Shown: positions 1 through 61,570 of the stretch, in pieces
Position numbering within the stretch: the stretch's first letter is position 1
How the letters are laid out: each line of letters opens with the position of its first letter
Origin: a virus
Virus record (IMG/VR): IMGVR_UViG_3300023223_000518
Span: 1-61,570 of that record
DNA length: 61,570 nt
Reading direction: 5' to 3' (one strand)
Program-made: the position numbers and the translations under genes
Notes under the pieces: generated by a model
The model's database searches: none
The model's input: only the letters and a program-made list of their open reading frames with translations
Told to the model about the DNA's origin: nothing

Positions 1-144
1 CGAAACGGTGAAATATGTTTGAACACATGCTCGTTACATTTTGGCACGATGACACTTTCGATTTGGTCGCGTTGTCGCAATCTCGTTTATTGATCGGTGG
101 GAAACGACTGATATTGCTGGGGGCGTTCATCATCGAAATCGAAG
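1..144. repeat. Terminal redundancy, copy 1 (identical to 61427..61570); circular-assembly overlap or direct terminal repeat
   Basis: Bases 1-144 (cgaaacggtgaaatatg...catcgaaatcgaag) recur exactly at 61427-61570. Unique genome length is 61,426 bp. Confidence 0.95.
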
Positions 145-512
145 ACCCGGGTGGTGGACCCGATCCGACTGCGGAACCGAATCTCACTCGATTTTTCGGA
201 CATGAGCGAAACGGCGGTTTGCACGTCATTGAAAATGCCAGTTTGACCGTCGTCAGTATCGACACCGCGAGTCAAGCAAATTCCAACATATTGTTTTTGC
301 GGTTTCGTCAGTGGGATTTGAATGCCGTCGACGATCAGAAGAATGAATTGGTTGATGGTATTCCGGCTGATGTTGTGCTGGCTTCCGTTGATTGGGCGAT
401 GTTCACTGACGACTACAACACGCAAGAGTACACCGATCGTCTGGACCGTGCAAAAGCAAAGTCGCTCACGTTATTTGGAACTACCCCACCTGTCTTGGCA
501 GGTACCTATTAA
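15..512 (+). CDS. hypothetical protein (165 aa), virion-module context
   Basis: Long ORF that starts inside the terminal repeat. A truncated second copy begins at 61441. Follows the MuF-like and virion genes across the circular junction. Confidence 0.6.
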   Translation: MFEHMLVTFWHDDTFDLVALSQSRLLIGGKRLILLGAFIIEIEDPGGGPDPTAEPNLTRFFGHERNGGLHVIENASLTVVSIDTASQANSNILFLRFRQWDLNAVDDQKNELVDGIPADVVLASVDWAMFTDDYNTQEYTDRLDRAKAKSLTLFGTTPPVLAGTY

Positions 513-529
513 CCGTCAGGATAGCCACG

Positions 530-739
530 ATGTTATTTGAAAGACGTGCCGTAAGAGTGGTTCGAGACCTTGCCGGCAAACAAGGTCCGCATGGTGAAGA
601 CTACACAATTCGCATGTCGCATCCAAACGTAACTGATGTCGTTCGCACGGGATCGGTTACGGCAATCGGCGTGTCTCCCGCGATCAGTGCAGAAGATTCG
701 GCCTGGGCTGAAATTCAAGCTGCGGTTGAGAATGTCTAG
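530..739 (+). CDS. hypothetical protein (69 aa)
   Basis: ORF in the same orientation, tightly spaced with its neighbours. Confidence 0.45.
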   Translation: MLFERRAVRVVRDLAGKQGPHGEDYTIRMSHPNVTDVVRTGSVTAIGVSPAISAEDSAWAEIQAAVENV

Positions 740-751
740 TGTCGTGCTTGA

Positions 752-2440
752 ATGACAAAATTCTTTCCCAACAATACGACGAACGAATCATGCGCAGGCG
801 GCGGTGAAGAATTTGACATGGATTCGACGCAGGGAAGCGCCGACACCACGGTCCATGAATCGAACTCGACGATTTTTGAGGAAAGTGGCTTCTACGTTGA
901 GACAGTCGGCGCTGCCGGCGCGAACGGACTCTACAGCCTCTCGTTCGATGTGCAGGCAATCGATGCTGACACGCAATACCTATTTTTCTTTGAGCGGCTG
1001 AATTCAGGTTGCGCGACTCAAGACGTATCGGGGGACTCCGCTACTTTCAATTCAACGGGCATCAAAGCATTCACGCTGTCGTTTTCCACGACGTGGAATA
1101 GCGGAGATGTACTGAAGATCGCCATTGCTACCCGCCGAACGGGAGGCCACGGGAACCACGGAATAACGCTGCGGATCGGTGATGCCGATACCTTCGTTGA
1201 CGAGCCATCTGCTGCCGAAGTGCTTTCCGCCGATACAGGCTCGTACGCGATAACCGGCTCGGTTGCCACGACCAACCGAGCGATCACGCTGGCGGCAGTC
1301 ACCGGCGTCTATCTCGTTTCGGGTTCAGCGACGATCACCAAAGCCGGCCGGGTTCTCGCGGGCGGAGCGGCAACCGGGGTCTATACGATCTCAGGATCAA
1401 CGGTCGTCACGAAAGCCGGTCGCGTGCTGGCCGGTGGAGCCGTGGTCGGGTCGTATTCAATCGTCGGCGCTGTAGCGACGACCAATCGCGCCGTGACGCT
1501 TACTGCAGTAAGCGGCGTGTACATTATGACCGGTTCCGTGGCGATCACCAAAGCGGCTCGACTACTGGCCGGCGGCGCGGCGACTGGATCATACGCAATC
1601 ACCGGAAGCGTGGCCGCGACATCAAAAGGTTTCTTGATCGCGGTCGACACCGGGTCGTATTCGATCACCGGCGCAACGGCCGCGCTGCTCGCGGCATACC
1701 GAGTCGCGGCCGTCACTGGCGTGTACTCGATCTCTGGGGCCGTCGCTGCGACATCCAAGGGGACATTGCTTATAGCTGTCACGGGATCGTATGCCGTCTC
1801 TGGTAGCGTCGCACAGACGCTCAAGGGCCATAATCTCGCCGCAGTGTCCGGCGTCTATTCGATCGCTGGATCGGTCGCTGCGACCACACGCAGCGTCACG
1901 CTTTCGGCGGTGACTGGCGTTTACTCAATCACTGGGTCCGTGGCTTCCACCCTCCACGGGCACTACATCAGCGCTGTCAGCGGAAGCTACGCAATCACCG
2001 GAGCGATCGCCGCAACGCTCCACGGCCGATACATGAGCGCGGTGGATGGGGTCTATGCAGTCACCGGAGCGGCCGCGCAGACGTTGAAAGGGTCTGTCAT
2101 CTCTGCGGTGACTGGCATCTATTCCGTAACCGGAGCGACCGCCGCGACGCTGCAAGGGCATCGTTTGTCCGCTGTCGCCGGCGTCTACGTCGTTACGGGA
2201 TCGATAGCCGCTACGACACGCGGCCGGGTTCTCTCGGCTGAAGCCGGCATCTACGCGATCATCGGAAGCGTGGCGACAACGACCGTCGTGACCGTCATCG
2301 GGACAACTGACGTTGTGCTGATCGGCAACTTCAGTTTGAATCGACCGTTGTTGGAAGATGTCGCGATCGATCGTCCGGCGTTTGAGGACGTTTCAATCAA
2401 GCGGCCTGCGCTTGACAATGTGCAGTGGAAGGAAACTTGA
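752..2440 (+). CDS. fibre/decoration-like protein with ~16 tandem 22-aa repeats
   Basis: 562-aa ORF. The N-terminal ~155 aa are non-repetitive. They are followed by repeats of the type (L/I)SAVTGVYSITGSVAATxxGxx. The C-terminus carries 3 x 10-aa RP(L/A)xEDVxI units. Confidence 0.75.
   Translation: MTKFFPNNTTNESCAGGGEEFDMDSTQGSADTTVHESNSTIFEESGFYVETVGAAGANGLYSLSFDVQAIDADTQYLFFFERLNSGCATQDVSGDSATFNSTGIKAFTLSFSTTWNSGDVLKIAIATRRTGGHGNHGITLRIGDADTFVDEPSAAEVLSADTGSYAITGSVATTNRAITLAAVTGVYLVSGSATITKAGRVLAGGAATGVYTISGSTVVTKAGRVLAGGAVVGSYSIVGAVATTNRAVTLTAVSGVYIMTGSVAITKAARLLAGGAATGSYAITGSVAATSKGFLIAVDTGSYSITGATAALLAAYRVAAVTGVYSISGAVAATSKGTLLIAVTGSYAVSGSVAQTLKGHNLAAVSGVYSIAGSVAATTRSVTLSAVTGVYSITGSVASTLHGHYISAVSGSYAITGAIAATLHGRYMSAVDGVYAVTGAAAQTLKGSVISAVTGIYSVTGATAATLQGHRLSAVAGVYVVTGSIAATTRGRVLSAEAGIYAIIGSVATTTVVTVIGTTDVVLIGNFSLNRPLLEDVAIDRPAFEDVSIKRPALDNVQWKET
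1223..2284 (+). repeat. Coding tandem repeat, ~66-bp (22-aa) period, ~16 units
   Basis: Reading the translation gives LSADTGSYAITGSVATTNRAIT / LAAVTGVYLVSGSATITKAGRV... through LSAEAGIYAIIGSVATTT. Units are degenerate at the DNA level. Confidence 0.85.
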
Positions 2441-2821
2441 ATGCCGTCTCTACACGAGATCGATGAAGGAACCACGCCGATCCTGTCGGCCGTGATCACG
2501 AACGAGACGCGAACGCGGCTTGCGGCAAGCGATCTGACGTCAGTGACGTTGACATATTTCGATGCGCGCTCGAAGGCGATCATCAATTCTCGGAACGCTC
2601 AAAACATCCTCAACGCGAATTCTGTAACCGTCGATTCGAACGGAAATCTGTTGTGGTTCTTGCTCGCCGCTGACACGGCGGCGGTCGATCCTGCCGCGGA
2701 TGAACCTGTCCGTAGGTTGACCGCTCGGTTTATTTGGAAGTGGAACGACACGGGCGGTCGGGCGCGCGTGGGGCAGGATGATATCGCTATCAATCTCAAG
2801 ACGCCGATTGCCGTCACGTGA
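2441..2821 (+). CDS. hypothetical protein (126 aa)
   Basis: The ATG overlaps the upstream stop (TGAATG), consistent with coupling to the repeat protein. Confidence 0.6.
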   Translation: MPSLHEIDEGTTPILSAVITNETRTRLAASDLTSVTLTYFDARSKAIINSRNAQNILNANSVTVDSNGNLLWFLLAADTAAVDPAADEPVRRLTARFIWKWNDTGGRARVGQDDIAINLKTPIAVT

Positions 2822-2901
2822 TCGGGGTTGCGGTGTCGGGCCGGATTGAGTAGCGTTTCACGAAAGCCGATATCACCGTTTCCTCGGAGCAATCGAGAAT
2901 C

Positions 2902-3324
2902 ATGCGACCCATCGATAAGCAGAAAACCTACCGCGTGGCGTTCATGTGCAGGGGGAAGTGGGAGAATAAGAATATCCAGATTCCGGAAGATACACCTGAG
3001 GATGAGGTATTCGGCGAACTCCAGAATGTGATCGCAGACAATCGGTCTGTTGGTATGCACGAGGTCAGCATCGTCGGCACCGATCCAGAATGCAAACGCC
3101 CGACAGCAGACGGCAAGGCTGGGAAGCCGAAGAACCTCACGCCTCAAGAACTCGCGAAGATGACTAAGGGACAGTTGATGCAAGCCGCGGCATCGTTCGG
3201 TTGCGATCTGAATCCTAAAGCGCGGCTCTCGCAAATGGTCACGGCGCTGAGCGAACATCTCGGATTCAGCGATAACGTGCAAGACTCGGAAGTAACGGGC
3301 GAGTTGGCCTCAACGGCGGTCTAA
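2902..3324 (+). CDS. hypothetical protein (140 aa) with SAP/Rho-N-like helix-extended-helix segment
   Basis: Contains LTPQELAKMTKGQLMQAAASFG. An SD-like GGAGCAATCGAG lies upstream of the ATG. Confidence 0.5.
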   Translation: MRPIDKQKTYRVAFMCRGKWENKNIQIPEDTPEDEVFGELQNVIADNRSVGMHEVSIVGTDPECKRPTADGKAGKPKNLTPQELAKMTKGQLMQAAASFGCDLNPKARLSQMVTALSEHLGFSDNVQDSEVTGELASTAV

Positions 3325-3451
3325 GAATACACCCAGCCGCGGGTGGCGGCATCAACGAGCGGGCGTCGGATCGTGACCGGACGAATTCGACAACACAACC
3401 GCGCGGTGAGTCTTGCGGCCGGAATCTTGCAAGGCTCGTCGGGAGATCGAC

Positions 3452-3589
3452 ATGGATAATCTGATGAAGTTCTCAGCGGCGTTGCTCGCCGCGATCTGCG
3501 TCGGATACGCATCCGGCTCGTCCCACTACGGCGTTGCAACGTTCGCGGTGTGTGTGCTGATCGCTGATCCAATCCGAAAGCGAAGTTGA
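3452..3589 (+). CDS. small membrane protein (45 aa), holin-like candidate
   Basis: Below the ORF-track size cutoff. GGGAGATCGAC (3441-3451) abuts the ATG. The product MDNLMKFSAALLAAICVGYASGSSHYGVATFAVCVLIADPIRKRS is hydrophobic. Its stop overlaps the next ATG (TGATG). Confidence 0.5.
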   Translation: MDNLMKFSAALLAAICVGYASGSSHYGVATFAVCVLIADPIRKRS

Positions 3590-3972
3590 TGAGACTAATG
3601 ATCGCAGCACTTGCACTTCTGTTGATGGCGGCGACGGCAGGATGCGATGAGAAGACGACGATAACCGAATGGCCTGGACCGCCAACGCACGACCCGAGTG
3701 AAAGATATCGGCAATGGGAGTTTTTTCCAGACGAAATCGGCCCCGACTACTTTCATATCAAGAACCGCCGAAACGGGTTGGTGAGATCGGTCAACACGCT
3801 CAAGCAGGCAGAGCACGAATATCTGCGGTGGAAGGCGAGGGCGCCGGATGCGGACTTGACCATCCAGCGATGTAGCGACGCACGCGGGGAAGTCGTCGCA
3901 ACGATGAACGTTTCACATTTGGACGAAAAACCATGCGACAGATTATTGCCTTACTCACCGTTCTCTCATTGA
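3589..3972 (+). CDS. putative lipoprotein (spanin-like candidate)
   Basis: N-terminus MRLMIAALALLLMAATAGCDEK reads as a signal peptide followed by a lipobox Cys. Confidence 0.6.
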   Translation: MRLMIAALALLLMAATAGCDEKTTITEWPGPPTHDPSERYRQWEFFPDEIGPDYFHIKNRRNGLVRSVNTLKQAEHEYLRWKARAPDADLTIQRCSDARGEVVATMNVSHLDEKPCDRLLPYSPFSH

Positions 3973-4676
3973 TGGCGGCGACGACGAACGCCGACAGCTT
4001 TCGAGTCGTCACGCAAACTCGGCACGCCAGCCGTTATGACCGCGCCGCAGAGGCCGCGTATGTGAAACAAGCGAAGTTCTGGTTTGGTGAGGACTGGTCG
4101 ACCACGGCCAAAGAACTCTCGGACCGCTGCGAGATCACCGTGCGTGAAGGCCGCATCGGTAACGGGGGCGCAACGACGTTTACTCATCACGAGAACGGGG
4201 CAGTCGATGGTTGGGACATGCGAGTTCAGGGAACGCCGGAACGGCTCGCGGACAGCATCATCCCGCACGAAGTCAATCACGTTGTTTTCCATGCACATTT
4301 CGGAAGACCACTCCCTCGATTTTTCGATGAAGGCGCGGCAGCACTTTGGGAACACCCAGCCGATATCGCAAACTATCAGGCGTTTCTTCGGCAGGCAAAC
4401 GGTAAATTCATCGCGATGCGGGACGTGATCGACGCGAAAGAATATTCCGACAACATGGAGCGTGTCGGGCTGATGTACGGCCAAGGATACTACGTGACTC
4501 GGCATCTTGTCACAAAGCACGGAGCAAAGAAGTTCATCGCGTTCCTGACCGACGACCGCAAGCCGACAGAAAAGCTGAGCGATCACTTCGGCGTCACACC
4601 CGAAGAACTCGATAAGGAATGGCACACCGCCTACTATTCCGAGATGGGCCTCGGTCAACAGTGGTGCAACACTTGA
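3933..4676 (+). CDS. secreted zinc metallopeptidase-like protein (HExxH, MA-clan-like)
   Basis: Signal peptide MRQIIALLTVLSLMAATTNADS. HEVNH motif within SIIPHEVNHVVFHAHF, with a downstream FFDEGAAALWE. Confidence 0.55.
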   Translation: MRQIIALLTVLSLMAATTNADSFRVVTQTRHASRYDRAAEAAYVKQAKFWFGEDWSTTAKELSDRCEITVREGRIGNGGATTFTHHENGAVDGWDMRVQGTPERLADSIIPHEVNHVVFHAHFGRPLPRFFDEGAAALWEHPADIANYQAFLRQANGKFIAMRDVIDAKEYSDNMERVGLMYGQGYYVTRHLVTKHGAKKFIAFLTDDRKPTEKLSDHFGVTPEELDKEWHTAYYSEMGLGQQWCNT

Positions 4677-4700
4677 CGAACCTACCATCCGGCACGGTTC

Positions 4701-5171
4701 GTGCCGGCAAGAATCGGAACAGGCCAGCCGCTGGACGGTCCGCGCATCCCGCGTTCGACACCGTCCATCCCGCGCAACGACCGGCCGAAATATCCGGCTC
4801 CGCCATTCGGAAAGAATCCCGGTGACAAGGCACGAACGGACGCGATCAACAAACTGAATGCGCGACTCAAGGCGCAAGAGAATCGAGTTGACGCAATTGC
4901 ACAAGACATCGTTTCAATCAGGAAAGACTTGGTTGAGATTCACAAAGGGATGAAGCGACTCAGCGATAAGTTCGACACGATTGAAGCCCTGATTAAGAAC
5001 ATTCCGAAAGGCAAGGATGGCCGCGATGGAAAAGACGGGAAAGACGTTCCAACGAAAAGCATCATGCTGATCATCACGCGTGATGGGAAAGAAAAATTCC
5101 GGGTGGATGTTCCACTTAACAAAGCGAAGAAGGTAGTTGAAATCCCGCTGGAGAGTATCCGCGGGAAATGA
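4701..5171 (+). CDS. hypothetical protein with coiled-coil and short GKDGRDGKDGKD collagen-like stretch
   Basis: 156-aa ORF. The GTG start is uncertain. Confidence 0.45.
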   Translation: MPARIGTGQPLDGPRIPRSTPSIPRNDRPKYPAPPFGKNPGDKARTDAINKLNARLKAQENRVDAIAQDIVSIRKDLVEIHKGMKRLSDKFDTIEALIKNIPKGKDGRDGKDGKDVPTKSIMLIITRDGKEKFRVDVPLNKAKKVVEIPLESIRGK

Positions 5172-5201
5172 AGCAATCAGTTTCTTAGGAGAACGACAAA
5201 C

Positions 5202-5483
5202 ATGCCAGCAGACGCAAACGCACAGACAGATGCAGCGACCGCCGGTGCATCAGTAGGGGCTCCGGATTCATCGACGTTCGGGGCGAAAGAAGCCGCGGAC
5301 GCGACTCGGCAGGCCCAGCAGAGTAGAAGCGACGACTCGCCAAGCGACGTCAATTGCAATGCGGCACTCGCGCGTGTTCAAGCGGGAACCTATGCGCTGA
5401 TGGGCGGCAACTTCGAAGCGTCGGCAATGAGATTCAACGGGTTGATGGGCCACGAAGCGGCGGTGTTGGCCAGCAAAACATGA
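5202..5483 (+). CDS. hypothetical protein (93 aa)
   Basis: The ORF's stop overlaps the next ATG (ATGA at 5480-5483). Confidence 0.5.
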   Translation: MPADANAQTDAATAGASVGAPDSSTFGAKEAADATRQAQQSRSDDSPSDVNCNAALARVQAGTYALMGGNFEASAMRFNGLMGHEAAVLASKT

Positions 5484-5686
5484 TCGAGATGCCCAACCGT
5501 TTGGTGGAGATTCGTGAAAAGATTGAGAATGGAGAACCGGTCGACTACTCCAAGTACTGCGACCTCGTCACCCTCGACATCGCGATCGCCGGGCAGGAGT
5601 TTGTCACCGATGCCGGTCGCTTCTGGGAGAAAGAGGATGACCGAATCCGCCGAGAACTCGAAGCGGCCAGAGGAGGAAATGGGTAG
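5480..5686 (+). CDS. hypothetical protein (68 aa)
   Basis: Internal ATG of track ORF 5354..5686, chosen because of the ATGA coupling to the upstream gene. Confidence 0.45.
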   Translation: MIEMPNRLVEIREKIENGEPVDYSKYCDLVTLDIAIAGQEFVTDAGRFWEKEDDRIRRELEAARGGNG

Positions 5687-6035
5687 CGGCCTTGCCCCGA
5701 ACGGTGACATCAAGCCGTGGTGGAAGTCGTGGCAAAAAAAGCGAGAGTTCGACATGGAACTTGAGGAGGATTTGCTTCGCAAGAACTTCGACATGCCGAA
5801 GCCAACTCCAATGCGAGACGTCAATAGCAACAACAACACCGGCATCGGGGCGAGGGGTTTGATTGGCGTCGCTCTTGCCGCAGCGATTCCCGGTCTTGGC
5901 GGTGCATACATGGCGTATCAGGCGATGAACAAGGAGCCGACAGTCATCGAAAAGAGGGTTGCCGGCCCACCGGGCAAGACGGTTCCAGGCACGAACACCG
6001 ACTTAAAACTCAAGACGCCGATAATCCGAGAATGA
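5679..6035 (+). CDS. membrane protein (118 aa)
   Basis: AGGAGGA SD lies 2 nt upstream of the ATG at 5679. Predicted TM helix GLIGVALAAAIPGLGGAYMAY. Confidence 0.5.
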   Translation: MGSGLAPNGDIKPWWKSWQKKREFDMELEEDLLRKNFDMPKPTPMRDVNSNNNTGIGARGLIGVALAAAIPGLGGAYMAYQAMNKEPTVIEKRVAGPPGKTVPGTNTDLKLKTPIIRE

Positions 6036-6061
6036 TCCCGCCTCGTATGGGGCGGATCACC

Positions 6062-6103
6062 GCGATCTCCGATGTACCGCAACCGGCCGGAGATCGCTTT
6101 TTT
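6062..6103 (+). terminator. Rho-independent terminator
   Basis: GCGATCTCC (6062-6070) pairs with GGAGATCGC (6089-6097), giving a 9-bp stem, followed by TTTTTT (6098-6103). Confidence 0.6.
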
Positions 6104-6121
6104 CACGCGCTCTTGAATTGA

Positions 6122-7339
6122 ATGCCTGCGTTCGTCACGCTTTCCGGCGCAACTTCACCGATCCGGAGCGACAGACGAATGCCCTCGACATGCACATTCT
6201 GCGACGCGGAACACGATGCCGACTCGTGCGATAATTGCGAAACGCTCGCCGCGCTGTATGAAGACGATCGGCCGATCGCCGGCGGTGGCGACGTTCAATA
6301 CGGCTCGCGGCTCGCAGTGAAGCAACAGCTTGACGGCTCGGCGATGACAGCCGATTTCATCATCGTCACCCGACAGAACAACGAGCCGAATCTTCACGGC
6401 AACATGGTGCAGATCGGCAAGACGAAATTTGGTACAGGACTCGGTCTTTCCTATCATGAGATCGCGCGGCCCGTCTTATTGGAGCATGGATTCGACTTCC
6501 CGTTTCCAATCGGTGTGAGCGAAGATCAGCGTGGTAACTATTCGGTCAAGCGGCAAGGCTCAAAAACGGCGACGGCGACGGTCCGATTCTCGCAAGCCCT
6601 ACCTGAAGCGGAACTCGTGTTCGCGATGCTGGATGAGGGCACGATCCGGATGGCGTCGATTGGCTTCCGTATCCTGAAAGCAATGCGGCTTAAACAGACG
6701 CCGGCTCCGGCGCTTGAGGCCGGCGTCGAGGATTGGACGTTCGGTCGAGGGCACGATTTCGTTGAGACGCTCTTGCTTGAATGGTCGATCGTACATTCCG
6801 GAGCCGATGCCGGATCGCTGAGACAATGTCTTGATGCTGGCAAGGTGGGCACATGCCGTATTCCGGATACGTTGAAGAGATCATTCGAGCGATACGCAGC
6901 GACGACGCGGCCGCAAGGCATAGGCGTTGAATTCACCGGCAGTACAGACGACGCTCGGCGAACATTGGTCACACCGACAGCGCAGGCAAGGATTGCTCTC
7001 GACGAGATGGGTGTAACAATACCGGAGCCGCTCACACTGCGAACGCGCAGATTGACGCTCCGGATGAATTATCCGGAAGAATTGTGCGATACACCAGCGC
7101 TGACCGCCGCGCTGCAGGCGGAAGCCGATAGATTCGTAGCTGCGGAAGCCGCGAGGCTTGATCGGGAAATTCTCGTAGATTCCCCGAATGCGGTTGACAC
7201 GAATGAACCGAATGACTCAACTCAGCCCGTAGTGGAGATCGACGCCCTTACGATTGGTCAGTGTTTGGCCGCTTCAATCACGCCGGAGACCAAGCCGTCA
7301 TTCGGTTCGATTGGAGAAGAAATCGCATCATCGTTGTAG
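6122..7339 (+). CDS. prohead protease (HK97 family) with C-terminal scaffold-like extension
   Basis: Protease-like core (PVLLEHGFDFPFPIGV, ASIGFRILKA, LLEWSIVHSGADAGS). Sits directly upstream of the capsid gene. The start is uncertain. Confidence 0.7.
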   Translation: MPAFVTLSGATSPIRSDRRMPSTCTFCDAEHDADSCDNCETLAALYEDDRPIAGGGDVQYGSRLAVKQQLDGSAMTADFIIVTRQNNEPNLHGNMVQIGKTKFGTGLGLSYHEIARPVLLEHGFDFPFPIGVSEDQRGNYSVKRQGSKTATATVRFSQALPEAELVFAMLDEGTIRMASIGFRILKAMRLKQTPAPALEAGVEDWTFGRGHDFVETLLLEWSIVHSGADAGSLRQCLDAGKVGTCRIPDTLKRSFERYAATTRPQGIGVEFTGSTDDARRTLVTPTAQARIALDEMGVTIPEPLTLRTRRLTLRMNYPEELCDTPALTAALQAEADRFVAAEAARLDREILVDSPNAVDTNEPNDSTQPVVEIDALTIGQCLAASITPETKPSFGSIGEEIASSL

Positions 7340-7357
7340 AGCCGGAGTCGATCTCAA

Positions 7358-9109
7358 ATGTCGAAATACAAGTCAAACATCGGCGGCGGTTGGGGCATCA
7401 ATCCTTTCGGGCTTGGAACGCTCTGCGATGGAGCAAGTGATGCGGCCGCAAACGGCGGTGCGAGCAACGCGGCCGGCGGCGGGACCGTAACGCCGGCTGC
7501 GGACCCGGCAACTCCACCGGCCAACGCGATCGCAAACACTGCCCTCTCGCCCGATCAATTGCAATCGATCATCGGCCCGGTTCAAACGGCTGTGCGTGAA
7601 ACCGTTACGCAGACAATCGAGCCGCTTCGAACCGATATCGCTGGATTGCGAACGGCCGTTGACGGATTGGAATCATGGCGGGAAGAAGTCACCCAAGCGG
7701 CCGCGGCGAATCGCCCCGCACACAATCAAGCGTCCGCGCTGTTCGGCGGCGGCGGCGAGCAACGGCACGGCGTGCGAACCGGTGAAGACCCGATGACGAG
7801 CCGCGGGTTTTCAATGATTCGTGTGATCGGGTTGCGGCAAGGGCGATTGAGCCCCGACACGTGCAAGCCGGAATTGGAAATGAGTCAGATGTTGCACGAC
7901 GTCTACGCAACGGGCGGCTTCATACCGGAGGGTGGACTCAGTTCGATTCTCGTGCCGCTGGGCGTCGGCATGTTGCCATCAGAAGAATACTCGGAAGGTG
8001 GATTGACTACCCAACAACTCACCGGAATCCGTCAATACATGTCGGCTGGCGTTGCAGGCATTGATCCCGACCGCTGGAAGTGGACCGTTCAACAGCTTGG
8101 CATTGCGGGTGGATTCTTCAGCGGGGCATCAACACCCACGGTCCGGCAAGACTTGTCGCAATTCGACGATACGGGACTCGGTAACTTTCTCGGCGCGACG
8201 ACCAAAGGCGAGTTGATCGAACTCATTCGCGCGATGGAAGTATTCAGCCGCGTCGGCGCAACGAATCTCACGCTGCCCCCGAATGGCCGGCTGATGTTCG
8301 ACAAGCACACGGGAGCCGTTACCGCATTCTGGGTCGGGGAAGTTCCAAGCGACAAGTCGATCCCGACGATCACAGCTTCAGAGCCGACGACTGGCTCACT
8401 GACGTTGCTCGCCAAAAAACTGGCCGTGCTGGTCAAGCTGCCGAACGAGTTGATCCGATTCGCAACGAGCGAACTTGAGGCGTTCATCCGCAACGACATG
8501 GCGAGAACGATGTCACTGGAAGCTGACTTGGCCATGATTGAAGGCGAAGGCGGAACGAGAATCCGAGGGTTGCTTTCGTCGGAAATTCAAGAGCGGCAAC
8601 CCGGGACGGAAGCCGCTAACGGCGATACGTTCGAACCGGAAGACGTCACGCTCGCCAAGTCGGATATCGAGGAAGCGAACCACGACACCGAAGACGGCTC
8701 GTTCTTCTGGACGATGCGACCGAAGATGTGGGCCAACATTCGAAACCGACGCGCTGCCGCTCATACAGCGGCTGTGTTCGATGGTCCGTGGCTGTTCCCA
8801 ATAAATCGCGACGACATTGGAAGCGGGCAAGCGGCGCGATTGGACGGCGATCCTGTTGTGCGATCGACGCAGATTTCCAACACGCGAGCGAAGGGATCGT
8901 CAAGCGATCTCACTTTTATTCTATATGGAGTCGCTCGACACTATCTGATCGCTCGCGCTGGCGTGATTGAATTCGCGACGTCAGTCGAAGGTGACACGCC
9001 GTTCCAAACCGATCAGACTTGGATTCGCGCGATTCAGCACATCGACGCCGGAGCGCGATATGAAAACGCGTTCGGATTTATGGACGACATCGATCAAGAC
9101 TTGCCGTAA
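7358..9109 (+). CDS. major capsid protein, HK97 fold, with long N-terminal delta/scaffold domain
   Basis: 583 aa. Coiled-coil N-terminus, then a capsid-like core (LAKKLAVLVKLPNELIRFA). Sits after the protease and is followed by a strong terminator one gene downstream. Confidence 0.8.
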   Translation: MSKYKSNIGGGWGINPFGLGTLCDGASDAAANGGASNAAGGGTVTPAADPATPPANAIANTALSPDQLQSIIGPVQTAVRETVTQTIEPLRTDIAGLRTAVDGLESWREEVTQAAAANRPAHNQASALFGGGGEQRHGVRTGEDPMTSRGFSMIRVIGLRQGRLSPDTCKPELEMSQMLHDVYATGGFIPEGGLSSILVPLGVGMLPSEEYSEGGLTTQQLTGIRQYMSAGVAGIDPDRWKWTVQQLGIAGGFFSGASTPTVRQDLSQFDDTGLGNFLGATTKGELIELIRAMEVFSRVGATNLTLPPNGRLMFDKHTGAVTAFWVGEVPSDKSIPTITASEPTTGSLTLLAKKLAVLVKLPNELIRFATSELEAFIRNDMARTMSLEADLAMIEGEGGTRIRGLLSSEIQERQPGTEAANGDTFEPEDVTLAKSDIEEANHDTEDGSFFWTMRPKMWANIRNRRAAAHTAAVFDGPWLFPINRDDIGSGQAARLDGDPVVRSTQISNTRAKGSSSDLTFILYGVARHYLIARAGVIEFATSVEGDTPFQTDQTWIRAIQHIDAGARYENAFGFMDDIDQDLP

Positions 9110-9209
9110 TCACACAGCTCCTTCGCCCCACCCTATCGATTAGGTCGATCTCTCGGTGGGGTCGGGGCAAGGTTTTTCAAACCATACTTTCGACAGCCGG
9201 AGCAAAACG

Positions 9210-9620
9210 ATGAGTCAACCAAACTACGATCTGGCCCAATGGTCGGAACGCGGCGTCTCGATCCGACCCGGCACGGTCATTTCAGGCGGCACGGGCGCGG
9301 ACGGAATCGGCGTCGATCTGATCAACACGGTCGGTCCGGTTCAGGGAATCGGCATTCATGGATTGATCACCGGTACGCCAACGTCGTTCACGCACACATT
9401 CGAACTTCAAGAGTCGGCGACGAAGGGCGGAACGTATACGAACATGCAGCCGCGGAAGAATGCGAGCCTCTCCGCGCTCGACGATATCGCGATCTGCAAG
9501 GGTACGCGTACGTTGCGATTTGGTCGGATGTCCGTTACCGATGCATTCACCGGCGGAACAACACCGACTTCGGAAGTCTGCGGAATCATCTTCGCTCAAC
9601 GCGTTCACGCCCCGGCATGA
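9210..9620 (+). CDS. hypothetical virion protein (136 aa), possible decoration protein
   Basis: ATG at 9210 with GGAG 7 nt upstream. Located between the capsid gene and the terminator. Confidence 0.5.
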   Translation: MSQPNYDLAQWSERGVSIRPGTVISGGTGADGIGVDLINTVGPVQGIGIHGLITGTPTSFTHTFELQESATKGGTYTNMQPRKNASLSALDDIAICKGTRTLRFGRMSVTDAFTGGTTPTSEVCGIIFAQRVHAPA

Positions 9621-9648
9621 TTGATACTTTGCGAGGGTGGCAGCCTTG

Positions 9649-9688
9649 CCCCGACTCCGGACTTGAGCCTACGGAGTCGGGGTTTTTT
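9649..9688 (+). terminator. Rho-independent terminator
   Basis: CCCCGACTCCG (9649-9659) pairs with CGGAGTCGGGG (9672-9682), giving an 11-bp stem with a 12-nt loop, followed by TTTTTT (9683-9688). Confidence 0.85.
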
Positions 9689-9702
9689 GTGAGATCGCCC
9701 CT

Positions 9703-10347
9703 ATGTCCGTGATGATCACCGATCTTGACATCCTCAAGAATCACCTGGATATCGGTTCGACTGATTCCGGTGAAGACAACCGCTTGCAACAAATGCTTAA
9801 CGAAGCGGAAGAAGTCATCTTCGGGCAAGTCGGGCGCAACGCGGAATTGTATTCATCGACGTCCATTCAGGAATTCCATTCCGGTGGAGGCCGCGAGAAG
9901 CTGTTCACGCGAGCGCGACCCCTCACGAAGATCACGAGCCTCAACGTCGATCCCACTGGATACTTCGGAAAGGGTACGGACCCTTTCAATTCAACGACTG
10001 ACTGGACTGAGGGCGTGGATTTCGTCGCCAGCCGTGAAGATGAAAACGAAGAGAATCGCGGTCAGATTCTTGCGATTCATCGAGTCTTCCCAGATGACAA
10101 GGGCAACGTGAAACTCGTTTACGAAGCCGGGTACGCTGCGCTTCCCGCTGATCTCGAATTCGCGATCGTGCAACTGGTTTCGCTGTTCAGAAGCGGTGCC
10201 GAGAAAGGCCAGATACTGGGATCGGAGACGTTCGGCAAGTATGCTTATCGGGTCATGACAGGCGGAACGGATGCGACCGGACAGCAGCGCGGAATCATCG
10301 GCACCGTCAATACGACTCTGTCACGGTATCGGAACATCCGGGTATGA
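9703..10347 (+). CDS. head-tail connector (gp6-like adaptor)
   Basis: N-terminus ITDLDILKNHLDIGSTDSGEDNRLQQMLNEAEEVI is typical of the phage gp6-like connector family. Position is right after the capsid genes. Confidence 0.65.
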   Translation: MSVMITDLDILKNHLDIGSTDSGEDNRLQQMLNEAEEVIFGQVGRNAELYSSTSIQEFHSGGGREKLFTRARPLTKITSLNVDPTGYFGKGTDPFNSTTDWTEGVDFVASREDENEENRGQILAIHRVFPDDKGNVKLVYEAGYAALPADLEFAIVQLVSLFRSGAEKGQILGSETFGKYAYRVMTGGTDATGQQRGIIGTVNTTLSRYRNIRV

Positions 10348-10553
10348 GCGACATTAATTTCAACAGCGGGGACGTTGTTCGGCTCAAGAGCGGGGGGCCT
10401 CGAATGACCGTGCACTCGATCACTACAGGCCGTCAGATAATGACCCAATTAGAATGCGACTGGTTTGACGATGCAAAACATTTGCACCGGGAAATATTCA
10501 ATGAGTCGGAACTTGAAAGCGATCATGCCAGGGAGCCGGATGAATCAGGATGA
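10344..10553 (+). CDS. DUF2158/YodC-like small protein
   Basis: Contains GDVVRLKSGGPRMTV...CDWF. ATGA coupling at the start. Confidence 0.55.
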   Translation: MSDINFNSGDVVRLKSGGPRMTVHSITTGRQIMTQLECDWFDDAKHLHREIFNESELESDHAREPDESG

Positions 10554-10975
10554 GCGCGAATTCCCTGATGAAGAATAGATGCACGGTGAACCGCCCAACG
10601 AAGACGTGGGACGGCGGGAAGACCACGTTCTTGCCGGCAGTGCTGGCGACGGACGTCCGATGCCTGATGCAAGAGGGACGCGGTCAAGTCAACTACCTCG
10701 ATCAAGGCGCGTCGCTCGAATTTGATGCGATGTTGTTCGTCAGAAAGACTCAGGACATTCGCGCCGGAAGCGATGACAACGAAGCCGACACGATCACGAT
10801 GACGCGGCCAGCCGGCGGAACGTTTCTCGTTAAAAAGATCGGCGACGAATCCGGCTTTGAGAATCACAGAACGGCGTATCTCCGCCGGGTTCCACCGCGG
10901 ACGAAAGGTGTCGCCGCGGTCGCTTTAACCGAACCCGCTTACGACACCGGTTTCAGCCTTGGATTCGAGTCTTAA
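10550..10975 (+). CDS. head closure / head-tail joining protein
   Basis: 141 aa. N-terminus KNRCTVNRPTKTWDGGK is head-closure-like. Position supports the call. Confidence 0.55.
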   Translation: MSANSLMKNRCTVNRPTKTWDGGKTTFLPAVLATDVRCLMQEGRGQVNYLDQGASLEFDAMLFVRKTQDIRAGSDDNEADTITMTRPAGGTFLVKKIGDESGFENHRTAYLRRVPPRTKGVAAVALTEPAYDTGFSLGFES

Positions 10976-10976
10976 T

Positions 10977-11516
10977 ATGTCGCAAACTCAACGGTCGCTC
11001 ACCGCGATTTTCGCCCTTCTCGCAAACAACATTACACGCGACATCTCGCCGCAGGATCATCGCGACTCCGTGGCAACTCTTCAGATTTCGTATGGCGAAA
11101 TCTTCGTGAGTAGTGCGCTGGCAACGACGATACCTAACACCACTGATTACTTCGACATCGCCGGAACGTATGGTCTCGGTGTGACGGGAAGTCGCTTCGA
11201 TATGAATACGAACGGTCAATTGCGATACATTGGTGCGGCTCCAATCGAAGCGATTGTACTTATCACGTTATCCATCACGATCGCGGGAAACAACGATATC
11301 GTTCACATGAGAGCGGCGAAGAACGGGACGTCCATGCCTGCGACTGAAACTGAGCACAAAGTGGGCACAGGTGCAGACGTCTCTGAGGCGACAATCATTG
11401 GGCTTACCTCACTGAACACGAATGATTTCCTGACCGCTGAGGTCCGCAACGCAGACGCTGCAGACGATGTGACGGCCGAACATGCCAACATCTTGGCGAT
11501 TGGATTTGCCGTCTAA
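10977..11516 (+). CDS. hypothetical virion protein (179 aa)
   Basis: The ATG lies 1 nt after the upstream stop. Beta-rich sequence. Confidence 0.5.
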   Translation: MSQTQRSLTAIFALLANNITRDISPQDHRDSVATLQISYGEIFVSSALATTIPNTTDYFDIAGTYGLGVTGSRFDMNTNGQLRYIGAAPIEAIVLITLSITIAGNNDIVHMRAAKNGTSMPATETEHKVGTGADVSEATIIGLTSLNTNDFLTAEVRNADAADDVTAEHANILAIGFAV

Positions 11517-11538
11517 CCAGTTCTCATAAGGCGACGGG

Positions 11539-11676
11539 ATGAGCGACAACATTATCGAAGTCGATCGCAGCGATATCGAGTGGCTAGAAGACCTACCATT
11601 CGATTGGGGCGAATTGGGACAAGAGTCTTTTGAGTACGATGGATTCAATGAATTCACTTGGTGGCTTGCCGCATGA
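11539..11676 (+). CDS. small acidic hypothetical protein (45 aa)
   Basis: Below the ORF-track cutoff. Fills a gap and is ATGA-coupled to the next small ORF. Confidence 0.3.
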   Translation: MSDNIIEVDRSDIEWLEDLPFDWGELGQESFEYDGFNEFTWWLAA

Positions 11677-11786
11677 TTCAGCGATTGGTTGAATGGCTGC
11701 GGTGCCGACGTGAGTCTCGCGCGAAAGAGAAGCGGCTCCGGCGTGACATCGACCAACTCCGGCGGATGCGAGATCGACGCAAATGA
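11673..11786 (+). CDS. small basic hypothetical protein (37 aa)
   Basis: ATGA-coupled at both ends. Confidence 0.3.
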   Translation: MIQRLVEWLRCRRESRAKEKRLRRDIDQLRRMRDRRK

Positions 11787-12487
11787 CATTCATGAAACCC
11801 GACTCGTTCGTTGTCTGCGCTTACGAGACTGGCGAGCCGTATTCGACGGCCGCTATGATCTTAAAAGAGACGTGCGACATTCTCGGGTTGCGAACATGGA
11901 TCGCGCGCCCGGAGTCAACCGGGGATTGGTCGCTGAATATGTGTATGCGGCCGCAATTCGTGTTGGATGCAATGCACGTGAACCCGGACAATCAATTGAT
12001 CGTCGTCGACGCCGATTGCCTGTTCATGTCGGTACCACAGCTTGACGCTCCAATTGAGTTCGGCATCCGAAAGATCGAGAAGTCGGCCGGGAAGGTCTGG
12101 AGGCCGGGAACTTTCTTGATCCGCAACACGCCGCGCACAATTGACTTATGCATTCGCTGGAGAACCCGACTCGCACAAAAGTTTGACGCCGATCCGGAGC
12201 GATGGAATCGGAAGGGCATCGGCGATTCCGGTCCGCTGGCCCGCGCTTGGCATTCGATGCGACCGGAGCAACGGCCTTTCCGGGTTCAATTGGGGGCGGA
12301 GTGGATTTGCAAGGCTGACCCGCGATTCTCGTTGGTGTATCATTATTGCATCGGAGCGCGGCGAGAAGCGGCGATCGCCCAATTGAAACGCGGCGCGAAG
12401 GAATTCTACCGCAGGAACGGAGCGCATCTCAAATCATGGAAGTCACTCTCGGTCGACAGTTCAGCGCAGACCTTAATCGGCTCGTGA
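11783..12487 (+). CDS. nucleotide-diphospho-sugar transferase-like protein (GT-A, DxD) inserted in the head-tail module
   Basis: LIVVDADCLFMS is a DxD motif. GAGATCGAC (11770-11778) lies 4 nt upstream of the ATG. Confidence 0.5.
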   Translation: MTFMKPDSFVVCAYETGEPYSTAAMILKETCDILGLRTWIARPESTGDWSLNMCMRPQFVLDAMHVNPDNQLIVVDADCLFMSVPQLDAPIEFGIRKIEKSAGKVWRPGTFLIRNTPRTIDLCIRWRTRLAQKFDADPERWNRKGIGDSGPLARAWHSMRPEQRPFRVQLGAEWICKADPRFSLVYHYCIGARREAAIAQLKRGAKEFYRRNGAHLKSWKSLSVDSSAQTLIGS

Positions 12488-12966
12488 CGTCGCTTAAGAA
12501 GTGGAAGACGCAACTTCCGCCCCGTCTGCTACGCGCTCACAAGCGAATCGGCAAGCGCTGGCATGGTGAAGCGAATAAACGCGTACCGGTTGATGAAGGC
12601 ACTCTCTCGCAACGGATAATCGATAACAGTTTTATCGATTTCAGAGGGCATATCACCACTGAAGTCGGCTCGAATGTTCCACACGCGGTATTCGTCGAAT
12701 TCGGGACGGAGCGGATCGCCGGCGGGCAAGTCAAGGCGCTTGGCACCGGCGCTGAAATTACGGATATGGAATCGATCAAAGTGTGGCCGGCAAAGATGGC
12801 AGGACTCGAAGGATTCACGGTTGATGAACAAGGCCGGCTTCGTAATCGCGGCAGATTCGTCAAAGGGGCAACGAAAGAGCAAATGCCATGGCTCCGGCCG
12901 GCGTTCATGGCAATCAAGCCGTGGGCGATTGGCGAGATAACGAAAGCGGTGAGGCCACTGAGATGA
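12436..12966 (+). CDS. HK97 gp10-family tail-completion protein
   Basis: Contains VPVDEGTLSQRI...VGSNVPHAVFVEFGT. Internal ATG of track ORF 12346..12966. Confidence 0.6.
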   Translation: MEVTLGRQFSADLNRLVTSLKKWKTQLPPRLLRAHKRIGKRWHGEANKRVPVDEGTLSQRIIDNSFIDFRGHITTEVGSNVPHAVFVEFGTERIAGGQVKALGTGAEITDMESIKVWPAKMAGLEGFTVDEQGRLRNRGRFVKGATKEQMPWLRPAFMAIKPWAIGEITKAVRPLR

Positions 12967-13115
12967 TGCTATATCCCAGAGGATTATTCGCGGCGATCTG
13001 GTGTCGTCTGTTCCATCGAAGATGGCAGGCTGAATACGAAGGCGATCCGGCAGAACCATATCTGGTGATCTGCCAGTGTTGCGATCATCAATTCAATCGG
13101 AAGCGGCGAGCATGA
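12963..13115 (+). CDS. small Cys-containing protein (50 aa)
   Basis: ATGA-coupled. Contains CQCCDH. Confidence 0.35.
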   Translation: MMLYPRGLFAAIWCRLFHRRWQAEYEGDPAEPYLVICQCCDHQFNRKRRA

Positions 13116-13148
13116 TGCGAGCGATCATCGTTGAAGACATCAAAGCGG

Positions 13149-13388
13149 ATGGCGTCGAGCCCGGGGTCTGTGGAGCCCCGGCACATTGACGGCGTGCTAC
13201 AAGGCTTCGCGATCACTTGCGCCGGATGCGGTCGTGAATCATGGATTCCGGTTCACCGCGGCGGCAAGGGGTGGACTTGCGAGTCAGAAGACCCAGTCAC
13301 GCTGTCACCGTCCCTCTTTCACAAGGCGGAGAATGGCGGCTGTGGCTGGCATGGTCACCTAAAAAAAGGATTCTGGATTCCGTGCTGA
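13149..13388 (+). CDS. zinc-ribbon small protein (79 aa)
   Basis: Contains CAGCGRESW...GGCGWHGHLKKGFW. The start is uncertain (a TTG at 13131 is also possible). Confidence 0.45.
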   Translation: MASSPGSVEPRHIDGVLQGFAITCAGCGRESWIPVHRGGKGWTCESEDPVTLSPSLFHKAENGGCGWHGHLKKGFWIPC

Positions 13389-13600
13389 AGTTGACGCTCG
13401 TAATCCGCAATCAGAGGGCGATCGATGCTCTTGCGGAAGCTGGTGAGATCACGGAGCGGCTCGCGGCCGATTGGCCTTGGAATGATGATCTGCAACGGCT
13501 AAAAGACTTGATCGTTGAAGTCGGATCAGAAATCGAGGTTATCGGCAATGGCGAGTCCGAAGGAAATATGGAAGAAGATGATCAACGAGATGGATGGTGA
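13382..13600 (+). CDS. hypothetical protein (72 aa)
   Basis: GTG start overlapping the upstream stop. Acidic C-terminus. Confidence 0.4.
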   Translation: MLKLTLVIRNQRAIDALAEAGEITERLAADWPWNDDLQRLKDLIVEVGSEIEVIGNGESEGNMEEDDQRDGW

Positions 13601-13985
13601 TTCTGAGATTACCGACGTCATCGGCTCATCGAATATTCATCGATCCAATCCATCCGTTAAGCTGAGTTTCCCGGCGCTGATCATTGACGTCACGCTCGGC
13701 GTAGTTTCCGAACTATCCGGCATCGGGCTGTACCGCCCTCAATTGACGTTCAACGTGTACTCGGCGGATCACGACGACGCTGATGAGATCATGCGAGCGC
13801 TTGAAGTTGGTTGGCAGATTCCACACAATCGGCCTGCCGGAATCGAAACGTCGAATTATAAGATCACTCAGATGCGTTTTGAGAACCTCATCGAAGTCGG
13901 CCGGGCTGAAGTGATCTCGACCGCGCAGGTCGTCATTCATTTCGTAATTCCGGCATCGCTCCGCCTAATATCTTTTCGCGATTGA
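13548..13985 (+). CDS. tail terminator/tail-completion protein (DUF3168-like)
   Basis: 145 aa, directly upstream of the major tail gene. Confidence 0.5.
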   Translation: MASPKEIWKKMINEMDGDSEITDVIGSSNIHRSNPSVKLSFPALIIDVTLGVVSELSGIGLYRPQLTFNVYSADHDDADEIMRALEVGWQIPHNRPAGIETSNYKITQMRFENLIEVGRAEVISTAQVVIHFVIPASLRLISFRD

Positions 13986-14010
13986 CACGAAACCGGCGGA
14001 TGGTTAGCTT
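13982..14010 (+). promoter_or_regulatory. candidate sigma70-like promoter upstream of the major tail gene
   Basis: TTGACA (13982-13987), 17-nt spacer, TAGCTT (14005-14010). Confidence 0.3.
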
Positions 14011-14051
14011 CGCTCACGAGATCGCATAGTCCCTGAGCGGAGATATTCCCG

Positions 14052-14567
14052 ATGGCACGAGACACCGAATTCCTCACCGGCGGGCCGGCTCAATTCCTTC
14101 TCGCCGACGTCAATATTGGGCACACTGAGGGCGGTATCTCGGTCTCTGTCGCCCCGCAGAATCGCGCGCGGATGGTCGATGAGTACGGATCGTCGGCCGT
14201 CGACATGATCCACACGGGCGACGAGGTGGGCGTCACCGCTCCGCTGGCCGAATGGACGCAAGCGACGCTTGAGCAAGTCTACGATCCCGGCCGCGATCAA
14301 TTGACGCTCGGGTCGGGAAACACGCCTTATCTCGGCATCGGACGCACAGGCGGCTATCTCTACACTGCGCAGGATTTGAAAGTCACTCCGCTCCTGGCGG
14401 CCGATGCGAACAAGCGGGTGCAACTGTACCGTGCAACACCCATCGGCGAGATTGCGATCAATCATGACGCCGACGAAGATCGCATCATGTCGGTTCAATT
14501 CCGCGGTCTCGTCGACGACGAGCGGACGGATGGAGAATTGATCGGCAGATTGCAACTGAGCGACTGA
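14052..14567 (+). CDS. major tail (tube) protein
   Basis: 171 aa. Lies between the tail terminator and the chaperone and tape-measure genes. No sheath gene is present, so the morphology is siphovirus-like. Confidence 0.65.
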   Translation: MARDTEFLTGGPAQFLLADVNIGHTEGGISVSVAPQNRARMVDEYGSSAVDMIHTGDEVGVTAPLAEWTQATLEQVYDPGRDQLTLGSGNTPYLGIGRTGGYLYTAQDLKVTPLLAADANKRVQLYRATPIGEIAINHDADEDRIMSVQFRGLVDDERTDGELIGRLQLSD

Positions 14568-14586
14568 GCGCAACGAGATCGACAGG

Positions 14587-15084
14587 ATGGTAATTTGCGA
14601 ACAACATCGAACCGTGTTCGTACGCAATCCGGGGACGGCGAGCACTTCGATCGCGCGATTCCTCAAGGCGCATCATGGCGGTCGACTTCTGGGCGATCCA
14701 TTCTATGGCCCGCATCGGCGCGATGTGCCGGATGAATTCAAGTCGTTCCGGATCGTCTGCATGATCCGAGAGCCTGGCGAGCGGTTCCTATCGTTGTATC
14801 GGCGGAGCATCGTTGAGCGATCGCCATCCGTTCGCGACTTCGCATCCGGCACGGCGGAGGGAACGTGGTCTCTACAATCAACCTACGTCCGCGAATCCGG
14901 AGCGACAACCATACTTCGATTCGAGAAGTTGCCGCGCTGTCTCTTGACGTTGCCATTCATCAAAACGACCAAACGCTTGCGACATGTTCGTGCCAGCGAA
15001 GCGAAGCTAGACTTGAGCGCGAAGGACGTGGCATTTCTAAAGTCTCGATTCGCCGAAGAACGTGAAGCACTGGGGTACACATGA
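14587..15084 (+). CDS. sulfotransferase-like protein inserted between tube and chaperone genes
   Basis: FVRNPGTASTSI resembles a 5'-PSB loop. FRIVCMIREPGERFLSLY resembles the RxPxxRxxS motif. GAGATCGAC (14575-14583) lies 3 nt upstream of the ATG. Confidence 0.5.
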   Translation: MVICEQHRTVFVRNPGTASTSIARFLKAHHGGRLLGDPFYGPHRRDVPDEFKSFRIVCMIREPGERFLSLYRRSIVERSPSVRDFASGTAEGTWSLQSTYVRESGATTILRFEKLPRCLLTLPFIKTTKRLRHVRASEAKLDLSAKDVAFLKSRFAEEREALGYT

Positions 15085-15602
15085 GAAGTCTGCATCCTGA
15101 CGTTATACCCGCATCACGCCAAGCGCATGATGTGATCCTGAATCTACTAGCGACCGATGAAGACAATCGCGAGCCGCGGCGTTTGAATCAAGCGCTGCGA
15201 AAACTTCTCCGCTCTTATTCCGGTCGATGGCCAGACGAGTTCCGTGACGTTGTCCGTCGCTTGCAAGAGCACATCGACTTCTCTGATTTCGCGTCCGAAG
15301 AATTCTTGAGCGTGGCCGATGAATTCGGTTCGCTGTGTCTAGCCCTTAACGACGAGGACATTCCCGACAATGAAAGCAGACGATCCGATCGTTTCGAAAG
15401 CCGTCGATCTCCCAAGCGGAGCGAAGTGTACCGTTCGCCTCATATCGTGGCCGGCGTGGGTGAAAGTATTGGAGACGGCATCAGCGCACATCGGAAAACA
15501 GAGCCTGAAAGTGGCGCTACAGCCGATGCTGAGATTCTGGAATCAGAGAACAGAGGCGGCCTCGGATGGATCCCTGGCAGCCCCGGTGACGATCCCGGAT
15601 GA
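15081..15602 (+). CDS. hypothetical protein; only the first ~97 codons look protein-like
   Basis: ORF overlaps 15370..15945 in another frame. Its overlapping tail is R/S-rich, which looks like off-frame sequence. Confidence 0.35.
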   Translation: MRSLHPDVIPASRQAHDVILNLLATDEDNREPRRLNQALRKLLRSYSGRWPDEFRDVVRRLQEHIDFSDFASEEFLSVADEFGSLCLALNDEDIPDNESRRSDRFESRRSPKRSEVYRSPHIVAGVGESIGDGISAHRKTEPESGATADAEILESENRGGLGWIPGSPGDDPG

Positions 15603-15945
15603 GTTGGGCTCGGCGATCCCGATTCTCGTTGCCGCGATCATCGACGCACTGAATGACGTCTCTGAATTGCTTGTCGTCGACATGCTCGGTACTGAAGACC
15701 CGCCGGAACTCGCGGTCGACTATGTGTTCCTCAAACAACTCGTGATGGAATTCAACGACTTCGATGAAATGATCGCCGCGGAAAAAAACTTCGGCGAGCG
15801 CATCGTCAAGCTGTTCACACAGACGATGCGCTCAGACCCCGACCCGGAAGACTCGCCAGATTCTGGTGGATCGGTTGGGAGTCAAGACTTATCCGCTCAG
15901 GGTGGACCCTCAGAGACATCCGAGGACTCTCCGCCTGCGAAGTAA
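15370..15945 (+). CDS. tail assembly chaperone (gpG-like)
   Basis: Position immediately upstream of the tape measure. Acidic C-terminus. Contains the slippery site at 15783. Confidence 0.6.
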   Translation: MKADDPIVSKAVDLPSGAKCTVRLISWPAWVKVLETASAHIGKQSLKVALQPMLRFWNQRTEAASDGSLAAPVTIPDELGSAIPILVAAIIDALNDVSELLVVDMLGTEDPPELAVDYVFLKQLVMEFNDFDEMIAAEKNFGERIVKLFTQTMRSDPDPEDSPDSGGSVGSQDLSAQGGPSETSEDSPPAK

Positions 15946-16457
15946 TCGCCGCGCTACTCGATCAGCGTGAAGCGGAGATGTCGGATCGGCTGTTCGCTCT
16001 TGAGTTGGCGGATCATCCGCATCACGATTCACCGAAGCCGCGACGGGCATTACACCGCCGAATTCTGCAAGCCGGCGGGTCCGATGCGATGGAGCCGATC
16101 CCGCTTGAACGCTACCCCGATAAAATCCGGGTTGAATTGATCGGGGAAAACTGCCAACTTCACGGGCGCGAGTGGGTCCGAAAGCATCCGGACGACCTCA
16201 ATTGGCTTCGCTCGCAAGGCGTGTCGATCGACGAAGCGATCGCAAAACATCGCGATCACCTGGAGCGGATCGCGGCAATCGACTTCTTCGAACCGGCGGC
16301 GCTGAAATGCCCAAAGTGTCATTACGGCGGGCGGGAGAAAGGCAAGGGAGAAAAGCGCAGATGGGTACCGGCTTTCGACGCAGCGCTTGATCAACCGGTC
16401 TGCCGGAAATGCGGATTCGTTTGGACGCATGAGCGAGTGAAATTCAATGGCGGATAG
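15370..16457 (+). CDS. tail assembly chaperone GT fusion (via -1 frameshift at 15783-15789)
   Basis: Canonical G/GT geometry upstream of the tape measure. The T part includes track ORF 15978..16457 and a CPKC...CRKC zinc ribbon. Confidence 0.5.
15783..15789 (+). promoter_or_regulatory. -1 programmed ribosomal frameshift heptamer A_AAA_AAC
   Basis: In the G frame the sequence reads GA-A AAA AAC. The -1 frame opens at 15768 (after a TGA at 15765-15767) and stays open to 16457. Confidence 0.6.
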
Positions 16458-16827
16458 GGTTCACTTCATTTCGGCCAGCGGGTCGATCGCAATCAACGGT
16501 CCGGTCTCGACAGACTTGATCACCCGACCGCATCATGTGATGGCGGAAACCGCAAACTACACTGTCTTCGCTTACAAAAAGACGTCGACGCTGGCGCAAG
16601 ATTGGACGCTCGTCTTTGATGCACTGAGTGATTCTCAGAAGGCGACGATTCAGGATTTCTTTTTCAACAAAGCCGATGGGCCGTCGCGAACGTTTTCCTA
16701 TGAACACACCGACGGCCAGATATACACGGCGCGTTTTCTCGACACTCAACTGCAGTTTCAACGCCGGCCGAATAATTGGGGATTAACGGTCCGGCTCAGA
16801 ATCGAAGGGGGAGTCGAGGTCACTTAA
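16447..16827 (+). CDS. hypothetical tail-module protein (126 aa)
   Basis: The ORF's stop overlaps the tape-measure ATG (TAATG). Confidence 0.5.
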   Translation: MADRVHFISASGSIAINGPVSTDLITRPHHVMAETANYTVFAYKKTSTLAQDWTLVFDALSDSQKATIQDFFFNKADGPSRTFSYEHTDGQIYTARFLDTQLQFQRRPNNWGLTVRLRIEGGVEVT

Positions 16828-19800
16828 TGGCGCGTGTCATTCACGAACTCGCTGCGCTGATCACGAGCAACCCGGATCGTTTCGTGCGCGGACTCGATCG
16901 CGCGATTCTCAAGACGAAGGAACTTGGTCGGCAATGGGCCACGGTCGCTCGCGGCATCGGCACTGCCGCCACTCGGATCACTGTTGCCGTAACGGCCGTT
17001 TCCGCACTATCGATCAAGCGCTTCGCTGAACTTGAGCGGACGATGACGAAGGTCGGAGCGGTTACGAATACGCTCCGCACAAAGCATTTCGCACAGTTGG
17101 AAACGGCCGCGCTCAAGATGGGAGCGACTACGGAGTTCACCGCGAACCAAGCCGCGCAAGCGATGGAGCAATTGGGGCTCGCCGGATTCAACACGACAGA
17201 GATCATCTCAGCGCTTCCGGGCACTCTGCAATTGGCGACGGCCGCACAGATCGGCATTGCGGATTCGGCGAGCATCGCAGCGAAGACGATGAAAGCGTTT
17301 GGATTCGAGGCAGGCGATCTCGGGCGGATCAACGATACACTCGTCGCCACCTTCACACGATCGAATACCAATATCCTCCAACTGGCGGAGGCATTAAAAC
17401 CAGTCGGACCTGTCGCGCGCGCTGTGGGCGTTTCGCTGGAAGACACATCGGCGATTCTCGCGAAGATGGCCGACGCCGGATTCCAAGGATCTTTGGGCGG
17501 AACCGCGTTGCGAAATGCGTTCATTCGGCTCGCCGCTCCATCGTCGAGAGCAGCGAAGATTCTGCGTGATCTCGGCGTCAAAGCAATCGATCCGTTATTT
17601 ACGAAACTCCGCAAGATCAGTAAAGGAATGGAGAATGCGGCGAACGAGAATGTGAAATTGGCGATAGCCGCAGAGTTGTTCGGCACGCGCGGCGGTCCGG
17701 CGATGCTTGCTGTGCTTGCCGCTAACGTCGATGAGTTGGAAAACTTCTCGCAGGGATTGAAGGATGCCGCCGGTATCGCAGAACGCATTCAGAAGGCGCA
17801 GCTGGAAACCTTGATCGGTCAATTCAATCTGCTCAAGTCGGCAGTCGACGCCGTGGCGATCGAAGTCGGGAAGAAACTCGCGCCGACTTTCCAGCGACTT
17901 CAAAAAGGGATGAAGGAATGGATTGATCTGAACGCGGCCGACATCGCGACGCGTATCGCGGGTGCAATGAAATTACTCGCGGAGTTCGCTGTCACCGCCG
18001 CAAAGGGGCTTTCCGAATTGGCACCGACGTTCCTGGAAGTATTCAGAGCAGCATCGGCATTCATGCGGCCGATCACGGAATTTATGCTCGCGCATCCGCA
18101 ACTGATGGGAATGCTGTTAGCACTCAAGATCACCGGGCTACTCGGTGTGACGAATGCGTTTATAGCATTGACCGCTGCAATTTGGTCGACAGTTGCGGCG
18201 ATTCTTACCGGTCTTATTCCAGCGATCAAGGCCGGAGTGATTGCGTCCTTCATGCGATTGATCACCGTTGTTATTCCTCAGTTGATCGGCGTGTTCCTCG
18301 CACTGATCGGCAAAACGTCGCTGTTGAGCGGCAAGATGGTATTGCTCTCTGTGGCGCTGAAAGCGGTCATCGTAATTGGATTGGTTCCCGCGATGATCGC
18401 TATGACGGAAGTTATGGGACTCTTCGGAAAAGAGGCGTCGTCGGCAAAAGAGCAGCTAGAACAATTCGACAAAGTAGCACGCGGCATCGCAAGAGAAGGG
18501 AAGAAGTTCAGAAACCGGTTATTGGGCGATTTTGAAAAAGAAGAAGCCGCCGAACTTGCGCGTGCGAAAGAAGAAGCTGAAAAGAAAAAAGAAGAAGAAG
18601 ATAAAAAGCTACCGCCAAAAGAAAGGATCGCGAACAGACAGGCCAAAGTCGATGCAACGCTGAAACAAATCGACGCCGATATCAAAGCTCAGGAAACAGC
18701 CGGAAGACTGTTAAAGCCGACATTGGCGGATGCACAAAAGGAATCTGACGAAGCGCAGGCCAAGACTCTCGGCGTCGGCGATCGAGCAGTGGGAGCCGTG
18801 ATCGGGTTGGCCGGGCAAGAAACGAGCGGCAAGGTTGCGTTGGACTTAGCAAAAGCGACCACTGAGAAACGGTTGCAGATTGTTTTGGAGATGCAGAACA
18901 GAATTGAAAACAATCTTAAAGACTTGAGAAGAAAGCGCGAGTTTGAAGAAAAGAAGGGCGCTCAGAACGTCAGCGACTTCAAAATAAAACTGATGGATGA
19001 GGAGCAAGCAAAGCAAGACCTTCTCACTAAGGCCGTGGCCGCTCAGAAAAAAGAAGCGGCCGCTAAACTCGCAAGAGAACAGAAGGGCGTTGAGAGCCTG
19101 GTAAGCGGTGCGGAACTGTCCCGATTGGAAGAACGCTTCCCCGGTCTCGGTACTGCGCGCACGGTCGCTGACAAGGGCAGTCGCGATCAGTTGTTCCGAT
19201 TCTTCCAAACCCGGGGCGGGAAAGCCGGCGACAACTTGGCCGCGGCGACGCAAGCGAAAGCGGCAAAGGGTCAAGATCGTGAGGCGATTCTCCGGCGGGC
19301 TCTCGCTGCGATCAAAGCAATTAACGAAGAGCGCGAGAAAGAAAAACAGAAGATTGAACAGACCAAAGCCGCGATGGAGGCCAATAAGGCAACGCTTGAT
19401 GGATTCGCCGATGCCATCCAACGCCTAAGCGAAGAGGGGCAGATCGGGGATGCCTCCGCTAAACGCTTCGCGAAACGTATCGCCGAGCTACGAAAGCAAT
19501 TGGATGCCGGCAAGCTAAACTCGGATGATTTTAAGAATGCGCTCCGCGACTTAAACAACGAGCAGCAGCGCGCGATACAAATGCAAAAAGAGAAGGAAGC
19601 GCAAGAGCGACGGCAACGTATGCTCCGATTGATCCGCGGCAAGGGTTCGCAAAGCGATCGCGAATTCTTGCGAGAACAGCAGCAAGCCGCGCGACTTGCT
19701 CGCTTCGATGCACGGCTTCAGAGTTTGTTCAATAACACGTTCGGCCTGAATCGCACGGTGCAGACGTTGAATAAATCATTCCGCAACGCCGGCAGGCACG

Positions 19801-20270
19801 TCGAGCGATTCGGCCAGCGGATCAATCAGGCCGCTCCAAGTGGCGGAGGCGGGGGCGGAGGCGGTCAAGCGCCGACGATCGAACAGGCATTCGCGAATCT
19901 GTCCCGGTTTCTCGGATCGCGAACCGGCCAGATGATTCAACTTCAAAATCAGATCGCGCTCTTGCAAAACAGCATGGGGCTCGTCGACACGTTCCGCTCC
20001 CGCCGGCGCATCGCAAGACAGATCGACTTCCTGCAGCAGCAGATCGCCCAACTCCGGCGATTGCCTCCACCTCCGTTCGTCGGGTTGTCGGGAGATGGTC
20101 CGTTCTTTGCCGACCCGGGTCTCGTTGGCGGAGCCGGCCGCGGCTTGTCGGGTGGGGCGGTCAACATCGTCATGAACGTGTCGGAGCGTTTGACGCCGGG
20201 CGATGCGGCGAACTTGCTCAACATGATGAATCTGGAAATCCAGCGAACGGGAACACCGAGGGTATTCTGA
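16827..20270 (+). CDS. tail tape measure protein
   Basis: 1147 aa. TP901-like core (MTKVGAVTN...ATTEFTANQAAQAMEQLGLAGF), TM segments, long coiled coil, and a G-run (GGGGGGG). Confidence 0.85.
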   Translation: MARVIHELAALITSNPDRFVRGLDRAILKTKELGRQWATVARGIGTAATRITVAVTAVSALSIKRFAELERTMTKVGAVTNTLRTKHFAQLETAALKMGATTEFTANQAAQAMEQLGLAGFNTTEIISALPGTLQLATAAQIGIADSASIAAKTMKAFGFEAGDLGRINDTLVATFTRSNTNILQLAEALKPVGPVARAVGVSLEDTSAILAKMADAGFQGSLGGTALRNAFIRLAAPSSRAAKILRDLGVKAIDPLFTKLRKISKGMENAANENVKLAIAAELFGTRGGPAMLAVLAANVDELENFSQGLKDAAGIAERIQKAQLETLIGQFNLLKSAVDAVAIEVGKKLAPTFQRLQKGMKEWIDLNAADIATRIAGAMKLLAEFAVTAAKGLSELAPTFLEVFRAASAFMRPITEFMLAHPQLMGMLLALKITGLLGVTNAFIALTAAIWSTVAAILTGLIPAIKAGVIASFMRLITVVIPQLIGVFLALIGKTSLLSGKMVLLSVALKAVIVIGLVPAMIAMTEVMGLFGKEASSAKEQLEQFDKVARGIAREGKKFRNRLLGDFEKEEAAELARAKEEAEKKKEEEDKKLPPKERIANRQAKVDATLKQIDADIKAQETAGRLLKPTLADAQKESDEAQAKTLGVGDRAVGAVIGLAGQETSGKVALDLAKATTEKRLQIVLEMQNRIENNLKDLRRKREFEEKKGAQNVSDFKIKLMDEEQAKQDLLTKAVAAQKKEAAAKLAREQKGVESLVSGAELSRLEERFPGLGTARTVADKGSRDQLFRFFQTRGGKAGDNLAAATQAKAAKGQDREAILRRALAAIKAINEEREKEKQKIEQTKAAMEANKATLDGFADAIQRLSEEGQIGDASAKRFAKRIAELRKQLDAGKLNSDDFKNALRDLNNEQQRAIQMQKEKEAQERRQRMLRLIRGKGSQSDREFLREQQQAARLARFDARLQSLFNNTFGLNRTVQTLNKSFRNAGRHVERFGQRINQAAPSGGGGGGGGQAPTIEQAFANLSRFLGSRTGQMIQLQNQIALLQNSMGLVDTFRSRRRIARQIDFLQQQIAQLRRLPPPPFVGLSGDGPFFADPGLVGGAGRGLSGGAVNIVMNVSERLTPGDAANLLNMMNLEIQRTGTPRVF

Positions 20271-20632
20271 TGGTTGACGTGACTCCGAAATCGAACACTG
20301 ACTCCGGCATGCTGTTTGTCGACGTTGACGGTACGCTTCTAATGTGGCCGGGAAAGGCTGGCAGAGTTCCACGAAAAGGTGAAGAACACTACGGCGAGGT
20401 ACCAAATATCAATCGCGCGATGCTCGAAACGATTTATGAGGCGATGACTGCTGGCAGACAAGTTGTGATCTGGTCGACCGGCGGAACGGACCATGCGAAG
20501 ATGGCGGCGACTTTATGCGGGTTGGTTATCGGTCCCCTTGATGAAGAGGTAACTTGCATCGGCAAGCCGAATGTGTGTTATGACGACGGCGATCCGTGCA
20601 AGAGGGTTGAAGTGAGGCGACCGCCGAAATGA
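20270..20632 (+). CDS. HAD-superfamily phosphatase-like protein
   Basis: FVDVDGTLL is the DxDGT motif I. VIWSTGG, GKP and YDDGD also match. Sits between the tape-measure and tail-tip genes. Confidence 0.45.
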   Translation: MVDVTPKSNTDSGMLFVDVDGTLLMWPGKAGRVPRKGEEHYGEVPNINRAMLETIYEAMTAGRQVVIWSTGGTDHAKMAATLCGLVIGPLDEEVTCIGKPNVCYDDGDPCKRVEVRRPPK

Positions 20633-23600
20633 CGCGACCAATCACAGCCGCGGCCGCGACGGAAGGCGCGAAAGTCACCGGCGCGTTCCCGCGGCTGATT
20701 CTTCAGGTCAACTGGACCGGCACGACGGGTACGAAGTTCTACGCTGAAGAAGCGCTGACATCGCCAGTGATCGCAGAAGGTCGGATTCTCAAGTTCGGGC
20801 AATCGTCGTTGGAAATGCGCGGCGGGCGGATCGATCAGCAAGCGTCGATGCCGATCAAGATTTCTGACGTCGATGGCGTGATCCGCGGATTGATGAACAC
20901 GTCGCCTGGCGTTCAAAGCAAGAACGCTTTTGTGTATCTCTTCTACGAGGGCACGACGTGGCCCGATGATGCGGTCACGATCTTCGGTGGCGTGCTCACG
21001 ACTCCGATGAGTTGGCGGGAAAATGATCCGGCTTGGGACTTGGTGATCCGCGGATTCGAACAACACTTCAATCGCGATCTCGGATTCGTCATGAACCGGA
21101 TCGACTTCCCCGAAGTGGATTGCTCACAATGCGAAGGCGAGATCATCCCGATCGCTTACGGCCGTCCGGTTCGCCGCGTGCCGGCTTGCGTGATCGATCG
21201 ACCCGGTCAAGGTTATCTCATTCAGACGCTCCCGTTCTGTGGATCGAATCAGGAACTCTGCCTAAACGTCACATGCGCGCAAGGCGGATTCGATTGCGGT
21301 CCGACGATCACCGTCATCGTCGGATGGCCGACGTTCTGGGAAGCGATCACGGGGTTTTTCACCGGACCCGACGATAACTGTCTGACGATCACCGGCCGCG
21401 GTTCCGTTCTCGCTGCCGGAAACATCGTTGGGTTCTTCGGCTCCGGTGGAATCCAATACATCATGATCGAAGGGTCGGACCTGCCCGACTACACCGAACC
21501 GCCTCCGGATGCAGAGAGTCGGGTAGGCCATCCGATCTGCTTTCAGGAGCAAGACGGCAGCTTCAAGATGCTGATGGTATCTATGTGGACGTTCCGCGGA
21601 GACAACATCGTCGTGATCGAGAAGGGCGATCTCGACGTCGTGACCGGCTCCGGGTGGAAGATAGGACGCTGGCCGGGAATCGTTCCGCATTGGCCACCGG
21701 GTACACCAGTCGGCGAGAAAGGCGACTGGACTTATGCCATCAACTTTTACCCGATCGAATCGGTCGAGCGAGTCGAAGCGCGCGCCAGCGTCCAGCAACC
21801 CGGCGGCGGTAGCGGTTACGTTTGGGCGCAATACAATCGGTCGTTTTACAGCGTCAACGTCGACGACAAATCATTCAACGGCGTTCTTGGACGGGGAGCG
21901 CTCGAGCCCGGCATCGCAACGGTCACAACCGCGTTCGCGCCGACGCAAGCGGGATTCGAAGAAGAAAACGTATGGGTCACGATGAACGGCATCAACGAAG
22001 TCGTTGGCGGGCCGGCGATCGAAAACCCGGCGATGGTCATGCTCGACATCATCACGAAGAAATATCTTGGCGGGATTCTTCCGCCGTTCGTTCGCGACTC
22101 ATCGTTCTTGACGGCCGCGCTTGAGATTCCAACCCGCTTCGCGTTCGCCCTATTGGAGCGGACGGAATTACACAACGTCATTTCCGATCTCGCGACGCAA
22201 GCCACGCTGATCTATTTTTGGGATCAGGGCAAAGCGCAGGTCAAGAAACTGGAGATCGTCCTCGAGGTCGCAGACTCCGTCATTACGATCACGGAATCGA
22301 ATCGTGAGATGGGTTCGTTCGTGATGGAAGAAATCGATGTAAAACAATTCACGACGGAGATGGAGGGGCGTTTCAAGCTGGCGATTCCTTCCCCTCAAAT
22401 CAAGCTGGCCCGCAAGTCGTCAGACGCGATCATCGCGTACGGGAATAAGCGCGACGAACTGGATCTTTGGGCGTATCAGGCTGCGTCGTCCGTAGCGTTC
22501 GTTACCGAATTCTATCTCTCATTCCGGCTTCACAATAATCGGACGCTGAAGTGTACGACGTTCCTGAACGGACTCCAGTTGCAGCCGGGCGATACGATCA
22601 CGTGGGATATAAAAGACGGCGAGTCGAATCAGATCATCAATGTACTCGGTCGAGTCCGGAGCGTGAGTCATCACCCGGGCAACCCGGAACGCGGCGAGAT
22701 GGAGCGGATCGATCTCAGTGCGGACGTCCGGCTCTTTTCATTCCAGATTCAAGTCAACGTACCGGCAGACGACACGTGCGATCAAGTCGCCGGCTTGTTC
22801 TTCGGCTCGGCAGGGCCGAACTTTCAGAAGCTGTATGTACGGAGCGACGGCGTCCACACAATGTACGTTCTCGCCCCCGGTTTCGCGGAGATCGCCGGCG
22901 GTGGTTCGAATCTCAATAATCCAGTGGAGACAGAGACGGACGGCAACGCCCCCGGATTCCCACCGGCGTTTCCCGTTGTGCCATTCCCACCGCGGCCGCT
23001 TCCGCCGATCGATCCCGATCCGCCGTTTGATTCCGGATCGTTCTCGGTAGGCTCTGATTTCGAACCGCCGTCGCTTTCAGCGTCGATCTCACCGCCACCG
23101 CCTTTATTCTCAAGCACGTTGACGACGACGCGGAGTCTGACCGATACCGGCACCCCTCCATGCGATTGCGGGCTCGACACATTCACCGATGTTGACGATC
23201 GCAATCTATGCGGGGCCGGCGCTGGATTCGGGAATCCGCATCAACCGGAAGTAGGAACGTGGTGTTGTGAATGCGATTGGGCATCCGGCTCAGCGGGGTG
23301 TGGCACTCCCGGAAAGATCAATAGTCAATTCACGATCTTCCAGAATCGAGCGCGTCTCAATTGCGGCCGCGGAATCGAGTTGATGGGTTGCGGCAGTTCG
23401 GACGTGACTGTCAGCCTCAATGTCTGTATGCCGATCGAGGGTTCCGATCCGTTTGAGGGGACTGCGATCGGCGGCGTCGCGTTCCGGATGTCAGGTTGCG
23501 GTGAGGCATTGACGGGCTGGGGAGCGTTGCTGATCAGCGACGGCCGAAACTCATTTCGGCTGTACCGCTTCAACGCCGATGGTACATGGACTGAGATCGC

Positions 23601-24072
23601 CCGTTGTTCGATGCCGGTTGAGAATGGATCGTGTTATGAGGTAACCGTTGTCGCGTGCGGATCATCGATCTACGCAACGGCGCGCGGCCCATCGGGCGGT
23701 TGTGAATTGATCGTCGACGACGACTTCAACATCAACGCATCCAAGCATGGAATGATGGGCATTCAAGACGGCGATCCGAATACCGACTGGACCCGGATGT
23801 CGTTCGATGATTTCTGCATAACGAAGTCTTGCGAGTCCGGAACAGCCTCGATCTCGCCTTCAGAATTTAGCGCGAATACGCTCACCGATTCGATCAGTTT
23901 CGGTAGCGGATCGGAGGGCGGTTGCGGCACATGTCAATTCACCTGGAACGGCGTGAATTGGATTCCGTCTGCTTTCGCGTGTTGTCCGTTGTGGGATTGC
24001 AGCGAGCCGTTTGGCGATGGGGATTTCATCGGTGAAATTCGGGTCGTGCCATGCACGATCGAACCAATTTGA
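20629..24072 (+). CDS. tail tip / host-specificity protein
   Basis: 1147 aa, directly after the tape measure. Pro-rich linker (PGFPPAFPVVPFPPRPLPPIDPDPP), followed by a Cys-rich, lectin-like C-terminal region. Confidence 0.7.
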   Translation: MTRPITAAAATEGAKVTGAFPRLILQVNWTGTTGTKFYAEEALTSPVIAEGRILKFGQSSLEMRGGRIDQQASMPIKISDVDGVIRGLMNTSPGVQSKNAFVYLFYEGTTWPDDAVTIFGGVLTTPMSWRENDPAWDLVIRGFEQHFNRDLGFVMNRIDFPEVDCSQCEGEIIPIAYGRPVRRVPACVIDRPGQGYLIQTLPFCGSNQELCLNVTCAQGGFDCGPTITVIVGWPTFWEAITGFFTGPDDNCLTITGRGSVLAAGNIVGFFGSGGIQYIMIEGSDLPDYTEPPPDAESRVGHPICFQEQDGSFKMLMVSMWTFRGDNIVVIEKGDLDVVTGSGWKIGRWPGIVPHWPPGTPVGEKGDWTYAINFYPIESVERVEARASVQQPGGGSGYVWAQYNRSFYSVNVDDKSFNGVLGRGALEPGIATVTTAFAPTQAGFEEENVWVTMNGINEVVGGPAIENPAMVMLDIITKKYLGGILPPFVRDSSFLTAALEIPTRFAFALLERTELHNVISDLATQATLIYFWDQGKAQVKKLEIVLEVADSVITITESNREMGSFVMEEIDVKQFTTEMEGRFKLAIPSPQIKLARKSSDAIIAYGNKRDELDLWAYQAASSVAFVTEFYLSFRLHNNRTLKCTTFLNGLQLQPGDTITWDIKDGESNQIINVLGRVRSVSHHPGNPERGEMERIDLSADVRLFSFQIQVNVPADDTCDQVAGLFFGSAGPNFQKLYVRSDGVHTMYVLAPGFAEIAGGGSNLNNPVETETDGNAPGFPPAFPVVPFPPRPLPPIDPDPPFDSGSFSVGSDFEPPSLSASISPPPPLFSSTLTTTRSLTDTGTPPCDCGLDTFTDVDDRNLCGAGAGFGNPHQPEVGTWCCECDWASGSAGCGTPGKINSQFTIFQNRARLNCGRGIELMGCGSSDVTVSLNVCMPIEGSDPFEGTAIGGVAFRMSGCGEALTGWGALLISDGRNSFRLYRFNADGTWTEIARCSMPVENGSCYEVTVVACGSSIYATARGPSGGCELIVDDDFNINASKHGMMGIQDGDPNTDWTRMSFDDFCITKSCESGTASISPSEFSANTLTDSISFGSGSEGGCGTCQFTWNGVNWIPSAFACCPLWDCSEPFGDGDFIGEIRVVPCTIEPI

Positions 24073-24079
24073 GATCGAC

Positions 24080-24517
24080 ATGTTTAATTGCGAATGTGAA
24101 TCGCCCGGCAAGTGCCCGGTGTGGCGAAAAGAAATGGGTCCGGAGTTGCACTCGATTTGCCGCGGCGATCCGGATGCCCCGATTCATGAATCTGTCACTC
24201 GAGAGACATACCTTGATGCATGGATTCGAGAACTCGCGGATCAAGACCCGCCGTCATTGTACGCATCCGCGCGCCCATTCATGATCGCGCACAGAAACCA
24301 CATTGCGGCCGGCTCCCCTGAAGCGCCGGCGGCGATTGCTGCCGAGCGGCTGGCATTGTGCGAAGAATGCGACTTGCTCGATCCGAAGACTCTGCGATGC
24401 CGATCATGCGGCTGTTACGTCGAGAGGAAAACGAAATGGGCCGATGCCGAATGCCCGCTACCGGAGCCGGCGAAACGCTGGCGAGCATTGTCAATTATCC
24501 CGCAAATTATCCCGTAA
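24080..24517 (+). CDS. Cys-rich hypothetical protein (145 aa)
   Basis: GAGATCGAC (24071-24079) abuts the ATG. Contains CECESPGKC and CEEC...CRSCGC...CP. Confidence 0.5.
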   Translation: MFNCECESPGKCPVWRKEMGPELHSICRGDPDAPIHESVTRETYLDAWIRELADQDPPSLYASARPFMIAHRNHIAAGSPEAPAAIAAERLALCEECDLLDPKTLRCRSCGCYVERKTKWADAECPLPEPAKRWRALSIIPQIIP

Positions 24518-24554
24518 ATTATCGGCAAGCATGGCAAGATAGGAAAGCCGACGG

Positions 24555-25616
24555 ATGAACGATCTGGATATACCCGGAATTACAATCCGCCAAGCCCCGA
24601 ATCTGCTGATCGGAAAGCCGCTCTTCGCGGAGGGCCGACAGGAAGGTGTGACCGCGATTGATCCGGCGCATCCGCCGCCGGCGTCTCAGAGCGGCTCTCA
24701 GAGCCGCGAGTGCTGTAACAAATCTGTAACAAACGAGCCGGAAATTCGGTCGGACGGGATCATCCCCGGATTCTGGCACCCATCGCAGCATCGATCGAAG
24801 GGTTGGCTCGCGAATGGACGTGACGAGCCGGCGGATTGCCTGCATGGCACGTTCCGCAATCGTGCGTGTTTCTTGATCGGTGGCGGTCCATCGCTGAAGA
24901 CTCAAGACCTTTCGATCCTCGATCGACGCGGCGTGATGATGGCGGCGATGAACGCGGTTGCAGGCAATCCGGAAATACGCATCCGTCCGCATCTCTGGTT
25001 TAGCGTCGATCAACTGTCGAACTTTCATCCATCAATCTTCAGCGATCCGGCGGTCATGAAGTTCATCCGGCATTCGTGGCGGGTGAAGCCGACGCGACGA
25101 GCGGATCGAGACGATGAACTGAAGCGCGGCGGTCCGCAAGCGCGAAAGCATCCACGCTGTTACTTCTACGATTACAAATTCGATTCGTTCACGGGCTCGA
25201 ATTTCCTCACGCGGCCGAAACCTCCGTGGGGTTATGAATGGAGCCGTGGTCGCGGTGACAGGAACAAGACCCGCTCTGTGATGTTCTCAGCGATCTATAT
25301 TCTCTATTGGCTGGGCTTCCGCACGATCTTTTTGCTCGGCGTCGATCTCAAGATGAAGCCGGGAAAAGAATACGCGTGGAACGCCGGCATCAAAAGCGGG
25401 TCCGGATATTCCGCCGGGAACAATCTCTCGTTCGATGGACTGTTGCGGTTCTTCGCAAAGACGAAATTGCACTTCGAAGATTCCGGATTGCGGATTCACA
25501 ACTGTTCGGCGGCGAGCCGCTTGACGCTCTACCCGCGGATCGCTTTGCGCGATGCTGTCGAGTACATGGCGGAGCGATCACCGGAGCCGACTCGCGTGAA
25601 GGGGCTCTATTCTTAG
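24555..25616 (+). CDS. DUF115 (MptE/Maf-like) putative glycosyltransferase
   Basis: Contains FLIGGGPSLKTQDL and SVMFSAIYILYWLGFRTIFLLGVDL. Confidence 0.55.
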   Translation: MNDLDIPGITIRQAPNLLIGKPLFAEGRQEGVTAIDPAHPPPASQSGSQSRECCNKSVTNEPEIRSDGIIPGFWHPSQHRSKGWLANGRDEPADCLHGTFRNRACFLIGGGPSLKTQDLSILDRRGVMMAAMNAVAGNPEIRIRPHLWFSVDQLSNFHPSIFSDPAVMKFIRHSWRVKPTRRADRDDELKRGGPQARKHPRCYFYDYKFDSFTGSNFLTRPKPPWGYEWSRGRGDRNKTRSVMFSAIYILYWLGFRTIFLLGVDLKMKPGKEYAWNAGIKSGSGYSAGNNLSFDGLLRFFAKTKLHFEDSGLRIHNCSAASRLTLYPRIALRDAVEYMAERSPEPTRVKGLYS

Positions 25617-25755
25617 ATCGCGGTTTACAATCAAGGCGATATCGCATAAAGTGCTTCGCGCCGGATCAGCGGATGGGCCCAGCGTTGCTTGGCGAACCAT
25701 TCATGGATGGTAAGCGGCCTCAGGGTCATCCGTTGACCGGCTTTCGAGATCGACG

Positions 25756-26496
25756 ATGACCGGAATTAGCATCATCACATGCACGAGCGATCGGCCCGAA
25801 GCGTTCGCGCTTTGCGAACGATGGATGTCCCAGCAGACGGAAGTATTGGACGCGGCGCTGTTCCACTGGAGTTCGAAGTTCGGCGTCGAGTGGATCGTCT
25901 CCGATGATGGGCGCGAGCCGGCGAATTGCACGATGGGGCAAATCCATTTGCGCCATCACCCGCAATCGCAGCCGGCGAACTCGTTCAGACGAAATCTGAT
26001 CGCCGGCTTGAATGCCGCGACGATGCCAGTGATCGCCTTTATTGAAGATGACGACTGGTACGCTCCGGATTATCTGTGGGCTGCACACGAGACGATCACC
26101 ACGGGCGATCGGATAATCTGGGGCGAGAACGTCGCGCGCTATTACAACGTTCGCCAACGGATGCACTCGGCATTCCATCAAGAGCATCGCGCCTCGTTGT
26201 GTCAGACGGTCATGCGGAGTGAGCTCCGAAGCGTGATAGTCGATCACTTTAAGAGACATCCTGATTCGTTCCACGTTGACTTTGCGCTGTGGACTCACGT
26301 GCGGCGAAAGTTGCGCGGCAAAGCGTTCCTGACTTCGCAGTGTCGATCGGTCGGAATTAAAGGGATGCCCGGCAAACGGAATCTGGGGGTCGGCCGCGAC
26401 ATGCATCAATGCGGAGGAAAGCCCGATCCGCGGCTGAAGATTCTGGAAACGTGGATCGGGGACGACGTCGAAGCATATGAAGGATTCGGACGATGA
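25756..26496 (+). CDS. glycosyltransferase family 2-like
   Basis: Contains ISIITCTSDRPE and FIEDDDWY (DxD). GAGATCGAC (25746-25754) lies 1 nt upstream of the ATG. Confidence 0.55.
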   Translation: MTGISIITCTSDRPEAFALCERWMSQQTEVLDAALFHWSSKFGVEWIVSDDGREPANCTMGQIHLRHHPQSQPANSFRRNLIAGLNAATMPVIAFIEDDDWYAPDYLWAAHETITTGDRIIWGENVARYYNVRQRMHSAFHQEHRASLCQTVMRSELRSVIVDHFKRHPDSFHVDFALWTHVRRKLRGKAFLTSQCRSVGIKGMPGKRNLGVGRDMHQCGGKPDPRLKILETWIGDDVEAYEGFGR

Positions 26497-26681
26497 AAGA
26501 ATGCGACGATAATCAGACAGCGCGGCATCATGTCAACGCATCGGCTGTCAGATTGCAAGAGGCGATTGAACATCTTGCGCGCATCGTAGTTGATCGATGT
26601 GAAGACAGCGAAGACTACAACGCCGACGCAGCTCGGCAAATTCTCAATCTGATGATCGAAGCAAGGAACATCACATTGTGA
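26493..26681 (+). CDS. hypothetical protein (62 aa)
   Basis: ATGA-coupled. Acidic and helical. Confidence 0.4.
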   Translation: MKECDDNQTARHHVNASAVRLQEAIEHLARIVVDRCEDSEDYNADAARQILNLMIEARNITL

Positions 26682-27667
26682 AGATCGCCCTCTGTGAAAC
26701 GAAGCCGACGCCGCGCGGGGATTACATCCTCGATTGCCTGCGCGCCGGATTCGAGAGGCACGATGAGAACGTCTACAATCTGCGGTTGGCTGATCCAATC
26801 GAAGCGCTCGACCTGATGGACGTCGCCGTGATGATCTGCGCTCCGAACCCCGCAGACAAGACAACAAAACAGATGATCCGCCGACACGAGATATGGGACC
26901 GAAGCCGCATTGTCGGCCGGCCGATACTCGTGATCGATTCCGGGTTCTTCCACACGCAAGCGGATGCGGAGATGCGTGATGGATTCAAAGCCGACCGACA
27001 CGGCGGGTTCACCCGATTCGACAAGAGCGTTTACTATCAACTCGGCTGGAACGGCTTCAAGCGCACCGCATTGCTCCCTACGAACAACCTCAAGAGATTC
27101 CACGGGCTGTCGATTCGAATTCAGAAACCGCAGATCATCGACACCACGCGGCCGATCATCATCATCGGACAGCCGGATCAAGGCGTCTCGTGCTGGGATG
27201 TCAATCTCGTCGGCATGTACCGCGATCTCGTAGAACGGCTCCGCGAAATCTGTAATTGCACGGGCGAGATCAGATTCCGGCAGCATCCTAGAATCTTCAA
27301 AGATGCTCGCCGCTTTCCGATGCAGGCGAAATGGACGCGGCGGTTCTTCGGGCACGATGTCACGTTCTCAACGCACGTTGATATCGCTGAAGACCTGCGG
27401 GACATCGGGACTGCGTTCGTCTATTCATCCAACGCGGCCGTGCAAACCGTCATCCGTGGAATCCCAACGTTCGTTGAATCCGACGATTGCCCGGCGTGGC
27501 CGGTCTCTTGCGGGGAGTGGAAGCTGTTCCCCACCGAACCGACTCCGCCGACGATGACCATGATAGAGTGGGCGCAACAGATCGCGGCGTCACAATGGAA
27601 TTGTTCCGAGATGGCGAACGGCTCCGCGTGGAAAGAACTCAAGGCAAGGATACCGGTGAAACGATGA
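26678..27667 (+). CDS. GT-B-like / capsule-synthesis-like transferase, paralogue of 31243..32130
   Basis: GTG start. The C-terminal VYSSNAAVQTVIRGIPTFVESDD parallels VTFGSNAAVESICHGVPAVVIGDG in the paralogue. Confidence 0.45.
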   Translation: MKIALCETKPTPRGDYILDCLRAGFERHDENVYNLRLADPIEALDLMDVAVMICAPNPADKTTKQMIRRHEIWDRSRIVGRPILVIDSGFFHTQADAEMRDGFKADRHGGFTRFDKSVYYQLGWNGFKRTALLPTNNLKRFHGLSIRIQKPQIIDTTRPIIIIGQPDQGVSCWDVNLVGMYRDLVERLREICNCTGEIRFRQHPRIFKDARRFPMQAKWTRRFFGHDVTFSTHVDIAEDLRDIGTAFVYSSNAAVQTVIRGIPTFVESDDCPAWPVSCGEWKLFPTEPTPPTMTMIEWAQQIAASQWNCSEMANGSAWKELKARIPVKR

Positions 27668-27888
27668 GCGTTAGATACACATTTGAATGTTACTCATGTC
27701 TGCGGACATCATCATCCGCCGTGGGTTCTGACGCATCCGATCGTTACGGGCCGCGCTGCGATCAATGTCGCGCAGCCGATCGCCACGGGCCATCGCTGTC
27801 AGACTTCTCAATCACATGGGGGTTGCGGATCGGTGCCGTACTGTTGGTTGTCGGATTCGTCCAGTTGATGGAGTTTCTTTCGCAATGA
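27664..27888 (+). CDS. zinc-ribbon + TM small protein (74 aa)
   Basis: ATGA-coupled. Contains CYSC...CDQC, then the TM helix LRIGAVLLVVGFVQL. Confidence 0.45.
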   Translation: MSVRYTFECYSCLRTSSSAVGSDASDRYGPRCDQCRAADRHGPSLSDFSITWGLRIGAVLLVVGFVQLMEFLSQ

Positions 27889-28742
27889 TCGAAGACCAGA
27901 TTCTTTTCGCTACGACGGCATCGTTCGATCTGTTCGAAGTGAGCGGCCCGGAGTTCGTTTCTTCGTTCGGCCAACAACACGCGAAATCCGGGCACAAGCT
28001 GTGGATGGGCCTTGAGGGAATCGAGATCGGCGCGACGCAGCATTTCATCATTCATGACCTCGACACCGATGACATGCTCGCCACCTTCTTACGTCAGAAT
28101 GCGGATGTGATTCCCGAATATCTAGGTGGCAATATGAAGCCGTGCGATTGTCCAGATACGAAAGACGCGGACGGGAAAGAGATAAGACACGCGCGACATC
28201 GATCGATCGACAAGCGAGAGTCGCCAGGGCCGAATTACAAGTGGGCCGCGAGCAAGTGCCATTATCAGTGGATGAATCGAAACGCCAGCCGATGGTTCCG
28301 CAAGGTCGTCACTCTCTATCGCGCGGCGAGTGCCGGACAGCACCGATATCTCGTTTGGTGTGACATCGATTGCCGATTCCTTGCACCGATGAGCGTCCGG
28401 AATCTGACGAGTAAATTTCTGCGAGGCAAAGCGATCGCGTATTTCAAGGGTCCGAAACGCGAAGCGCCGGAAGTTGGGGTCGTGTGCTTCGATCTGCAAG
28501 ACGGCGGGCTCGAATTCATCAGTCGGTACATGCATCGATACACGAGCCGTCGATACTTGGCTTGGCATCGCTGGGACGATGGGTTCATCTTCGGAACTCT
28601 GATAGCGGATCACTATCAGGATATTTCTATCGATCTGGTGACTGACGGCCGATCGACGAACGTGATTCCGCTGACTCCGATGCGGGAGTTTGTACACCAC
28701 CGAAAAGGATTTCATGGAAGACAGCTCGGAATTATGAAGTAG
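27885..28742 (+). CDS. putative GT-A glycosyltransferase (DxD)
   Basis: ATGA-coupled. Contains YLVWCDIDCRFL. Confidence 0.4.
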   Translation: MIEDQILFATTASFDLFEVSGPEFVSSFGQQHAKSGHKLWMGLEGIEIGATQHFIIHDLDTDDMLATFLRQNADVIPEYLGGNMKPCDCPDTKDADGKEIRHARHRSIDKRESPGPNYKWAASKCHYQWMNRNASRWFRKVVTLYRAASAGQHRYLVWCDIDCRFLAPMSVRNLTSKFLRGKAIAYFKGPKREAPEVGVVCFDLQDGGLEFISRYMHRYTSRRYLAWHRWDDGFIFGTLIADHYQDISIDLVTDGRSTNVIPLTPMREFVHHRKGFHGRQLGIMK

Positions 28743-29295
28743 CGCGCCTCAGTTTGTTCCGTTTCGATTCGCACGGTTTGCATTGATGACACAGTCCGTG
28801 AACTTGACAACGATTCTTATGAAACTCGCACCGCAATTTATAAGTTTCGCACGTGCCACACCAAGCCATGCCGTCGGGTGCATGTACGTTGTGGTTCCCC
28901 AGTGCGAGCCGCGAATTCTCGGCAAGCGGTATCAGCCGAATGTTACCGAACTCATAATGCCCGCCGTTGATTCGATCGATGCTCGGTTGTCGATCACCGA
29001 AGTCAAACACATAGATCGGCCAAGATGCAACGAACCACGCGATGAAATCGTCGCGGCTGATTCTGATCTCGACATCGGCATACGTTGGATTCTTTCCGTC
29101 GCTGTTCCGCTCGCGTTGCTTCATCGTGGAATAGATGGCCGTTGCTCGTTTGCCCGGCGTTTGGTATTCGCGTCGACTGCGGAGCAGCAAACACGGTTTG
29201 CATTCGTTCAAACGTCCGTCGCGCATTTTGCAGTTGCGGTGGAACTCATCGAGCGGCTTGACCTGCTCGCAGACTTTGCATTGTTTCTCAGACAT
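28732..29295 (-). CDS. HNH homing-type endonuclease
   Basis: Antisense to the surrounding operon. GAGGAG SD upstream of the ATG at 29295. SIDRINGGHYEFGNIRLIPLAEN is the HNH core, flanked by two CxxC...dG...CxxC modules. Confidence 0.65.
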   Translation of the reverse strand: MSEKQCKVCEQVKPLDEFHRNCKMRDGRLNECKPCLLLRSRREYQTPGKRATAIYSTMKQRERNSDGKNPTYADVEIRISRDDFIAWFVASWPIYVFDFGDRQPSIDRINGGHYEFGNIRLIPLAENSRLALGNHNVHAPDGMAWCGTCETYKLRCEFHKNRCQVHGLCHQCKPCESKRNKLRRATS

Positions 29296-29390
29296 GATCG
29301 CTGCTCCTCGAAAGTGGCGATTGTTAGGGCGGGCCGGTACCAACGCCGGCTCGCCCGATCTTATCACACATGCCATTGAGGTGGAATCCA

Positions 29391-29618
29391 ATGTCCGATC
29401 GCATTCGAATCGCGGAGGCACTGCGGGAACTTGCAGGACGGATCGAAGATAGCGAGATGCATTGCGAGGTCTGGATATTTGCTAAAGCCAAACCGGTTCA
29501 CGATGATGATGGAGTTGTCATCGATCATGTTCACCTTGGAGACGCCATCTTGCTTCGATGCGATGACGCGCCCGACGATTTAGGATTCGATAAGGGTGAA
29601 CCATTCTTGAAGTGTTAA
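29391..29618 (+). CDS. hypothetical protein (75 aa)
   Basis: GAGGTGG SD upstream of the ATG at 29391. Confidence 0.45.
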   Translation: MSDRIRIAEALRELAGRIEDSEMHCEVWIFAKAKPVHDDDGVVIDHVHLGDAILLRCDDAPDDLGFDKGEPFLKC

Positions 29619-29631
29619 TAGGATTTATGAA

Positions 29632-29799
29632 ATGAATCGCTTCCCAGTTGACAAGACCGATGAGATCATGATTCCGATCGATAGGGAAAACGGCGAGAAG
29701 CTCGGCGTAGATATGAGATTTCCGAAAGACATTACGCCTGAAGAGTGGAACATCGTTATTGAACGGGCCTCGAAACGCATTGGGAATTTGCAGGAATGA
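29632..29799 (+). CDS. hypothetical protein (55 aa)
   Basis: Below the track cutoff. ATGA-coupled to 29796. Preferred over minus-strand ORF 29625..29978. Confidence 0.4.
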   Translation: MNRFPVDKTDEIMIPIDRENGEKLGVDMRFPKDITPEEWNIVIERASKRIGNLQE

Positions 29800-31019
29800 A
29801 AGAAATCGACGGGCTGTACTTTCCGGATGCCGACACGCACTTTGAGGAATTGTGCCGGCGGAAGGGAATCAAGGTCGCTCAGTATCAGACGGATCGGATT
29901 GCCGCGGCGATCGTCTATTCCCTTGACGTCGCCGGCTCCGATGTCTGCATTGAGGTCGGGGCTCACGTTGGCATCCATACACGATTACTTGCGGCACAAT
30001 TCAAGCAAGTCTACGCGATCGAAGCGCATCCGCTGAATTACGAATGCCTCGTGCGCAACACGCTGGACCTGGACAACGTTACCACGCTTGCGAGTGCGAT
30101 CACAGCCAAAGACGGCGAGACTCGGATTGATAACCCGGTTGATGGAAATACCGGCAACTTGCAGATAGGCGGCAACGGACCGCGAGTGCCGGGCGTGACG
30201 CTGGATTCGCTCGGGTTGCCGATCCCCGATCTATTGAAGATCGACGTGCAGGGTGCCGAACTGCGGGTACTGTCCGGAGCGCGGCGCTTGCTGATCGCTG
30301 GGTCTCCGGCCGTGCTTTTCGAAGAAGAACCGCCCGGCAAGTTGCGGCGAGCGCTTGCCAAGTCGAACGCGGCACAAACTTATCTCTTGAAACTCGGCGG
30401 CAAGATCGTATGGACGGCCGGAGCGGATGCGATCGCGACGTTTCCCGATGGAGCTTGGCCTTACACGAAATATTCGGAGCAAGGCGAGTACCATTGGAAG
30501 CATTACGAGAGCGGGAAATTCCGAGTGATTATCGATTGGGTCGGTTGCTATGTCGGATCGAAGAATCATGATTCCATCGTCGACATCGGATGCGGAGATG
30601 GTGTGTGGTCGGGCGTCATCAACCTGCATGCGTCTAATCTGGACGGCAAGACGCCGGCATTCGGAATCGACCGCGACACGAGAGCGATTCAATGCGCGAA
30701 ACAACGCAGCGTGCCGGTTCATGTCGGCTCAGCGCATCGACTGAGCAAATTCGATTTCGATGCCGCTCTGTTGGTAGATGTTTTGGAGCACATCCCGTGG
30801 CCCGAGCGTGTCATCGGTGATCTACGCCGCCGATCAATCCGCGACGTCTACGTGGTCAATCCGGACCCGAACGGATCACGCTGGCACATCAATGAATTTG
30901 AACAGGATGAAATGTCCGACGCGTTCGAACGGCAGGGATACCGTGTCGAGCGTCGCGAAGACTTCATCATAACGAGCCGAAATCACAAAACGTTTTTCCA
31001 TTTCAGACTGGACGAATAA
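29796..31019 (+). CDS. two-domain methyltransferase (FkbM-like + class I SAM-dependent)
   Basis: N-terminal domain has IEVGAHVGIHT...AIEAHPLNYECLVRN...LLKIDVQGAEL. C-terminal domain has IVDIGCGDGVWSG...LLVDVLEHI. Confidence 0.65.
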   Translation: MKEIDGLYFPDADTHFEELCRRKGIKVAQYQTDRIAAAIVYSLDVAGSDVCIEVGAHVGIHTRLLAAQFKQVYAIEAHPLNYECLVRNTLDLDNVTTLASAITAKDGETRIDNPVDGNTGNLQIGGNGPRVPGVTLDSLGLPIPDLLKIDVQGAELRVLSGARRLLIAGSPAVLFEEEPPGKLRRALAKSNAAQTYLLKLGGKIVWTAGADAIATFPDGAWPYTKYSEQGEYHWKHYESGKFRVIIDWVGCYVGSKNHDSIVDIGCGDGVWSGVINLHASNLDGKTPAFGIDRDTRAIQCAKQRSVPVHVGSAHRLSKFDFDAALLVDVLEHIPWPERVIGDLRRRSIRDVYVVNPDPNGSRWHINEFEQDEMSDAFERQGYRVERREDFIITSRNHKTFFHFRLDE

Positions 31020-31246
31020 TGCCATTGCCAATCGTGGAAATCAAAGTGAATGATTATGGTGGTAGTCCGGCCGCGGATCACAACATGCCTTGCCCGATCT
31101 GTCACGCCGCCTATCAACGCAAGGCGACGTTGTCGCTAAACACGGGCCGCTTTCACCCATGCAGAGAATGCCGGCGCGTCGGGTGGATCACGATTCGTGT
31201 TCCGGGATTCGTGAAGTGGCTTTTGAAAAGGTGGCACGAATTATGA
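31019..31246 (+). CDS. zinc-finger small protein (75 aa)
   Basis: Contains CPIC...CREC. Confidence 0.45.
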   Translation: MPLPIVEIKVNDYGGSPAADHNMPCPICHAAYQRKATLSLNTGRFHPCRECRRVGWITIRVPGFVKWLLKRWHEL

Positions 31247-32130
31247 AAGTCGGTTTCTACGCATCGATCGGCAAGCGCTACGACATGGGGCTATTCGAGC
31301 ATTTCGGACCCGGCGTGACAGCGTGCGGCGACGAGATTCGATTGCTCGACATCCACAAAGATGCGACCGTAATCGATGACCTCGACGTGATCATCGTCGT
31401 CGGCGTCAAAGACAAATCGCTACCGACATGGCAAGCGAACCAAGCGGCCGGCAAGCGATGCGTGATACTCGATAAGGGTTACACGCGGCTCCGCGGCGGA
31501 GTTTTGAATACGCGATTCTGGCGTGTGTCGCTGGATGCGTTCCAACCTACCGAGCGGCTATGCACCGGACCGCAGAGATCGCCTGATCGTTGGCTTAAGA
31601 CTGGCGTTCCGGTCGTTCCGTGGCAGCGCGATGATGGTGATACGGTCGTCTTTTGCGGATCTTCTCAAAAGTACAACAACTGGCACGAACTCGGCGAATC
31701 GACCGCGTACGCAACGAAGATCATGAATAAGCTGAAAGAGATCACGAAAGGGCAATTCACCCTCGTGTACCGTCCAAAGCCGTCATCGAAGGAAGCTAAG
31801 GATTGTATCGACATTCCCGGATTCCGATTCAGTCCCCCGAAAGACAGCCTGCCGAATTACACAGACACGACTGCGCATTGCATCGTGACGTTCGGGAGCA
31901 ACGCGGCCGTGGAATCGATCTGTCATGGCGTGCCGGCGGTCGTCATTGGAGACGGAGTCGCGCGGCCGATCAGCAGTCAACGGTTGCAGGACGTGTTGAA
32001 TCCATTCAAGGCGGATCACGATTCAGTTCTTCAATGGCTGGCGAATCTGGCGTACTGGCAATGGGAGCCGGCTGAGATGCTGGCGGGTAAGTGCTGGCGA
32101 TTCTTGCGCGGGGAGATCGAACGTGAGTGA
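31243..32130 (+). CDS. GT-B-like / capsule-synthesis-like transferase, paralogue of 26678..27667
   Basis: ATGA-coupled ATG at 31243. Shares the C-terminal motif with 26678..27667. Confidence 0.45.
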   Translation: MKVGFYASIGKRYDMGLFEHFGPGVTACGDEIRLLDIHKDATVIDDLDVIIVVGVKDKSLPTWQANQAAGKRCVILDKGYTRLRGGVLNTRFWRVSLDAFQPTERLCTGPQRSPDRWLKTGVPVVPWQRDDGDTVVFCGSSQKYNNWHELGESTAYATKIMNKLKEITKGQFTLVYRPKPSSKEAKDCIDIPGFRFSPPKDSLPNYTDTTAHCIVTFGSNAAVESICHGVPAVVIGDGVARPISSQRLQDVLNPFKADHDSVLQWLANLAYWQWEPAEMLAGKCWRFLRGEIERE

Positions 32131-32218
32131 GCAAACGAAACGACGTCTCGCGCTGATCGGCATGTTCCTTTTGGCCACGGTTGCAATGATGCTAATGCTC
32201 TGGGGACTCTATCGATGA
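32123..32218 (+). CDS. mini membrane peptide (31 aa)
   Basis: GGGAGATCGA (32111-32120) lies 2 nt upstream of the GTG. Product VSEQTKRRLALIGMFLLATVAMMLMLWGLYR. ATGA-coupled to the sulfotransferase gene. Confidence 0.35.
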   Translation: MSEQTKRRLALIGMFLLATVAMMLMLWGLYR

Positions 32219-32802
32219 TCGATCTGAAACCACCATACGGCGGCGACGGAAGACTGTGCCCGCTTGTCGTGACAGGGACACCGCGGAGCGGTACGAAATT
32301 CATCTGTACGGCGCTTCGCAACGCTGGCAAGCACATCAAGCACGAAAGCGCCGGCGGGGAAGATGGGCTCGTCGATTGGATGTGGCTGTTCCGAGAGCGG
32401 AATCCAGACCGGGTCGATCGGTTGATACTGCAAGTTCGGGAACCGGTCGCCTGCATCCGATCGATCGCGATCCATCCGGATAAGATTCACGATTGGCTGT
32501 GTGCCGTCGTGCCGATCAATAAGCATGACTCGCCGATCAAGCGAGCGGCTCAATTCTATCTCTACTGGAATAGCCTGTTGTTGTCGATGTGCGACGATTG
32601 GTATCAGTTGGAAGATCGCATCGAATGTATGCGGTGCCTTTCCCCATTCGGTTTGAAGGAATGGCATCTCGACGGGGCAGATCAGAATCGGAACGAAGGT
32701 CCGGCCCATGCTTTGGGCGGGCTCATTGATCTTGTTGGTGAGATCGACAAATTCACCAGAGCGGGCTTGATGCGGCTCGCCGAAACTCTCGGGTATGAAT
32801 AA
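32215..32802 (+). CDS. sulfotransferase
   Basis: VVTGTPRSGTKF is a PAPS 5'-phosphosulfate loop. LQVREPVACIRSI is 3'-PB-like. Confidence 0.6.
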   Translation: MIDLKPPYGGDGRLCPLVVTGTPRSGTKFICTALRNAGKHIKHESAGGEDGLVDWMWLFRERNPDRVDRLILQVREPVACIRSIAIHPDKIHDWLCAVVPINKHDSPIKRAAQFYLYWNSLLLSMCDDWYQLEDRIECMRCLSPFGLKEWHLDGADQNRNEGPAHALGGLIDLVGEIDKFTRAGLMRLAETLGYE

Positions 32803-33119
32803 TGCTGAACGAGATCGAAGCCCACTTTATGACGGCCGCGGAGATCGCGGAGACCGTCGACATCGTTGATGCGTTACTCGCCGTTCAAGTGAACTCTGTG
32901 GAGCCGGAGAAGTTCTCACGCACGGTCGTTGATGCCGTCGCGGTGAATATCATTGAAGCGTGGAAGAACAGGCACAAGACAGCGATCGACGATGAGGCGT
33001 CGTGCAGATTCACCACGCTACCTGACAAACGGATTCAATGCGTTGTCGCCGCTCAAGGTCGGACGAAACAAATCGCTGGCCGATCGGCGATGGCGCAAAT
33101 CACCAAGGCACTGAGGTGA
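32802..33119 (+). CDS. hypothetical protein (105 aa)
   Basis: The ATG overlaps the upstream TAA. Confidence 0.45.
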   Translation: MLNEIEAHFMTAAEIAETVDIVDALLAVQVNSVEPEKFSRTVVDAVAVNIIEAWKNRHKTAIDDEASCRFTTLPDKRIQCVVAAQGRTKQIAGRSAMAQITKALR

Positions 33120-33121
33120 TC

Positions 33122-33982
33122 ATGCTCAACCCAAGGATATTCATCGGCTGTGATTCGCGCGAGATGATCGCAGCGGAAGTCGCCGCGCATTCATTCCGGC
33201 GATGCATGCCGGGCTATGAGATCGTGTTTCTCACGAAAGAACTCTGTGCGGAGTTCGGATTCACGCCCGATGGGCGGCCAGGTTCAACTGAATTCACATA
33301 CACTCGGTTTCTCGTTCCGTGGCTGTGCGGGTTCAAGGGCTTGGCGCTCTTCGTGGATTGCGATGTGTTGATGTTGAGAGAGCCCTCGCCAGTTGGCGCG
33401 GAAGATCAAAGCGCCGATTACGATCTGCATTCGCTGTCGAATTCTCTGGACATGACGCAGCACGCGCTCGCGGTCGTTCCTCACTTCTACGTTCCGTCAT
33501 CGTCATCGAAGATGGACGGCCAGCGACAACACGCATACTTCCGCAAGCTGTGGTCTGCTGTGATGCTGTTGCATTGCGAGCGACTTGAGCCGTATTGGCC
33601 GAAAGAAGTTGTCGAGAAGGAATCGCCGGCATTGCTCCACGGCTTCACGAATATTCCGACTGACGAGATTGGCGAACTGCCGGCGGCGTGGCATTGCTTG
33701 GAACCGAAGAAAGCGATCGGATTGAGCAAGCCGATCGAAGGTGAAAGCGGACTCAGCATGTGCCATGATGAATACAAGGCAATACTGTTTCACTACACCG
33801 AGGGCGGTCCGTGGTTCGAGAAATACGCTGCCTGCCCATTCTCTGGCCGATGGTACGAAGAATTCGAGTTGATCTATGGGAAAGGTTCTGCGGAAACGTT
33901 CAAGAACTGCGTGCGAGATTCCGGTTGTGGTAATTGGGAAAGGCTCGTCAGTGACCCATATTCCGGCATCATCAGAATTTAA
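33122..33982 (+). CDS. glycosyltransferase family 8-like
   Basis: GAGGTGATC SD. Contains YTRFLVPWLCGFKGLALFVDCDVLML (DxD). Confidence 0.55.
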   Translation: MLNPRIFIGCDSREMIAAEVAAHSFRRCMPGYEIVFLTKELCAEFGFTPDGRPGSTEFTYTRFLVPWLCGFKGLALFVDCDVLMLREPSPVGAEDQSADYDLHSLSNSLDMTQHALAVVPHFYVPSSSSKMDGQRQHAYFRKLWSAVMLLHCERLEPYWPKEVVEKESPALLHGFTNIPTDEIGELPAAWHCLEPKKAIGLSKPIEGESGLSMCHDEYKAILFHYTEGGPWFEKYAACPFSGRWYEEFELIYGKGSAETFKNCVRDSGCGNWERLVSDPYSGIIRI

Positions 33983-34529
33983 GATCGCGGCTTGTTCAGA
34001 AGCGATCAGGATGTGCGATCGTGCCGACTGGCTGGCCGTGAATGATGTGCCGGCTTTCGAATCGCTTGACGCCAGCGATTTACGTCGAGCCGATGCGATC
34101 GTACTGCCGAACTTCCTGCACGTCACGCCCCCGCCGATCAAGCCGGGGCCGAATGATCTGCATTGCTTCCGATCGCATACGACGTTCGCGCCGGCAATCA
34201 GCGCGGCGAAATGTAAGCTGATCACCTATTGCCTACACACCGATCCTTACGTTGCTGAGAATTCGCGCCGACTTCCGTTCTTCGGTCGATGCCGGAGCAT
34301 CTCGGATTCTCTAATCGCTTACTTGCTCTACCTGGGGCATCGGGAGATCGTGACGACCGGGATCGAATGGAATGGAGCCGCGCGCTATCATCCCGATTTC
34401 CGCCGGCAAGTTGCGAAGACGGTACGGCATCGTAAAGCGATCTGGTCAGACACAGTGAAGCGGATCATAACTGCCGGCGGAAGCGTGTTCCGCTGGGAGG
34501 ATTCGAGGATCAATCCGGAGAATCAGTAA
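33876..34529 (+). CDS. second DUF115-like protein (start uncertain)
   Basis: Contains VVVIGKGSSVTHI and SISDSLIAYLLYLGHREIVTTGIEWNG. Overlaps the upstream gene by ~107 nt, so an internal GTG start is possible. Confidence 0.4.
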   Translation: MGKVLRKRSRTACEIPVVVIGKGSSVTHIPASSEFKIAACSEAIRMCDRADWLAVNDVPAFESLDASDLRRADAIVLPNFLHVTPPPIKPGPNDLHCFRSHTTFAPAISAAKCKLITYCLHTDPYVAENSRRLPFFGRCRSISDSLIAYLLYLGHREIVTTGIEWNGAARYHPDFRRQVAKTVRHRKAIWSDTVKRIITAGGSVFRWEDSRINPENQ

Positions 34530-34530
34530 G

Positions 34531-35214
34531 ATGGCGACAACCGACGTATTCACATTCACATGCCCGCATTGCTCGTCAGAAGCGACGTGCAATCGCACGC
34601 GTTGCACCGATGTGATGTGCCCGAATTGCGGCAACGACATGAGCGGTTCGGAAGACGCCGACGTTGAGGACATGTATGAGGCGGCTACATCGATCGGGAC
34701 AGAGGATGGTCCGGGGGCGGCGACTGCCGGCACTAAACTTGAAAAGTTCCTTCACGAAGATATGGCGCGCAACATGTCTCCGGAATGGGCCGATAAGAAC
34801 TGGGGCAAAGTCCGGCACGTCTTCAACGACGACGGCTTCTCATTCTCTGATCTGCGGGTTGTCGCCGGTGAGCGTTGCTCGTTGCACTTTCATGAAGAGC
34901 GCGCCAACACGTTTCAATGCGTCGATGCGCAGTTAATTGTTGAATGGTGGGGGCCGACCAATCAATGCTCGCGGCAAGACCCGCTCGGATGGCAGTATGA
35001 AGAAACGAACCGCTATTTTTTGCATCCGCTTGAGAGTCCGATGCAATCTATTTTGTTGGGAGAAGGGGCTTGTCTTGTCATCGAGCCGATGATCTGGCAC
35101 CGCTTCCGAGTCGTCAAGCCGGGCACTTTGCTTGAATTGTATTTCGCACAACCGGGCAAGACCGTTCGGCTCGACGACATCATCCGCTTCGATAAAGGGG
35201 GGCCGGATCGATGA
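34531..35214 (+). CDS. zinc-ribbon + cupin-domain protein (sugar isomerase/epimerase-like)
   Basis: N-terminal CPHC...CPNC. Cupin motif VVAGERCSLHFHEERANTF. Confidence 0.5.
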   Translation: MATTDVFTFTCPHCSSEATCNRTRCTDVMCPNCGNDMSGSEDADVEDMYEAATSIGTEDGPGAATAGTKLEKFLHEDMARNMSPEWADKNWGKVRHVFNDDGFSFSDLRVVAGERCSLHFHEERANTFQCVDAQLIVEWWGPTNQCSRQDPLGWQYEETNRYFLHPLESPMQSILLGEGACLVIEPMIWHRFRVVKPGTLLELYFAQPGKTVRLDDIIRFDKGGPDR

Positions 35215-35303
35215 TCACGACAACGCTTCACCATTTCCTTCTCGTGCTGTGCTGTCTCGGTTGTCTTCGCATCGGATATGTTTTCGGAGAATTGCGTCGA
35301 TGA
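35211..35303 (+). CDS. mini membrane peptide (30 aa)
   Basis: ATGA-coupled at both ends. Product MITTTLHHFLLVLCCLGCLRIGYVFGELRR. Confidence 0.3.
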   Translation: MITTTLHHFLLVLCCLGCLRIGYVFGELRR

Positions 35304-35941
35304 TCATCATCATTCTCGGAGCCGGCGCTTGCGGCATCGCTTCGTTCGTACATTTCCTGAATCAGCAACAATCAACGCTGATCTCGAAAGAACGCGGCCT
35401 CGAGGGAGCGGCGTGGTCTGGAGGTCTATCGCATGAACTGGATTTGTTCGACCATCTCGTCGCGGACCAAGTCAAGCGGCCGGATGCTGTCCACGGAGAC
35501 GCCGGGTTCTATCATCTGAACTATGTACACGAGTTGCATCAGCGATACGATGGGAAGATTCTTTTCGTTTCCCTTCAACGCGATACCGGCGAGACATTCG
35601 ATGATTGGTCGGGCGATCTCGCGAAATCTTGGAGCAACACGAATCCGCTTTGCGAATCGACGCCGATCTGCGGGCCGAACTTTAAGCCGTCTCCGCTCGC
35701 ACATCTGTACCCATCGATCGGAATCGGCGATCAAGAACTTGCGGCCGCTCACTACATTTCTATGTATGTCAGCGCGACACACTGGCTTGAAGAACAACTC
35801 GGCGGGCGGTTGATCCATCTCCCGACTTCGCTGCTTGATGATGAAGCGGGCCAGACGGATATCCTCGACGTGCTCGGGTATCCGGATGTAGGCCGAACGC
35901 TGATTCCCGGCGGCGTTGACGTTCACAAGGGCAAGGTCTGA
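35300..35941 (+). CDS. possible third sulfotransferase-like protein
   Basis: Weak motifs only: IIILGAGACG, ILFVSLQRDTGETFDDW, and a C-terminal LLDDEAGQTDILDVLGYPD. Confidence 0.3.
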   Translation: MIIIILGAGACGIASFVHFLNQQQSTLISKERGLEGAAWSGGLSHELDLFDHLVADQVKRPDAVHGDAGFYHLNYVHELHQRYDGKILFVSLQRDTGETFDDWSGDLAKSWSNTNPLCESTPICGPNFKPSPLAHLYPSIGIGDQELAAAHYISMYVSATHWLEEQLGGRLIHLPTSLLDDEAGQTDILDVLGYPDVGRTLIPGGVDVHKGKV

Positions 35942-36223
35942 TCAATCGCCTTGCCGCTTCACGCGAGCGGCTGTTGGTCCAGCATCTTCACCCGTAAGAT
36001 GGACCCGATGCTCGCATTGTTGCAAGGCAATTCGATATTGGTTGGCCGTGCATCTTTGCCACAGATACGTTCTGACTGCGTTGCGTGGCAATTCCGGAGC
36101 GTTAGCGAAGATTTCCTTATCAATCCCAACGGCCAGCGGAACATACTTTCCGAACGCGAGTGGGTAATGCGCTTTGAGAAAGGTGCTAATTTGATCGAGC
36201 TTCTTCTGTGGCACTTTTCGCAT
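35942..36223 (-). CDS. ProQ/FinO-domain RNA-binding protein
   Basis: 93 aa. ISTFLKAHYPLAFGKYVPLAVGIDKEIF...NAVRTYLWQRCTANQYRIAL...HRVHLTGEDAG follows the FLxxxFPxxF..PLxIGIxxD(L/I)...LRxxLxxYTxxxxY...RxDLxG pattern of the ProQ N-terminal domain. The ATG lies 1 nt after the upstream stop. Confidence 0.65.
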   Translation of the reverse strand: MRKVPQKKLDQISTFLKAHYPLAFGKYVPLAVGIDKEIFANAPELPRNAVRTYLWQRCTANQYRIALQQCEHRVHLTGEDAGPTAARVKRQGD

Positions 36224-36224
36224 T

Positions 36225-36449
36225 TCATCGACCTGCGATGTCGAACTCAATACCATTGGCATTGACCGGACTGGAAAAAAAACTAATCGCTTCCGCAAGT
36301 TTGTTGAAGTGCTCGACGGCCTGTTGATTCTCCAGACCTACGAATATTGAACCGTGCGCCGGGTCCATCTCAGAAATGGTTCCATCAGAAAGATGCACGC
36401 GAATCTGCTGAAGTTCGCTGATCTTGATTCTAAGAAACGCTTTATTCAT
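36225..36449 (-). CDS. hypothetical protein (74 aa)
   Basis: Middle gene of the minus-strand operon. ATGA-coupled to 36446..36643. Confidence 0.5.
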   Translation of the reverse strand: MNKAFLRIKISELQQIRVHLSDGTISEMDPAHGSIFVGLENQQAVEHFNKLAEAISFFSSPVNANGIEFDIAGR

Positions 36450-36643
36450 TCGATGACCGGTAGAGGAACCAAACGTCTGAGCTTACAAGGAATCGCTTCA
36501 TGCGCCACACGCATTTCGGAAAGCCGCTGTTGCAACAACTTGTTGGCATTCTGGCTTATCATATCGACTTTTTGCTTTTGAATGTGGGCTTCCTTCGCCG
36601 CTTCGACAGTTCCCACAAGCTCGGCTATGAGTTTGATTGTCAT
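36446..36643 (-). CDS. hypothetical helical protein (65 aa)
   Basis: First gene of the minus-strand operon. No SD. A promoter-like element lies immediately upstream, so the mRNA may be leaderless. Confidence 0.45.
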   Translation of the reverse strand: MTIKLIAELVGTVEAAKEAHIQKQKVDMISQNANKLLQQRLSEMRVAHEAIPCKLRRLVPLPVIE

Positions 36644-36649
36644 ACGGAA

Positions 36650-36678
36650 ATGTTACATAACCCGGCGCGTCGCTTCAA
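36650..36678 (-). promoter_or_regulatory. candidate promoter of the minus-strand operon
   Basis: On the minus strand: TTGAAG (36678-36673), 17-nt spacer, TAACAT (36655-36650), ending 6 nt before the ATG. Confidence 0.3.
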
Positions 36679-36826
36679 GATGCGACTTAGCGATTGCCGA
36701 TCTCGGCATCATCTGCACCCCACAACATCTTGCGCTTTTAATCTCATCAGGCACAAGATGCGGCCTTCCTCTCCCCGTCTATTGACATTCCCGCCAGATC
36801 TTGCGATTGATGTCGGCGCATAAAAA

Positions 36827-36864
36827 GAGCGGCCGCAAATGTTTTGGTAGAACTGCGGCCGCTC
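36827..36864 (-). terminator. Rho-independent terminator for minus-strand transcription
   Basis: GAGCGGCCGCA (36827-36837) pairs with TGCGGCCGCTC (36854-36864). On the minus strand the hairpin is followed by TTTTTA (complement of 36821-36826). Confidence 0.65.
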
Positions 36865-37402
36865 GCGTGCAAAGGTGTTTCGAACGATGCCAATGATCCC
36901 AAAAACGGACACGGAACGCAATGCCGATATCGGCTTTCGTTCAGGTTTTCCCGTTTCCCAGCGATCAGCCTCATCGCGAGAGCGGACCGGCGGAGAGTCG
37001 CCGGGAGATCAGAACTGGTATGGTAGCCAAACCATGCACGGGCAAAGGAATCGCGCTTCCCGCAACGCGATGTTCGTAGCGATTGGACCTCAAGACAAAA
37101 CACCGCTCTGTCACCCTGCAACGGTGTCCTGCCCCGAATTACAATCGCGATCTCGCCGTCAATCTTTCGCGCGCATCAAAGCTGACCGAACCGTTTCTTC
37201 CAAAGCGCGACGCCAGATCGCGCGCAAAATTGCCAGTTCTCGATACGCTCTTGCATTCGATTCCGATATGTATCTGTTTTGGTGGATTGGGAATCGGTGA
37301 GAATGCGAGAATCGCCCGGATCGCTTTGAAGGCGACCGGACGACTCGCATCAAGATAATCGAACTGTTGGATGGGGCAGGTAATTGGGGCGGTTGCGCGC
37401 TA

Positions 37403-37431
37403 TTGCATGAAACGCGATTGCTGATTATGAT
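37403..37431 (+). promoter_or_regulatory. candidate sigma70-like rightward (early?) promoter
   Basis: TTGCAT (37403-37408), 17-nt spacer, TATGAT (37426-37431), 64 nt upstream of the ATG at 37495. Confidence 0.4.
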
Positions 37432-37494
37432 TCACCGCGTAAACCCCTCGCCATAACGGCAGGGCATCTCTTTCAAACCGGAGGGTGATCAATC

Positions 37495-37797
37495 ATGGAC
37501 GCTCATTTGATTGGTGCTATCGGTGTTCTCACCGTCGTCGCGATCGAGCAACGCGACCGCTTTCGAAGCACGATGACAGTCGCCATCGTAAAACGTGCAT
37601 CTGACATTACGACGCTCGTCATTGTGTTCGTAGCATACTCTATTTCTATCGGAGCATTTCTGGAGGGACTTAGGTACGGTTTGTCTTTACTCTTCCAGAT
37701 TTCGTATGGCACCCCAGATTTTACGGGCCTCGGACTCGTCGTATTCGTGATATCAACAATCGCGACGTTGCCGCATTGCATGAAACGGGATATCTGA
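37495..37797 (+). CDS. membrane protein (100 aa)
   Basis: Three hydrophobic segments. GGAGGGTGATC SD. Confidence 0.55.
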   Translation: MDAHLIGAIGVLTVVAIEQRDRFRSTMTVAIVKRASDITTLVIVFVAYSISIGAFLEGLRYGLSLLFQISYGTPDFTGLGLVVFVISTIATLPHCMKRDI

Positions 37798-37969
37798 TAT
37801 GATTCGACGCGCCGGCAACAGCGTGTCCGCCGGCCACGTCGCCGGGTTTACAATTCCACTTTCACCTTTAACGAAACTGCTATTGCAAAACGACTGAACC
37901 CAGGGAAGGGGCATTTCAAACCACCCGGCGACGTTTTTAGTTCTTTCAATTTCCGATCGGAGACGATGA

Positions 37970-38179
37970 ATGAATGATGCAACATTACTGGAACTAGCCG
38001 ATCGATGGGACAAAGAGTCAGAGACACCCGAAACTACGGATGGATCGGATGAAGCGAAGGTACCGAATGCCGTTGACCAGGGGCATCGTGAGTGCAAGCG
38101 CGAGTGTGCTGACACGCTGCGAACGCTCATCGAAATTCTTGGAACGCCGGTGGGCATGACTTCACGCTCGCAAGCGTGA
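37970..38179 (+). CDS. hypothetical acidic protein (69 aa)
   Basis: ORF with GGAGACG upstream. Confidence 0.45.
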   Translation: MNDATLLELADRWDKESETPETTDGSDEAKVPNAVDQGHRECKRECADTLRTLIEILGTPVGMTSRSQA

Positions 38180-38317
38180 TCTGAGCCGGATCACTCGAAT
38201 GGCCGGAAGCGATCCGCCGGCGAGAATATCCGGCTCCTTATGATCGGGTTGTCGTGTGACACGAATTGCGATATCTTCTGCGCTCCGGTTGCATTGCATG
38301 AAATGAGAAATCACCCG

Positions 38318-38740
38318 ATGGCAAAAAAGAACTCGAAGAACTCGAAGAAGTCGAAGAAGTCGAAGAAGTCGAAGCCGGCCCTCGCGAAGATGTTCTATCG
38401 CTGGCCTCAAGACTGGAGGGACGCGGCGGATGATCTGAAAGACGACGATGAAACGATGGTTCAATTCCTGTTGTCGATCTTGCGCCCGATACTCGAGGGG
38501 AAAGTCAAACTTGTACGAGACGAGAATCGGCGCGTCATCGAATATAAAACGCGACCCCGAAGAATCGCCAGGCTGTCAGAACCTCAGACAGGCATCGGAC
38601 GCAAGCCCGACAACGCAAGAGCCGCGGAGATGTATGCCCACTTCAAGAGATCGAAAAGCATCGCGGAGACAGCGCAGCACTTCGGATGCGTCCCGTCGAA
38701 TGTACGGCGGATATTCACACGCTGCGAATACGACTTCTAA
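38318..38740 (+). CDS. DNA-binding protein with K/S-rich N-terminus and C-terminal HTH
   Basis: N-terminus MAKKNSKNSKKSKKSKKSK. C-terminal KSIAETAQHFGCVPSNVRRIF resembles a resolvase or sigma region 4 HTH. Confidence 0.55.
   Translation: MAKKNSKNSKKSKKSKKSKPALAKMFYRWPQDWRDAADDLKDDDETMVQFLLSILRPILEGKVKLVRDENRRVIEYKTRPRRIARLSEPQTGIGRKPDNARAAEMYAHFKRSKSIAETAQHFGCVPSNVRRIFTRCEYDF
38327..38374 (+). repeat. 9-bp tandem repeat x5.3 (AAGAA[C/G]TCG)
   Basis: aagaactcg aagaactcg aagaagtcg aagaagtcg aagaagtcg aag, encoding (KNS)2(KKS)3K. Confidence 0.9.
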
Positions 38741-38751
38741 GGAGGGAACCC

Positions 38752-38931
38752 GTGTTAGTCCTGTCGAGAAAACGGAACGAATCGATCATCATCGCCGAGA
38801 ACATCGTCATCACCGTGGTTGAGGTCCGCGGCGATAAGGTCCGGCTCGGCATTGAAGCGCCCCGCGAAATCTCGATCCATCGATCAGAGGTTTTTGACGC
38901 AATCCGAAAAGAACTCGCAGCGAGCGCTTGA
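38752..38931 (+). CDS. csrA: carbon storage regulator CsrA/RsmA homologue
   Basis: GTG start, 5 nt after an AAGGAGGGA SD. (M)LVLSRKRNESIIIAENIVITVVEVRGDKVRLGIEAPREISIHRSEVFDAIRKE aligns along its whole length with E. coli CsrA ([52 protein letters not shown]). Confidence 0.85.
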   Translation: MLVLSRKRNESIIIAENIVITVVEVRGDKVRLGIEAPREISIHRSEVFDAIRKELAASA

Positions 38932-39221
38932 CCGATATCGCATTTCATGCCATGATAGGGCATCGGATCATTATTGATTCGATGCTCTTCTCTTGCGCGG
39001 GTGATAACAGCGATGAAAAAGGCAGCGTTCTTTCAAGCGTGTGGCGGAGCGATCTTCGGCGTTACTGCTCCGCGGATCGAATGGGGCGAACACCCAACTC
39101 TTCACTTTTATCGGGTCACACTTCATGGCAGGCGCAGAAGCGGAATGACCGAACTTCAACTTTACAAACCGAATCAACGCGACATGTTTCTATCAGGCGG
39201 ATCGAGCCGGGTTCAGGAGTT

Positions 39222-39479
39222 ATGCAAAAGAGAGGCGAGCAAATACCGGAGATGGCTGAAAGAATGGCAAAACAAACAATGATGACCACCACCGAGATCG
39301 CAAGAATCATGACAGAGCGCGGCGAGCCGATCACGGCATCCGGCGTGCGGTTCGTTATCGCGAGAGCGCTCGACAAGATGCGAGCGGCGTATGCTCTCGC
39401 CGATGAAGATGGATTCCCCGGCGAGACGCGGCGCATTGTGCCGCATAGAAGGAATCGGAAGCGATACCGATCATGCTAG
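39222..39479 (+). CDS. sigma region 4-like / HTH protein (start uncertain)
   Basis: Contains TTTEIARIMTERGEPITASGVRFVIARALDKMR. The upstream part of track ORF 38928..39479 does not look protein-like. Confidence 0.45.
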   Translation: MQKRGEQIPEMAERMAKQTMMTTTEIARIMTERGEPITASGVRFVIARALDKMRAAYALADEDGFPGETRRIVPHRRNRKRYRSC

Positions 39480-39694
39480 ACGGTCACCATAAATGTCCTG
39501 TTGACGGATGCCAGCGGCTGATTAAGGATCGATTCGCATTCTGTCATACCCACTGGTACAAGCTGACTGACGACGAGCGTGCGGCTGTTTGGAGATCGTA
39601 TCACAAGCACGGAGCCGGCACGGCAGAGCACTTCGCTACGCTTAGCATGATGGCGGAGCGAATCGACCTACGGCAACGGAGATCGATTGGATGA
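39473..39694 (+). CDS. zinc-finger small protein (73 aa)
   Basis: Contains HHKCPVDGC...FCHTH. Confidence 0.5.
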   Translation: MLDGHHKCPVDGCQRLIKDRFAFCHTHWYKLTDDERAAVWRSYHKHGAGTAEHFATLSMMAERIDLRQRRSIG

Positions 39695-40509
39695 ATGATC
39701 AGAAACCCCACTTGAGCGCGACACAATTGAATCTGGCTTCGATGTGCGGAGAGGCATACCGCCGGCGATACATCGAAGGTGATAAGCTTCCGCCGGGCGT
39801 GGCGATGATTCGCGGCAAGAGCGTACATCATGCGGCCGCAGAGAACTTCACGCAAAAGATTGAATCTCACGAAGATTTGCCTCGAGCTGACATCGTCGAT
39901 CAAGCCGTTTCGAAATTCGATCTCGAATGCAAAGGCGGCTATGAACTCACTGGCGACGAGAAGGGCCGCAAGCCGGCGGATGTCCTGGACGATGCGCGCG
40001 ATGACGTTCGCGAGTTCGCCGATCTGCATGCACGGGATCAAGCGCCGGATTATCAACCGGCGTATGTGGAAGAACAGTTCCGGATCGAATTGCCGGGCTC
40101 GCACGACTTCGTCGGCATCATCGATCTGGCGACGGAAGACAAGACCGTTGCCGATCTCAAGACGACGAAGAAATCGCAGAATCAATCGGCCGCTGATCAA
40201 TCGGTTCAATTGACCGGCTATGCTGCCGGATACAAAGCGATCACCGGCGATCCGCCCAACCTTATTCAACTGGACGTTGCCGTCGTTCTGAAGACCAAGA
40301 CGAAGCGTGATGTTTTCAAGACGCATCGCACGCCCGCGGACTTCGCGGAACTCGCGGCGCGCACGAACGCACTGATCGGTGCGATCCAAGCCGGTGTCTT
40401 CATTCCGATCGAACCGAACCATTGGAAGTGTTCGGAGAAGTGGTGCGGATTTCATGCCACTTGTCCATATACGCAAGGCGTGCGGAGCCGTGCAACGCAA
40501 AACGACTGA
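39691..40509 (+). CDS. PD-(D/E)XK nuclease, Cas4/RecB-like exonuclease
   Basis: Contains GIIDLATEDKTVADLKTTKKS, QLTGYA, an N-terminal MCGEAY and a C-terminal CSEKWCGFHATC Cys cluster. GGAGATCGAT (39678-39687) lies 3 nt upstream of the ATG. Confidence 0.7.
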   Translation: MNDQKPHLSATQLNLASMCGEAYRRRYIEGDKLPPGVAMIRGKSVHHAAAENFTQKIESHEDLPRADIVDQAVSKFDLECKGGYELTGDEKGRKPADVLDDARDDVREFADLHARDQAPDYQPAYVEEQFRIELPGSHDFVGIIDLATEDKTVADLKTTKKSQNQSAADQSVQLTGYAAGYKAITGDPPNLIQLDVAVVLKTKTKRDVFKTHRTPADFAELAARTNALIGAIQAGVFIPIEPNHWKCSEKWCGFHATCPYTQGVRSRATQND

Positions 40510-40598
40510 CCTTCCCCCGCGCGGCGACGATGCCGGTTGCTTGCACGTTCCGGCCCAACAGCCGTCGCCGCGCTTCATTCTTTTTGGAGATCGACACG

Positions 40599-41441
40599 AT
40601 GGTGGATGCGACAACTGCTTATCGATACTTGGCATCACTGGCAGAGAAAGTTTCTTTCGATCTTGAGATCGTTTCTCCATCGGCGCATTGCGTGCAGGTT
40701 GTTTGCCCCGAAGCAAAGTTGATCCTGGGTTACTACCCATCGAAAGCCTCGTACAACTTTCAGGGAGCGGCGGTGGCGAAAGATCGGAAGGCGCAAAAAG
40801 CGAAACGCGGCAAGTCGATTGATGACGCGTTCTCAGCATTCATCAACAGATGCGGGAAGATCAGGGAGATCAGCGCGCGTGAGGCGGCGATCGTCCACTG
40901 CCCCGGGTGCCGATGCGTGCTCTACGATCTTGCGGCGCGCGATGGCTGGTGCACGAACTGCAATCCGGCGAACAGGACGCAGAGTCCCGAAGATTACGGC
41001 TCTGGAACGGAAAAACCGGCAGAGCGGAAATGGAACATGTTCGACCCAGAAGCGTCGCGAGCGGAACCGCGCAACCTTCCACTGCAACCGGAGCCGAAGT
41101 CTGAGCATGCATTCGTCATTCGGACAATGCACCGGCCGCATTTGTACTTATCGTGCACCTGTCCGCCACCGGGTAGCGGTTATTGCTGGCGAACGCAATT
41201 GGCGCTAGCGATCCAATTTCTACGAAAGGACGATGCGAAGTCAATCGGTCTAATACAAGGCGATCCGTTTACAATCTGCCCACTGCAACACAAGACAGAA
41301 TATCCTCACAGCCACGCCGATTACCTCGAACTCGCACGCGACGAATTGGTTCAATTACAGAAACTCTACTGCGATGCGATCGGGGTCACACAATCGATAA
41401 ATGGCGTTGCGCAGATCATCGATTTCATATTGCGTGATTGA
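40599..41441 (+). CDS. hypothetical protein with zinc ribbon (280 aa)
   Basis: GGAGATCGAC (40586-40595) lies 3 nt upstream of an internal ATG of track ORF 40422..41441. Contains CPGC...CTNC. Confidence 0.5.
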   Translation: MVDATTAYRYLASLAEKVSFDLEIVSPSAHCVQVVCPEAKLILGYYPSKASYNFQGAAVAKDRKAQKAKRGKSIDDAFSAFINRCGKIREISAREAAIVHCPGCRCVLYDLAARDGWCTNCNPANRTQSPEDYGSGTEKPAERKWNMFDPEASRAEPRNLPLQPEPKSEHAFVIRTMHRPHLYLSCTCPPPGSGYCWRTQLALAIQFLRKDDAKSIGLIQGDPFTICPLQHKTEYPHSHADYLELARDELVQLQKLYCDAIGVTQSINGVAQIIDFILRD

Positions 41442-41521
41442 CGACGAGCATGAAATGAGATATCGTTTCGAGCGGCGAAAGCGCCGCTCATCTCTTACAC
41501 CTGATTCAAGGGAGATCGACC

Positions 41522-43390
41522 ATGAATCAACCCATCGATTCTGAAGTTGTTGAGAAGACAGAGATCATTCCAGATGCGATCTTGCAGGCCAGAGCGCTAG
41601 CGGAACTGCCCCCGAATCTCGCAATGATCCGGATGGAGAATGATCAAATATTCTCGCTTGCCGCGGCGCATCCCCGCAATCACGAAGCGATCAAAGCAGA
41701 TATTGTTGCGCAATTGATGGCGTATCCGTCGTTCGCACAAGCGGCCGTCTATCAGAAGCCGGTGGGAACAAAGCCGGCGACGTGCCGGAAATGCCAAACG
41801 GAGATGTCGGTAAAAAAGGGCGATCCACCTCCGAAGCAATGCGCGAAGCCGGGATGCGAGAGCACGAGCATCGACCCCGGTGGAATGCAGTACGCGAGCG
41901 GTTTATCGATTCGAGCCGCGGAAGCGCTCGCGGCGGCTTATGGATTCAATAGCATCGAAGCCGACGAAGAAATCATCGACGACGATCATGTCAAAGTGAC
42001 CGCGACGTTCATTGACTACCAGCGCGGCCGTCGATGGAAAGACTCCGGAATCGTCTCGAAAGTATTCCGCGGCGCTGGCGGGACGATGCGGCGTCATTCT
42101 GACGATCGCTTCCATTCGATCGTGATCAAAGCGGAGAAATCGAGGCGCATCCGCGAAGTGGTATCGCGGAGCGTTCCGCCGGGGCTGCGTGAAGAACTCC
42201 TGATCTGCGCTCGACGGCAAGCGATGACGCTTCTCACTGATGAAGTCGTTGAACAAATCGTGAATTACTTTGCCGGCAAGGGCGTCACGCTGGAACAGGT
42301 CGAATCGCATCTCGGTAAGTACCGGAAAGACTGGACCAAAGATGATCGAGCGACGCTCGCCGCGATCAAGACCGCCGTGGAAGACGGCGATACCTCTATC
42401 TGGGAAGTTTTCGAGCGAGATGATCAGCCCGGCAACGGAGGATCGAAGCAACCGCCCGGCGACGTCAAGCCGGAATCATTCGAGAATCCGAAGAACGGCG
42501 GAACGACGCCGGGCCGATCGATAATGTGGAAGTGTTTCACTTGCACATTTGAGTTCACATCAGACACACAGCCGAAAGGTTGCCCCGAATGCGGAGAGAT
42601 CGATTGTCGCGTCGCGGCAGCGGACTCCAAGACGCCGGTGGATTCGTCCGATGCATCCGCCCCATCCGGCGGAGATCGCGTCGAGACAGCCGCACAAGAG
42701 CCGGAGCGGGTCGCAATTTCGCTCGGCTCGCAACCTCCGGTATTTCCGACCAAAAAGCAATTCGTCAAGGATGCCGCGCGGCTCGTGCGGCTTGGGTTGC
42801 CTCAATTCGAGATCGACGGGAAGCTGAAAGCCGTCGAGTACATCGCCGAGTATGGCCGTCTGTGGCGTTTGGTCTCAGGAGCGACTGAACCATCGGCTCC
42901 GGAACGGCAAGCCGATCCTGATGCATCCTCGCAAGCCTCAGAGCAAACCGCGGAGACGCCGGACGCAGGGCACACAACTGATGTTGCTCGCGAGCGGGCT
43001 GATGATGCAAAAGCGCAATCTGATAACGATCGATTCTGGGAAGAAATCGGGGAATCGAACACGGGGCATCAACTCGACCATATTGCAGATATGGCGTATG
43101 AATCATTTGGGTCGACTGAGATGCGATCGATCGACGGACCGGAACATACAGCAATCATCACAGCGATCGCCGCGCGACGCGGAGACTTGCTCGCCGCGGA
43201 ATCCCCGAAAGGCACATCCGATCTGGCCGACATCGCCGCGTTCCGCGAAGCAATCAAGACGGCCAGCAAATCACAACTGCAGACGATCCAACAAGAAACG
43301 AATCGGGCATTGCAAGACAATCGGCTCGACATGTTAGGATTCACGGAAGCGATGACTCTGATCGACAAACGAAAGAAAGCGTTGAGGTAG
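41522..43390 (+). CDS. large DNA-metabolism protein, possible single-strand annealing protein with zinc-ribbon insertions and acidic tail
   Basis: 622 aa. GGGAGATCGAC (41510-41520) lies 1 nt upstream of the ATG. RecT-like impression around GLSIRAAEALAAAYGF. Neighbours an exonuclease and RusA. The function call is weak. Confidence 0.35.
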   Translation: MNQPIDSEVVEKTEIIPDAILQARALAELPPNLAMIRMENDQIFSLAAAHPRNHEAIKADIVAQLMAYPSFAQAAVYQKPVGTKPATCRKCQTEMSVKKGDPPPKQCAKPGCESTSIDPGGMQYASGLSIRAAEALAAAYGFNSIEADEEIIDDDHVKVTATFIDYQRGRRWKDSGIVSKVFRGAGGTMRRHSDDRFHSIVIKAEKSRRIREVVSRSVPPGLREELLICARRQAMTLLTDEVVEQIVNYFAGKGVTLEQVESHLGKYRKDWTKDDRATLAAIKTAVEDGDTSIWEVFERDDQPGNGGSKQPPGDVKPESFENPKNGGTTPGRSIMWKCFTCTFEFTSDTQPKGCPECGEIDCRVAAADSKTPVDSSDASAPSGGDRVETAAQEPERVAISLGSQPPVFPTKKQFVKDAARLVRLGLPQFEIDGKLKAVEYIAEYGRLWRLVSGATEPSAPERQADPDASSQASEQTAETPDAGHTTDVARERADDAKAQSDNDRFWEEIGESNTGHQLDHIADMAYESFGSTEMRSIDGPEHTAIITAIAARRGDLLAAESPKGTSDLADIAAFREAIKTASKSQLQTIQQETNRALQDNRLDMLGFTEAMTLIDKRKKALR

Positions 43391-43451
43391 CGATCTCCCT
43401 TGCCCGGCGGGATTGTGCCGGGTAGCGGCGTACCAAGCGCAGTGCATCGGG

Positions 43452-43482
43452 GCGGCCGCGGAGGATCGCGGCCGCTCTTTTT
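43452..43482 (+). terminator. Rho-independent terminator
   Basis: GCGGCCGCG (43452-43460) pairs with CGCGGCCGC (43467-43475), with a 6-nt loop, followed by TCTTTTT. Confidence 0.75.
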
Positions 43483-43511
43483 CAAGTTTTCCTAACGGAG
43501 AAAGCAGATCG

Positions 43512-43877
43512 ATGTCAAAGAAACAGAAGCAAAAAGCGGCGCGCGGCGAGCAGAAAGTATTTGACGGACACGAGCCACCTTCGATCGGGAAGCTCGATCG
43601 CTTGGTTCGCGCTTGTCACAAGCTCGGCACAGCGAGGTCCGCTGCGCAAACCGACGAGAACAAAAAGCGGCAACTTCTCGAAATTGAGATGGAAGCAAAC
43701 GCGAATGCGATCACAAACGGCGACGGCGATCTCGTCTATCGCGTCGGCAATGTCGTCGCGCGAATGAAGGGCAATCGCAAGTTGTCCGTGAAGACTGAAA
43801 AGCCGGTGGAGCAACCCGCATCCGATTTTGAAGATGAGGGTGGACTCGATGTCTTCGAAGCGGAAGAGAACGCCTAG
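43512..43877 (+). CDS. hypothetical protein (121 aa)
   Basis: Internal ATG of track ORF 43413..43877, preceded by GGAGAAAGCAGATCG. Confidence 0.5.
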   Translation: MSKKQKQKAARGEQKVFDGHEPPSIGKLDRLVRACHKLGTARSAAQTDENKKRQLLEIEMEANANAITNGDGDLVYRVGNVVARMKGNRKLSVKTEKPVEQPASDFEDEGGLDVFEAEENA

Positions 43878-44277
43878 ACAGATCACTTTCGATCTACCGT
43901 TTCCGCCGAGTGTGAATCATTATTACAAGATGGTCATACTTGGAGCCCGCGGCCGGAAACACTGAGAACTTGCATTGAGCGACGCCGGTAAGTTGTACCG
44001 GGATCAATGCATTGTCGCGATCTGGGATCAATTCGGACCCATCACAAAACCACTGCGCCAAAAAGTTCGCATCATCGTCGAAGCGATCGCTCCGGATCGG
44101 CGGGAAAGAGACCTCGATAATTGTTGGAAAGCTCTGCTGGATGCTATCACCGCGGCGAATGTGTGGGCCAGCGATTCGCTCATAAGTGACGAGCGGATGT
44201 TTTGGAGCGGAATCGAGAAGCCCGGCAAGATGATCATAACGATCGAGGAAATCATTGAAGCGGATACGCTGTTCTGA
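43849..44277 (+). pseudogene. rusA: RusA-family Holliday-junction resolvase interrupted by an in-frame TGA (43963-43965): pseudogene, assembly error or recoded
   Basis: N-terminal ITFDLPFPPSVNHYY...RGRKH, then TGA, then in the same frame ELALSDAGKLYRD...RERDLDNCWKALLDAI...DSLI. Both halves match E. coli RusA (ITLPWPPSNNRYY..RGRTHVSAEGQAYRD...RRRDLDNLQKAAFDAL..DDAQV). Confidence 0.65.
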
Positions 44278-44397
44278 TTCTTCGATTGACGCGAGCGAGT
44301 CGAGCCGACAAGATTTCTCCGAACGGATGCCCGCTTTCCGGGTCTGATAACGATCAGCAATGCAAGCGGAGGTCGGCGCTTGTTTCGGGGAACTCAC

Positions 44398-44592
44398 ATG
44401 GATGCTGACGTCTGGCGCTGGATTGCTTTAATCGTGACAATAGTGGCCGCAACGTGGCGGTTGTCGTCGATGCTTGCCGGGATCAGAACTGAACTGGAAG
44501 TGCATCGTGCGCAGATCGATGGTAGGCTGAATGCGCACGAGGAGAAACTGACAGATCATAGTTCAAGGCTCGGCAGATTCGAAAGCGGCTGA
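44398..44592 (+). CDS. small membrane/coiled-coil protein (64 aa)
   Basis: TM helix WRWIALIVTIVAATW. TGATG coupling to the methyltransferase gene. Confidence 0.45.
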   Translation: MDADVWRWIALIVTIVAATWRLSSMLAGIRTELEVHRAQIDGRLNAHEEKLTDHSSRLGRFESG

Positions 44593-45974
44593 TGGCAAAA
44601 AAGAAAGCGAAGAAAGCGCCGGCATCCCGCCCGAAGCGAGTGTCGCTGGATTCGCTGAAGCCGACGCCACGGAACGCTCGCATACATCCGGATCGGAACC
44701 GCTCCGATCTTGCCGCGAGCGTGAAGGAATTCGGAGCCGCCCGATCTGTCGTCATGGATGGCGACGGGCACATTCAAGCCGGAGCCGGCGTGTTGGAAGC
44801 GGCCGTGGAAGCCGGCATCACGGAAGCGATCATCGTACCGGCAGATGGCAAGACGCTTGTGGTCGTCGAGCGCTCCGATCTGAAAGGCAAGCGCGCCGAC
44901 GCATACGGCATCGCCGACAACAAAACCGGCGAGTCGAGCGAATGGAATGAGGACCAACTTCGCGAGACGATGACGGCGCTCGCCGATGACGGGATGGCGA
45001 ACGCCACCGGGTTTGATGAAGCGGAACTCGCCGCGCTCTTCGCGCCGACCGACGTAGTGCAGGATCCAGTTCCCGACCCGCCAAAGACGCCGATAACGAA
45101 GCCGGGTGACCTCTGGATTCTCGGCGATCATCGTTTGCTGTGTGGGGATGCTACGCGGGGGGAGGATGTCGAGCGGGTGATGGGTGGGGAGCGGATCAAT
45201 GTAGCGTTCACATCTCCACCGTACGCGAATCAGCGCAAGTACGATGAGACGAGCGGGTTTAAGCCGGTCGCAGCCGAAGATTACGTCGAGTGGTGGGAGC
45301 CGATTCAGGCCAACGTCGCGGCACACATTGCGGATGACGGTTCGTTCTTCGTGAATATCAAGCCGCATTGCGAGGACGGTGGGCGCGTGCTGTATGTGAT
45401 CGACCTCGCGCTCGCTATGTGCCGGGGTTGGGGGTGGACGCTGATTGACGAACTGTGCTGGAAACGCAAGGGTGTTCCTGGCGGGTGGGAGTATCGGTTC
45501 AAAAATGAGTTTGAGCCGGTCTATCACTTCGCAAAGGAAAAGCCGAAGTGCGACAAGTTCGCAGTTGCGACGCGAGGCACAACGTTCACAGTATCGGCTG
45601 ACAATCGGAAGCGACCCAGCGTCGGCGGTAAGTCGGTGTTCGACTGCAACAGCGAGAACCAAAAGGATGAATTTGAAGGGCTCGTCTTGCCGGGGAATGT
45701 CGTTGAGATCAACGGTGAGACGGAGTCGGAACATAACGCCGCATTCCCCGTTGGGCTGCCAGCGTGGTTCATGACAGCGTTCAGCGCATCCGGCGACAAC
45801 GTCTTCGACCCGTTCGTAGGTTCCGGCACAACCCTGATCGCCGCCGAGCAATTGGGCCGGACGTGCTACGCGATGGAAATCAGCCCCGCGTATTGCGACG
45901 TCTCGGTTAAACGCTGGGAAGCCCTCACCGGGAAAAAAGCAAAGAAAGAAAGAAAAACTCGGAAGCGGCGTTGA
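44592..45974 (+). CDS. ParB-like nuclease domain fused to beta-class N6A/N4C DNA methyltransferase
   Basis: ParB/Srx-like N-terminus (LKPTPRNARIHP...IQAGAGVLEAAVEAG). FTSPPY is motif IV, and it precedes VFDPFVGSGTT (motif I). Confidence 0.8.
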   Translation: MAKKKAKKAPASRPKRVSLDSLKPTPRNARIHPDRNRSDLAASVKEFGAARSVVMDGDGHIQAGAGVLEAAVEAGITEAIIVPADGKTLVVVERSDLKGKRADAYGIADNKTGESSEWNEDQLRETMTALADDGMANATGFDEAELAALFAPTDVVQDPVPDPPKTPITKPGDLWILGDHRLLCGDATRGEDVERVMGGERINVAFTSPPYANQRKYDETSGFKPVAAEDYVEWWEPIQANVAAHIADDGSFFVNIKPHCEDGGRVLYVIDLALAMCRGWGWTLIDELCWKRKGVPGGWEYRFKNEFEPVYHFAKEKPKCDKFAVATRGTTFTVSADNRKRPSVGGKSVFDCNSENQKDEFEGLVLPGNVVEINGETESEHNAAFPVGLPAWFMTAFSASGDNVFDPFVGSGTTLIAAEQLGRTCYAMEISPAYCDVSVKRWEALTGKKAKKERKTRKRR

Positions 45975-46047
45975 CGTGCGGCACGAATGCCGATATCTTA
46001 AATCATGTAAGAGTTACTTCCACACCGCTTAAACAGGACTGACGCAA

Positions 46048-46221
46048 ATGAATCTCGAATCGTGTTACCGATTGTTTTTGTGCGGAATCCGCGGCGATCG
46101 TAAAAGCTGGCGAACAATAATCGAAGTGAATGGGCACAATGTACGCCATGCGATGAAACGCGCTGGCGTCCGTCCATCCAATGTTGTTTCATGGTACAGG
46201 CGAGACGTCTGTCTTATCTGA
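46048..46221 (+). CDS. small Cro/XRE-like HTH protein (57 aa)
   Basis: Below the track cutoff. Lies in a visibly AT-richer gap. NVRHAMKRAGVRPSNVVSWYRRD resembles an HTH recognition segment. Confidence 0.4.
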   Translation: MNLESCYRLFLCGIRGDRKSWRTIIEVNGHNVRHAMKRAGVRPSNVVSWYRRDVCLI

Positions 46222-46320
46222 ACGCCGCGGTGTGTGGAAGTGCCGCTCGACCCGTGCCGGCGATCAGTCCCGCCGGCGCGGGGAGGCGTTTTTCAGGACT
46301 CACCCTAAGGGAGATCGACA

Positions 46321-46512
46321 ATGGATGTTCGCGAAGCGATTCGAACCGCGAAGACGCTGGCCAAGACAACCGACAGCCCGCATACAGTTTGGAGATGCGG
46401 CGACGCCTATGCTGTTAGCGCTGGCGACGACAAGCCCGACCTCGACGCCCATGACGGGCCAGTGCGACCGGTTGCCGGTTATGACCCAGATGGAACGGAG
46501 CATCTCGGATGA
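46321..46512 (+). CDS. hypothetical protein (63 aa)
   Basis: GGGAGATCGAC (46309-46319) lies 1 nt upstream of the ATG. Preferred over the overlapping long track ORF 46181..47419. Confidence 0.5.
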   Translation: MDVREAIRTAKTLAKTTDSPHTVWRCGDAYAVSAGDDKPDLDAHDGPVRPVAGYDPDGTEHLG

Positions 46513-46531
46513 ACATCTGGAGAGATCAACG

Positions 46532-47419
46532 ATGAGAATCAAGTATCTGAAGTGGAACGCGAGCGCTAGTTCGCTCACGATTGTGGACAAGGCCAATGAG
46601 ATCATCGAAGAATACGCGGAACAAGGTTACGACCTCACGCTGCGGATGCTCTACTATCAGTTCGTCTCTCGCGACATGATCCCGAACACTCAAGAGAGCT
46701 ACGGACGGCTCGGCTCGATTATCACGAAGGCCCGCGATTCCGGCATGATCGATTGGGATGTGATCAAAGATAGGGGCCGCTCGCTCTACGGTCACACACA
46801 CTATCCGGACGGAAGCACGTTCGTCAGATCGTTTGCAAATCGATTTCATTCCGATTTGTGGCAAGATCAAGACCGGCGCATTCAAGTGTGGGTCGAAAAG
46901 GAAGCGTTAGCCGATGTCGTCGCGCGAGCAGCGAACGCATGGGACGTAGATTATTTTGCGTGCAAGGGCTATATGAGCGCGTCGTCGATCTGGGAAATGG
47001 GCCGCTGGATGGTTCGCATGGGCGGCGATTGGCTTGTGTTGCACCTTGGCGATCACGACCCGAGCGGCATCGACATGTCGCGCGACATCGAAGAACGGCT
47101 CAGGAGATACACGACACCACTGGATGATGAAGAGCGGCCGAATCTGGAAGTTCGCCGAATCGCGCTCAATATGGATCAAGTTGAACAGTACGATCCGCCC
47201 CCGAATCCGGCGAAAGTCACCGATAGCCGAGCGGAAAAGTACATCGACGAATACGGTGATTCATCGTGGGAACTCGACGCGCTGGAACCGTCTGTGATCG
47301 TCGATCTGATCAGTGAGCATATCGAAGCTGAGATCAGCGATCGTGAGGCATTCGAAGCGCAACAGGAATTCCAATCAGCGACGCGTGAGAAGTTGAGTAA
47401 ACTACGAGTGAGAGTTTGA
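46532..47419 (+). CDS. Top6A/Spo11-like (Topo 'Mini-A'-like) winged-helix + Toprim protein
   Basis: 295 aa. TLRMLYYQFVS matches the Spo11 R-D-I-F-Y catalytic-Tyr motif. QVWVEKEALADVV carries the Toprim Glu. LHLGDHDPSGIDM carries the DxD. The variant motif GGAGAGATCAAC lies 1 nt upstream of the ATG. Confidence 0.6.
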   Translation: MRIKYLKWNASASSLTIVDKANEIIEEYAEQGYDLTLRMLYYQFVSRDMIPNTQESYGRLGSIITKARDSGMIDWDVIKDRGRSLYGHTHYPDGSTFVRSFANRFHSDLWQDQDRRIQVWVEKEALADVVARAANAWDVDYFACKGYMSASSIWEMGRWMVRMGGDWLVLHLGDHDPSGIDMSRDIEERLRRYTTPLDDEERPNLEVRRIALNMDQVEQYDPPPNPAKVTDSRAEKYIDEYGDSSWELDALEPSVIVDLISEHIEAEISDREAFEAQQEFQSATREKLSKLRVRV

Positions 47420-47455
47420 CCGCTTTTCTTTTCTCTTGACCTTGGGAGATCGACC

Positions 47456-49063
47456 ATGGACTACGAACAAGAACCCGACGACAATTATTCCCGACACGAT
47501 CCACTCACAGCGAAGTTCGAAGGGCTGGCCGCGGCCGGCTCCGATCTGGAATTTGAATTCCCACCAGGTGGAGGAGTCGTCATCGTTCAGGGGCCGAATG
47601 GATGCGGGAAGTCAGAGATTTTGCATCATGCTCAAGTGGTGTTATCCGGCGACGGCAAATTGAACAAGCGCGACAAAGCGAAGACCGGCTCTGCGGAGAT
47701 CGCCGGCCGCAAGTTAGTCGTGAAGAAACTCACGCGCACGACTGGCGACCTGGAAGTTGAGGGCGTTGGCGATCTGGACATCGGCGTCCTGCATTCCCCG
47801 GGCAAGATCGATCCGGTAGCGAGTGATTCGATCCGCATCAAAGCGCTCGTGCGGCTTTCGAAAGTGGCCGCGGAGATCGATCAGTTCTACCGGCTCGCCG
47901 GCGGAGAAAAGGCGTTCGACGAACTCGTTGACGCATCGGCTCGCGAGAAGACCGATCTTGTTGAGATGGCCGGATTGGTCAAACGCGGATTCGAATCGGA
48001 AGCGCGCAGACATGCGAAGACCGCCAAGACCGAAACGCAATCCGCCGTCGCGCTCCGCAAATCAATCGAGAACATCGATCTGACCGCTCCGCACGGCTAT
48101 CAACTCCGGCTCGATTGGGAAGCCGCGCACGAAGCGAAGACCCGGATCGTGACGCAGAGGGAGCAATCGGACTCCGCTGCTCCGCTGATCGAATCGGCAA
48201 GGCGAAAACTCGCAGAGTTCGCGGTCAAGGTGAACAGCGAAGCGGATGCGAAAGCGGAAGCGGCCGCGCTAAAGCTTGACGAAGCGGATGAGCAAGTCGA
48301 GCGATGCGAAGCGGCATTGACTTCCGCGAAAACGAAGCGCGCACTCGCGGAAGCGGCCGCGGATGACGCCAATCAAGCGATGCGTCAAGCGGCCGATGCT
48401 AAAAAGGGTTGCGAGGATTTAAACGCGGACATCTCCGAACTCGAAAGCCGGCCCCGCCCCACCGATGATCTGATCTCTCAGGTCGAGTCTAACGCCACGG
48501 ATGCACGGGCTGTATACGATGCTGGAATCTTGATCGATGCCGCTATGGTGACTGCTGCGCAAGCCGCGGAGCATGAATCCAAAGCCGCCGCGATGACCCG
48601 GGATGAATTGCAATGGCGACAGGCTGCGCTTGCCTGTTCGGAGATTCTCGCTGATGCTGTGCGTGAGATTCCGAATTGCCTGCTGACTGTCACAACGACC
48701 ATAGACGGGGATGATCGCTTGACGATCGCGACGCCGCGGAGCGATGAGACGATGTTCAATGACCTCTCTGACGGCGAGCGCTGGGGGCCGATCATTCCGC
48801 TTGCGGCCGGAGCCGATCGCGTGATCGTGCTTCCGCAATCCGCCTGGGAGGGGCTCGACCCGGATAACCGGCAAGTCGTTTACGAGTTGTGCCGGGAGAA
48901 TCATTGCTGGATCGTGACGGCGCAAGCCGCGGCCGGCCAGATGCGGGCCGTTTGCTATGATCCGAATGCGGACATGATCGAATGCGGCCCATGCTCGGAA
49001 GCCGGCGGGGCAGATATGCCTGTCTATCATCTTCCGCCGGAATGCAAAACGATTGAGGTGTGA
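47456..49063 (+). CDS. Rad50/SbcC/SMC-like ABC ATPase with central coiled coil
   Basis: GPNGCGKSE is Walker A. About 250 aa of A/E/K-rich coiled coil follow. LSDGERW is the signature motif, then RVIVLPQSAWEGLD is Walker B/D-loop-like. GGGAGATCGAC (47444-47454) lies 1 nt upstream of the ATG. Confidence 0.65.
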   Translation: MDYEQEPDDNYSRHDPLTAKFEGLAAAGSDLEFEFPPGGGVVIVQGPNGCGKSEILHHAQVVLSGDGKLNKRDKAKTGSAEIAGRKLVVKKLTRTTGDLEVEGVGDLDIGVLHSPGKIDPVASDSIRIKALVRLSKVAAEIDQFYRLAGGEKAFDELVDASAREKTDLVEMAGLVKRGFESEARRHAKTAKTETQSAVALRKSIENIDLTAPHGYQLRLDWEAAHEAKTRIVTQREQSDSAAPLIESARRKLAEFAVKVNSEADAKAEAAALKLDEADEQVERCEAALTSAKTKRALAEAAADDANQAMRQAADAKKGCEDLNADISELESRPRPTDDLISQVESNATDARAVYDAGILIDAAMVTAAQAAEHESKAAAMTRDELQWRQAALACSEILADAVREIPNCLLTVTTTIDGDDRLTIATPRSDETMFNDLSDGERWGPIIPLAAGADRVIVLPQSAWEGLDPDNRQVVYELCRENHCWIVTAQAAAGQMRAVCYDPNADMIECGPCSEAGGADMPVYHLPPECKTIEV

Positions 49064-49127
49064 GGTCGACCGTCCGCTTTTTCGACCGACCCTATGATAC
49101 GATCGACAACCCTACGGAGATCGACCG

Positions 49128-49436
49128 ATGAAACCACAGAGAGTTGTGTTGAAGCGGGTAAAGGGATATCGCAAGCCGGCCAGCGCGCGAGCGGTAACGC
49201 GATCAACATTCTTCGGTAATCCGTTCATCGGTGAAGGCGCGCTCTATTGGTTCCGATACTGGATCAAGCGGCCGCGATTGTCGGTTCTCCAAGTTGAAAC
49301 CGTGATGGAGCGAAGCGCCGGCCGCTATGATGTGCCCCCGGGGCTTGTGTCGCTGTCCTACAAGACACCGCGGCTGAAAGCCGGCGAATATATCCGGCGA
49401 GCCCGAGAGGAATTAAGGGGCAGTCCCTTAGCCTGA
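49128..49436 (+). CDS. DUF4326-like protein (GNPF motif)
   Basis: Contains VTRSTFFGNPF. GGAGATCGAC (49116-49125) lies 2 nt upstream of the ATG. Confidence 0.4.
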   Translation: MKPQRVVLKRVKGYRKPASARAVTRSTFFGNPFIGEGALYWFRYWIKRPRLSVLQVETVMERSAGRYDVPPGLVSLSYKTPRLKAGEYIRRAREELRGSPLA

Positions 49437-49510
49437 TGGTGCCATGAATCGCGTGAGTGTCACGCTGATATTCTAATTGAACTCGTGAATCATACCGAGA
49501 TCGACTGACG

Positions 49511-50227
49511 ATGCCGAGTAAGCGACCACGCAAGGGCCGATGCGGAGCGAAACTCCGAAAGAAGCCCGGGCAGTTCTGTTTGGCGTGGCCGATCCGCGGT
49601 ACGAAGCGATGCCGGCTCCACGGCGGATTGACCCCCTCCGGCTTCGCGTCGCCTCACTTCAGACACGGTAAATATTCACGACATCTCAGCGGTGCATTCG
49701 CTGAAGCATTCGCCACCCGGCTTGATGATCCGGAGTTGCTTTCGCTCCGCGATGATATCGCGATCGCTGATACCCGATTGCTGGAACTCGTCGGGCAAGC
49801 CCAAAGCGATTCGAGCGCGGCGAATTGGAAGCGATGCGGCGAATTGGTTCGTGAGTACGATCGGATCAAAGCAGACACGATCGAAGCGACAGAGAAGTAC
49901 AAGTTGCAGGCTCCGATCATGGTAGAGTTGTGGTCGTTGATCTATGCCGGAGAGATCGCCGAACAGAAATGGGAGGAAGCGAGAAAACAGAATCTGTTCA
50001 AAAGCCGGCTGATCGACTCGGAACGTAAGCGGATGGTCGAGGCCGGGTTGATGATCGCAATCGATGATGCCCGCGGATTGGTTGCGAATTTGTGCCATCT
50101 GATAAGAGATCACGTGCATGACCCTGAAATCCTCACGCTACTTAGCGACGGCATCGCTCGAATTACTGGAGAGCGACGCAACGCGATTGTTGAGGCCGAC
50201 CCCGGAAACGGGAAAGAGCGAGATTGA
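49511..50227 (+). CDS. putative terminase small subunit
   Basis: Basic N-terminus with CGAK...CRLHGG. Directly upstream of and overlapping the large terminase. GAGATCGAC (49497-49505) lies 5 nt upstream of the ATG. Confidence 0.4.
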   Translation: MPSKRPRKGRCGAKLRKKPGQFCLAWPIRGTKRCRLHGGLTPSGFASPHFRHGKYSRHLSGAFAEAFATRLDDPELLSLRDDIAIADTRLLELVGQAQSDSSAANWKRCGELVREYDRIKADTIEATEKYKLQAPIMVELWSLIYAGEIAEQKWEEARKQNLFKSRLIDSERKRMVEAGLMIAIDDARGLVANLCHLIRDHVHDPEILTLLSDGIARITGERRNAIVEADPGNGKERD

Positions 50228-51923
50228 AGCGGCTCGCGCCGGTGACCCGTGGCCGCTCGTCAAACTTCAATGGGGCGATGTGCGCTTCGATCTCGGTCAA
50301 CGGCAATTGATCGAAGGCGTTTGCGATCCGGAGATTCGTGAGGTGTTCGTGAAAGGGAATACCGGATGCGGCAAGGGAGCGGCCGCGGCGGTTGCGATTT
50401 GCCTGTACTTTGCGATCTGGCCCGATGCGAAATGCATCATCACCAGAGACACCGCTGAGACAGCGAAGCGGGTCGCGTTTGGCGAGATTAAAAAGTGGTT
50501 CTTGCGGATGGCGGAGCCGCCCCGGGTCGATCTGCTCAATCCGCTCTCGGAATCGATCAACGACGGGACTGAGCATTTCATCAAGACGGCGAACCCCGAC
50601 TCGGATGAAGGCTTTCACGGCGTTCACTCGGAAGGTGGGCATACGCTGTTCTGGTTTGACGAAGCGACGGCCGCGGCGCTAGAGAGTCGATACAAAGCGG
50701 CCGATACCCAAGCGCAGAAATTCGTAGCGACGGCGAATCCGCGGACGACGGCCGGCAAGTTCCGTGATGCATTCCCGGCGAGCGATACGGATTCGACGCA
50801 AAAGGTGTTGACCGAAAAAGGCTGGCGTTACTGCATTACGATCAGCGGTGAAGATTGCACGAACGTCAAAGAGAAATGCCTTCGAAACCCGATCGCCCCA
50901 ATTGGCGGAATCAAGATCGGCCGGCGGACCTACAAGCATGGTGATCGGCTCGCACCGGATGACTTCGTTCGCGTGCGTGCAATCATCCCAGGTCAGACAT
51001 GCTTCGATGAGTGGAAAGCGCTTGAGCAATCGCCAGACCCGTTCGTGCGGAACGTCTTCGCGTTCGCCAAGTTCCCGGATGAAGACCCAGAGACGGCGCT
51101 TGTGAAGCGGTCATGGACTGCGCGAGCCGGCGAGAGGCATACGAAATGGGGTCGACTGTGGCGGATCGCGAACAAGCGAACAAAGATCCTCAGACCGAAC
51201 CCGCTCCGGAATGTTCAGATCGAAAAGAGCAAGCCGCGAAGACCCGGCACATACATGAGCCTTGCTCGCATGATGCCACTGCAGGCCGGTGGGCTGGACG
51301 TGGCGGCATCTAAGCACGGAGATCATTCGATCCTCACGCTTGGCGGAGATGGCGGCATCCTCGTCCAGCTCGGCTGTCAGTTCGCCGATACTCAGCAAAC
51401 GGTTGATTGGGTGATCGAAACGTGCAAGCGGTATGGCATCGACATTCTGAAGCGAGGATTCCCGATCGGCATCGATTGGGGCGGTGGCTACGGTAACGCC
51501 GTCGGCGATCCGCTCCGCAAGCGTGGCGCTTCGATCATCCGCATCAACAGCAATGCAACTCCGGATGACACTAAACGATTCGGCAACAAGCGGGCGGAGA
51601 TGTACGGCATGTTCGCCGATCGGATCGACCCTGATGGACAGTGGGCGGAATCGCCGTTCGCGATCCCCGATGACCTGGAATTGCACGCGGAGTTGAGCGC
51701 GCCGGAAAAGATATTCATCGGTTACGATGGCGGCAAGTTCAACATAACGCCGAAGACCCGCGGGCAGATGAGCGATTCACTCAAGGCGCGATGGAAGGGC
51801 CAGACGATTCAAGAGAAGTTGGGGCGATCACCGGATAAGGGAGATTCGGCCGTCCTGTTTTACGAAGCGCATCGCCATCGTGGCGTTGACCTGGACGAAG
51901 CACTTGAGATGGGGATGTTTTGA
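50118..51923 (+). CDS. terminase large subunit
   Basis: GNTGCGKG is Walker A. LFWFDEA is Walker B. ATANP is the coupling motif. The C-terminal region is RNase H-like (GLDVAASKHGDHS). The start overlaps the upstream gene by 110 nt. Confidence 0.8.
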   Translation: MTLKSSRYLATASLELLESDATRLLRPTPETGKSEIEAARAGDPWPLVKLQWGDVRFDLGQRQLIEGVCDPEIREVFVKGNTGCGKGAAAAVAICLYFAIWPDAKCIITRDTAETAKRVAFGEIKKWFLRMAEPPRVDLLNPLSESINDGTEHFIKTANPDSDEGFHGVHSEGGHTLFWFDEATAAALESRYKAADTQAQKFVATANPRTTAGKFRDAFPASDTDSTQKVLTEKGWRYCITISGEDCTNVKEKCLRNPIAPIGGIKIGRRTYKHGDRLAPDDFVRVRAIIPGQTCFDEWKALEQSPDPFVRNVFAFAKFPDEDPETALVKRSWTARAGERHTKWGRLWRIANKRTKILRPNPLRNVQIEKSKPRRPGTYMSLARMMPLQAGGLDVAASKHGDHSILTLGGDGGILVQLGCQFADTQQTVDWVIETCKRYGIDILKRGFPIGIDWGGGYGNAVGDPLRKRGASIIRINSNATPDDTKRFGNKRAEMYGMFADRIDPDGQWAESPFAIPDDLELHAELSAPEKIFIGYDGGKFNITPKTRGQMSDSLKARWKGQTIQEKLGRSPDKGDSAVLFYEAHRHRGVDLDEALEMGMF

Positions 51924-52102
51924 TGGCGAAACACTTCGGAAAGACTGTGGACGTCCTTCGGTGCTCGGCGTGCAACGGTCAGTTTCCTGCTGTGCAAGTT
52001 GAGGGGAGAATCAAAGAATGCACGTGCGGAGCCGGATACGAATACCGCTCCGGACGGTGGTTGTGGGTCTACAACAAACGACCTGAGAAAGCGAAACCAT
52101 GA
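51920..52102 (+). CDS. zinc-ribbon small protein (60 aa)
   Basis: Contains CSAC...CTC. ATGA-coupled. Confidence 0.45.
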   Translation: MMAKHFGKTVDVLRCSACNGQFPAVQVEGRIKECTCGAGYEYRSGRWLWVYNKRPEKAKP

Positions 52103-52329
52103 ACCCGAAGAAATTGAAGTCGTGCGAAATGCCGGCCGGCGAGTGTATCGAATTCCTGTATGATTGCTGTCTGATCGGTTACGCGATCAAATTCGGAACC
52201 AAAACGCACGCCGGCTGGTCGGCATGGCGAATCGATGATCACAATACATCGGGGATTCGATTACTGAATCACGGAACCAAGTCGGAAGCGCTGGCGGCGA
52301 TCGCCGAATCGCTTAAGGGATGGGCATGA
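52099..52329 (+). CDS. hypothetical protein (76 aa)
   Basis: ATGA-coupled ORF. Confidence 0.45.
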   Translation: MNPKKLKSCEMPAGECIEFLYDCCLIGYAIKFGTKTHAGWSAWRIDDHNTSGIRLLNHGTKSEALAAIAESLKGWA

Positions 52330-52577
52330 AATTCTCAATTGACATGGATGATGACTACTCGCTTCCGGATACGTGGGTGCCTCCGCCGGAATTCGTTGTT
52401 GTCCAGCCGGCGAGCGGCCGCGGATCGCCGCGGGTCTACGATCTGATCGAATGCCATTGGTCGCGCCGAACGCCTCGGCGGCTGATCTGTGAAGTCGAGC
52501 CGCTCGGCGTCGTGCCGATCGATGGGCATCCGGCGATCTATTGCGCCCGAAGACCTCGAAAGCGGAAGCGCCGATGA
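52320..52577 (+). CDS. hypothetical protein (85 aa)
   Basis: ORF overlapping its neighbours by a few nt. Confidence 0.45.
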   Translation: MGMKFSIDMDDDYSLPDTWVPPPEFVVVQPASGRGSPRVYDLIECHWSRRTPRRLICEVEPLGVVPIDGHPAIYCARRPRKRKRR

Positions 52578-52822
52578 GTGCATCACGAACCGACGTCCGC
52601 GAATGGTGGCGAGACGAAGACGGCGATCTCTGGGTTCGTTGCCCGGACTGCCATCATGAAGGGATGATCGAACATGAGATTGACCAGAGCGGCCGCATCG
52701 ACCCGGAGTTGACGTGCCCGGTGAACTGCGGCTTCCACGGCTGGGCTCTACTCGTGAGCTATCGGCCGGACAAACGCGACCCATCCGAAGAAGACATTGC
52801 AAAGGCGAGCGGCCAGCGATAG
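52574..52822 (+). CDS. zinc-ribbon small protein (82 aa)
   Basis: ATGA-coupled. Contains CPDCHH...CPVNC. Confidence 0.45.
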   Translation: MSASRTDVREWWRDEDGDLWVRCPDCHHEGMIEHEIDQSGRIDPELTCPVNCGFHGWALLVSYRPDKRDPSEEDIAKASGQR

Positions 52823-52862
52823 AATGCCGCTATCACATTTCATGCCCTTGGGAGATCGACTC

Positions 52863-53060
52863 ATGTTTATACGAATTGAGAACGCGGGAACGCTGCCTTC
52901 GTTTGAAGCAACGCAAGCGGCTGGCAAAATTGCGACGCAGCTTGGGATTCCTGTGATCGTCAGCATACTTCATCGCGATGTCGCCATCCGTCCCGACGAG
53001 TGCCCGCATGAAGTTTATCGGAAAGCGTTTCCCGATTTGCATTCGGAGATCGAGGAATGA
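52863..53060 (+). CDS. hypothetical protein (65 aa)
   Basis: GGGAGATCGAC (52850-52860) lies 2 nt upstream of an internal ATG of track ORF 52797..53060. Confidence 0.5.
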   Translation: MFIRIENAGTLPSFEATQAAGKIATQLGIPVIVSILHRDVAIRPDECPHEVYRKAFPDLHSEIEE

Positions 53061-53239
53061 AAGCAACCGTCAAATGCCCGCGCTGTCGCCGATACGGAAC
53101 CGTCGCCGGCGATCTGTTCTACTGCCCGCAATGTAAAGCCGGATACGACGACGATCCGGACGAGGGCGGAAATTATCATTCTGTCGATCCCTCGCGCCGA
53201 ATGCACAATGAGGAAACGCATCGGAGGCCGCGGCGATGA
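53057..53239 (+). CDS. zinc-ribbon small protein (60 aa)
   Basis: GGAGATCGAG (53045-53054) lies 2 nt upstream of the ATG. Contains CPRC...CPQC. Confidence 0.5.
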   Translation: MKATVKCPRCRRYGTVAGDLFYCPQCKAGYDDDPDEGGNYHSVDPSRRMHNEETHRRPRR

Positions 53240-53451
53240 GTGAGCCGTTCAAAAAAGAATTCGTGCCGCATCAAGTCATCGAAGACAAGCTTCTGGTCGC
53301 TCTCGGTGACGGAAACCGAGTCGGTGCGTTGTTCGATGCGGATGATCTCGACGTGATGATTGAGGCACTTAGAGACACCCCAGCACATGCCCGCAGCGAA
53401 CGCTGGCAATCGTTGCTGGATGGATTCGAAGAACTCCGGAAGGTCTTGTGA
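53236..53451 (+). CDS. hypothetical protein (71 aa)
   Basis: ATGA-coupled ORF. Confidence 0.45.
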   Translation: MSEPFKKEFVPHQVIEDKLLVALGDGNRVGALFDADDLDVMIEALRDTPAHARSERWQSLLDGFEELRKVL

Positions 53452-53455
53452 AACC

Positions 53456-53767
53456 ATGAACGCGACACATCTTGCAGGAAACGCGATCGTCATCGGTGAT
53501 CGCATCATCCAGAGATGCTTCATCTGTGGATTAAAGCTGGCCGACAATCGAGGCGCAATGGCTCCGGTCGGAGAGGACGGGAAAGCGCCAGTATTTCCGA
53601 CGTGGCCAACCGGTGCCTGGGTTGAAGTTACGGAAGGCAACCCAACGGCTTATATCGTTGTCGGGGAATCGGAATCGCCAACGATGGACACGACCGACGT
53701 TCCGCCGAATTGCTGTCTTGAGAGGATCGACAAAGCCCTAATCAACCCACCAGACGATGACGAATGA
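53456..53767 (+). CDS. hypothetical protein (103 aa)
   Basis: Internal ATG of track ORF 53360..53767. Confidence 0.45.
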   Translation: MNATHLAGNAIVIGDRIIQRCFICGLKLADNRGAMAPVGEDGKAPVFPTWPTGAWVEVTEGNPTAYIVVGESESPTMDTTDVPPNCCLERIDKALINPPDDDE

Positions 53768-54312
53768 GAACACTCCCGACCATCCGCGACATGCTCCGCG
53801 CGAATCGATCGCTACCCGATGACTTGAAGCAATCGTGTGTACTGCTCGCGTTCGTCATACCAATCGAGCATTATCACGCGTCGGAATTCCTCAACATCCG
53901 CTTGACCCGCATGATGCTCGCCGGCGGAGAATGCGATTACTACATGTCGCATCGCGCGCAACCGGATCGTATTGGCGATCAGCAATGCGTATGGTGCTTT
54001 GAAAAGATGGAGCGGACAGGAGCGGAGCGATTCACTTGCCGCACTGCGGGATGCATGATGATCGACAAGACCGGAGCCGCTTTCGCTCCGGCATACGCTG
54101 TCGATCAGTGGCACGGCCCGACCCGCGGCGTCGTGCAAACGTTCGTCGATCCAAGATTCATCACGCACACCGTAATCAGAGACGGCCGGCCGCTCGACTT
54201 CACTGATCGAATACTGTTGATGCTCGATCGGAGATACCGCGAAGAAATCCTGTGTGCGATCTACCGCACGGCCGGTCAAATCTGTGATGAGAAAGGGTGG
54301 ATGATTCGATGA
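53764..54312 (+). CDS. hypothetical Cys-containing protein (182 aa)
   Basis: ATGA-coupled. Contains CVWC...CRTAGC. Confidence 0.5.
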   Translation: MRTLPTIRDMLRANRSLPDDLKQSCVLLAFVIPIEHYHASEFLNIRLTRMMLAGGECDYYMSHRAQPDRIGDQQCVWCFEKMERTGAERFTCRTAGCMMIDKTGAAFAPAYAVDQWHGPTRGVVQTFVDPRFITHTVIRDGRPLDFTDRILLMLDRRYREEILCAIYRTAGQICDEKGWMIR

Positions 54313-54776
54313 ATGAGCGAGACCGAGAGCGAGTCGAGCGAATCGCACGGCAAGAGGCGATGAAGGCTTACGAAGCCGGCAAAAGTGATCGCGAATACAA
54401 TCTCAGCTTGATCCTTGACGCCGTCGACGATCCGCTTATGTGGGTCGTCGTTTGGAGCGGCGAATTTGACGATCACCCATTCATGATCACGTGCTTGATG
54501 GCCCGCGCTCCACATGCGAAATTGGAAGCGCGCGGAGGCCCAACTAACCTCGGTATCCTGTTGGTCCGGAAATCTGATTTCGGGCCGCTCGATATGGCGT
54601 TGCTATTCCGCTCGTTTGACTTCTGGCCCATCCATGATCTGAAGCGGATGGCCGATGTTCTGACTGATCGCGCCTTCATCCCGCTGTGCCGATCCACTTC
54701 CGTTCCACGTTCCCTTGAGGCTGAAACGTCATTCGCCTCGTTTCTCAAATCCATTCGATCGGAGTTAAATGCATGA
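54309..54776 (+). CDS. hypothetical protein (155 aa)
   Basis: ATGA-coupled ATG at 54309. Confidence 0.5.
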   Translation: MNERDRERVERIARQEAMKAYEAGKSDREYNLSLILDAVDDPLMWVVVWSGEFDDHPFMITCLMARAPHAKLEARGGPTNLGILLVRKSDFGPLDMALLFRSFDFWPIHDLKRMADVLTDRAFIPLCRSTSVPRSLEAETSFASFLKSIRSELNA

Positions 54777-55588
54777 CCTACTTCCGCGGCCGCAAGAACG
54801 GCAGGAGTTGGCGAATCGACGTCGCCGACGTATTGACGTGGAAACCCGCGAACTCGAAAACACCGCGGCTGATCTTCGGAGACCCGCCGTTCAACATCGG
54901 CCAGCAATACGACGAGCATGATGACAAGATGTCAGAAGGTGACTATCAGCGCTTCACGAATGGATGGGTCGCTCGGGTGCGATCTCTCGCCGGTGTTGAT
55001 GGATGCATCATCGCGTTGCATGTGCCGTGGCAGTTGACCGGCTTCGTGAAGCGGATCGCCGGGCAAGGGCTGGAACAGATCGCGGAATTGATCATTCATT
55101 ACCGCTTTGGTCAATGCGGCCGCTCGAATTGGATTGGCGGGCATTCGCATTGCCTGATCTTCAAGTCACCCGGCGAGCATAGATGGAACCCCGACGCCGT
55201 GCTTGTGCCCTCTGACCGCGCGACGACGTATGCGGACAAACGCATTGACGATACCGAGCGGGGCGGCGAGCGGCTTCCCTGTGACGTGTGGGGCATTCCC
55301 AGCGACGGGCCGTACTGGGGTCGGGTTCAGGGCAACGATGGCGAGCGATGGTGCATCAAGACGGGCGGTCTCGTCGATCATCCGAATCAGTTACGGGAAT
55401 TGTATCTAGCCCGGTTGATCAGAGCGTACACTGACCCCGGCGATCTCGTACTTGATCCCTTCGTGGGATCGGGAACCACTGGCGTTGTGGCGATCGCTCT
55501 GGGGCGAACCTTCCGCGGCTGTGAGATCGGCGAGCGGACGGCCGCAAGCGCAGCAAAGCGGATTAAGAAAGGAGCGGTGAGATTATGA
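54773..55588 (+). CDS. beta-class N6A/N4C DNA methyltransferase
   Basis: FGDPPFN is motif IV, and it precedes VLDPFVGSGTTG (motif I). Confidence 0.8.
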   Translation: MTYFRGRKNGRSWRIDVADVLTWKPANSKTPRLIFGDPPFNIGQQYDEHDDKMSEGDYQRFTNGWVARVRSLAGVDGCIIALHVPWQLTGFVKRIAGQGLEQIAELIIHYRFGQCGRSNWIGGHSHCLIFKSPGEHRWNPDAVLVPSDRATTYADKRIDDTERGGERLPCDVWGIPSDGPYWGRVQGNDGERWCIKTGGLVDHPNQLRELYLARLIRAYTDPGDLVLDPFVGSGTTGVVAIALGRTFRGCEIGERTAASAAKRIKKGAVRL

Positions 55589-55764
55589 GCAGATCACGGC
55601 AAGCGACTGAGAACGAAATGGCATGGGCGAATGACGATCAAGACGATACCGACTTTGACAACAGAACGGGGATGAGCGTCAAACAAGCGCGGACATTGCA
55701 GGCGCGCTACGACGAACTCAAGAAGCGATACGACGAACTCAAAGCGAACGAAGATCGAATATGA
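55585..55764 (+). CDS. hypothetical acidic/coiled-coil protein (59 aa)
   Basis: Below the track cutoff. ATGA-coupled at both ends. Confidence 0.4.
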   Translation: MSRSRQATENEMAWANDDQDDTDFDNRTGMSVKQARTLQARYDELKKRYDELKANEDRI

Positions 55765-55994
55765 AATCATTCGAACATCCGGGCATCACTGTTTCAACGG
55801 CTTCGATTCGGCGCCTGACGGAAGGCATCACGCGCGCTCAAAAAGCTGTGCAAAGGTTTGCCGATCAATTCAAGCGAGCCACGATCCATGCTGTCGACGT
55901 GGACCGCTTCAGTATGGAGTTGAGATTGTCCTACGAAACCGATCGGCGCATCCGCCGGCGGATCAAACGCAAACTTAAGGAGATCGATCGATGA
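55761..55994 (+). CDS. hypothetical protein (77 aa)
   Basis: ATGA-coupled ORF. Confidence 0.45.
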   Translation: MKSFEHPGITVSTASIRRLTEGITRAQKAVQRFADQFKRATIHAVDVDRFSMELRLSYETDRRIRRRIKRKLKEIDR

Positions 55995-56461
55995 TGCATA
56001 ACAACGAGCTTGTGTGCGGCGTGATCTGGGCCGTGATCTTCGCGGCGCTATCGCTTCCGTGGACTTGCGCGATTATCGGCCGAACTGTCGGCAAGTTCTT
56101 CTCGTCGTCCGCATCTTTCATTCGATCCCTCGAAATCACGGTTGAAGACGTCTACGGGCTGCAAGAGCCGGATCGATTGCAGGAGTCAATCAAGCCGATG
56201 TCCCCACCGCCACCGCCGAGAACATACAATACGGCGGGCGACTTCATCGGGCCGCGAAGCCGCGACGACGGCCGCAAGATGCGTCGGCTGAAGTCCGGAG
56301 CGGTGATTTCAGAACCGATCGAAGAACGCAAATGGGTCGAATCGCGAACCCTTTCGGAAGCGCTCGACGTCGCAAAGTTCTCAGTTGCGGAATTCAAGAA
56401 CGCAATCAGCAAAGCAAATGGAGATCGACAATGTGGAATGTTGACAGAAAAGAATCGATGA
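55991..56461 (+). CDS. membrane protein (156 aa)
   Basis: GGAGATCGAT (55979-55988) lies 2 nt upstream of the ATG. N-terminal TM helix. Confidence 0.5.
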   Translation: MMHNNELVCGVIWAVIFAALSLPWTCAIIGRTVGKFFSSSASFIRSLEITVEDVYGLQEPDRLQESIKPMSPPPPPRTYNTAGDFIGPRSRDDGRKMRRLKSGAVISEPIEERKWVESRTLSEALDVAKFSVAEFKNAISKANGDRQCGMLTEKNR

Positions 56462-56751
56462 GCCCCGATGGTTTTCTCCGCTTGCACATCCAAGAAGATG
56501 GAGACGTTCGCCTAACTGTCGGGCAAGGCGCAGTGAATTCAGGATGTACTCGTCTCGCAAGTGTGGAATTCTGTACGCCGATGACAGGCGAAGGCGGATC
56601 AAGCCGAACATGGGCCGCGTTGCGTTTGCTGGCGATCGCGATGGCGAAAGACAACGCGGACCGCGAGCAAGACGGCCGGCGGCGCGAATTCCCCGGCGCT
56701 GAGATTCTTGATGACTCCCCGGCGTTCTTCCTTGCGGAGATCGGGAGATGA
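56431..56751 (+). CDS. hypothetical protein (106 aa)
   Basis: GGAGATCGAC (56420-56429) lies 1 nt upstream of an internal ATG of track ORF 56332..56751. Confidence 0.5.
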   Translation: MWNVDRKESMSPDGFLRLHIQEDGDVRLTVGQGAVNSGCTRLASVEFCTPMTGEGGSSRTWAALRLLAIAMAKDNADREQDGRRREFPGAEILDDSPAFFLAEIGR

Positions 56752-57056
56752 AAGAACTCGCCTTGTTTCTCGCTTCGGTGTTCTCAGAGATCGGCGGAGA
56801 CATCGGCGAACGATGGCACAAAGAGATCGCCGTTCCGCTCATTCGTGGCGTTCCGCCCGATCTGTCGTCGGCGGAACGGACGATGAAGGTATGGGCCGAC
56901 TGGAATTATCACAGCGAACTCGACCGCGAATACGACTTCGATGATGATGACGACTTGCCGGATGCCGATAACTTCGAAGACATGGAGCCGGAAGAACTCG
57001 ACTCCGGCGAGATTCTCCAATTCACAACGGTAATATCGACGGACGATGCCCCATGA
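56748..57056 (+). CDS. hypothetical acidic protein (102 aa)
   Basis: GGAGATCGGG (56736-56745) lies 2 nt upstream of the ATG. Confidence 0.5.
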   Translation: MKELALFLASVFSEIGGDIGERWHKEIAVPLIRGVPPDLSSAERTMKVWADWNYHSELDREYDFDDDDDLPDADNFEDMEPEELDSGEILQFTTVISTDDAP

Positions 57057-57334
57057 CCATCACGCATATCGAAGCCGGAAACCAGATCATCCGATGCGAT
57101 CAGATCGCGCTTGTTGCTTTCGGATCGGAATCACCGGCCGGCACTCGCGGCGTCGATCCGATCTTCACGGTTCGCGTGTGGATGTTCGGCGATACCGACG
57201 AGTTCTCTTTGACACTCAGCGATGCGGAAGATGGTCAAGCATCAGACTTCTTGGGGCTGTATCGGCGGTTCGCCGGCCTCGATCGCTCATCTGGAACCGA
57301 TCGCAAGGTTCAAATGCCGAATCCCACAGGCTGA
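57053..57334 (+). CDS. hypothetical protein (93 aa)
   Basis: ATGA-coupled ORF. Confidence 0.45.
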   Translation: MTITHIEAGNQIIRCDQIALVAFGSESPAGTRGVDPIFTVRVWMFGDTDEFSLTLSDAEDGQASDFLGLYRRFAGLDRSSGTDRKVQMPNPTG

Positions 57335-57383
57335 TTGGTCTTGAATCCTTCCACTTGGCAAACCAGAATCGGAGTCCGTACCA

Positions 57384-57635
57384 ATGGCGAAAGAGAAGAA
57401 ACTGAAACAGCGACTTGAAGACGCGGAAGCTGATCATGCGGAACAGTGCCTCCAATACGAAACGAAGCTTGAACAACGAGAACGCAGAATCGAACTTCTC
57501 GAATTAGAAATCGTTCATCTTGAGGTGATCACCTCACGCTACAAGAGCGCGGCAGTCGCGGCCGACTATGGATCGCAGGCGGAGGGCGTGGCGTTGCGAC
57601 GGACTTTGGAAGACCATACAGACGGCAAATCATGA
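57384..57635 (+). CDS. coiled-coil protein (83 aa)
   Basis: ATGA-coupled to the portal gene. Confidence 0.45.
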   Translation: MAKEKKLKQRLEDAEADHAEQCLQYETKLEQRERRIELLELEIVHLEVITSRYKSAAVAADYGSQAEGVALRRTLEDHTDGKS

Positions 57636-59089
57636 CGACCGATTATCTATCGCGCCCGCTTCGGACTGGACGGCAATCGGCCAGCCCGCAGAACTTGTTC
57701 AATCCAGCGATCTCATTCGGATCGCTGGCCGGCCGCGGATCGCGGAGGGCGCGCGAGCAAGTCAACCATTACACGTTGTGGAACTTCGTCACGACGAGGA
57801 TTCGGCAAAATAAGTTTGCTTCAATATTCCCATTCTTCGGCCGGACAGCCGCATCGGCAACATCAAAGCGCATCGGCAGACAGCACATCCATCACCTGTT
57901 CGGTCATGGATTGGTGCAAGACCTGCATGAAGAGGTTGAGCCGGTAACCGATCACCCGGCGATCGAATTGTTGAAGCGGGTCAACGACAAAGACTCATTC
58001 TTTTCATTCGCTTCCGAAACGATGCTGTTCTGGCGATTGACAGGCCGCTTTTATTGGTGGCTCATCCCCGGCACGAGCGGATTTCCAGCGGAGATTCATG
58101 TCGTGCCGACGCAATGGGTTGAGCGCGAATGGGAGAAATCCGGCCGGCTCCGGCGGTACAAAGTGACGAGTGAAGATTCCGGGCGGGTCGAGTTCATTCC
58201 GGTCGAAGACATGATCACCCATCACGATCCATCGCCGCTGTCAAAGGTAGGCGAGGCATCCCCGATTCAAGCCGGCTCCCGTTGGATCGATAATGCTGAG
58301 AGTATCGAAGACTCGAGATTTTGGGCTTTTCAGAACGGAGCGAATCCGGACGTGATGTTGACAATGGATTCGGAAATGTTTTCAGCAATGCCGGGCGGTG
58401 ACACGATCGACGAGATTCAAGAACGTTGGATGCGGCGGATGTCCGGCACGCGGAATTCACACAAGCCTGCTGTCGTCCCGCCCGGCATCGGCCTTGAGAA
58501 GATCAGTAATACGCCCAAAGAGATGGACTACCCGGGGTCCGCCGAACAGATCAGGGACAACAATCTCGCGTTACAACAAACACCGCCGGTGATCGCTGGG
58601 ATGTCGGCTGAGTACAATCGAGCAACGGCGGAAGCGGCGAACGTGGTGTATTGTCAATTCACGATGGACCCGGACTTCATGGCGTTCGCATCGTTCTTGA
58701 ATGAATTCTTCATCCCGCGCTTTCCGGATGCGGAGAATTTGTTAGCGTGGTATCTGCCGTGCGCTCCGGTAGATGCCGAATTCAATTTGCGGCGCGATCA
58801 ACAGGACTTTATGACCGGAGCGAAGTCGCCTGATGAAATTGCAACAGAGCAGGGCCGCGAGCCGATGGGCGTTCCTGAATCCGAGAGCCGCTATATTCCG
58901 GGATCGATGATGCCGCTTGATGCCGAACTGATGCCCGAAGAACCGACAGCCGCGGAGATCGCCGCGGAGATGGGAGACGACGATGCGGAAGCCGAAACTG
59001 ACGACGAACTCGATCAGCGCATTGCAAACGAACTCGCTGCGACAATCGCCAGCCGGCGTACCCTCGTCGGCACCAACGGCGATCGTTAA
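57632..59089 (+). CDS. portal protein
   Basis: 485 aa. Portal-like core (FWRLTGRFYWWLIP, AFQNGANPDVML) and an acidic C-terminus. Followed by a MuF-like gene. Confidence 0.75.
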   Translation: MTTDYLSRPLRTGRQSASPQNLFNPAISFGSLAGRGSRRAREQVNHYTLWNFVTTRIRQNKFASIFPFFGRTAASATSKRIGRQHIHHLFGHGLVQDLHEEVEPVTDHPAIELLKRVNDKDSFFSFASETMLFWRLTGRFYWWLIPGTSGFPAEIHVVPTQWVEREWEKSGRLRRYKVTSEDSGRVEFIPVEDMITHHDPSPLSKVGEASPIQAGSRWIDNAESIEDSRFWAFQNGANPDVMLTMDSEMFSAMPGGDTIDEIQERWMRRMSGTRNSHKPAVVPPGIGLEKISNTPKEMDYPGSAEQIRDNNLALQQTPPVIAGMSAEYNRATAEAANVVYCQFTMDPDFMAFASFLNEFFIPRFPDAENLLAWYLPCAPVDAEFNLRRDQQDFMTGAKSPDEIATEQGREPMGVPESESRYIPGSMMPLDAELMPEEPTAAEIAAEMGDDDAEAETDDELDQRIANELAATIASRRTLVGTNGDR

Positions 59090-59181
59090 AGTCTGCGCGT
59101 GTTGCGGCCGTCAAAAGCTGTCCACGTTTTGCATTTATTGCAAGATGGCGACTCAAGACCTCTACGCCTGAAAGGGACGTC

Positions 59182-59502
59182 ATGACCACACAAGCACTCA
59201 TCGCGTTTCTTTCCGAGAAGCCGCATGCGATTCCAGAGAACTCGCAAGCGCGCGCTTTTCAAATGCGGTACGATCCGGTGAAGGGCGGATTCAATATTAT
59301 GGTGTCCGGCGAACACGGCGTGCGCAATCGAACGATGCTGTGTGGGCCATACACCGTGGCCGACGGTCAATCGATGGTGGATCATCTCGACCAACTGATC
59401 AACGAAGCCGTTGAGGACGCGAAAGTCGAAGCGAAGCCGCGGCACATCCGTATGCTCGCGGAGACCGGACGGTTTGGAGTGAGCGGATCAAGGCTCGGCT
59501 GA
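59182..59502 (+). CDS. hypothetical protein (106 aa)
   Basis: ORF between the portal and MuF-like genes. Confidence 0.5.
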   Translation: MTTQALIAFLSEKPHAIPENSQARAFQMRYDPVKGGFNIMVSGEHGVRNRTMLCGPYTVADGQSMVDHLDQLINEAVEDAKVEAKPRHIRMLAETGRFGVSGSRLG

Positions 59503-59666
59503 TGATCCTTTTTCTTACGATTCTGGTCGTGTCTCTTATTGTGGTCATGGCCGGATGGTTCGAACGCAAGTGGAGCGGCGACGGTAGCACCGGAGCTGCA
59601 AGCATTGCGGCAAACATCGTCGCTCTCCTCGCCATCATCGCCAGCGTCGTATGCATCGTATTATGA
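59502..59666 (+). CDS. small two-TM membrane protein (54 aa)
   Basis: Below the track cutoff. TGATG- and ATGA-coupled. Product MILFLTILVVSLIVVMAGW...IVALLAIIASVVCIVL. Confidence 0.4.
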   Translation: MILFLTILVVSLIVVMAGWFERKWSGDGSTGAASIAANIVALLAIIASVVCIVL

Positions 59667-60565
59667 TCATCATTCGGCAAGCCAAGCGTTTTCAGCAAAC
59701 GGCACGACGCCGTAGGTTGAGCATTCAGATCGGCCGCATCCGCGATCGATTGGAAGAAAAGACGCGCCGCGATGTGCTGCGAGTCTTCCGCGCTGAATTC
59801 AACGTCATCATGGCCCGCTGGAACGCCGGCAAGCGTGATCCGAAAGAACTGATTGTCGCTCCGGAGTTCATGCGGCGATTTAATCGGATCATGGTCCCGT
59901 CCACGATATCGACGATCTTCGCTGGCGTGGAATTTGAAGAAACACTCATAGGGATCACGGGTGATTCCGATCAATCCATCATACGGAGCGGCTTGGATGT
60001 CTCAGCGAAAGCGGTCCAAGCTGAAGGGGCGATACCGGACGCGGCAGAGATTGAACCGCCGCCCTCGATCCGAGTCGATCCTTCAGCGGAAATGCAGAGA
60101 TCGATACAGGCGCAACTCCGCGAACGTTCGGTCGGGGTCTGGAATCGCATTCCCGAATCGATGCAAACTCGACTGGGCAATTCAATCAAGCGCGGAATCA
60201 CCGAGGGTGATAGCCTTGATGATTTGGCGGCACGCATTCGTAAGACGCTCAAGGCCGACGCACGCGGTCGCTCTCGGGTTATTGCGAGGACAGAGACGAC
60301 CAACGCAATGAACTTCGGCCAACAGGTCGAGCGCGACGAACTGGAGATCGACGAAAAGGAATGGGTCTCTCGGATCGACAATCGCACTCGCGGCGCAAAG
60401 CGCGGCGCCCGATTCGATCATCTTCGCCCCGATGGGCAAGTGGTCAACAACGATGCTCCATTCATTGTAAGCGGCGAGCGGCTCCGCTGGCCCGGCGATC
60501 AGAGCGGGTCGGCAGGTAACGTCATTCAGTGCCGATGCTCCGGCATCGCTCACTTTGGGGATTGA
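59663..60565 (+). CDS. minor head protein, Mu F / SPP1 gp7-like
   Basis: Contains ARTETTNAMNFGQ...WVSRIDNRTR...LRWPGDQSGSAGNVIQCRCS. An alternative ATG lies at 59651. Confidence 0.75.
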   Translation: MIIIRQAKRFQQTARRRRLSIQIGRIRDRLEEKTRRDVLRVFRAEFNVIMARWNAGKRDPKELIVAPEFMRRFNRIMVPSTISTIFAGVEFEETLIGITGDSDQSIIRSGLDVSAKAVQAEGAIPDAAEIEPPPSIRVDPSAEMQRSIQAQLRERSVGVWNRIPESMQTRLGNSIKRGITEGDSLDDLAARIRKTLKADARGRSRVIARTETTNAMNFGQQVERDELEIDEKEWVSRIDNRTRGAKRGARFDHLRPDGQVVNNDAPFIVSGERLRWPGDQSGSAGNVIQCRCSGIAHFGD

Positions 60566-60628
60566 CACGAGCGGCGGCGAGAAGTAGGTTTTTGCCAACC
60601 CGCTGATCGATTCCGGAGATTCCGCCCG

Positions 60629-61048
60629 ATGGCCGCGTATCAAAAATTCGAGCAATTCGTCTTAGACCTTGCCGAGAAGGTGCACGATACCGGCGTGGAC
60701 CTGATCAAGATCGCTCTGACGAATACGACTCCGCTCGTCACGAACACGGTCTTCGCGAACATCACGGAGATCGGAGCGGGCAACGGGTACACTGCCGGCG
60801 GAGATGATACGACGAACACGCACGCGGAGGTGACGGGTACGCTGACCGTCTCTGTGGTGGACGTGGTGTGGACTGCATCAGGCGGTACGATCGGACCGTT
60901 CCAATACGTTGTGGCGTACAACGACACCCCGGCATCTCCGCTCGATCCGTTGATCGCGTTTTGGGATCATGGCTCCGCTGTCACGCTCGCGGATGCCGAA
61001 ACATTCACCGTTGACTTTGCATCAGATCAACTCTTCACGCTGAGCTAA
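60629..61048 (+). CDS. hypothetical virion protein (139 aa)
   Basis: Beta-rich ORF after the MuF-like gene. Confidence 0.5.
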   Translation: MAAYQKFEQFVLDLAEKVHDTGVDLIKIALTNTTPLVTNTVFANITEIGAGNGYTAGGDDTTNTHAEVTGTLTVSVVDVVWTASGGTIGPFQYVVAYNDTPASPLDPLIAFWDHGSAVTLADAETFTVDFASDQLFTLS

Positions 61049-61051
61049 ACG

Positions 61052-61423
61052 ATGGACTGGGAGATTCACCGGTGGACCGGATCGCTTCCGCTAGAAATTG
61101 TGACGTCCGATCAGATGTCGTGGGCCGCGGCTCCGCGAGATGGCGTCGTTTGGGTTCTTGTCCACTATCCGATCGGCGAGAAGCAATATACGACGCGGCT
61201 CGTTGGGGCCGATAACTACTACATGGATGTAGATTTCGATTTCGGTTGTTGGTCGAACGCCGAATCTGATTATGCCTTCAGTGACGCCGGCCGCTACGGC
61301 ACGGCTTGCATGACGGACGGTCGCAACACCGCATTAACGGAAGTGCCGGAATTGGAAGAAAGCGAAGTCAAGATCGGGGTAATGGTCCCCGACGATGTCG
61401 CGCGTCAACTTGGGTTACTTTGA
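61052..61423 (+). CDS. hypothetical protein (123 aa)
   Basis: ORF ending 3 nt before the terminal repeat. Confidence 0.5.
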   Translation: MDWEIHRWTGSLPLEIVTSDQMSWAAAPRDGVVWVLVHYPIGEKQYTTRLVGADNYYMDVDFDFGCWSNAESDYAFSDAGRYGTACMTDGRNTALTEVPELEESEVKIGVMVPDDVARQLGLL

Positions 61424-61426
61424 ACT

Positions 61427-61570
61427 CGAAACGGTGAAATATGTTTGAACACATGCTCGTTACATTTTGGCACGATGACACTTTCGATTTGGTCGCGTTG
61501 TCGCAATCTCGTTTATTGATCGGTGGGAAACGACTGATATTGCTGGGGGCGTTCATCATCGAAATCGAAG
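61427..61570. repeat. Terminal redundancy, copy 2 (identical to 1..144)
   Basis: Exact 144-bp match to the window start. Contains a truncated second copy of the 15..512 ORF starting at 61441. Confidence 0.95.

What the first reader, a model, noticed from the sequence alone, without database searches (positions are those of the whole stretch)
3441..56745. Conserved (G)GAGATCGAC element 0-5 nt upstream of at least 13 start codons
Reading the plus strand, I found the exact 9-mer GAGATCGAC, usually extended to GGAGATCGAC or GGGAGATCGAC, directly before start codons.

Exact copies (motif coordinates, then the start codon; spacers run 0-5 nt):
- 3441-3451, ATG 3452
- 11770-11778, ATG 11783
- 14575-14583, ATG 14587
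- 24071-24079, ATG 24080
- 25746-25754, ATG 25756
- 40586-40595, ATG 40599
- 41510-41520, ATG 41522
- 46309-46319, ATG 46321
- 47444-47454, ATG 47456
- 49116-49125, ATG 49128
- 49497-49505, ATG 49511
- 52850-52860, ATG 52863
- 56420-56429, ATG 56431

One-mismatch versions precede:
- GTG 32123
- ATG 39691, 46532, 53057, 55991 and 56748

I saw only about four exact copies inside coding sequence, all as Glu-Ile-Asp codons, at about 7235, 32740, 42809 and 60344. A random 9-mer is expected well under once per strand in 61 kb.

The element marks early or DNA-metabolism genes, the small-ORF block, and the carbohydrate 'moron' genes. It does not mark the core virion genes. The capsid gene instead carries the reverse complement, GTCGATCTC, at 7347-7355.

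The motif includes an SD-like GGAG, the GGA core recognised by CsrA-family proteins, and GATC and TCGA palindromes. The phage itself encodes a CsrA and two DNA methyltransferases. A fixed SD-plus-spacer cassette could therefore define a co-regulated translational regulon. It also proved useful for choosing start codons and for finding ORFs under 60 aa.
Basis: partly seen in the sequence, partly recalled or inferred. Interest (0 to 1): 0.72.

Follow-up and report, generated by a model that had tools for sequence, protein, structure and literature searches.

The report
Shared start-codon motif with antisense partner
About twenty genes of this uncultivated phage begin with the same short sequence just before the start codon, and the exact complement of that sequence is conserved in the capsid-gene leader and in a hairpin loop just after the capsid gene, which suggests that an RNA pairing switch controls their translation.

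Summary
GAGATCGAC occurs 22 times (2.2 expected). Seventeen copies are on the coding strand, and 13 of those end 0-5 nt before an ATG (0.28 expected). Seven or eight 1-mismatch copies sit the same way. The only close relative (NODE_123; 64-78% protein identity, DNA 65-77% identical in patches) has the same motif at orthologous and non-orthologous starts.

It is not an extended Shine-Dalgarno. Five exact copies lack GG. Predicted pairing with a canonical 16S tail is weak (-7.5 against -18.4 kcal/mol), and shuffled spacers pair as well.

The closest known thing is the start-associated sequence (SAS) of Cluster K mycobacteriophages, whose function is unknown.

New here: the reverse complement is placed non-randomly in both phages.
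- It lies in the capsid gene's leader, where it is predicted to pair with a motif copy about 100 nt upstream.
- It lies in the apical loop of a strong hairpin after the capsid gene; the stems differ and the loop is identical.

Most likely mechanism (inferred, confidence about 0.4): RNA-RNA pairing between late transcripts and the motif-bearing initiation regions.

Rivals: a protein reader such as the phage CsrA, which both phages encode, or merely a favoured ribosome-binding cassette.

The parts
3443..3451 (+). motif GAGATCGAC, spacer 0, ATG 3452 (45-aa ORF)
11770..11778 (+). motif, no GG upstream, spacer 4, ATG 11783 (234 aa)
14575..14583 (+). motif, no GG upstream, spacer 3, ATG 14587 (165 aa, weak sulfotransferase match)
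24071..24079 (+). motif, no GG upstream, spacer 0, ATG 24080 (145 aa, DUF6171); overlaps the stop of the upstream gene
25746..25754 (+). motif, no GG upstream, spacer 1, ATG 25756 (246 aa, glycosyltransferase family 2)
40587..40595 (+). motif, spacer 3, ATG 40599 (280 aa); the orthologous start in NODE_123 also has the motif
41512..41520 (+). motif (GGGAGATCGACC), spacer 1, ATG 41522 (622 aa); the orthologous start in NODE_123 also has the motif
46311..46319 (+). motif, spacer 1, ATG 46321 (63-aa ORF)
47446..47454 (+). motif (CTTGGGAGATCGACC), spacer 1, ATG 47456 (535 aa, AAA_23); the orthologous start in NODE_123 also has the motif
49117..49125 (+). motif, spacer 2, ATG 49128 (102 aa, weak DUF4326 match)
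49497..49505 (+). motif, no GG upstream, spacer 5, ATG 49511 (238 aa, upstream of the large terminase); the NODE_123 ortholog lacks the motif
52852..52860 (+). motif (CTTGGGAGATCGAC), spacer 2, ATG 52863 (65 aa)
56421..56429 (+). motif, spacer 1, ATG 56431 (106 aa)
5189..5197 (+). 1-mismatch copy GAGAACGAC, spacer 4, ATG 5202 (93 aa)
5745..5753 (+). 1-mismatch copy GAGTTCGAC, spacer 0, ATG 5754 (93 aa)
9691..9699 (+). 1-mismatch copy GAGATCGCC, directly after a terminator-like hairpin and T run, spacer 3, ATG 9703 (214 aa)
39679..39687 (+). 1-mismatch copy GAGATCGAT, spacer 3, ATG 39691 (PD-(D/E)XK exonuclease)
46522..46530 (+). 1-mismatch copy GAGATCAAC, spacer 1, ATG 46532 (295 aa, phrog_6247 'DNA topoisomerase')
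53046..53054 (+). 1-mismatch copy GAGATCGAG, spacer 2, ATG 53057 (60 aa)
55980..55988 (+). 1-mismatch copy GAGATCGAT, spacer 2, ATG 55991 (156 aa)
56737..56745 (+). 2-mismatch copy GAGATCGGG, spacer 2, ATG 56748 (102 aa)
7235..7243 (+). motif copy inside the 3' end of the gene upstream of the capsid gene (Glu-Ile-Asp codons). It is predicted to pair with 7347-7355, closing a domain of about 100 nt. The same arrangement occurs in NODE_123.
7343..7357 (+). capsid-gene leader GGAGTCGATCTCAA before ATG 7358; it contains the exact reverse complement of the motif at 7347-7355. Conserved in NODE_123 as GGGAGTCGATCTCA-ATG.
9125..9168 (+). hairpin 16 nt after the capsid-gene stop codon (fragment dG -31 kcal/mol), followed by GGTTTTTC. 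The apical loop 9140-9152 (UUAGGUCGAUCUC) carries the anti-motif at 9144-9152.
15403..15416 (+). GTCGATCTCCCAAG, the exact reverse complement of the 14-nt extended motif CTTGGGAGATCGAC. It lies 33 nt into ORF 15370-15945 and is not conserved in NODE_123, so it may be chance.
38752..38931 (+). phage CsrA homologue (candidate protein reader)
   Evidence: the sister phage also has it

Best explanation
The element is a lineage-specific start-associated sequence. It is a 9-12 nt mRNA element, (G)(G)GAGATCGAC(C), fixed 0-5 nt before the ATG of about 20 genes. These are replication and recombination genes plus accessory genes inserted among the virion genes. The GAG or GGAG part serves as the Shine-Dalgarno. 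The rest is a shared address tag.

The most likely reader of the tag is RNA. The exact complement, GUCGAUCUC, is carried by late transcripts at two conserved places:
- the leader of the major capsid gene;
- the apical loop of the strong hairpin that ends the capsid transcript.

Pairing of these sequences with the motif-bearing initiation regions would cover the Shine-Dalgarno and spacer. That would couple translation of the tagged genes to the level of capsid mRNA. The capsid leader itself is held closed by a motif copy about 100 nt upstream.

Shown: the positions, strand bias, conservation, complementarity and predicted structures.

Inferred: that the RNAs pair in the cell, and in which direction regulation runs.
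For: Enrichment and position:
- 22 copies against 2.2 expected.
- 13 of the 17 + strand copies lie 0-5 nt before an ATG, against 0.28 expected.
- 20 of the 21 starts with at most 1 mismatch use ATG.
- Tagged genes follow longer gaps than other genes (median 52 against 9.5 nt), so they are mostly not translationally coupled.

Selection:
- The sister phage NODE_123 (loci L001, L138, L267) is only 65-77% identical in DNA, and only in patches.
- It has 16 + strand copies, 12 of them at starts. These include three orthologous starts and many non-orthologous accessory genes.

Not a ribosome-only signal:
- Five exact copies have no GG upstream.
- The predicted duplex with a canonical 16S tail is -7.5 kcal/mol, against -18.4 for a full Shine-Dalgarno. 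52% of spacer shuffles pair as well or better.
- A related phage (loci L136 and L140; large-terminase identity 50%) uses a different start-fused motif, GA[AG]CCG-ATG: 12 copies on the coding strand and none on the other.

Complementary partner:
- The anti-motif lies directly before the capsid ATG in both phages.
- A motif copy 92-99 nt upstream pairs with it, with pair probability 0.95-1.0 in both phages.
- The hairpin after the capsid gene has different upper stems in the two phages but the same 13-nt loop, AGGTCGATCTCTC.
- Predicted loop-to-initiation-region duplexes are 9-13 bp, with mean -18.0 kcal/mol against -9.6 for other starts.
- All 9 anti-motif copies in the two phages lie in the virion-structural part. 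None lies in the sequenced replication and accessory parts, 26 kb in the window and 32 kb in NODE_123.
- Two relatives without the motif have unrelated loops in the hairpin after their capsid genes.
Against: - Only two genomes carry the system, so there is no covariation between motif and loop, only co-conservation.
- The upstream pairing partner at 7235 lies in conserved Glu-Ile-Asp codons, so the protein could explain its conservation.
- No expression data exist. It is unknown whether the hairpin accumulates as a stable RNA, or whether a 9-12 bp interaction works in this unknown host.
- Three of the five anti-motif copies in the window are inside coding sequence and may be chance. The null expects 0.6-0.8 and 3 were seen, P about 0.02-0.04.
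- The L136 phage shows no matching loop for its own motif.
- In Cluster K mycobacteriophages, subcluster K1 has an anti-SAS hairpin loop, but TM4 and Pixie do not. An antisense partner is therefore not a general feature of start-associated sequences.
- The duplex energies follow from the shared 9-mer and are not independent evidence.
Confidence: 0.4

Rival explanations
1. The element is the same kind of start-associated translational operator, but it is read by a protein. The candidates are the phage CsrA, another phage RNA-binding protein, or a sequence-specific endoribonuclease that acts on Shine-Dalgarno regions as T4 RegB does on GGAG. The complementary copies near the capsid gene would then be a separate, local structure.
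For: - CsrA is encoded at 38752-38931.
- CsrA is conserved at the same position in the sister phage, about 85% identical over the first 50 residues, and is followed directly by a motif-bearing gene.
- No CsrA was seen in the sequenced parts of relatives that lack the motif.
- Most copies contain GGA inside GGAG.
- Authors working on Cluster K SAS also favour an unknown host or phage factor (PMC3203893).
Against: - Known CsrA recognition centres on GGA, usually in a hairpin loop (my own knowledge of the family). It does not explain the invariant ATCGAC.
- Five exact copies have GAG but no GGA.
- Initiation regions with the motif are not more structured or more exposed than others.
- A protein that binds GAGAUCGAC would not bind its complement, so the two conserved anti-motif sites are left unexplained.
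Confidence: 0.3
2. There is no dedicated reader. The sequence is simply a favoured stand-alone ribosome-binding cassette for genes that are not translationally coupled. It would be spread and kept uniform by descent, by gene conversion, or by recombination at gene boundaries, so that accessory genes arrive with or acquire the same front end.
For: - Tagged genes mostly follow gaps or terminator-like hairpins.
- The two phages carry different accessory genes that each begin with the motif.
- The other genes of the phage use GGAG or GGAGA at the same distance from the start.
- Planctomycetes are reported to have few Shine-Dalgarno genes, so a strong cassette could pay off (PMC5397173).
Against: - Nine to twelve identical bases are kept in two genomes whose flanks have diverged to no detectable similarity. 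This needs selection on the spacer itself.
- The spacer gives no predicted gain in 16S pairing.
- 9-12 bp is short for homologous recombination, and no homology breakpoints could be placed at the motif.
- This reading does not explain the conserved complementary copies.
Confidence: 0.15
3. The element is a DNA-level operator: a 9-bp site for a DNA-binding regulator, in the manner of the 13-bp stoperators of Cluster A mycobacteriophages, or a site marked by methylation of the embedded GATC or TCGA.
For: - The site occurs in both orientations in non-coding DNA around the capsid gene.
- The phage encodes a ParB-type DNA methyltransferase.
Against: - The spacing of 0-5 nt to the ATG, the 13:0 strand bias at starts, and the fusion with GGAG all point to the mRNA.
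- The conserved placement of the complement in the apical loop of an RNA hairpin whose stems have diverged is not expected for a duplex-DNA site.
- GATC occurs 764 times, as expected from composition, so it cannot mark these sites.
Confidence: 0.07
4. [quoted passage not shown]
For: - It contains GGAG at the usual distance from the start.
- The host is unknown, so its 16S tail could not be read.
Against: - With a canonical tail the duplex is -7.5 kcal/mol and needs a bulge, and shuffled spacers do as well.
- Other genes in both phages carry long canonical Shine-Dalgarno sequences: GGAGGGTGATC at 37495 in the window, and AGGAGGTGA before the tape-measure gene of NODE_123. This argues that the host tail is canonical.
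- Five exact copies lack GG.
- A related phage uses a different spacer motif.
Confidence: 0.05

Closest known systems
Start-associated sequences (SAS) of Cluster K mycobacteriophages (Pope et al. 2011, PMC3203893)
   Same: - It is a short asymmetric repeat present in 11-19 copies per genome, a few bases before start codons, in one orientation.
- It is strongly ATG-biased and lies mostly outside core virion genes.
- It contains a Shine-Dalgarno core flanked by conserved bases that cannot pair with 16S rRNA.
- It is conserved across related phages in front of unrelated genes.
- Its function was still described as unknown in 2024-2025.
   Different: - The sequence is unrelated (GAGATCGAC against GGGATAGGAGCCC).
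- It is shorter (9-12 against 13 nt) and lies closer to the start (0-5 against 3-7 nt).
- The phage is unrelated, with a probable planctomycete host.
- No extended element with 17-bp inverted repeats was found.
- Here the complement is conserved at two defined places around the capsid gene.
Antisense RNAs of phages P1/P7 (c4 RNA) and P4 (CI RNA), and sRNAs derived from 3' untranslated regions (comparison from my own knowledge; not checked in papers here)
   Same: A short sequence displayed in a hairpin loop of a phage transcript is complementary to several target sites, and those targets overlap ribosome-binding sites.
   Different: - Those RNAs are shown experimentally to be processed and stable, and they act on one operon.
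- Here nothing is known about expression, the proposed targets number about 20 across the genome, and the loop belongs to the hairpin that ends the capsid transcript.
- No Rfam family matched the window.
CsrA-regulated ribosome-binding sites
   Same: GGA-containing sites overlap the Shine-Dalgarno sequence, and the phage encodes a CsrA.
   Different: - The conserved part here is mostly outside GGA.
- Some copies have no GGA.
- No paired second site or hairpin presentation was seen.
26-bp repeat upstream of 8 genes in the Felix O1-like phage Mordin (PMC4611695)
   Same: It is another repeat before start codons that its authors likened to SAS.
   Different: It is much longer, and no complementary partner or conservation analysis was reported.

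Membership tests
Start-associated sequences (as a kind of element) | Many copies of one short asymmetric sequence within a few bases upstream of start codons | tested here: met
   There are 13 exact copies and 7-8 one-mismatch copies, 0-5 nt before starts; 0.28 exact copies are expected.
Start-associated sequences (as a kind of element) | One orientation relative to transcription, with rare reverse copies | tested here: met
   At starts the strand count is 13:0. There are 5 reverse copies in the window and 4 in the sister phage.
Start-associated sequences (as a kind of element) | Contains a Shine-Dalgarno core plus conserved positions that cannot pair with 16S rRNA | tested here: met
   This was tested against a canonical tail only. 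The duplex is -7.5 kcal/mol, and 52% of spacer shuffles pair as well or better. The host 16S rRNA is unknown.
Start-associated sequences (as a kind of element) | Conserved among related phages in front of genes of different families | tested here: met
   NODE_123 has 12 start-linked copies, at 3 orthologous starts and 9 non-orthologous ones.
Start-associated sequences (as a kind of element) | Absent from the host genome | not testable with these tools
   The host is unknown. Prophages of Gimesia with a related large terminase lack the motif.
Cluster K SAS (the sequence family itself) | Consensus GGGATAGGAGCCC, with an extended element of 17-bp inverted repeats upstream of about half the copies | tested here: not met
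   The sequence is different. The upstream 70 nt show only a TTCAA(TC)TTGG extension in some copies, and no repeat family is associated with the motif.
Ordinary or extended Shine-Dalgarno | Conservation explained by contiguous complementarity to the 16S rRNA 3' tail | tested here: not met
   In addition, five exact copies lack GG.
CsrA binding site | GGA as the essential core, typically in a hairpin loop and often as two sites | tested here: inconclusive
   GGA is present in 8 of the 13 exact copies. There is no excess of structure or exposure. Binding itself cannot be tested here.
Trans-acting antisense RNA or sRNA regulon | A transcribed, stable RNA that displays a single-stranded seed complementary to the targets at their ribosome-binding sites | tested here: inconclusive
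   The seed lies in the apical loop of a conserved hairpin, and complementarity is 9-13 bp. Transcription, stability and pairing in the cell are not testable here.
Trans-acting antisense RNA or sRNA regulon | Co-variation of seed and targets between lineages | tested here: inconclusive
   Two genomes have both the motif and the loop, and two relatives have neither. No lineage has a changed motif matched by a changed loop; the L136 phage shows none.
Stoperator-type DNA operator (Cluster A mycobacteriophages) | An asymmetric site bound by the phage repressor on DNA, with a position not tied to the start codon | tested here: not met
   The distance to the ATG is fixed, and the element is fused with GGAG. 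Protein binding was not tested.

The most novel reading that the evidence does not exclude
The capsid transcript carries a built-in antisense regulator. The loop of its terminal hairpin and its own leader are complementary to a tag shared by about 20 non-virion genes. Accumulation of the most abundant late mRNA would then directly shut down, or re-programme, translation of a whole gene set, while a motif copy upstream gates capsid translation itself. This would be a genome-wide early/late translational switch based on RNA pairing in a phage. It would also give a first testable mechanism for start-associated sequences in general. The one reverse SAS copy of Cluster K1 mycobacteriophages also sits in the apical loop of a strong non-coding hairpin.
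Probability: 0.3. Interest if true: 0.85.

Novelty: new variant of a known kind. Interest (0 to 1): 0.62.

Why it matters
Start-associated sequences were described in 2011, and papers from 2024-2025 still call their role unknown. This phage gives an independent second example in an unrelated, uncultivated lineage that is probably planctomycete-infecting. So does a third motif in a related phage. Tagging a subset of start codons with a private sequence is therefore a recurring phage strategy, not a mycobacteriophage oddity.

The conserved complementary elements around the capsid gene turn a descriptive observation into a concrete hypothesis. It can be tested by mutating the tag and making compensatory changes in the hairpin loop.

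In practice, the motif also fixes start codons and reveals small genes that gene callers miss, for example 3452, 46321, 52863 and 53057.

Tried and rejected
- No close relative appeared among deposited phage genomes (megablast of 44 kb of the window), nor in IMG/VR by large terminase.
- An IMG/VR scan with GGGAGATCGACNATG gave 119 single hits. They are Glu-Ile-Asp codons or chance matches in high-GC contigs, and none is a relative.
- Scans with GAGATCGACN{85,115}GGAGTCGATCTC gave one chance hit in IMG/VR and at least 120 hits in metagenome contigs. None encodes a relative of the window's capsid, its upstream gene or its large terminase.
- Prophages of Gimesia and other Planctomycetaceae (large-terminase identity 46-49%) lack the motif, and their commonest 8-mers are not linked to starts.
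- RNAalifold on a MAFFT alignment of the two hairpins after the capsid gene was uninformative, because the stems differ in length and sequence. I relied on the single-sequence folds instead.
- I looked for a loop complementary to the GAACCG-ATG motif of the L136/L140 phage. I found only one local hairpin that pairs an upstream AUCGGUUCU with one start region.
- Rfam gave no match. The simple terminator scan misses the capsid hairpin because its loop is longer than 8 nt.
- The recombination-linker idea could not be tested. The flanks of the motif are too diverged between the two phages to place breakpoints.
- GATC methylation is rejected as a specific explanation.

Full report
**What the window is.** The first 144 bases equal the last 144. 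The contig is therefore a circular assembly of a complete genome of 61,426 bp.
- Nearly all genes are on the + strand.
- It is a tailed phage. The major capsid gene is at 7358-9109, the tape measure at 16827-20270, the large terminase at 50187-51923 and the portal at 57632-59089. A ParB-type DNA methyltransferase lies at 44592-45974.
- No deposited phage genome and no IMG/VR contig found by large terminase is close.
- Large-terminase relatives at 46-50% identity are prophages in Gimesia and other Planctomycetaceae. The host is therefore probably a planctomycete, but it is unknown.

**Check of the observation.**
- GAGATCGAC occurs 22 times, against 2.2 in dinucleotide shuffles. Seventeen copies are on the + strand and five on the - strand.
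Each ends 0-5 nt before an ATG that opens an ORF of 45-622 codons.
- Against my 84 gene calls it is the most enriched 9-mer in the 20 nt before starts: 13 starts against 0.28 expected.
- One-mismatch copies sit the same way before 5202, 5754, 9703, 39691, 46532, 53057 and 55991, and doubtfully before GTG 32123. The copy before 56748 has two mismatches.
- Twenty of the 21 starts with at most one mismatch use ATG.
- Tagged genes follow longer gaps than other genes (median 52 against 9.5 nt), and several sit right after terminator-like hairpins.
- The tagged genes include a PD-(D/E)XK exonuclease, a topoisomerase-like protein, an AAA_23 ATPase, a glycosyltransferase, a sulfotransferase-like protein, DUF6171, DUF4326 and many small ORFs. 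Core virion genes are not tagged.

**It is under selection.** The only close relative is ENA contig NODE_123 (62,859 bp), sampled here as loci L138, L267 and L001. Protein identity to the window is 78% for the large terminase, 64% for the capsid and 75% for the exonuclease.
- DNA similarity to the window is detectable only in patches, at 65-77% identity.
- Even so, NODE_123 has 16 exact + strand copies in the 54 kb sampled, and 12 of them lie directly before starts.
- Three of these are orthologous starts (window 40599, 41522 and 47456). The rest precede accessory genes that the window lacks, and the window's tagged accessory genes are likewise absent from NODE_123.
- In NODE_123 the G run shifts in some copies (GGAGAGATCGAC). 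The conserved unit is therefore GAGATCGAC, not the Shine-Dalgarno.

**It is not just a Shine-Dalgarno.**
- Other genes in the window use GGAG or GGAGA 7-10 nt before the start, so GAG/GGAG within the motif is in the right place to be the Shine-Dalgarno.
- However, five exact copies have no GG upstream.
- The predicted duplex with a canonical 16S tail is -7.5 kcal/mol and needs a bulge, against -18.4 for GGAGGUGAUC. When GGGAG is kept and the spacer is shuffled, 52% of shuffles pair as well or better.
- Both phages also contain long canonical Shine-Dalgarno sequences: GGAGGGTGATC at 37495 in the window, and AGGAGGTGA before the NODE_123 tape-measure gene. This suggests that the host tail is canonical.
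- A related phage (loci L136/L140; large-terminase identity 50%) has its own, different motif. GA[AG]CCG is fused directly to ATG, with 12 copies on the coding strand and none on the other.
- Gimesia prophages have neither motif.
- Private start tags thus recur in this phage group, with lineage-specific sequences. That argues for a lineage-specific reader rather than a general property of the ribosome.

**The complementary copies.** This is the new evidence. The reverse complement GTCGATCTC is placed non-randomly.

*(a) The capsid-gene leader.* It sits directly before the capsid ATG in both phages: GGAGTCGATCTCAA-ATG in the window, and GGGAGTCGATCTCA-ATG in NODE_123.

*(b) An upstream pairing partner.* In both phages a forward motif copy lies 92-99 nt upstream, inside the 3' end of the preceding gene. 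It is predicted to pair with the leader copy with probability 0.95-1.0, closing a domain of about 100 nt next to the capsid start. This accounts for the 'internal' copy at 7235. However, that copy lies in conserved Glu-Ile-Asp codons, so its conservation alone proves little.

*(c) A hairpin after the capsid gene.* Sixteen nt after the capsid stop in the window, and at the corresponding place in NODE_123, there is a strong hairpin (about -31 kcal/mol).
- The basal GCCC/GGGC pairs are shared between the two phages.
- The upper 8-10 pairs have unrelated sequences but are still paired.
- The apical loop carries the same 13 nt, AGGTCGATCTCTC.
- This loop can pair over 9-13 bp with the tagged initiation regions, at -15 to -24 kcal/mol for exact copies. 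The mean is -18.0 kcal/mol, against -9.6 for untagged starts. This difference follows from the shared 9-mer and is not independent evidence.

*(d) Distribution.* All nine anti-motif copies of the two phages lie in the virion-structural part. None lies in the 26 kb (window) plus 32 kb (NODE_123) of replication and accessory DNA.

*(e) Relatives without the motif.* Two of them have unrelated loops in the hairpin after their capsid genes.

*(f) A further copy.* The one at 15403-15416 is the complement of the 14-nt extended motif CTTGGGAGATCGAC. It is not conserved in NODE_123 and may be chance.

**Most likely mechanism.** The motif is a start-associated translational operator that acts in the mRNA. 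I consider RNA-RNA pairing with the complementary sequences of late (capsid) transcripts the best single explanation (0.4).
- It is the only explanation that accounts for both the tag and the two conserved complementary elements.
- The direction of regulation is inferred, not shown. It could be shut-off of tagged genes when capsid mRNA accumulates, opening of the capsid leader, or both.

**Rivals.**
- *A protein reader (0.3).* The phage CsrA is real and conserved in NODE_123 next to a tagged gene. But recognition of GGA does not explain ATCGAC, nor the copies without GGA.
- *A favoured stand-alone ribosome-binding cassette with no dedicated reader (0.15).* This fits the tendency of tagged genes to follow gaps. 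It also fits the report that Planctomycetes have few Shine-Dalgarno genes. It does not explain why the spacer is invariant, or why the complement is conserved.
- *A DNA-level operator or methylation mark (0.07).* This is unlikely. GATC occurs 764 times, as expected from composition.
- *A full-length Shine-Dalgarno (0.05).* This would need a non-canonical host 16S tail.

**Comparison with what is known.** The element works like the start-associated sequences of Cluster K mycobacteriophages.
- It shares their copy number, distance to the start, orientation, ATG bias, avoidance of virion genes, Shine-Dalgarno core with unexplained conserved flanks, and conservation in front of unrelated genes.
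- It is not a member of that sequence family, and no extended inverted-repeat element was found.
- The function of SAS is still called unknown.
- A SAS-like 26-bp repeat has been noted in a Felix O1-like phage.

**A side observation in Cluster K.** Pope et al. noted a single reverse-orientation SAS copy in each K1 phage. [quoted passage not shown] TM4 and Pixie have no such copy. So the parallel is suggestive but not general.

**Verdict.** It is a new, independent variant of a known but unexplained kind of element, and it now comes with a concrete, testable candidate partner.

**Limits.** Only two genomes carry the system, there are no expression data, and the host is unknown.

Noticed in passing
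window 1-144 and 61427-61570: The two ends are an identical 144-nt direct repeat, so the contig is a circular assembly of a complete genome of 61,426 bp.
   Followed up: no
window 1224-2280, inside ORF 752-2440: About ten diverged copies of a unit with 66-nt (22-codon) periodicity lie in a 562-aa protein that has no family match.
   Followed up: no
L136 and L140 (Logan SRR20820735_76096), e.g. L136 52, 2055, 3533, 5644, 5974, 6171, 14095: This related phage has a different start tag. GA[AG]CCG is fused directly to ATG (12 copies on the coding strand, none on the other), often as GAGG-N(1-4)-GAACCG-ATG with an upstream TCACCACCA. One copy (L140 7638) is predicted to pair with an AUCGGUUCU about 35 nt upstream.
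   Followed up: partly
Mycobacterium phage Anaya JF704106 59870-59882; Adephagia JF704105 58682-58694: The single reverse-orientation SAS copy of these K1 phages lies in the apical loop (CCUCCUAUCC, predicted fully unpaired) of a strong hairpin in a non-coding gap. TM4 and Pixie have no reverse copy within 2 mismatches. It is a possible antisense partner of SAS. I found no mention of this in the papers I read.
   Followed up: partly
L267 8881-9072 (NODE_123): The sister phage encodes a CsrA about 85% identical over the first 50 residues, at the same genome position, followed directly by a motif-tagged gene.
   Followed up: partly
window 15403-15416: GTCGATCTCCCAAG is the exact reverse complement of the 14-nt extended motif CTTGGGAGATCGAC. 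It lies 33 nt into ORF 15370-15945 and is absent from the NODE_123 ortholog.
   Followed up: yes
window 37477-37494; L138 18200-18221: These starts carry long canonical Shine-Dalgarno sequences: GGAGGGTGATC before ATG 37495, and AGGAGGTGA before the tape-measure gene of NODE_123. This hints that the host anti-Shine-Dalgarno tail is the usual one.
   Followed up: no
window 53183-53191, - strand: The 1-mismatch copy GGGATCGAC is followed after 3 nt by an ATG that opens a 54-codon ORF on the - strand. It overlaps the + strand ORF 53057-53239, which has its own 1-mismatch copy, and only one of the two is likely to be real.
   Followed up: no
L094 6631 and 6908 (IMGVR_UViG_3300043443_000324): GGAGATCGACAATGG occurs twice, 277 bp apart, in an unrelated high-GC viral contig.
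   Followed up: no
window 38324-38384: A 9-nt tandem repeat (TCGAAGAAG/C) near the 5' end of ORF 38318-38740 encodes a run of Lys-Ser-Lys. This ORF lies just upstream of the CsrA gene.
   Followed up: no

Follow-up and report, generated by a model that had tools for sequence, protein, structure and literature searches.

A probable glycan-building, methylating and sulfating gene cassette next to the tail genes of a phage genome

What does a phage make with a block of carbohydrate enzymes encoded directly 3' of its tail region, and on which molecule would the product be placed? The question is raised by the window, the whole stretch of 61,570 nucleotides analysed here (IMG/VR record IMGVR_UViG_3300023223_000518). 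It is a complete phage genome (circular assembly, 144-bp terminal overlap) to which no GenBank phage is closely related. Its positions 24080-35941 form a densely packed gene block, the island (Table 1), which very probably is a functional cassette that builds, methylates and sulfates a glycan. A preliminary description of this DNA was right about the existence of the island, which consists of real genes, 11 of them conserved in a second phage; its details and interpretation are borne out in part.

Layout and enzyme families of the island

The island begins 7 nt after the 1147-aa gene, the next after the tape-measure gene, which agrees with the plus-strand block placed behind the tail genes in the preliminary description. 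A total of about twenty plus-strand enzymes in a row was too high: there are 17 plus-strand ORFs, about 10 or 11 of them plausible enzymes, the others being small ORFs, and the block is not purely plus-strand, being interrupted by one minus-strand homing-endonuclease gene. Junctions include four 4-nt ATGA/GTGA overlaps and two 1-nt ATAATG overlaps, the remainder being short gaps. GC and GC3 of the island are those of the adjoining tail gene. Island and structural genes lie on a common strand, with translational coupling within the island, and this gene arrangement suggests late co-transcription with virion genes.

Table 1. Features of the island, with positions in the window.
Position	Strand	Feature	Basis or grade
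24080..24517	+	Cys-rich DUF6171-like protein, 145 aa, first gene past the 1147-aa tail-region gene	Pfam, PHROG
24555..25616	+	MptE/DUF115-like, 353 aa, resembles Maf and CstII (CMP-sugar transferase-like)	weaker assignment
25756..26496	+	GT2-family (GT-A) glycosyltransferase, 246 aa, EDDD motif	solid assignment
26493..26681	+	62-aa ORF, ATGA-coupled at both ends, this phage only	weak PHROG match only
26678..27667	+	GT-B-like paralogue A, 329 aa, KpsC-like fold family, RQHPR 'HP' motif retained	solid assignment; paralogy with 31243, family membership
27885..28742	+	Orphan-family DxD protein, 285 aa, candidate GT-A-like transferase	motif-level only
28732..29421	-	Endonuclease VII/HNH-like homing endonuclease, inserted in the island	phrog_1035
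29370-29618	+	82-aa ORF, this phage only	no significant family match
29632-29799	+	55-aa ORF, this phage only, ATGA-coupled to the methyltransferase gene	no significant family match
29796..31019	+	Fusion of FkbM-type methyltransferase (residues ~50-176) and class I SAM methyltransferase (~255-360), 407 aa	solid assignment
31019..31246	+	75-aa zinc-ribbon-like ORF (CxxC...CxxC), this phage only	no significant family match
31243..32130	+	GT-B-like paralogue B, 295 aa, fold nearest retaining beta-Kdo glycosyltransferases	solid assignment; AlphaFold2, Foldseek
32215..32802	+	Minimal PAPS-type sulfotransferase, 195 aa	solid assignment; motifs, transitive Pfam matches, Foldseek
32802..33119	+	105-aa ORF, this phage only	weak PHROG match only
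33122..33982	+	GT8-like (retaining GT-A) nucleotide-sugar transferase, 286 aa	weaker assignment
33876..34529	+	217-aa protein, VVVIGKGSS and LGHREIVTTGIE motifs, possible mini DUF115/GT42-like	motif-level only
34531..35214	+	227-aa protein, N-terminal zinc ribbon and metal-binding cupin (HxH...E...H)	weaker assignment
35300..35941	+	213-aa ORF, hydrophobic GAGACG N-terminus	last plus-strand ORF ahead of minus-strand ProQ-like gene

All motifs named in the preliminary description (GGGPSL, IGKGSS, FIEDDDWY, FVDCDVLML, WCDIDC, TGTPRSGTKF and SNAAV..G(I/V)P) are found in the sequence, and its carbohydrate-enzyme island with methylation and one sulfotransferase is supported. The GT2-like protein that it proposed exceeds the Pfam cut-off of 23.3 for Glycos_transf_2 (E 8.6e-6, 26.2 bits) and has orthologues in the compared loci L001 (51% identity) and L007 (30%). 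Both halves of the proposed methyltransferase fusion are likewise above Pfam cut-offs (Methyltransf_21, E 2.9e-12; Methyltransf_23, E 9.4e-10), with a match to TIGR01444 fkbM_fam (E 1.6e-21), and the fusion occurs also in L001, L005, L006, and L008.

The MptE/CstII-like and GT8-like assignments are weaker, the near-threshold matches all converging on the same families. The 24555 protein falls slightly under the Pfam cut-off for MptE-like (E 1.9e-7, 31.4 bits; cut-off 34.6); its L001 orthologue gives E 7.2e-8, and phrog_4603 'alpha-2,3-sialyltransferase' matches at E 1e-6. C. jejuni CstII is a weak PDB profile match (E 0.2) with the GGGPSLK and LGFRTIFLLGVD motifs aligned, and homologues are carried by L001, L006, and L007. 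A second DUF115/Maf-like protein had been claimed at 33876, where the likeness consists of two motifs: hhalign against the MptE-like protein gives a probability of just 1.8%, and Pfam, PHROG, and NCBIfam give no match. This protein is 69% identical to that of L001 over its full length, including the region in which its gene overlaps the GT8-like gene by 107 nt, and 34% identical to a 190-aa gene of L006. The claimed GT8-like family stands, at the weaker grade, on phrog_28018 (E 3.3e-30) and on a PDB search with a 6-sequence profile, in which four of the top matches are GT8 proteins (WbbM, E 0.1; glycogenin-2, twice; 5gvv) aligned over the RFLxP, FxDxD, and HxT..GPW motifs. The L003 homologue matches Glyco_transf_8 (E 1e-3), and cultured phages have homologues with the annotation (nucleotide-diphospho-sugar) glycosyltransferase.

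For the DxD protein, the motif noted earlier is confirmed, W-x-D-x-D being invariant, with D160/D162 invariant in the family; its identity as a transferase stays at motif level. None of 97 homologues has a Pfam domain, and the PDB matches to GT-A enzymes, near the DxD motif, are sub-significant (sll0501, E 0.16; PBCV-1 A64R, E 0.26). Homologues of this protein and of the GT-B-like family co-occur on the same contigs.

The proposed pair of capsule-synthesis-like GT-B paralogues was a good guess in view of the closest folds given below. Paralogy of A and B is established by cross-phage tblastn (2.6e-9) and alignment. Orthologues of A occur in L001, L005, L006, L008, and the cultured Caulobacter phage CcrSC, and part of the homologues of B are tagged PF20471/DUF6716. 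The AlphaFold2 model of B (pLDDT 95.1, pTM 0.91) has KpsC (E 1.3e-9, TM ~0.5), KrkA, and WbbB as best Foldseek matches in PDB. In the PDB profile search its C-terminal 'THGSNA..EA..GVP' region aligns with GT1 enzymes (E 0.2-1), and its BFVD matches are uncultured phage proteins, a Tetraselmis virus 'capsule polysaccharide biosynthesis protein', and CcrColossus. Beta-Kdo transferases have a catalytic Asp in their QXXXD motif that is not conserved in either paralogue (QKYNN in B, GQxxxG in A), so Kdo is only a putative donor.

These structures make the host envelope a possible acceptor. The island's transferases, if soluble, could modify lipid-linked LPS, O-antigen, or capsule intermediates at the cytoplasmic membrane face, adding or capping residues (a Kdo-like terminal sugar, methyl, sulfate) on a product that host exporters would carry out. 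In ABC-transporter pathways, the export of O-antigen is controlled by a terminal Kdo or methyl cap, which supports this rather unlikely reading, as does the frequent use of GT8 and GT2 enzymes in LPS and polysaccharide synthesis. Bacterial relatives of the DxD protein adjoin TagF-like, nucleotidyltransferase, HAD, ABC-transporter, and epimerase genes (glycopolymer loci), and KpsC and WbbB, the nearest structural relatives of the GT-B-like pair, act on lipid-linked capsule or O-antigen glycans, not on proteins (PMC10148158, PMC9587256). If envelope remodelling were true, altered receptors would lead to superinfection exclusion, to less progeny lost on debris, or, in temperate carriers, to lysogenic conversion.

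The 'clear' sulfotransferase of the preliminary description is upheld by motifs, transitive Pfam matches, and structure. The protein has no direct Pfam match and only three close relatives among 5.8 billion sequences. It has 668 remote relatives, and among the 92 scanned, 25 match Sulfotransfer_3 (best E 3e-7), four Sulfotransfer_1, and four Sulfotransfer_4. Residues G21, R24-S25-G26-T27, H43-E44, and R75-x-P77...S83 (PSB/PB motifs) are near-invariant in the family, and in PDB the AlphaFold2 model (pLDDT 92.5) has sulfotransferases as each of its top 35 Foldseek matches (best E 5.5e-4, TMq 0.4-0.5), other proteins being rare in the match list as a whole. Unlike the core cassette, this gene is confined to the present lineage. 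The weaker second sulfotransferase claimed at 35300 is unsupported: hhalign against the sulfotransferase profile gives 0.8%, Pfam, NCBIfam, PHROGs, and PDB give no match, and the ORF is missing from L001 and every other locus compared. Its Kyte-Doolittle maximum is 2.24 at residue 2.

The claimed cupin stands at the weaker grade, with a match to phrog_7851 (E 1.4e-5) and a weak resemblance to sugar isomerases (Pfam MannoseP_isomer, E 0.016; L001 orthologue, E 4.9e-4); it may be sugar isomerase/epimerase-like or oxygenase-like. Cupin relatives occur together with the DxD gene in L005, L006, and L013-L018. The possible oxygenase bears on a very unlikely use of the island, in which the glycan would be built on a modified base of phage DNA for restriction evasion. 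In phages, GT-A (GT8-like included) and GT-B enzymes glycosylate 5-hydroxymethylcytosine with mono- to trisaccharides, putative Kdo included, from clusters that can sit among structural genes (bioRxiv 10.1101/2023.12.21.572611). The window encodes other DNA methyltransferases, and in L001 a gene for a C5 DNA methyltransferase follows ~900 nt downstream of the island, but the window encodes no equivalent of that enzyme. Among the proteins scanned over the complete genome there is neither a C5-methyltransferase/5mYOX (TET) pair nor a thymidylate-synthase-like hydroxymethylase, and gene calls at six related cassette loci (L001, L003, L005-L008) include no TET/JBP-family gene. The cupin itself is of the classical HxH..E..H type and lacks a 2OG-oxygenase signature, and T4 beta-glucosyltransferase does not figure in the list of 50 structural neighbours for the GT-B-like model. 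The low likelihood given earlier to DNA hypermodification is in keeping with these results.

Recurrence of the cassette in other phages

L001, a second uncultured phage contig, has 11 island ORFs in the same order, at 42-69% amino-acid identity and all with intact reading frames in both phages, and the catalytic motifs of the cassette families are invariant over hundreds of relatives. These ORFs are real genes under selection. This conservation argues against the doubtful idea that the island is partly decaying cargo or serves another cytoplasmic target or product, such as a host protein, a small molecule, or a free or lipid-anchored glycan (for takeover or defence evasion). Several members are indeed orphan families, the island tolerates insertions (the homing endonuclease and five lineage-specific small ORFs), and the best Foldseek match of the sulfotransferase is a tyrosylprotein sulfotransferase, hence protein sulfation is possible. 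A single elaborated glycan is nevertheless indicated, because many glycosyltransferases co-occur with methyltransferases.

The two GT-B-like genes, DxD, FkbM methyltransferase, and GT8-like gene form a core that is a modular cassette of unrelated phages. L005, L006, L007, L008, L012, and CcrSC share core genes in otherwise unrelated surroundings, and neither their capsids nor their terminases are similar. Core versions occur in many uncultured phages (237 homologues of paralogue B and the 97 of the DxD protein) and in cultured Caulobacter jumbo phages, so the view of the cargo as unusual was overstated. The cassette is a previously uncharacterised version of a phage glycan-building gene block.

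It often comes straight after the tail genes, as in L001, L006, L007, and CcrSC. In L003/L004 the position is different, related genes being found upstream of the terminase gene, and the context of the jumbo-phage loci is uninformative. In L006, a temperate contig, the cassette sits between tail genes and integrase, a classic lysogenic-conversion spot that would suit modification of the host envelope. In CcrSC, a virulent jumbo phage, tail protein gp168 is followed by gp169-174 and then lysozyme, a place between tail and lysis genes that argues against it. The complete genome of the window yielded no integrase, so lysogenic conversion is unlikely for its phage.

Product and acceptor

No nucleotide-sugar or PAPS synthesis genes are present among the proteins scanned across the complete genome, in accordance with the earlier proposal that the host supplies these substrates. 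Scans of the complete genome turned up no flippase, polymerase, ABC exporter, or phosphoglycosyl transferase, and the only hydrophobic segment of transmembrane grade in the island proteins is at the N-terminus of the 213-aa ORF. The enzymes look soluble from their sequences and would act in the cytoplasm.

The evidence leans to the virion rather than the host envelope as acceptor. Besides the missing integrase, the phage itself supplies nothing that is membrane-associated, and the island looks like the 3'-terminal part of the late structural block, a position that would allow only a short time for export and surface turnover ahead of lysis. To our knowledge, about ten enzymes far exceed the needs of known seroconversion modules. 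Late cytoplasmic glycosylation of virion proteins with host nucleotide sugars and PAPS is therefore the reading tentatively preferred here.

The horizontally mobile cassette would be expressed late with the virion genes. In the host cytoplasm, the GT2, GT8-like, DxD, two GT-B-like, and one or two DUF115/CstII-like proteins would draw on host nucleotide sugars to assemble a hetero-oligosaccharide. One of the donors is probably a CMP-activated ulosonic or nonulosonic acid. The GT-B-like pair are fold relatives of CMP-Kdo-dependent transferases, and a CMP-sugar is hinted at because the cassettes of L006 and L007 include a CTP_transf_3 cytidylyltransferase and a nucleotide-sugar epimerase/dehydratase, respectively. 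Maf (DUF115) proteins are known for O-glycosylation of flagellins with nonulosonic acids. The methyltransferase fusion would then O-methylate the glycan with host SAM and, in this lineage only, the sulfotransferase would sulfate it with host PAPS. Most conjectural of these steps is the acceptor, the likeliest being the phage's own virion protein or proteins (tail, fibre, or head decoration), which would give the particle a coat of acidic glycan bearing methyl and sulfate groups. The chlorovirus protein A064R, which serves the synthesis of capsid glycans, contains both glycosyltransferase and methyltransferase domains. In cluster O mycobacteriophages, according to PMC11600133, citing Freeman et al. 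2023, an O-methyltransferase and three tandem glycosyltransferases modify capsid and tail-tube proteins. They offer a precedent for such a set acting on the virion.

Small ORFs and the homing endonuclease

The 24080 protein exceeds the Pfam cut-off of 27 for DUF6171 (E 1.6e-6, 28.8 bits), matches phrog_13558 (E 7.8e-13), and is 50% identical to a 145-aa gene of L001; 77- and 79-aa ORFs in other frames of the same interval are not the gene. The five small ORFs of 62, 82, 55, 75, and 105 aa have no counterparts in L001. A plus-strand ORF at 28783 is spurious, an antisense shadow of the homing-endonuclease gene. The latter matches phrog_1035 'endonuclease VII' (E 1.9e-21) and further endonuclease PHROGs and is outside the glycan pathway; in L001 it is represented by a zinc-finger remnant of ~108 nt.

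Complete genome and gene content of the island

The window begins and ends with the same 144 bp (1-144 and 61427-61570), an exact match that makes it a circular assembly of a complete genome of ~61.4 kb, so that statements on absent genes are meaningful. The recognisable phage genes include those for the capsid, portal, terminase, tape-measure and Mu F-like proteins (see the table), and the label 'siphovirus-like' is reasonable because none of the scanned proteins was recognisable as a sheath protein. Against 50,697 GenBank phage records, megablast of both the island and the structural half of the genome gave no match, and IMG/VR, scanned with the 1147-aa tail-region protein and the GT8-like protein one at a time, gave none either. 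Searching the window for tRNA genes, as a possible hint to the host, found none. Pfam scans of selected proteins from the rest of the genome found neither an integrase, nor genes for nucleotide-sugar or PAPS synthesis, nor a thymidylate-synthase-like hydroxymethylase or TET/JBP enzyme.

The island (24080-35941) holds 17 plus-strand ORFs, where about twenty had been counted in the preliminary description. It begins 7 nt past, and on the same strand as, the 1147-aa gene, which itself follows the tape-measure gene, and its junctions include four ATGA/GTGA overlaps and two ATAATG. The ORFs are judged to be real genes because eleven of them are found in the same order, at 42-69% amino-acid identity, in L001, a second uncultured phage contig (ENA, 62,859 bp). 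Also encoded on this contig are a tail-region protein of 61% identity and replication and recombination functions that the two phages conserve. The window phage alone has five small ORFs (62, 82, 55, 75, and 105 aa). GC and GC3 are equal between the island and the tail gene, and recent acquisition of the island was ruled out, its composition and GC3 being those of the flanking genes.

The earlier description of the island is largely right, subject to four corrections. Every motif quoted there was found, and the genes make up a true cassette of several enzymes, conserved between phages, that assembles, methylates and sulfates a glycan. The first gene is the DUF6171-like one. The earlier interpretation was right in part. 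The plus-strand ORF placed at 28783 is spurious, because a minus-strand gene for a homing endonuclease occupies the site. This enzyme has N- and C-terminal Cys4 fingers, and its gene is inserted in opposite orientation between the DxD and methyltransferase genes; at the corresponding place L001 has only a remnant of ~108 nt (7588-7695) encoding the C-terminal zinc finger. An Endonuclease_7 gene also lies near the cassette of L005, one of the other loci with cassette homologues.

At its right border the island varies between the two phages. The last island ORF, of 213 aa, is not conserved and has no detectable family; it had been put forward as a weaker second sulfotransferase, an assignment rejected on comparison with the sulfotransferase profile. 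Directly past its island, L001 has a short C5 DNA methyltransferase (PF00145) and a DUF5131 gene (13662-15279), both absent from the window, where the 213-aa ORF and a ProQ-like gene stand instead. The ProQ/FinO-family RNA chaperone, just past the island, and the CsrA-like protein are two global RNA-binding regulators, and their genes flank the region of lowest GC (51%).

Features of the window phage genome, in genome order
Feature	Position	Strand	Basis or remark
562-aa repeat protein, head-morphogenesis region	752-2440	+	16 tandem repeats of 22-24 aa
Major capsid protein	7358-9109		
234-aa ORF inside head-tail module	11783-12487	+	VVDADC (DxD-like) motif
Tape-measure protein	16776-20270		
DUF6171-like protein, first island gene	24080-24517	+	Pfam family match
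MptE/DUF115-like protein	24555-25616	+	Pfam PF01973, E 1.9e-7
GT2 protein	25756	+	Pfam PF00535, 26.2 bits (cut-off 23.3)
GT-B-like paralogue A, 329 aa	26678		
DxD protein	27885	+	Orphan family, invariant WxDxD
Endonuclease VII/HNH-like homing endonuclease	28732-29421	-	phrog_1035, E 1.9e-21
FkbM-type and class I SAM methyltransferase fusion, 407 aa	29796	+	Curated models
GT-B-like paralogue B, 295 aa	31243-32130		
Predicted minimal sulfotransferase, 195 aa	32215	+	Motifs, transitive Pfam, fold
GT8-like protein	33122	+	phrog_28018, E 3e-30
217-aa protein	33876	+	Two DUF115-like motifs only
Cupin with N-terminal zinc ribbon	34531	+	Weak mannose-phosphate-isomerase similarity
213-aa ORF	35300-35941		
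ProQ/FinO-family RNA chaperone	35942-36298	-	Pfam E 5.9e-11
CsrA-like protein	38752-38910	+	85% identical to L001 CsrA gene
DNA methyltransferase, ParB-domain fusion	44592-45974	+	phrog_498, E 3.8e-88
Large terminase	50118-51923		
N6/N4 DNA methyltransferase	54773-55588	+	Pfam E 1.4e-26
Portal	57632-59089		
Mu F-like protein			Among recognisable phage genes

Predicted enzymes of the cassette

The island enzymes differ in how closely they match established families. Assignment of the 407-aa protein as an FkbM/class I methyltransferase fusion is solid, with scores above the cut-off of each curated model (Methyltransf_21, 47.5 bits against a cut-off of 22.7; TIGR01444, 77.3 against 37.7; Methyltransf_23, 38.9 against 27). 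The GT2 protein, with its FIEDDDWY motif, also passes its Pfam cut-off, the match spanning residues 62-141 only. The MptE-like protein stays under the PF01973 cut-off of 34.6 bits (31.4 bits; 32.8 for its L001 orthologue), matches phrog_4603, annotated as sialyltransferase (E 1e-6), and aligns weakly to CstII over both signature motifs. It has the GxGPS(L) nucleotide-binding and LGxxxIxLxGxD motifs in common with Maf/CstII (DUF115/MptE-like, GT42), but falls far short of Maf in length, and an acceptor-binding domain is not recognisable in it. Maf and CstII enzymes use CMP-activated nonulosonic acids as donors, and Maf enzymes modify proteins in the cytoplasm. Homology of the 217-aa protein to DUF115, for which it had been taken as a second member, is not established: it has no PF01973 match whatsoever, and profile comparison gave no support.

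The GT8-like protein has no direct Pfam match, and its homologue in locus L003 matches PF01501 with E 1e-3 and 19.2 bits, under the cut-off of 24.3. When its profile was compared with the PDB, four of the top matches were GT8 proteins (E 0.1-1.4) with the canonical motifs aligned. The family conserves SRFLVP, F(V/L)DCD and H(W/F/Y)TEGGPW, the GT8 reference motifs being RxxxP..L, (F/Y)xDxD and HxxGxxKPW, and its cultured-phage relatives carry the annotation nucleotide-diphospho-sugar transferase. Between the GT8-like gene and the 217-aa gene there is an overlap of 107 nt, read in two different frames (33876-33982). Overlap and both frames are conserved in L001 (11336-11436), and the corresponding genes of L006 overlap by 46 nt (13217-13262), which suggests tight translational coupling of the two proteins. 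A programmed frameshift or a fusion of the two genes is less simple as an explanation than a conserved 107-nt overlap in which the second gene has its own ATG.

The DxD protein belongs to a family of 97 proteins, none with a Pfam domain, and GT-A matches around its invariant WxDxD motif are sub-significant only. DxD and GT-B-like families occur on the same contigs. Acidobacteria relatives of the DxD protein adjoin TagF-like, nucleotidyltransferase, HAD, ABC-transporter, and epimerase genes; these loci were dismissed as a pointer to the host, since they have the DxD gene alone in common with the island. The 234-aa ORF inside the head-tail module might be another glycosyltransferase; its likeness to the island DxD and GT8-like proteins is at motif level only, and Pfam, PHROG, PDB and profile comparisons were all non-significant.

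The two GT-B-like proteins are true paralogues. A profile search with the family found 237 relatives of ~285 aa, many on phage-sized contigs and some tagged as DUF6716 'putative glycosyltransferase'. The AlphaFold2 model of paralogue B is confident (pLDDT 95.1) and has a modified GT-B-like two-domain fold, with KpsC, KrkA, and WbbB as the top Foldseek PDB matches (E 1e-9 to 1e-6, TM ~0.5) and UDP-GlcNAc 2-epimerases next after these retaining beta-Kdo transferases. At the sequence level paralogue B has no similarity to KpsC/KpsS/WbbB/KrkA, and its C-terminal THGSNA..EA..GVP aligned with the GT1 donor-binding motif in a sequence profile below significance. A reduced GT-B-like architecture and duplicated modules are common to the paralogues and to KpsC, KpsS, WbbB, and KrkA (GT107/GT99), whereas the window proteins are phage-encoded and stand-alone, at ~300 aa.

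Beta-Kdo transferases have an invariant QXXXD motif in which the Asp is the catalytic nucleophile (PMC10148158). This Asp is conserved in neither paralogue: in the C-terminal domain, the loop that follows the first strand is G-S-S-Q-K-Y-N-N for paralogue B and G-Q-P-D-Q-G for paralogue A, and of 80 family members only 27 have Q at position 142, while 46 have D or E at position 146. The register is approximate, as it was aligned by hand to the KpsC peptide given in PMC10148158. In beta-Kdo transferases the His of the HP motif donates a proton to the CMP leaving group. This motif is found as R-Q-H-P-R in paralogue A and its relatives; paralogue B and 75/80 relatives have R-P-K-P-S, with Lys replacing the His. 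Because the QXXXD motif is variable and HP occurs only in paralogue A, the paralogues are, as far as their sequences tell, not bona fide GT99/GT107 members. The invariant D77, R177, P180, S219, and E278 of the family mark a conserved site that differs from that of the beta-Kdo transferases, and the family is well suited to asking if this fold has to work through the covalent Asp-Kdo mechanism.

The 195-aa protein has no direct match among curated models (Pfam, NCBIfam, PHROG), and a search of 5.8 billion sequences gave no more than three close relatives; an exact-sequence look-up returned no record. An exhaustive HMMER search found 668 remote relatives of ~190 aa, and the genomic context of two remote relatives consisted of 2-3 kb contigs only. 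When 92 remote relatives were scanned, 25 matched Sulfotransfer_3 (best E 3e-7), Sulfotransfer_1 and Sulfotransfer_4 were matched by four each, and some proved to be fused to glycosyltransferase or methyltransferase domains. The protein has a 5'-phosphosulfate-binding loop of the PxxSGTT type (T-G-T-P-R-S-G-T-K, residues 20-28), with G21, R24, S25, G26, and T27 near-invariant in the 92 relatives, and a 3'-phosphate-binding motif (R-x-P-x5-S; here V-R75-E-P77-V-A-C-I-R-S83) in which R75 and P77 are invariant and S83 is near-invariant. An H-E pair is likewise near-invariant. All top 35 Foldseek PDB matches of its model (pLDDT 92.5) are sulfotransferases, at modest scores (E 5.5e-4 to 1e-2, TMq 0.4-0.5), and the protein is ~60-100 residues shorter than these targets. 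It is accepted as a minimal sulfotransferase, predicted from motifs and modelled fold. Single-sequence phmmer searches of the PDB with this protein, the GT8-like protein, the 213-aa ORF, and the 234-aa ORF found nothing meaningful.

Distribution of the cassette in other phages

The cassette has a core of GT-B-like protein A, the DxD protein, the FkbM/class I methyltransferase, GT-B-like protein B, and the GT8-like protein, with GT2, MptE-like protein, extra methyltransferases, cupin, a CMP-sugar-type cytidylyltransferase, and epimerase/dehydratase as variable accessories. The core is found in L005, L006, L007, and L008/L012, and partial versions in L003/L004 and L013-L018. These loci (L003-L008 and L012-L018) have no detectable similarity to the capsid, terminase, or tail proteins of the window. 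Among the cassette loci compared, the sulfotransferase is confined to the lineage of the window and L001.

A mini cassette is also found in the cultured Caulobacter phage CcrSC (MH588547.2), at 118481-122967. Its genes gp169-gp174 lie between that of a large tail protein (gp168) and a lysozyme gene, in the order gp169 (GxGPS), gp170 and gp171 (GT-B-like), gp172 (GT8-like), gp173 (FkbM), and gp174, and are annotated as hypothetical save the FkbM methyltransferase. CcrSC and its relatives CcrBL9, C1, C2, and CcrColossus have a GxGPS protein, two KpsC-like paralogues, a GT8-like protein, and FkbM, as in the window; unlike in the window, sulfotransferase, GT2, DxD protein, and cupin are missing from the set, and identity to the window proteins is only 20-31%. 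The cassette is widespread and modular, with hundreds of metagenomic relatives and several unrelated phage backbones, cultured Caulobacter phages included.

The phiCbK genomics paper does not discuss the CcrSC cassette genes, and the literature searched contained neither a description of the cassette nor a characterised phage sulfotransferase. Within that literature, the cassette components had not been linked to phages; the KpsC-like GT-B, DUF115/CstII-like, and orphan DxD families were not previously tied to phage biology. The core cassette is uncharacterised, yet testable in Caulobacter phages: CcrSC carries the core, so its function can be addressed directly in a genetic model.

Possible acceptors of the glycan

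Phage glycosylation systems are known for DNA (T4-like, TET-linked clusters), and mycobacteriophage virions are a recent addition to the targets; sulfation, as predicted for the window and L001 lineage, would extend the repertoire, as would the breadth of the cassette and its enzyme families new to phage biology. The cassette lies directly after the tail genes in the window, L001, L006, and L007. Its glycosyltransferase and methyltransferase genes thus abut the virion module, as expected for virion glycosylation, and do so in CcrSC too.

In cluster O mycobacteriophages, according to PMC11600133 (citing Freeman et al. 2023), an O-methyltransferase and three tandem glycosyltransferases modify capsid and tail-tube proteins. 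With this precedent, glycosylation of virion proteins is the best single reading of the cassette, with somewhat less than even odds. Both systems, the other being that of cluster O and other mycobacteriophages, are siphovirus blocks of O-methyltransferase and tandem glycosyltransferases without their own nucleotide-sugar synthesis; the mycobacteriophage products act in the cytoplasm on capsid and tail-tube proteins. The window also has about twice as many enzymes, of different families (KpsC-like GT-B pair, DUF115/CstII-like, GT8-like, orphan DxD), and, unlike the mycobacteriophage system, a two-domain fusion methyltransferase and a sulfotransferase.

Glycosylation of DNA by the cassette is improbable. 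Phages do use this strategy, and putative Kdo adducts are known from it; DNA sugar-hypermodification clusters resemble the cassette in having GT-A/GT8-like and GT-B enzymes related to LPS enzymes, in drawing on host sugar pools, and in lying sometimes near structural genes (bioRxiv 10.1101/2023.12.21.572611). The defining genes of such clusters, however, are those of a C5-methyltransferase and a 5-methylpyrimidine dioxygenase; the sugars attached number 1-3, and no sulfotransferases are reported from these clusters (bioRxiv 10.1101/2023.12.21.572611). Among the proteins scanned in the complete genome, neither a pair of C5-methyltransferase and TET/JBP dioxygenase nor a dNMP hydroxymethylase was found (Pfam E <= 1e-3, a search whose sensitivity is limited to Pfam-recognisable enzymes), and the gene calls of L001, L003, and L005-L008 include no TET/JBP-family gene. 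The genome has two DNA methyltransferases, so the phage DNA is probably methylated, independently of the island.

The cassette could instead remodel host glycoconjugates, a reading that is less than likely and yet draws on several observations: KpsC and WbbB work on lipid-linked substrates, the DxD family has bacterial neighbourhoods, and the L006 cassette is integrase-adjacent. Against it stand the late placement of the island, the lack of encoded membrane components, and the integrase not found in the window. Seroconversion modules of temperate phages (Gtr-type or O-antigen-modifying) have integral-membrane GtrA/GtrB/Gtr-type proteins or an acyltransferase next to an integrase/attP, whereas no assigned island enzyme has a segment of transmembrane grade. 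Still another target is unlikely; protein sulfation is counted here because the top structural match of the 195-aa protein is a tyrosylprotein sulfotransferase.

The probable course of synthesis may be outlined as follows. A hydrophobic segment of transmembrane grade occurs in the island only at the N-terminus of the unassigned 213-aa ORF, and genes for a flippase, a polymerase, an exporter, or an initiating phosphoglycosyl transferase were not found in the complete genome. The chemistry must therefore be cytoplasmic, whether the acceptor itself resides there or the enzymes work on intermediates of the host. Expression would be late, together with the virion proteins, to judge from the coupled genes on the same strand and from the recurrent location where the tail module ends, which in CcrSC is just ahead of the lysis genes; scans for promoters and terminators gave no information on this, with fewer sites than in shuffled controls. 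The KpsC-like fold, the CstII/Maf-like motifs, and the cytidylyltransferase of L006 suggest a CMP-activated ulosonic or nonulosonic acid as donor. Hosts of the window phage are probably Gram-negative, unlike those of mycobacteriophages, and a Gram-negative host would supply CMP-Kdo. The L006 enzyme (CTP_transf_3) is the only, and an indirect, pointer to a CMP-beta-Kdo donor, and in view of the missing nucleophile motif CMP-Kdo is no more than a candidate.

In its fullest form, which is rather unlikely as a whole, the proposal is that a mobile cassette builds in the cytoplasm a self-encoded acidic virion glycan, O-methylated and sulfated; no sulfated glycan would have been reported from a bacteriophage particle before. 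The core of the cassette would be a new family of small GT-B enzymes with the fold of beta-Kdo transferases, without their Asp nucleophile and with another catalytic solution, and the same core would give non-sulfated virion glycans in many uncultured phages and Caulobacter jumbo phages. If the virion is the target, phage glycan coats may be far commoner outside Actinobacteria than thought, which would bear on adsorption, environmental stability, and immune recognition in phage therapy, and on how viral genes for glycosyltransferases and sulfotransferases of the 'auxiliary metabolic' kind are read.

The 562-aa protein of the head-morphogenesis region has no Pfam or PHROG match. Its repeats, of consensus ~AVTGVYSITGSVAATxxGxxLS, are seen at protein level only, a DNA-level tandem-repeat search of the gene being negative. 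It is 25% Ser+Thr, and may be a fibre or decoration protein and, speculatively, a candidate glycan acceptor.

Follow-up and report, generated by a model that had tools for sequence, protein, structure and literature searches.

A divergent, truncated FinO/ProQ-domain protein encoded in a leftward gene cluster of a tailed phage

The 61,570-base window analysed here, the whole stretch of DNA under study, is the complete genome of an uncultured tailed phage, with its first 144 bases repeated at its end. The phage encodes a portal protein, a Mu F-like protein, a major head protein, a tape measure protein and the large terminase. With a codon model trained on its own long genes, 62 genes are picked out, none of them on the minus strand. 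The sole minus-strand cluster, of three short ORFs (Table 1), forms the seam between two blocks of plus-strand genes. Between 35 and 38 kb the GC skew changes sign and the G+C content falls to about 50%, from about 56%. One flank of the cluster carries tail and accessory genes, including glycosyl- and methyltransferase-like genes. On the other flank, the plus-strand block that starts at 37495 includes the genes for CsrA and a ParB-methylase together with exonuclease-like and topoisomerase-like genes, and looks like a set of early/replication genes. The cluster adjoins this block on the opposite strand and would therefore be transcribed divergently from the apparent early genes. The gene for the 93-aa protein is presumably expressed early, a reading supported by the position of its distant relatives among small genes in replication/early modules of mobile elements. 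Its stop codon directly meets that of the convergent plus-strand gene 35300-35941 (TGATCA), with neither spacer nor terminator between them.

Table 1. Features of the minus-strand cluster, of the adjacent region and of two other loci in the phage genome
Feature	Coordinates	Strand	Evidence
93-aa FinO/ProQ-domain gene	35942..36223	-	ORF and PF04352 match
orf74, acidic 74-aa ORFan	36225..36449	-	ORF; JGI gene call (P0048)
orf65, basic 65-aa ORFan, probably helical	36446..36643	-	ORF; best of six frames
Non-coding region, 851 nt	36644..37494		all ORFs negative; no family matches
Predicted intrinsic terminator	36818..36864	-	12-bp stem GAGCGGCCGCAG/UUGCGGCCGCUC, 14-nt loop, UUUUUAU tail
CsrA homologue, 59 aa	38752..38931	+	Pfam PF02599, 80.5 bits (cut-off 27)
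Predicted terminator after gene 41522-43390	43450..43482	+	3' arm and U-tract GCGGCCGCUCUUUUU as in the 36864 terminator

The three ORFs lie exactly where an earlier note on this DNA had placed them, and the 93-aa sequence that it quoted is correct. The note had also counted a fourth minus-strand gene, which is not confirmed: the only other long minus-strand ORF (412 aa, 39601-40839) is rejected on coding scores as a shadow of plus-strand genes. The ORFs of the cluster are closely packed. The stop of orf65 and the start of orf74 overlap as ATGA, and the ATG of the third gene begins 1 nt past the orf74 stop. This last junction (stop, 1 nt, ATG) suggests translational coupling of orf74 and the third gene, and the spacing of all three genes would fit their transcription as one operon, as the earlier note had proposed.

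No near relative of the phage is found among deposited phages, IMG/VR, JGI metagenome contigs or 185,579 bacterial species genomes. IMG/VR, the JGI metagenome contigs and the GTDB genomes were searched with the 93-aa protein and with the P0001+P0002 alignment, IMG/VR also with the capsid protein and the GTDB genomes also with the terminase; phages and plasmids were searched by megablast/blastn, and phages by tblastn. The sole extra copy found, L002, is a fragment of the same phage with 100% identity.

The 93-aa protein matches Pfam family PF04352 with 43.7 bits (gathering cut-off 27, E 2.9e-11), its residues 9-85 aligning with positions 4-85 of the 109-position profile. Searched exhaustively with HMMER, a set of 1.84 billion representative proteins yields one close relative, 67% identical and encoded in locus L001, and 45 other matches at E<=0.001. 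PF04352 is present in all 32 sequences of an alignment composed of the query, the close relative and 30 single-domain matches. The profile built from this alignment finds every structurally characterised FinO-domain protein among the PDB sequences, with ProQ (5nb9) at 1e-25, NMB1681 at 8e-21, RocC at 3e-18 and FinO at 2e-10, as well as Lpp1663. The AlphaFold2 model predicted from the same alignment (pLDDT 90.8, pTM 0.76) has helices followed by strands 72-74 and 80-83. When this model is compared by Foldseek with the PDB, ranks 1 to 26 are all FinO-domain structures (TM 0.65-0.80) and the next hit has an E value above 4. TM scores are 0.77-0.80 to NMB1681 and RocC, with an rmsd of 1.7-2.0 Å over 87-89 columns to most chains of RNA-bound RocC (7rgu). 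Profile and predicted structure thus support the assignment of the 93-aa protein as a genuine member of the FinO/ProQ-domain family. The earlier note had recognised such a domain in the product of the last gene and proposed its comparison with the structures of ProQ, FinO and RocC; both the assignment and the structural similarity hold, and the lack of profile or structural similarity that it had named as a refutation is clearly not what is seen. Purifying selection shows the gene to be genuine: against the L001 relative dN/dS is 0.10-0.19, and codon-position identity is 44% at third positions versus about 80% at first and second positions.

In RocC, Gly52, Tyr87 and Arg97 hold the 3'-terminal nucleotide of the RNA while Arg75 contacts the hairpin (PMC9674577). 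The equivalents of Gly52, Arg75, Tyr87 and Arg97 in the phage protein are Gly33, Arg51, Tyr63 and Arg73. The residues of the 3'-end pocket (Tyr63, Arg73 and Gly33) are invariant or nearly so among the 32 aligned sequences. The tyrosine and arginine of the pocket, ten residues apart, correspond to Tyr70 and Arg80 of ProQ, and the glycine is that of the beta-turn. The predicted fold and the aligned pocket residues are those of a FinO domain. Retention of the RocC contact residues supports the same mode of recognition, that of the hairpin base plus the 3' tail, and the basic character of the protein (pI 9.8) together with its conserved pocket suggests that it binds terminator-hairpin RNA.

The affinity or specificity of the phage protein may differ from those of the studied members, as its N-cap is a proline and its C-terminal helix is truncated. 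The N-cap position, Ser70 in RocC, is occupied by Pro46 and not by Ser, Thr, Asp or Asn, a substitution found in 6 of the 32 aligned sequences. The helical N-cap motif, made up of Ser70 and Arg75 in RocC, contacts the phosphates of the hairpin; the equivalent of Arg75 (Arg51) is kept. A helix is still predicted in the AlphaFold2 model from residue 47, just past Pro46, and the backbone-amide contacts may therefore persist. The chain ends at residue 93, 20 residues after Arg73, leaving profile positions 86-109 unmatched. The C-terminal helix, which lines the path of the 3' tail, is mostly absent, including the equivalents of RocC Asn115 and Lys119, and the last ten residues have pLDDT values of 57-75. 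Mutation of Asn115/Lys119 in RocC lowers affinity about six-fold while function in vivo is kept (PMC9674577). Loss of the helix makes the phage protein a truncated variant and is no ground to exclude it from the family. With the 3'-end pocket kept, but neither the last helix nor the usual N-cap residue present, the 93-aa version is a natural minimal construct that could reveal which parts of the domain are required for terminator recognition.

Gram-negative bacteria have three main families of sRNA-associated proteins, of which FinO/ProQ is one, and what its members do on plasmids is well understood. The best PDB match of the phage protein, both in sequence (E 0.007) and in structure (TM 0.79), is NMB1681, the minimal ProQ of Neisseria meningitidis (PDB 3mw6). 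Both proteins have little beyond the bare FinO domain and are devoid of the long linker and the Tudor-like C-terminal domain that enterobacterial ProQ has. Unlike the 93-residue phage protein, NMB1681 is chromosomal and longer (the crystallised chain has 144 residues), and its C-terminal helix is complete; identity between the two is about 23%. RocC's FinO domain in complex with the RocR terminator (PDB 7rgu) superposes with the phage protein and shares its four contact residues, but RocC differs by its Ser70 N-cap where the phage protein has Pro46, its Asn115/Lys119 helix, its long C-terminal extension and its single known sRNA partner. Plasmid FinO (FinP/traJ) and FopA (Inc/repZ) act on the antisense RNA of their own element via its terminator (PMC9977716). 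They are, like the phage protein, FinO-domain proteins on a mobile element and could by analogy be a model for a partnership of the protein with a phage RNA, but a complementarity search identified no antisense RNA/target pair in the phage. FinO itself is a weaker match (profile E 2e-10, Foldseek E 0.06), and its N-terminal extensions are absent from the phage protein.

The earlier note overstated the implied novelty of a phage gene of this type, since FinO-domain genes are already annotated in several, up to more than ten, cultured phages (PMC8541194). These include Aeromonas phages 4_4572 (98 aa) and LAh_6/8/9, Shewanella phage KASIA, Sodalis phage phiSG1, Salmonella phage 7-11, Sinorhizobium phage phiM9, Rhizobium phage RHph_N34 and Escherichia phage SU7. 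The genes, which are functionally uncharacterised, are short and have other small hypothetical early genes as neighbours. The KASIA gene is in the early region of that phage, whose genome paper describes FinO-like proteins as found "rarely in phage genomes" (PMC8541194); a review mentions phage-encoded FinO-family homologues in passing. BFVD contains about eleven viral proteins with the FinO fold, and the named phage proteins have TM scores of 0.72-0.81 to the window protein with an identity of just 17-22%. Searches by tblastn with the ProQ N-terminal domain give 12 records, corresponding to six phages, among 50,697 records, while the same type of search of phages with the window protein recovers none of the named phage FinO proteins. 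Phage FinO proteins are rare yet previously annotated, and the window protein is therefore a divergent addition to the FinO/ProQ family, not a categorically new protein. Our literature search found no functional study of a phage-encoded FinO/ProQ protein. Small FinO genes are also seen in other mobile-element fragments, in a position comparable to that of the phage cluster.

The region that separates the minus-strand cluster from the plus-strand early genes is non-coding, as the earlier note had stated for the DNA next to the FinO gene. All its ORFs score between -8.5 and -24 bits in the phage-trained codon model and have zero matches in Pfam and PHROG. The plus-strand ORFs 36500-36823 and 36875-37300 are ruled out as genes by their coding scores and by the lack of family matches. 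There is no match of the region to Rfam families or tRNAs, and blast searches detect no similar DNA in phages or plasmids. Iterons or an operator motif receive no support: the best k-mer, CAATCGC, has five copies and a p value of 1e-4 over 763 tests, which fails correction for multiple testing. No sigma-70 promoter-like site reaches the scan threshold between 35500 and 38300. By eye, a weak TTGAAG-17-TAACAT, below that threshold, ends 6 nt before the orf65 ATG.

The minus-strand terminator that the note had reported within this region is real and of canonical form. Its G+C-rich stem, from 36864 to 36827, has a predicted stability of about -23 kcal/mol, and the 101-nt terminator context folds at -33 kcal/mol (z -2.8). 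A whole-genome scan with relaxed loop size finds no other strong intrinsic terminator on the minus strand, and the plus strand at the same position has no U-tract. The terminator precedes orf65 by 175 nt on that strand. The sequence 36818-37230, as read on the minus strand, folds with a z score of -2.9 relative to shuffled controls and includes a predicted 19-bp G-U-rich hairpin at about 37148 to 37079. The plus strand folds almost equally (z -2.6), and the structure signal is therefore no strand-specific proof of an RNA. Folding is suggestive of a structured minus-strand RNA from the region, and a putative minus-strand RNA that ends at the terminator is plausible.

The 3' arm and U-tract of this terminator, GCGGCCGCUCUUUUU, is an exact 15-mer present in two copies in the genome, the second being in the terminator at 43450-43482, and there is one further copy with 2 mismatches; three matches at up to 2 mismatches were reached in none of 100 shuffles. 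The non-coding region has one other 15-mer match, unrelated to this one, of a kind yielded by 1 of 30 shuffles. Since FinO domains read the 3' arm and tail of terminators, the sharing of GCGGCCGCUCUUUUU may be meaningful, and the 43450-43482 terminator is, speculatively, a candidate second binding site.

We favour, with moderate confidence, the hypothesis that the 93-aa protein is a functional minimal FinO/ProQ RNA-binding protein that binds phage terminator hairpins and tunes expression post-transcriptionally. The protein would be expressed from the short leftward cluster divergent from the early/replication genes and bind the base of Rho-independent terminator hairpins and the 3' U-tail, with the RNA 3' end held in the Tyr63/Arg73/Gly33 pocket. 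The bound RNAs would be stabilised or helped to pair, and phage or host expression would be tuned in consequence. As candidate ligand, the simplest choice is an RNA transcribed from the minus strand of the adjacent region and ending at the 36864 to 36818 terminator, with the plus-strand terminator of the shared 3' arm and tail as a possible second site. We infer the identity of the ligand, including any sRNA link to the neighbouring region, from these features of the DNA. The L001 relative has neither the two upstream genes nor similar flanking DNA and thus gives no sign that gene and RNA are conserved as a pair. The value of the locus is that of an experimental lead; current understanding is not overturned.

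The phage encodes a second RNA-binding regulator. The earlier note was right that it also carries CsrA, whose gene likely starts at the GTG at 38752, with a GGAGGG Shine-Dalgarno sequence ahead of it, and is followed by a terminator at 38958-38987. Phage CsrA genes are already known (82 records). Carriage of both a FinO-domain protein and CsrA by one phage would offer a convenient system to study viral use of post-transcriptional regulators. A CsrB/RsmZ-like decoy for the phage CsrA was sought in the non-coding region and rejected, GGA/ANGGA motifs being at or below the genome average. The FinO-domain protein could target host RNAs, perhaps in competition with the host's ProQ for the 3' ends of sRNAs and mRNAs, and act with CsrA to hijack or jam the host post-transcriptional networks; the non-coding region would then be no more than a divergent early promoter or origin and its terminator an ordinary insulator. 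The co-occurrence of CsrA fits this proposal, as does the finding that the FinO pocket reads generic terminator features and not sequence (PMC9674577). Minimal ProQ proteins, such as the best structural match NMB1681, bind many RNAs, and neither specific complementarity nor a conserved partner RNA is found in the phage. The GC3 of the cluster, about 0.5 compared with 0.66 in the rest of the phage, is also consistent with an acquired accessory gene. Against it, no host target is evident, the searches find no prophage or phage relatives to point to a host, and the targets of plasmid FinO and FopA are RNAs that their own element encodes (PMC9977716). Overall we regard the targeting of host RNAs as unlikely.

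An extended form of the preferred hypothesis, in which the 93-aa protein binds phage terminators, would make the locus a self-contained riboregulatory module. The FinO chaperone, pared down to the shortest kind known, and its own terminator-ended non-coding RNA would, together with CsrA, steer the early-to-late programme or host takeover, and GCGGCCGCUCUUUUU would mark a small phage regulon. If true, no earlier phage FinO-sRNA system would have had its targets identified; the regulon sites would lie at 36.8 kb and 43.5 kb. A trans-antisense target of the putative sRNA was looked for and receives no support, the best matches being 15-mers within the range of shuffled controls. No extended complementarity was found between the non-coding region and other phage genes, a result that also speaks against the preferred hypothesis. 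We consider the full module quite improbable.

The terminator and structured RNA could instead be a leader for temporal control, read through after antitermination, as known for lambda tL1/tR1 and HK022 put, the FinO-domain protein being a delayed product unrelated to the RNA. The terminator lies on the strand of the cluster, a short distance before orf65, and separates the cluster from the divergent control region, a position that agrees with such a role. The structured RNA is upstream of the terminator, and no sigma-70 promoter is detected at the scan threshold between the terminator and orf65. However, the neighbouring genes include no antiterminator homologue, and the weak TTGAAG-17-TAACAT could give rise to a leaderless transcript that does not depend on the terminator upstream. 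This reading seems to us very doubtful.

The roles of orf65 and orf74 are less tractable than that of the FinO gene. Neither has a homologue among 5.8 billion clustered proteins, and comparison with Pfam, PHROGs, PADLOC and NCBIfam returns sub-threshold noise only, in line with the statement of the earlier note that these two small proteins have no recognisable function. The co-occurrence of the three genes that it had suggested to look for is not seen: both ORFs are absent beside the FinO-domain genes of L001 and L003-L008 (about eight loci). The single-sequence AlphaFold2 model of orf74 is unusable (pLDDT 51). The coding scores of both ORFs in the codon model are near 0, orf65 being the top-scoring of six frames yet close to zero and orf74 being tied with another frame, and neither is preceded by a clear Shine-Dalgarno sequence. 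On fragment L002 the JGI gene caller places a plus-strand ORF over orf65 instead, which scores -19 bits.

These observations, and the absence of both ORFs next to the L001 relative, are those expected if the FinO gene alone were real and orf65 and orf74 were chance ORFs in a long 5' untranslated leader, with no three-gene operon. The genuine FinO gene scores equally low, at just 2.4 bits, and the codon model is therefore insensitive in this compositionally atypical segment; the low scores throughout it, those of the FinO gene included, are explained by its GC3. The chance-ORF explanation must also account for the ATGA and 1-nt junctions: the observed chain is gap-free over 420 nt, and of 20,000 composition-matched random sequences only 0.23% have a tightly abutting ORF chain that spans 400 nt or more ahead of the third gene. 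We regard it as highly improbable. We consider orf74 a probable real gene and orf65 a possible one, weakly supported because of its lack of homologues, its coding score, the missing Shine-Dalgarno sequence and the JGI plus-strand call. Tight chaining of the ORFs, with p ~0.002, is unlikely to have arisen by chance.

The phage-trained coding model, a codon model built from the long genes of this phage, selected no minus-strand ORF in the window, and support for the minus-strand cluster formed by orf65, orf74 and the 93-aa FinO/ProQ-domain gene is homology together with ORF structure instead of coding-model selection. The longest minus-strand ORF (39601-40839, 412 aa) lies opposite an exonuclease-like gene at 39691-40509 (+) and an ORF at 40422-41441 (+). 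It was rejected as a gene on its coding score of -55 bits and the plus-strand gene and ORF that face it.

The FinO/ProQ-domain gene (35942-36223, -) converges with gene 35300-35941 (+) without a single intergenic base, and the stop codons of the two genes make the palindrome TGATCA at 35939-35944. No terminator is present at this junction on either strand, which means that the 3' ends of the two transcripts have to overlap in antisense.

FinO-domain genes occur in varied settings at other loci. In L005 (1282-4513) and L006 (456-3687), two metagenomic mobile-element fragments, a FinO-domain gene encoding 163 aa is found two genes upstream of a D5_N/DUF5906 primase-helicase gene and in the same gene string, with an SSB-like gene and a TnpB (OrfB_IS605) gene nearby. 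This organization points to a recurrent linkage of small FinO proteins to replication modules. Aeromonas phage 4_4572 (L009, 67791-69616) has a terminator with a 13-bp stem directly 3' of its 98-aa FinO-domain gene, and an unannotated gap of ~785 bp lies one gene beyond that terminator; its likeness to the window is a loose one, a FinO-domain gene with an adjacent non-coding stretch. The FinO-domain gene of L007, a bioreactor-sludge contig (3035-4743), is central in a long inverted duplication, the genes on either side of it being mirrored and a second tblastn match being found on the reverse strand at 3809-3579. This duplication is probably an assembly artefact.

The terminator found in the non-coding region between 36644 and 37494 shares an identical 15-nt 3' arm and U-tract, GCGGCCGCTCTTTTT, with the one following gene 41522-43390 (36822-36836 on the minus strand and 43468-43482 on the plus strand, respectively). 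Both sites belong to strong intrinsic terminators, and their stems, which contain a NotI site, are near-identical. The pair could reflect duplication of a terminator module, or a protein-binding site that both have in common. Repetition is also found at gene starts: two genes have the same 12-nt context GGGAGATCGACC followed by ATG (41507-41521 and 47441-47455), and similar GGAGAtcga variants precede other genes, for example those at 39691 and 37970. The GGGAGATCGACC context could be a common signal for translation initiation or for regulation.

The gene of the second RNA-binding regulator, CsrA, has a terminator of its own downstream, at 38958-38987. Among 50,697 deposited phage records, 82 contain CsrA-like genes, and most of these 82 are from Pseudomonas and Vibrio phages.

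Features of the window assigned by protein similarity
Feature	Position	Strand	Remarks
CsrA homologue, 59 aa	38752-38987 (including terminator)	+	likely GTG start, preceded by a GGAGGG Shine-Dalgarno
Sialyltransferase-like C-terminal domain	24555-25616	+	in block 24555-35941
FkbM and SAM-methyltransferase domains in one protein	29796-31019	+	in block 24555-35941

A long plus-strand block (24555-35941) located 3' of the tail genes codes for protein types that are unusual in phages. Several of its large proteins have no family matches. A possible role for the block is that of a cassette for surface glycans or for DNA modification.

Positions 1-144 and 61427-61570 of the window are an exact direct repeat of 144 bp found at both ends, from which it follows that the contig represents either a complete circular assembly or a genome with terminal redundancy, with a length of 61,426 bp.
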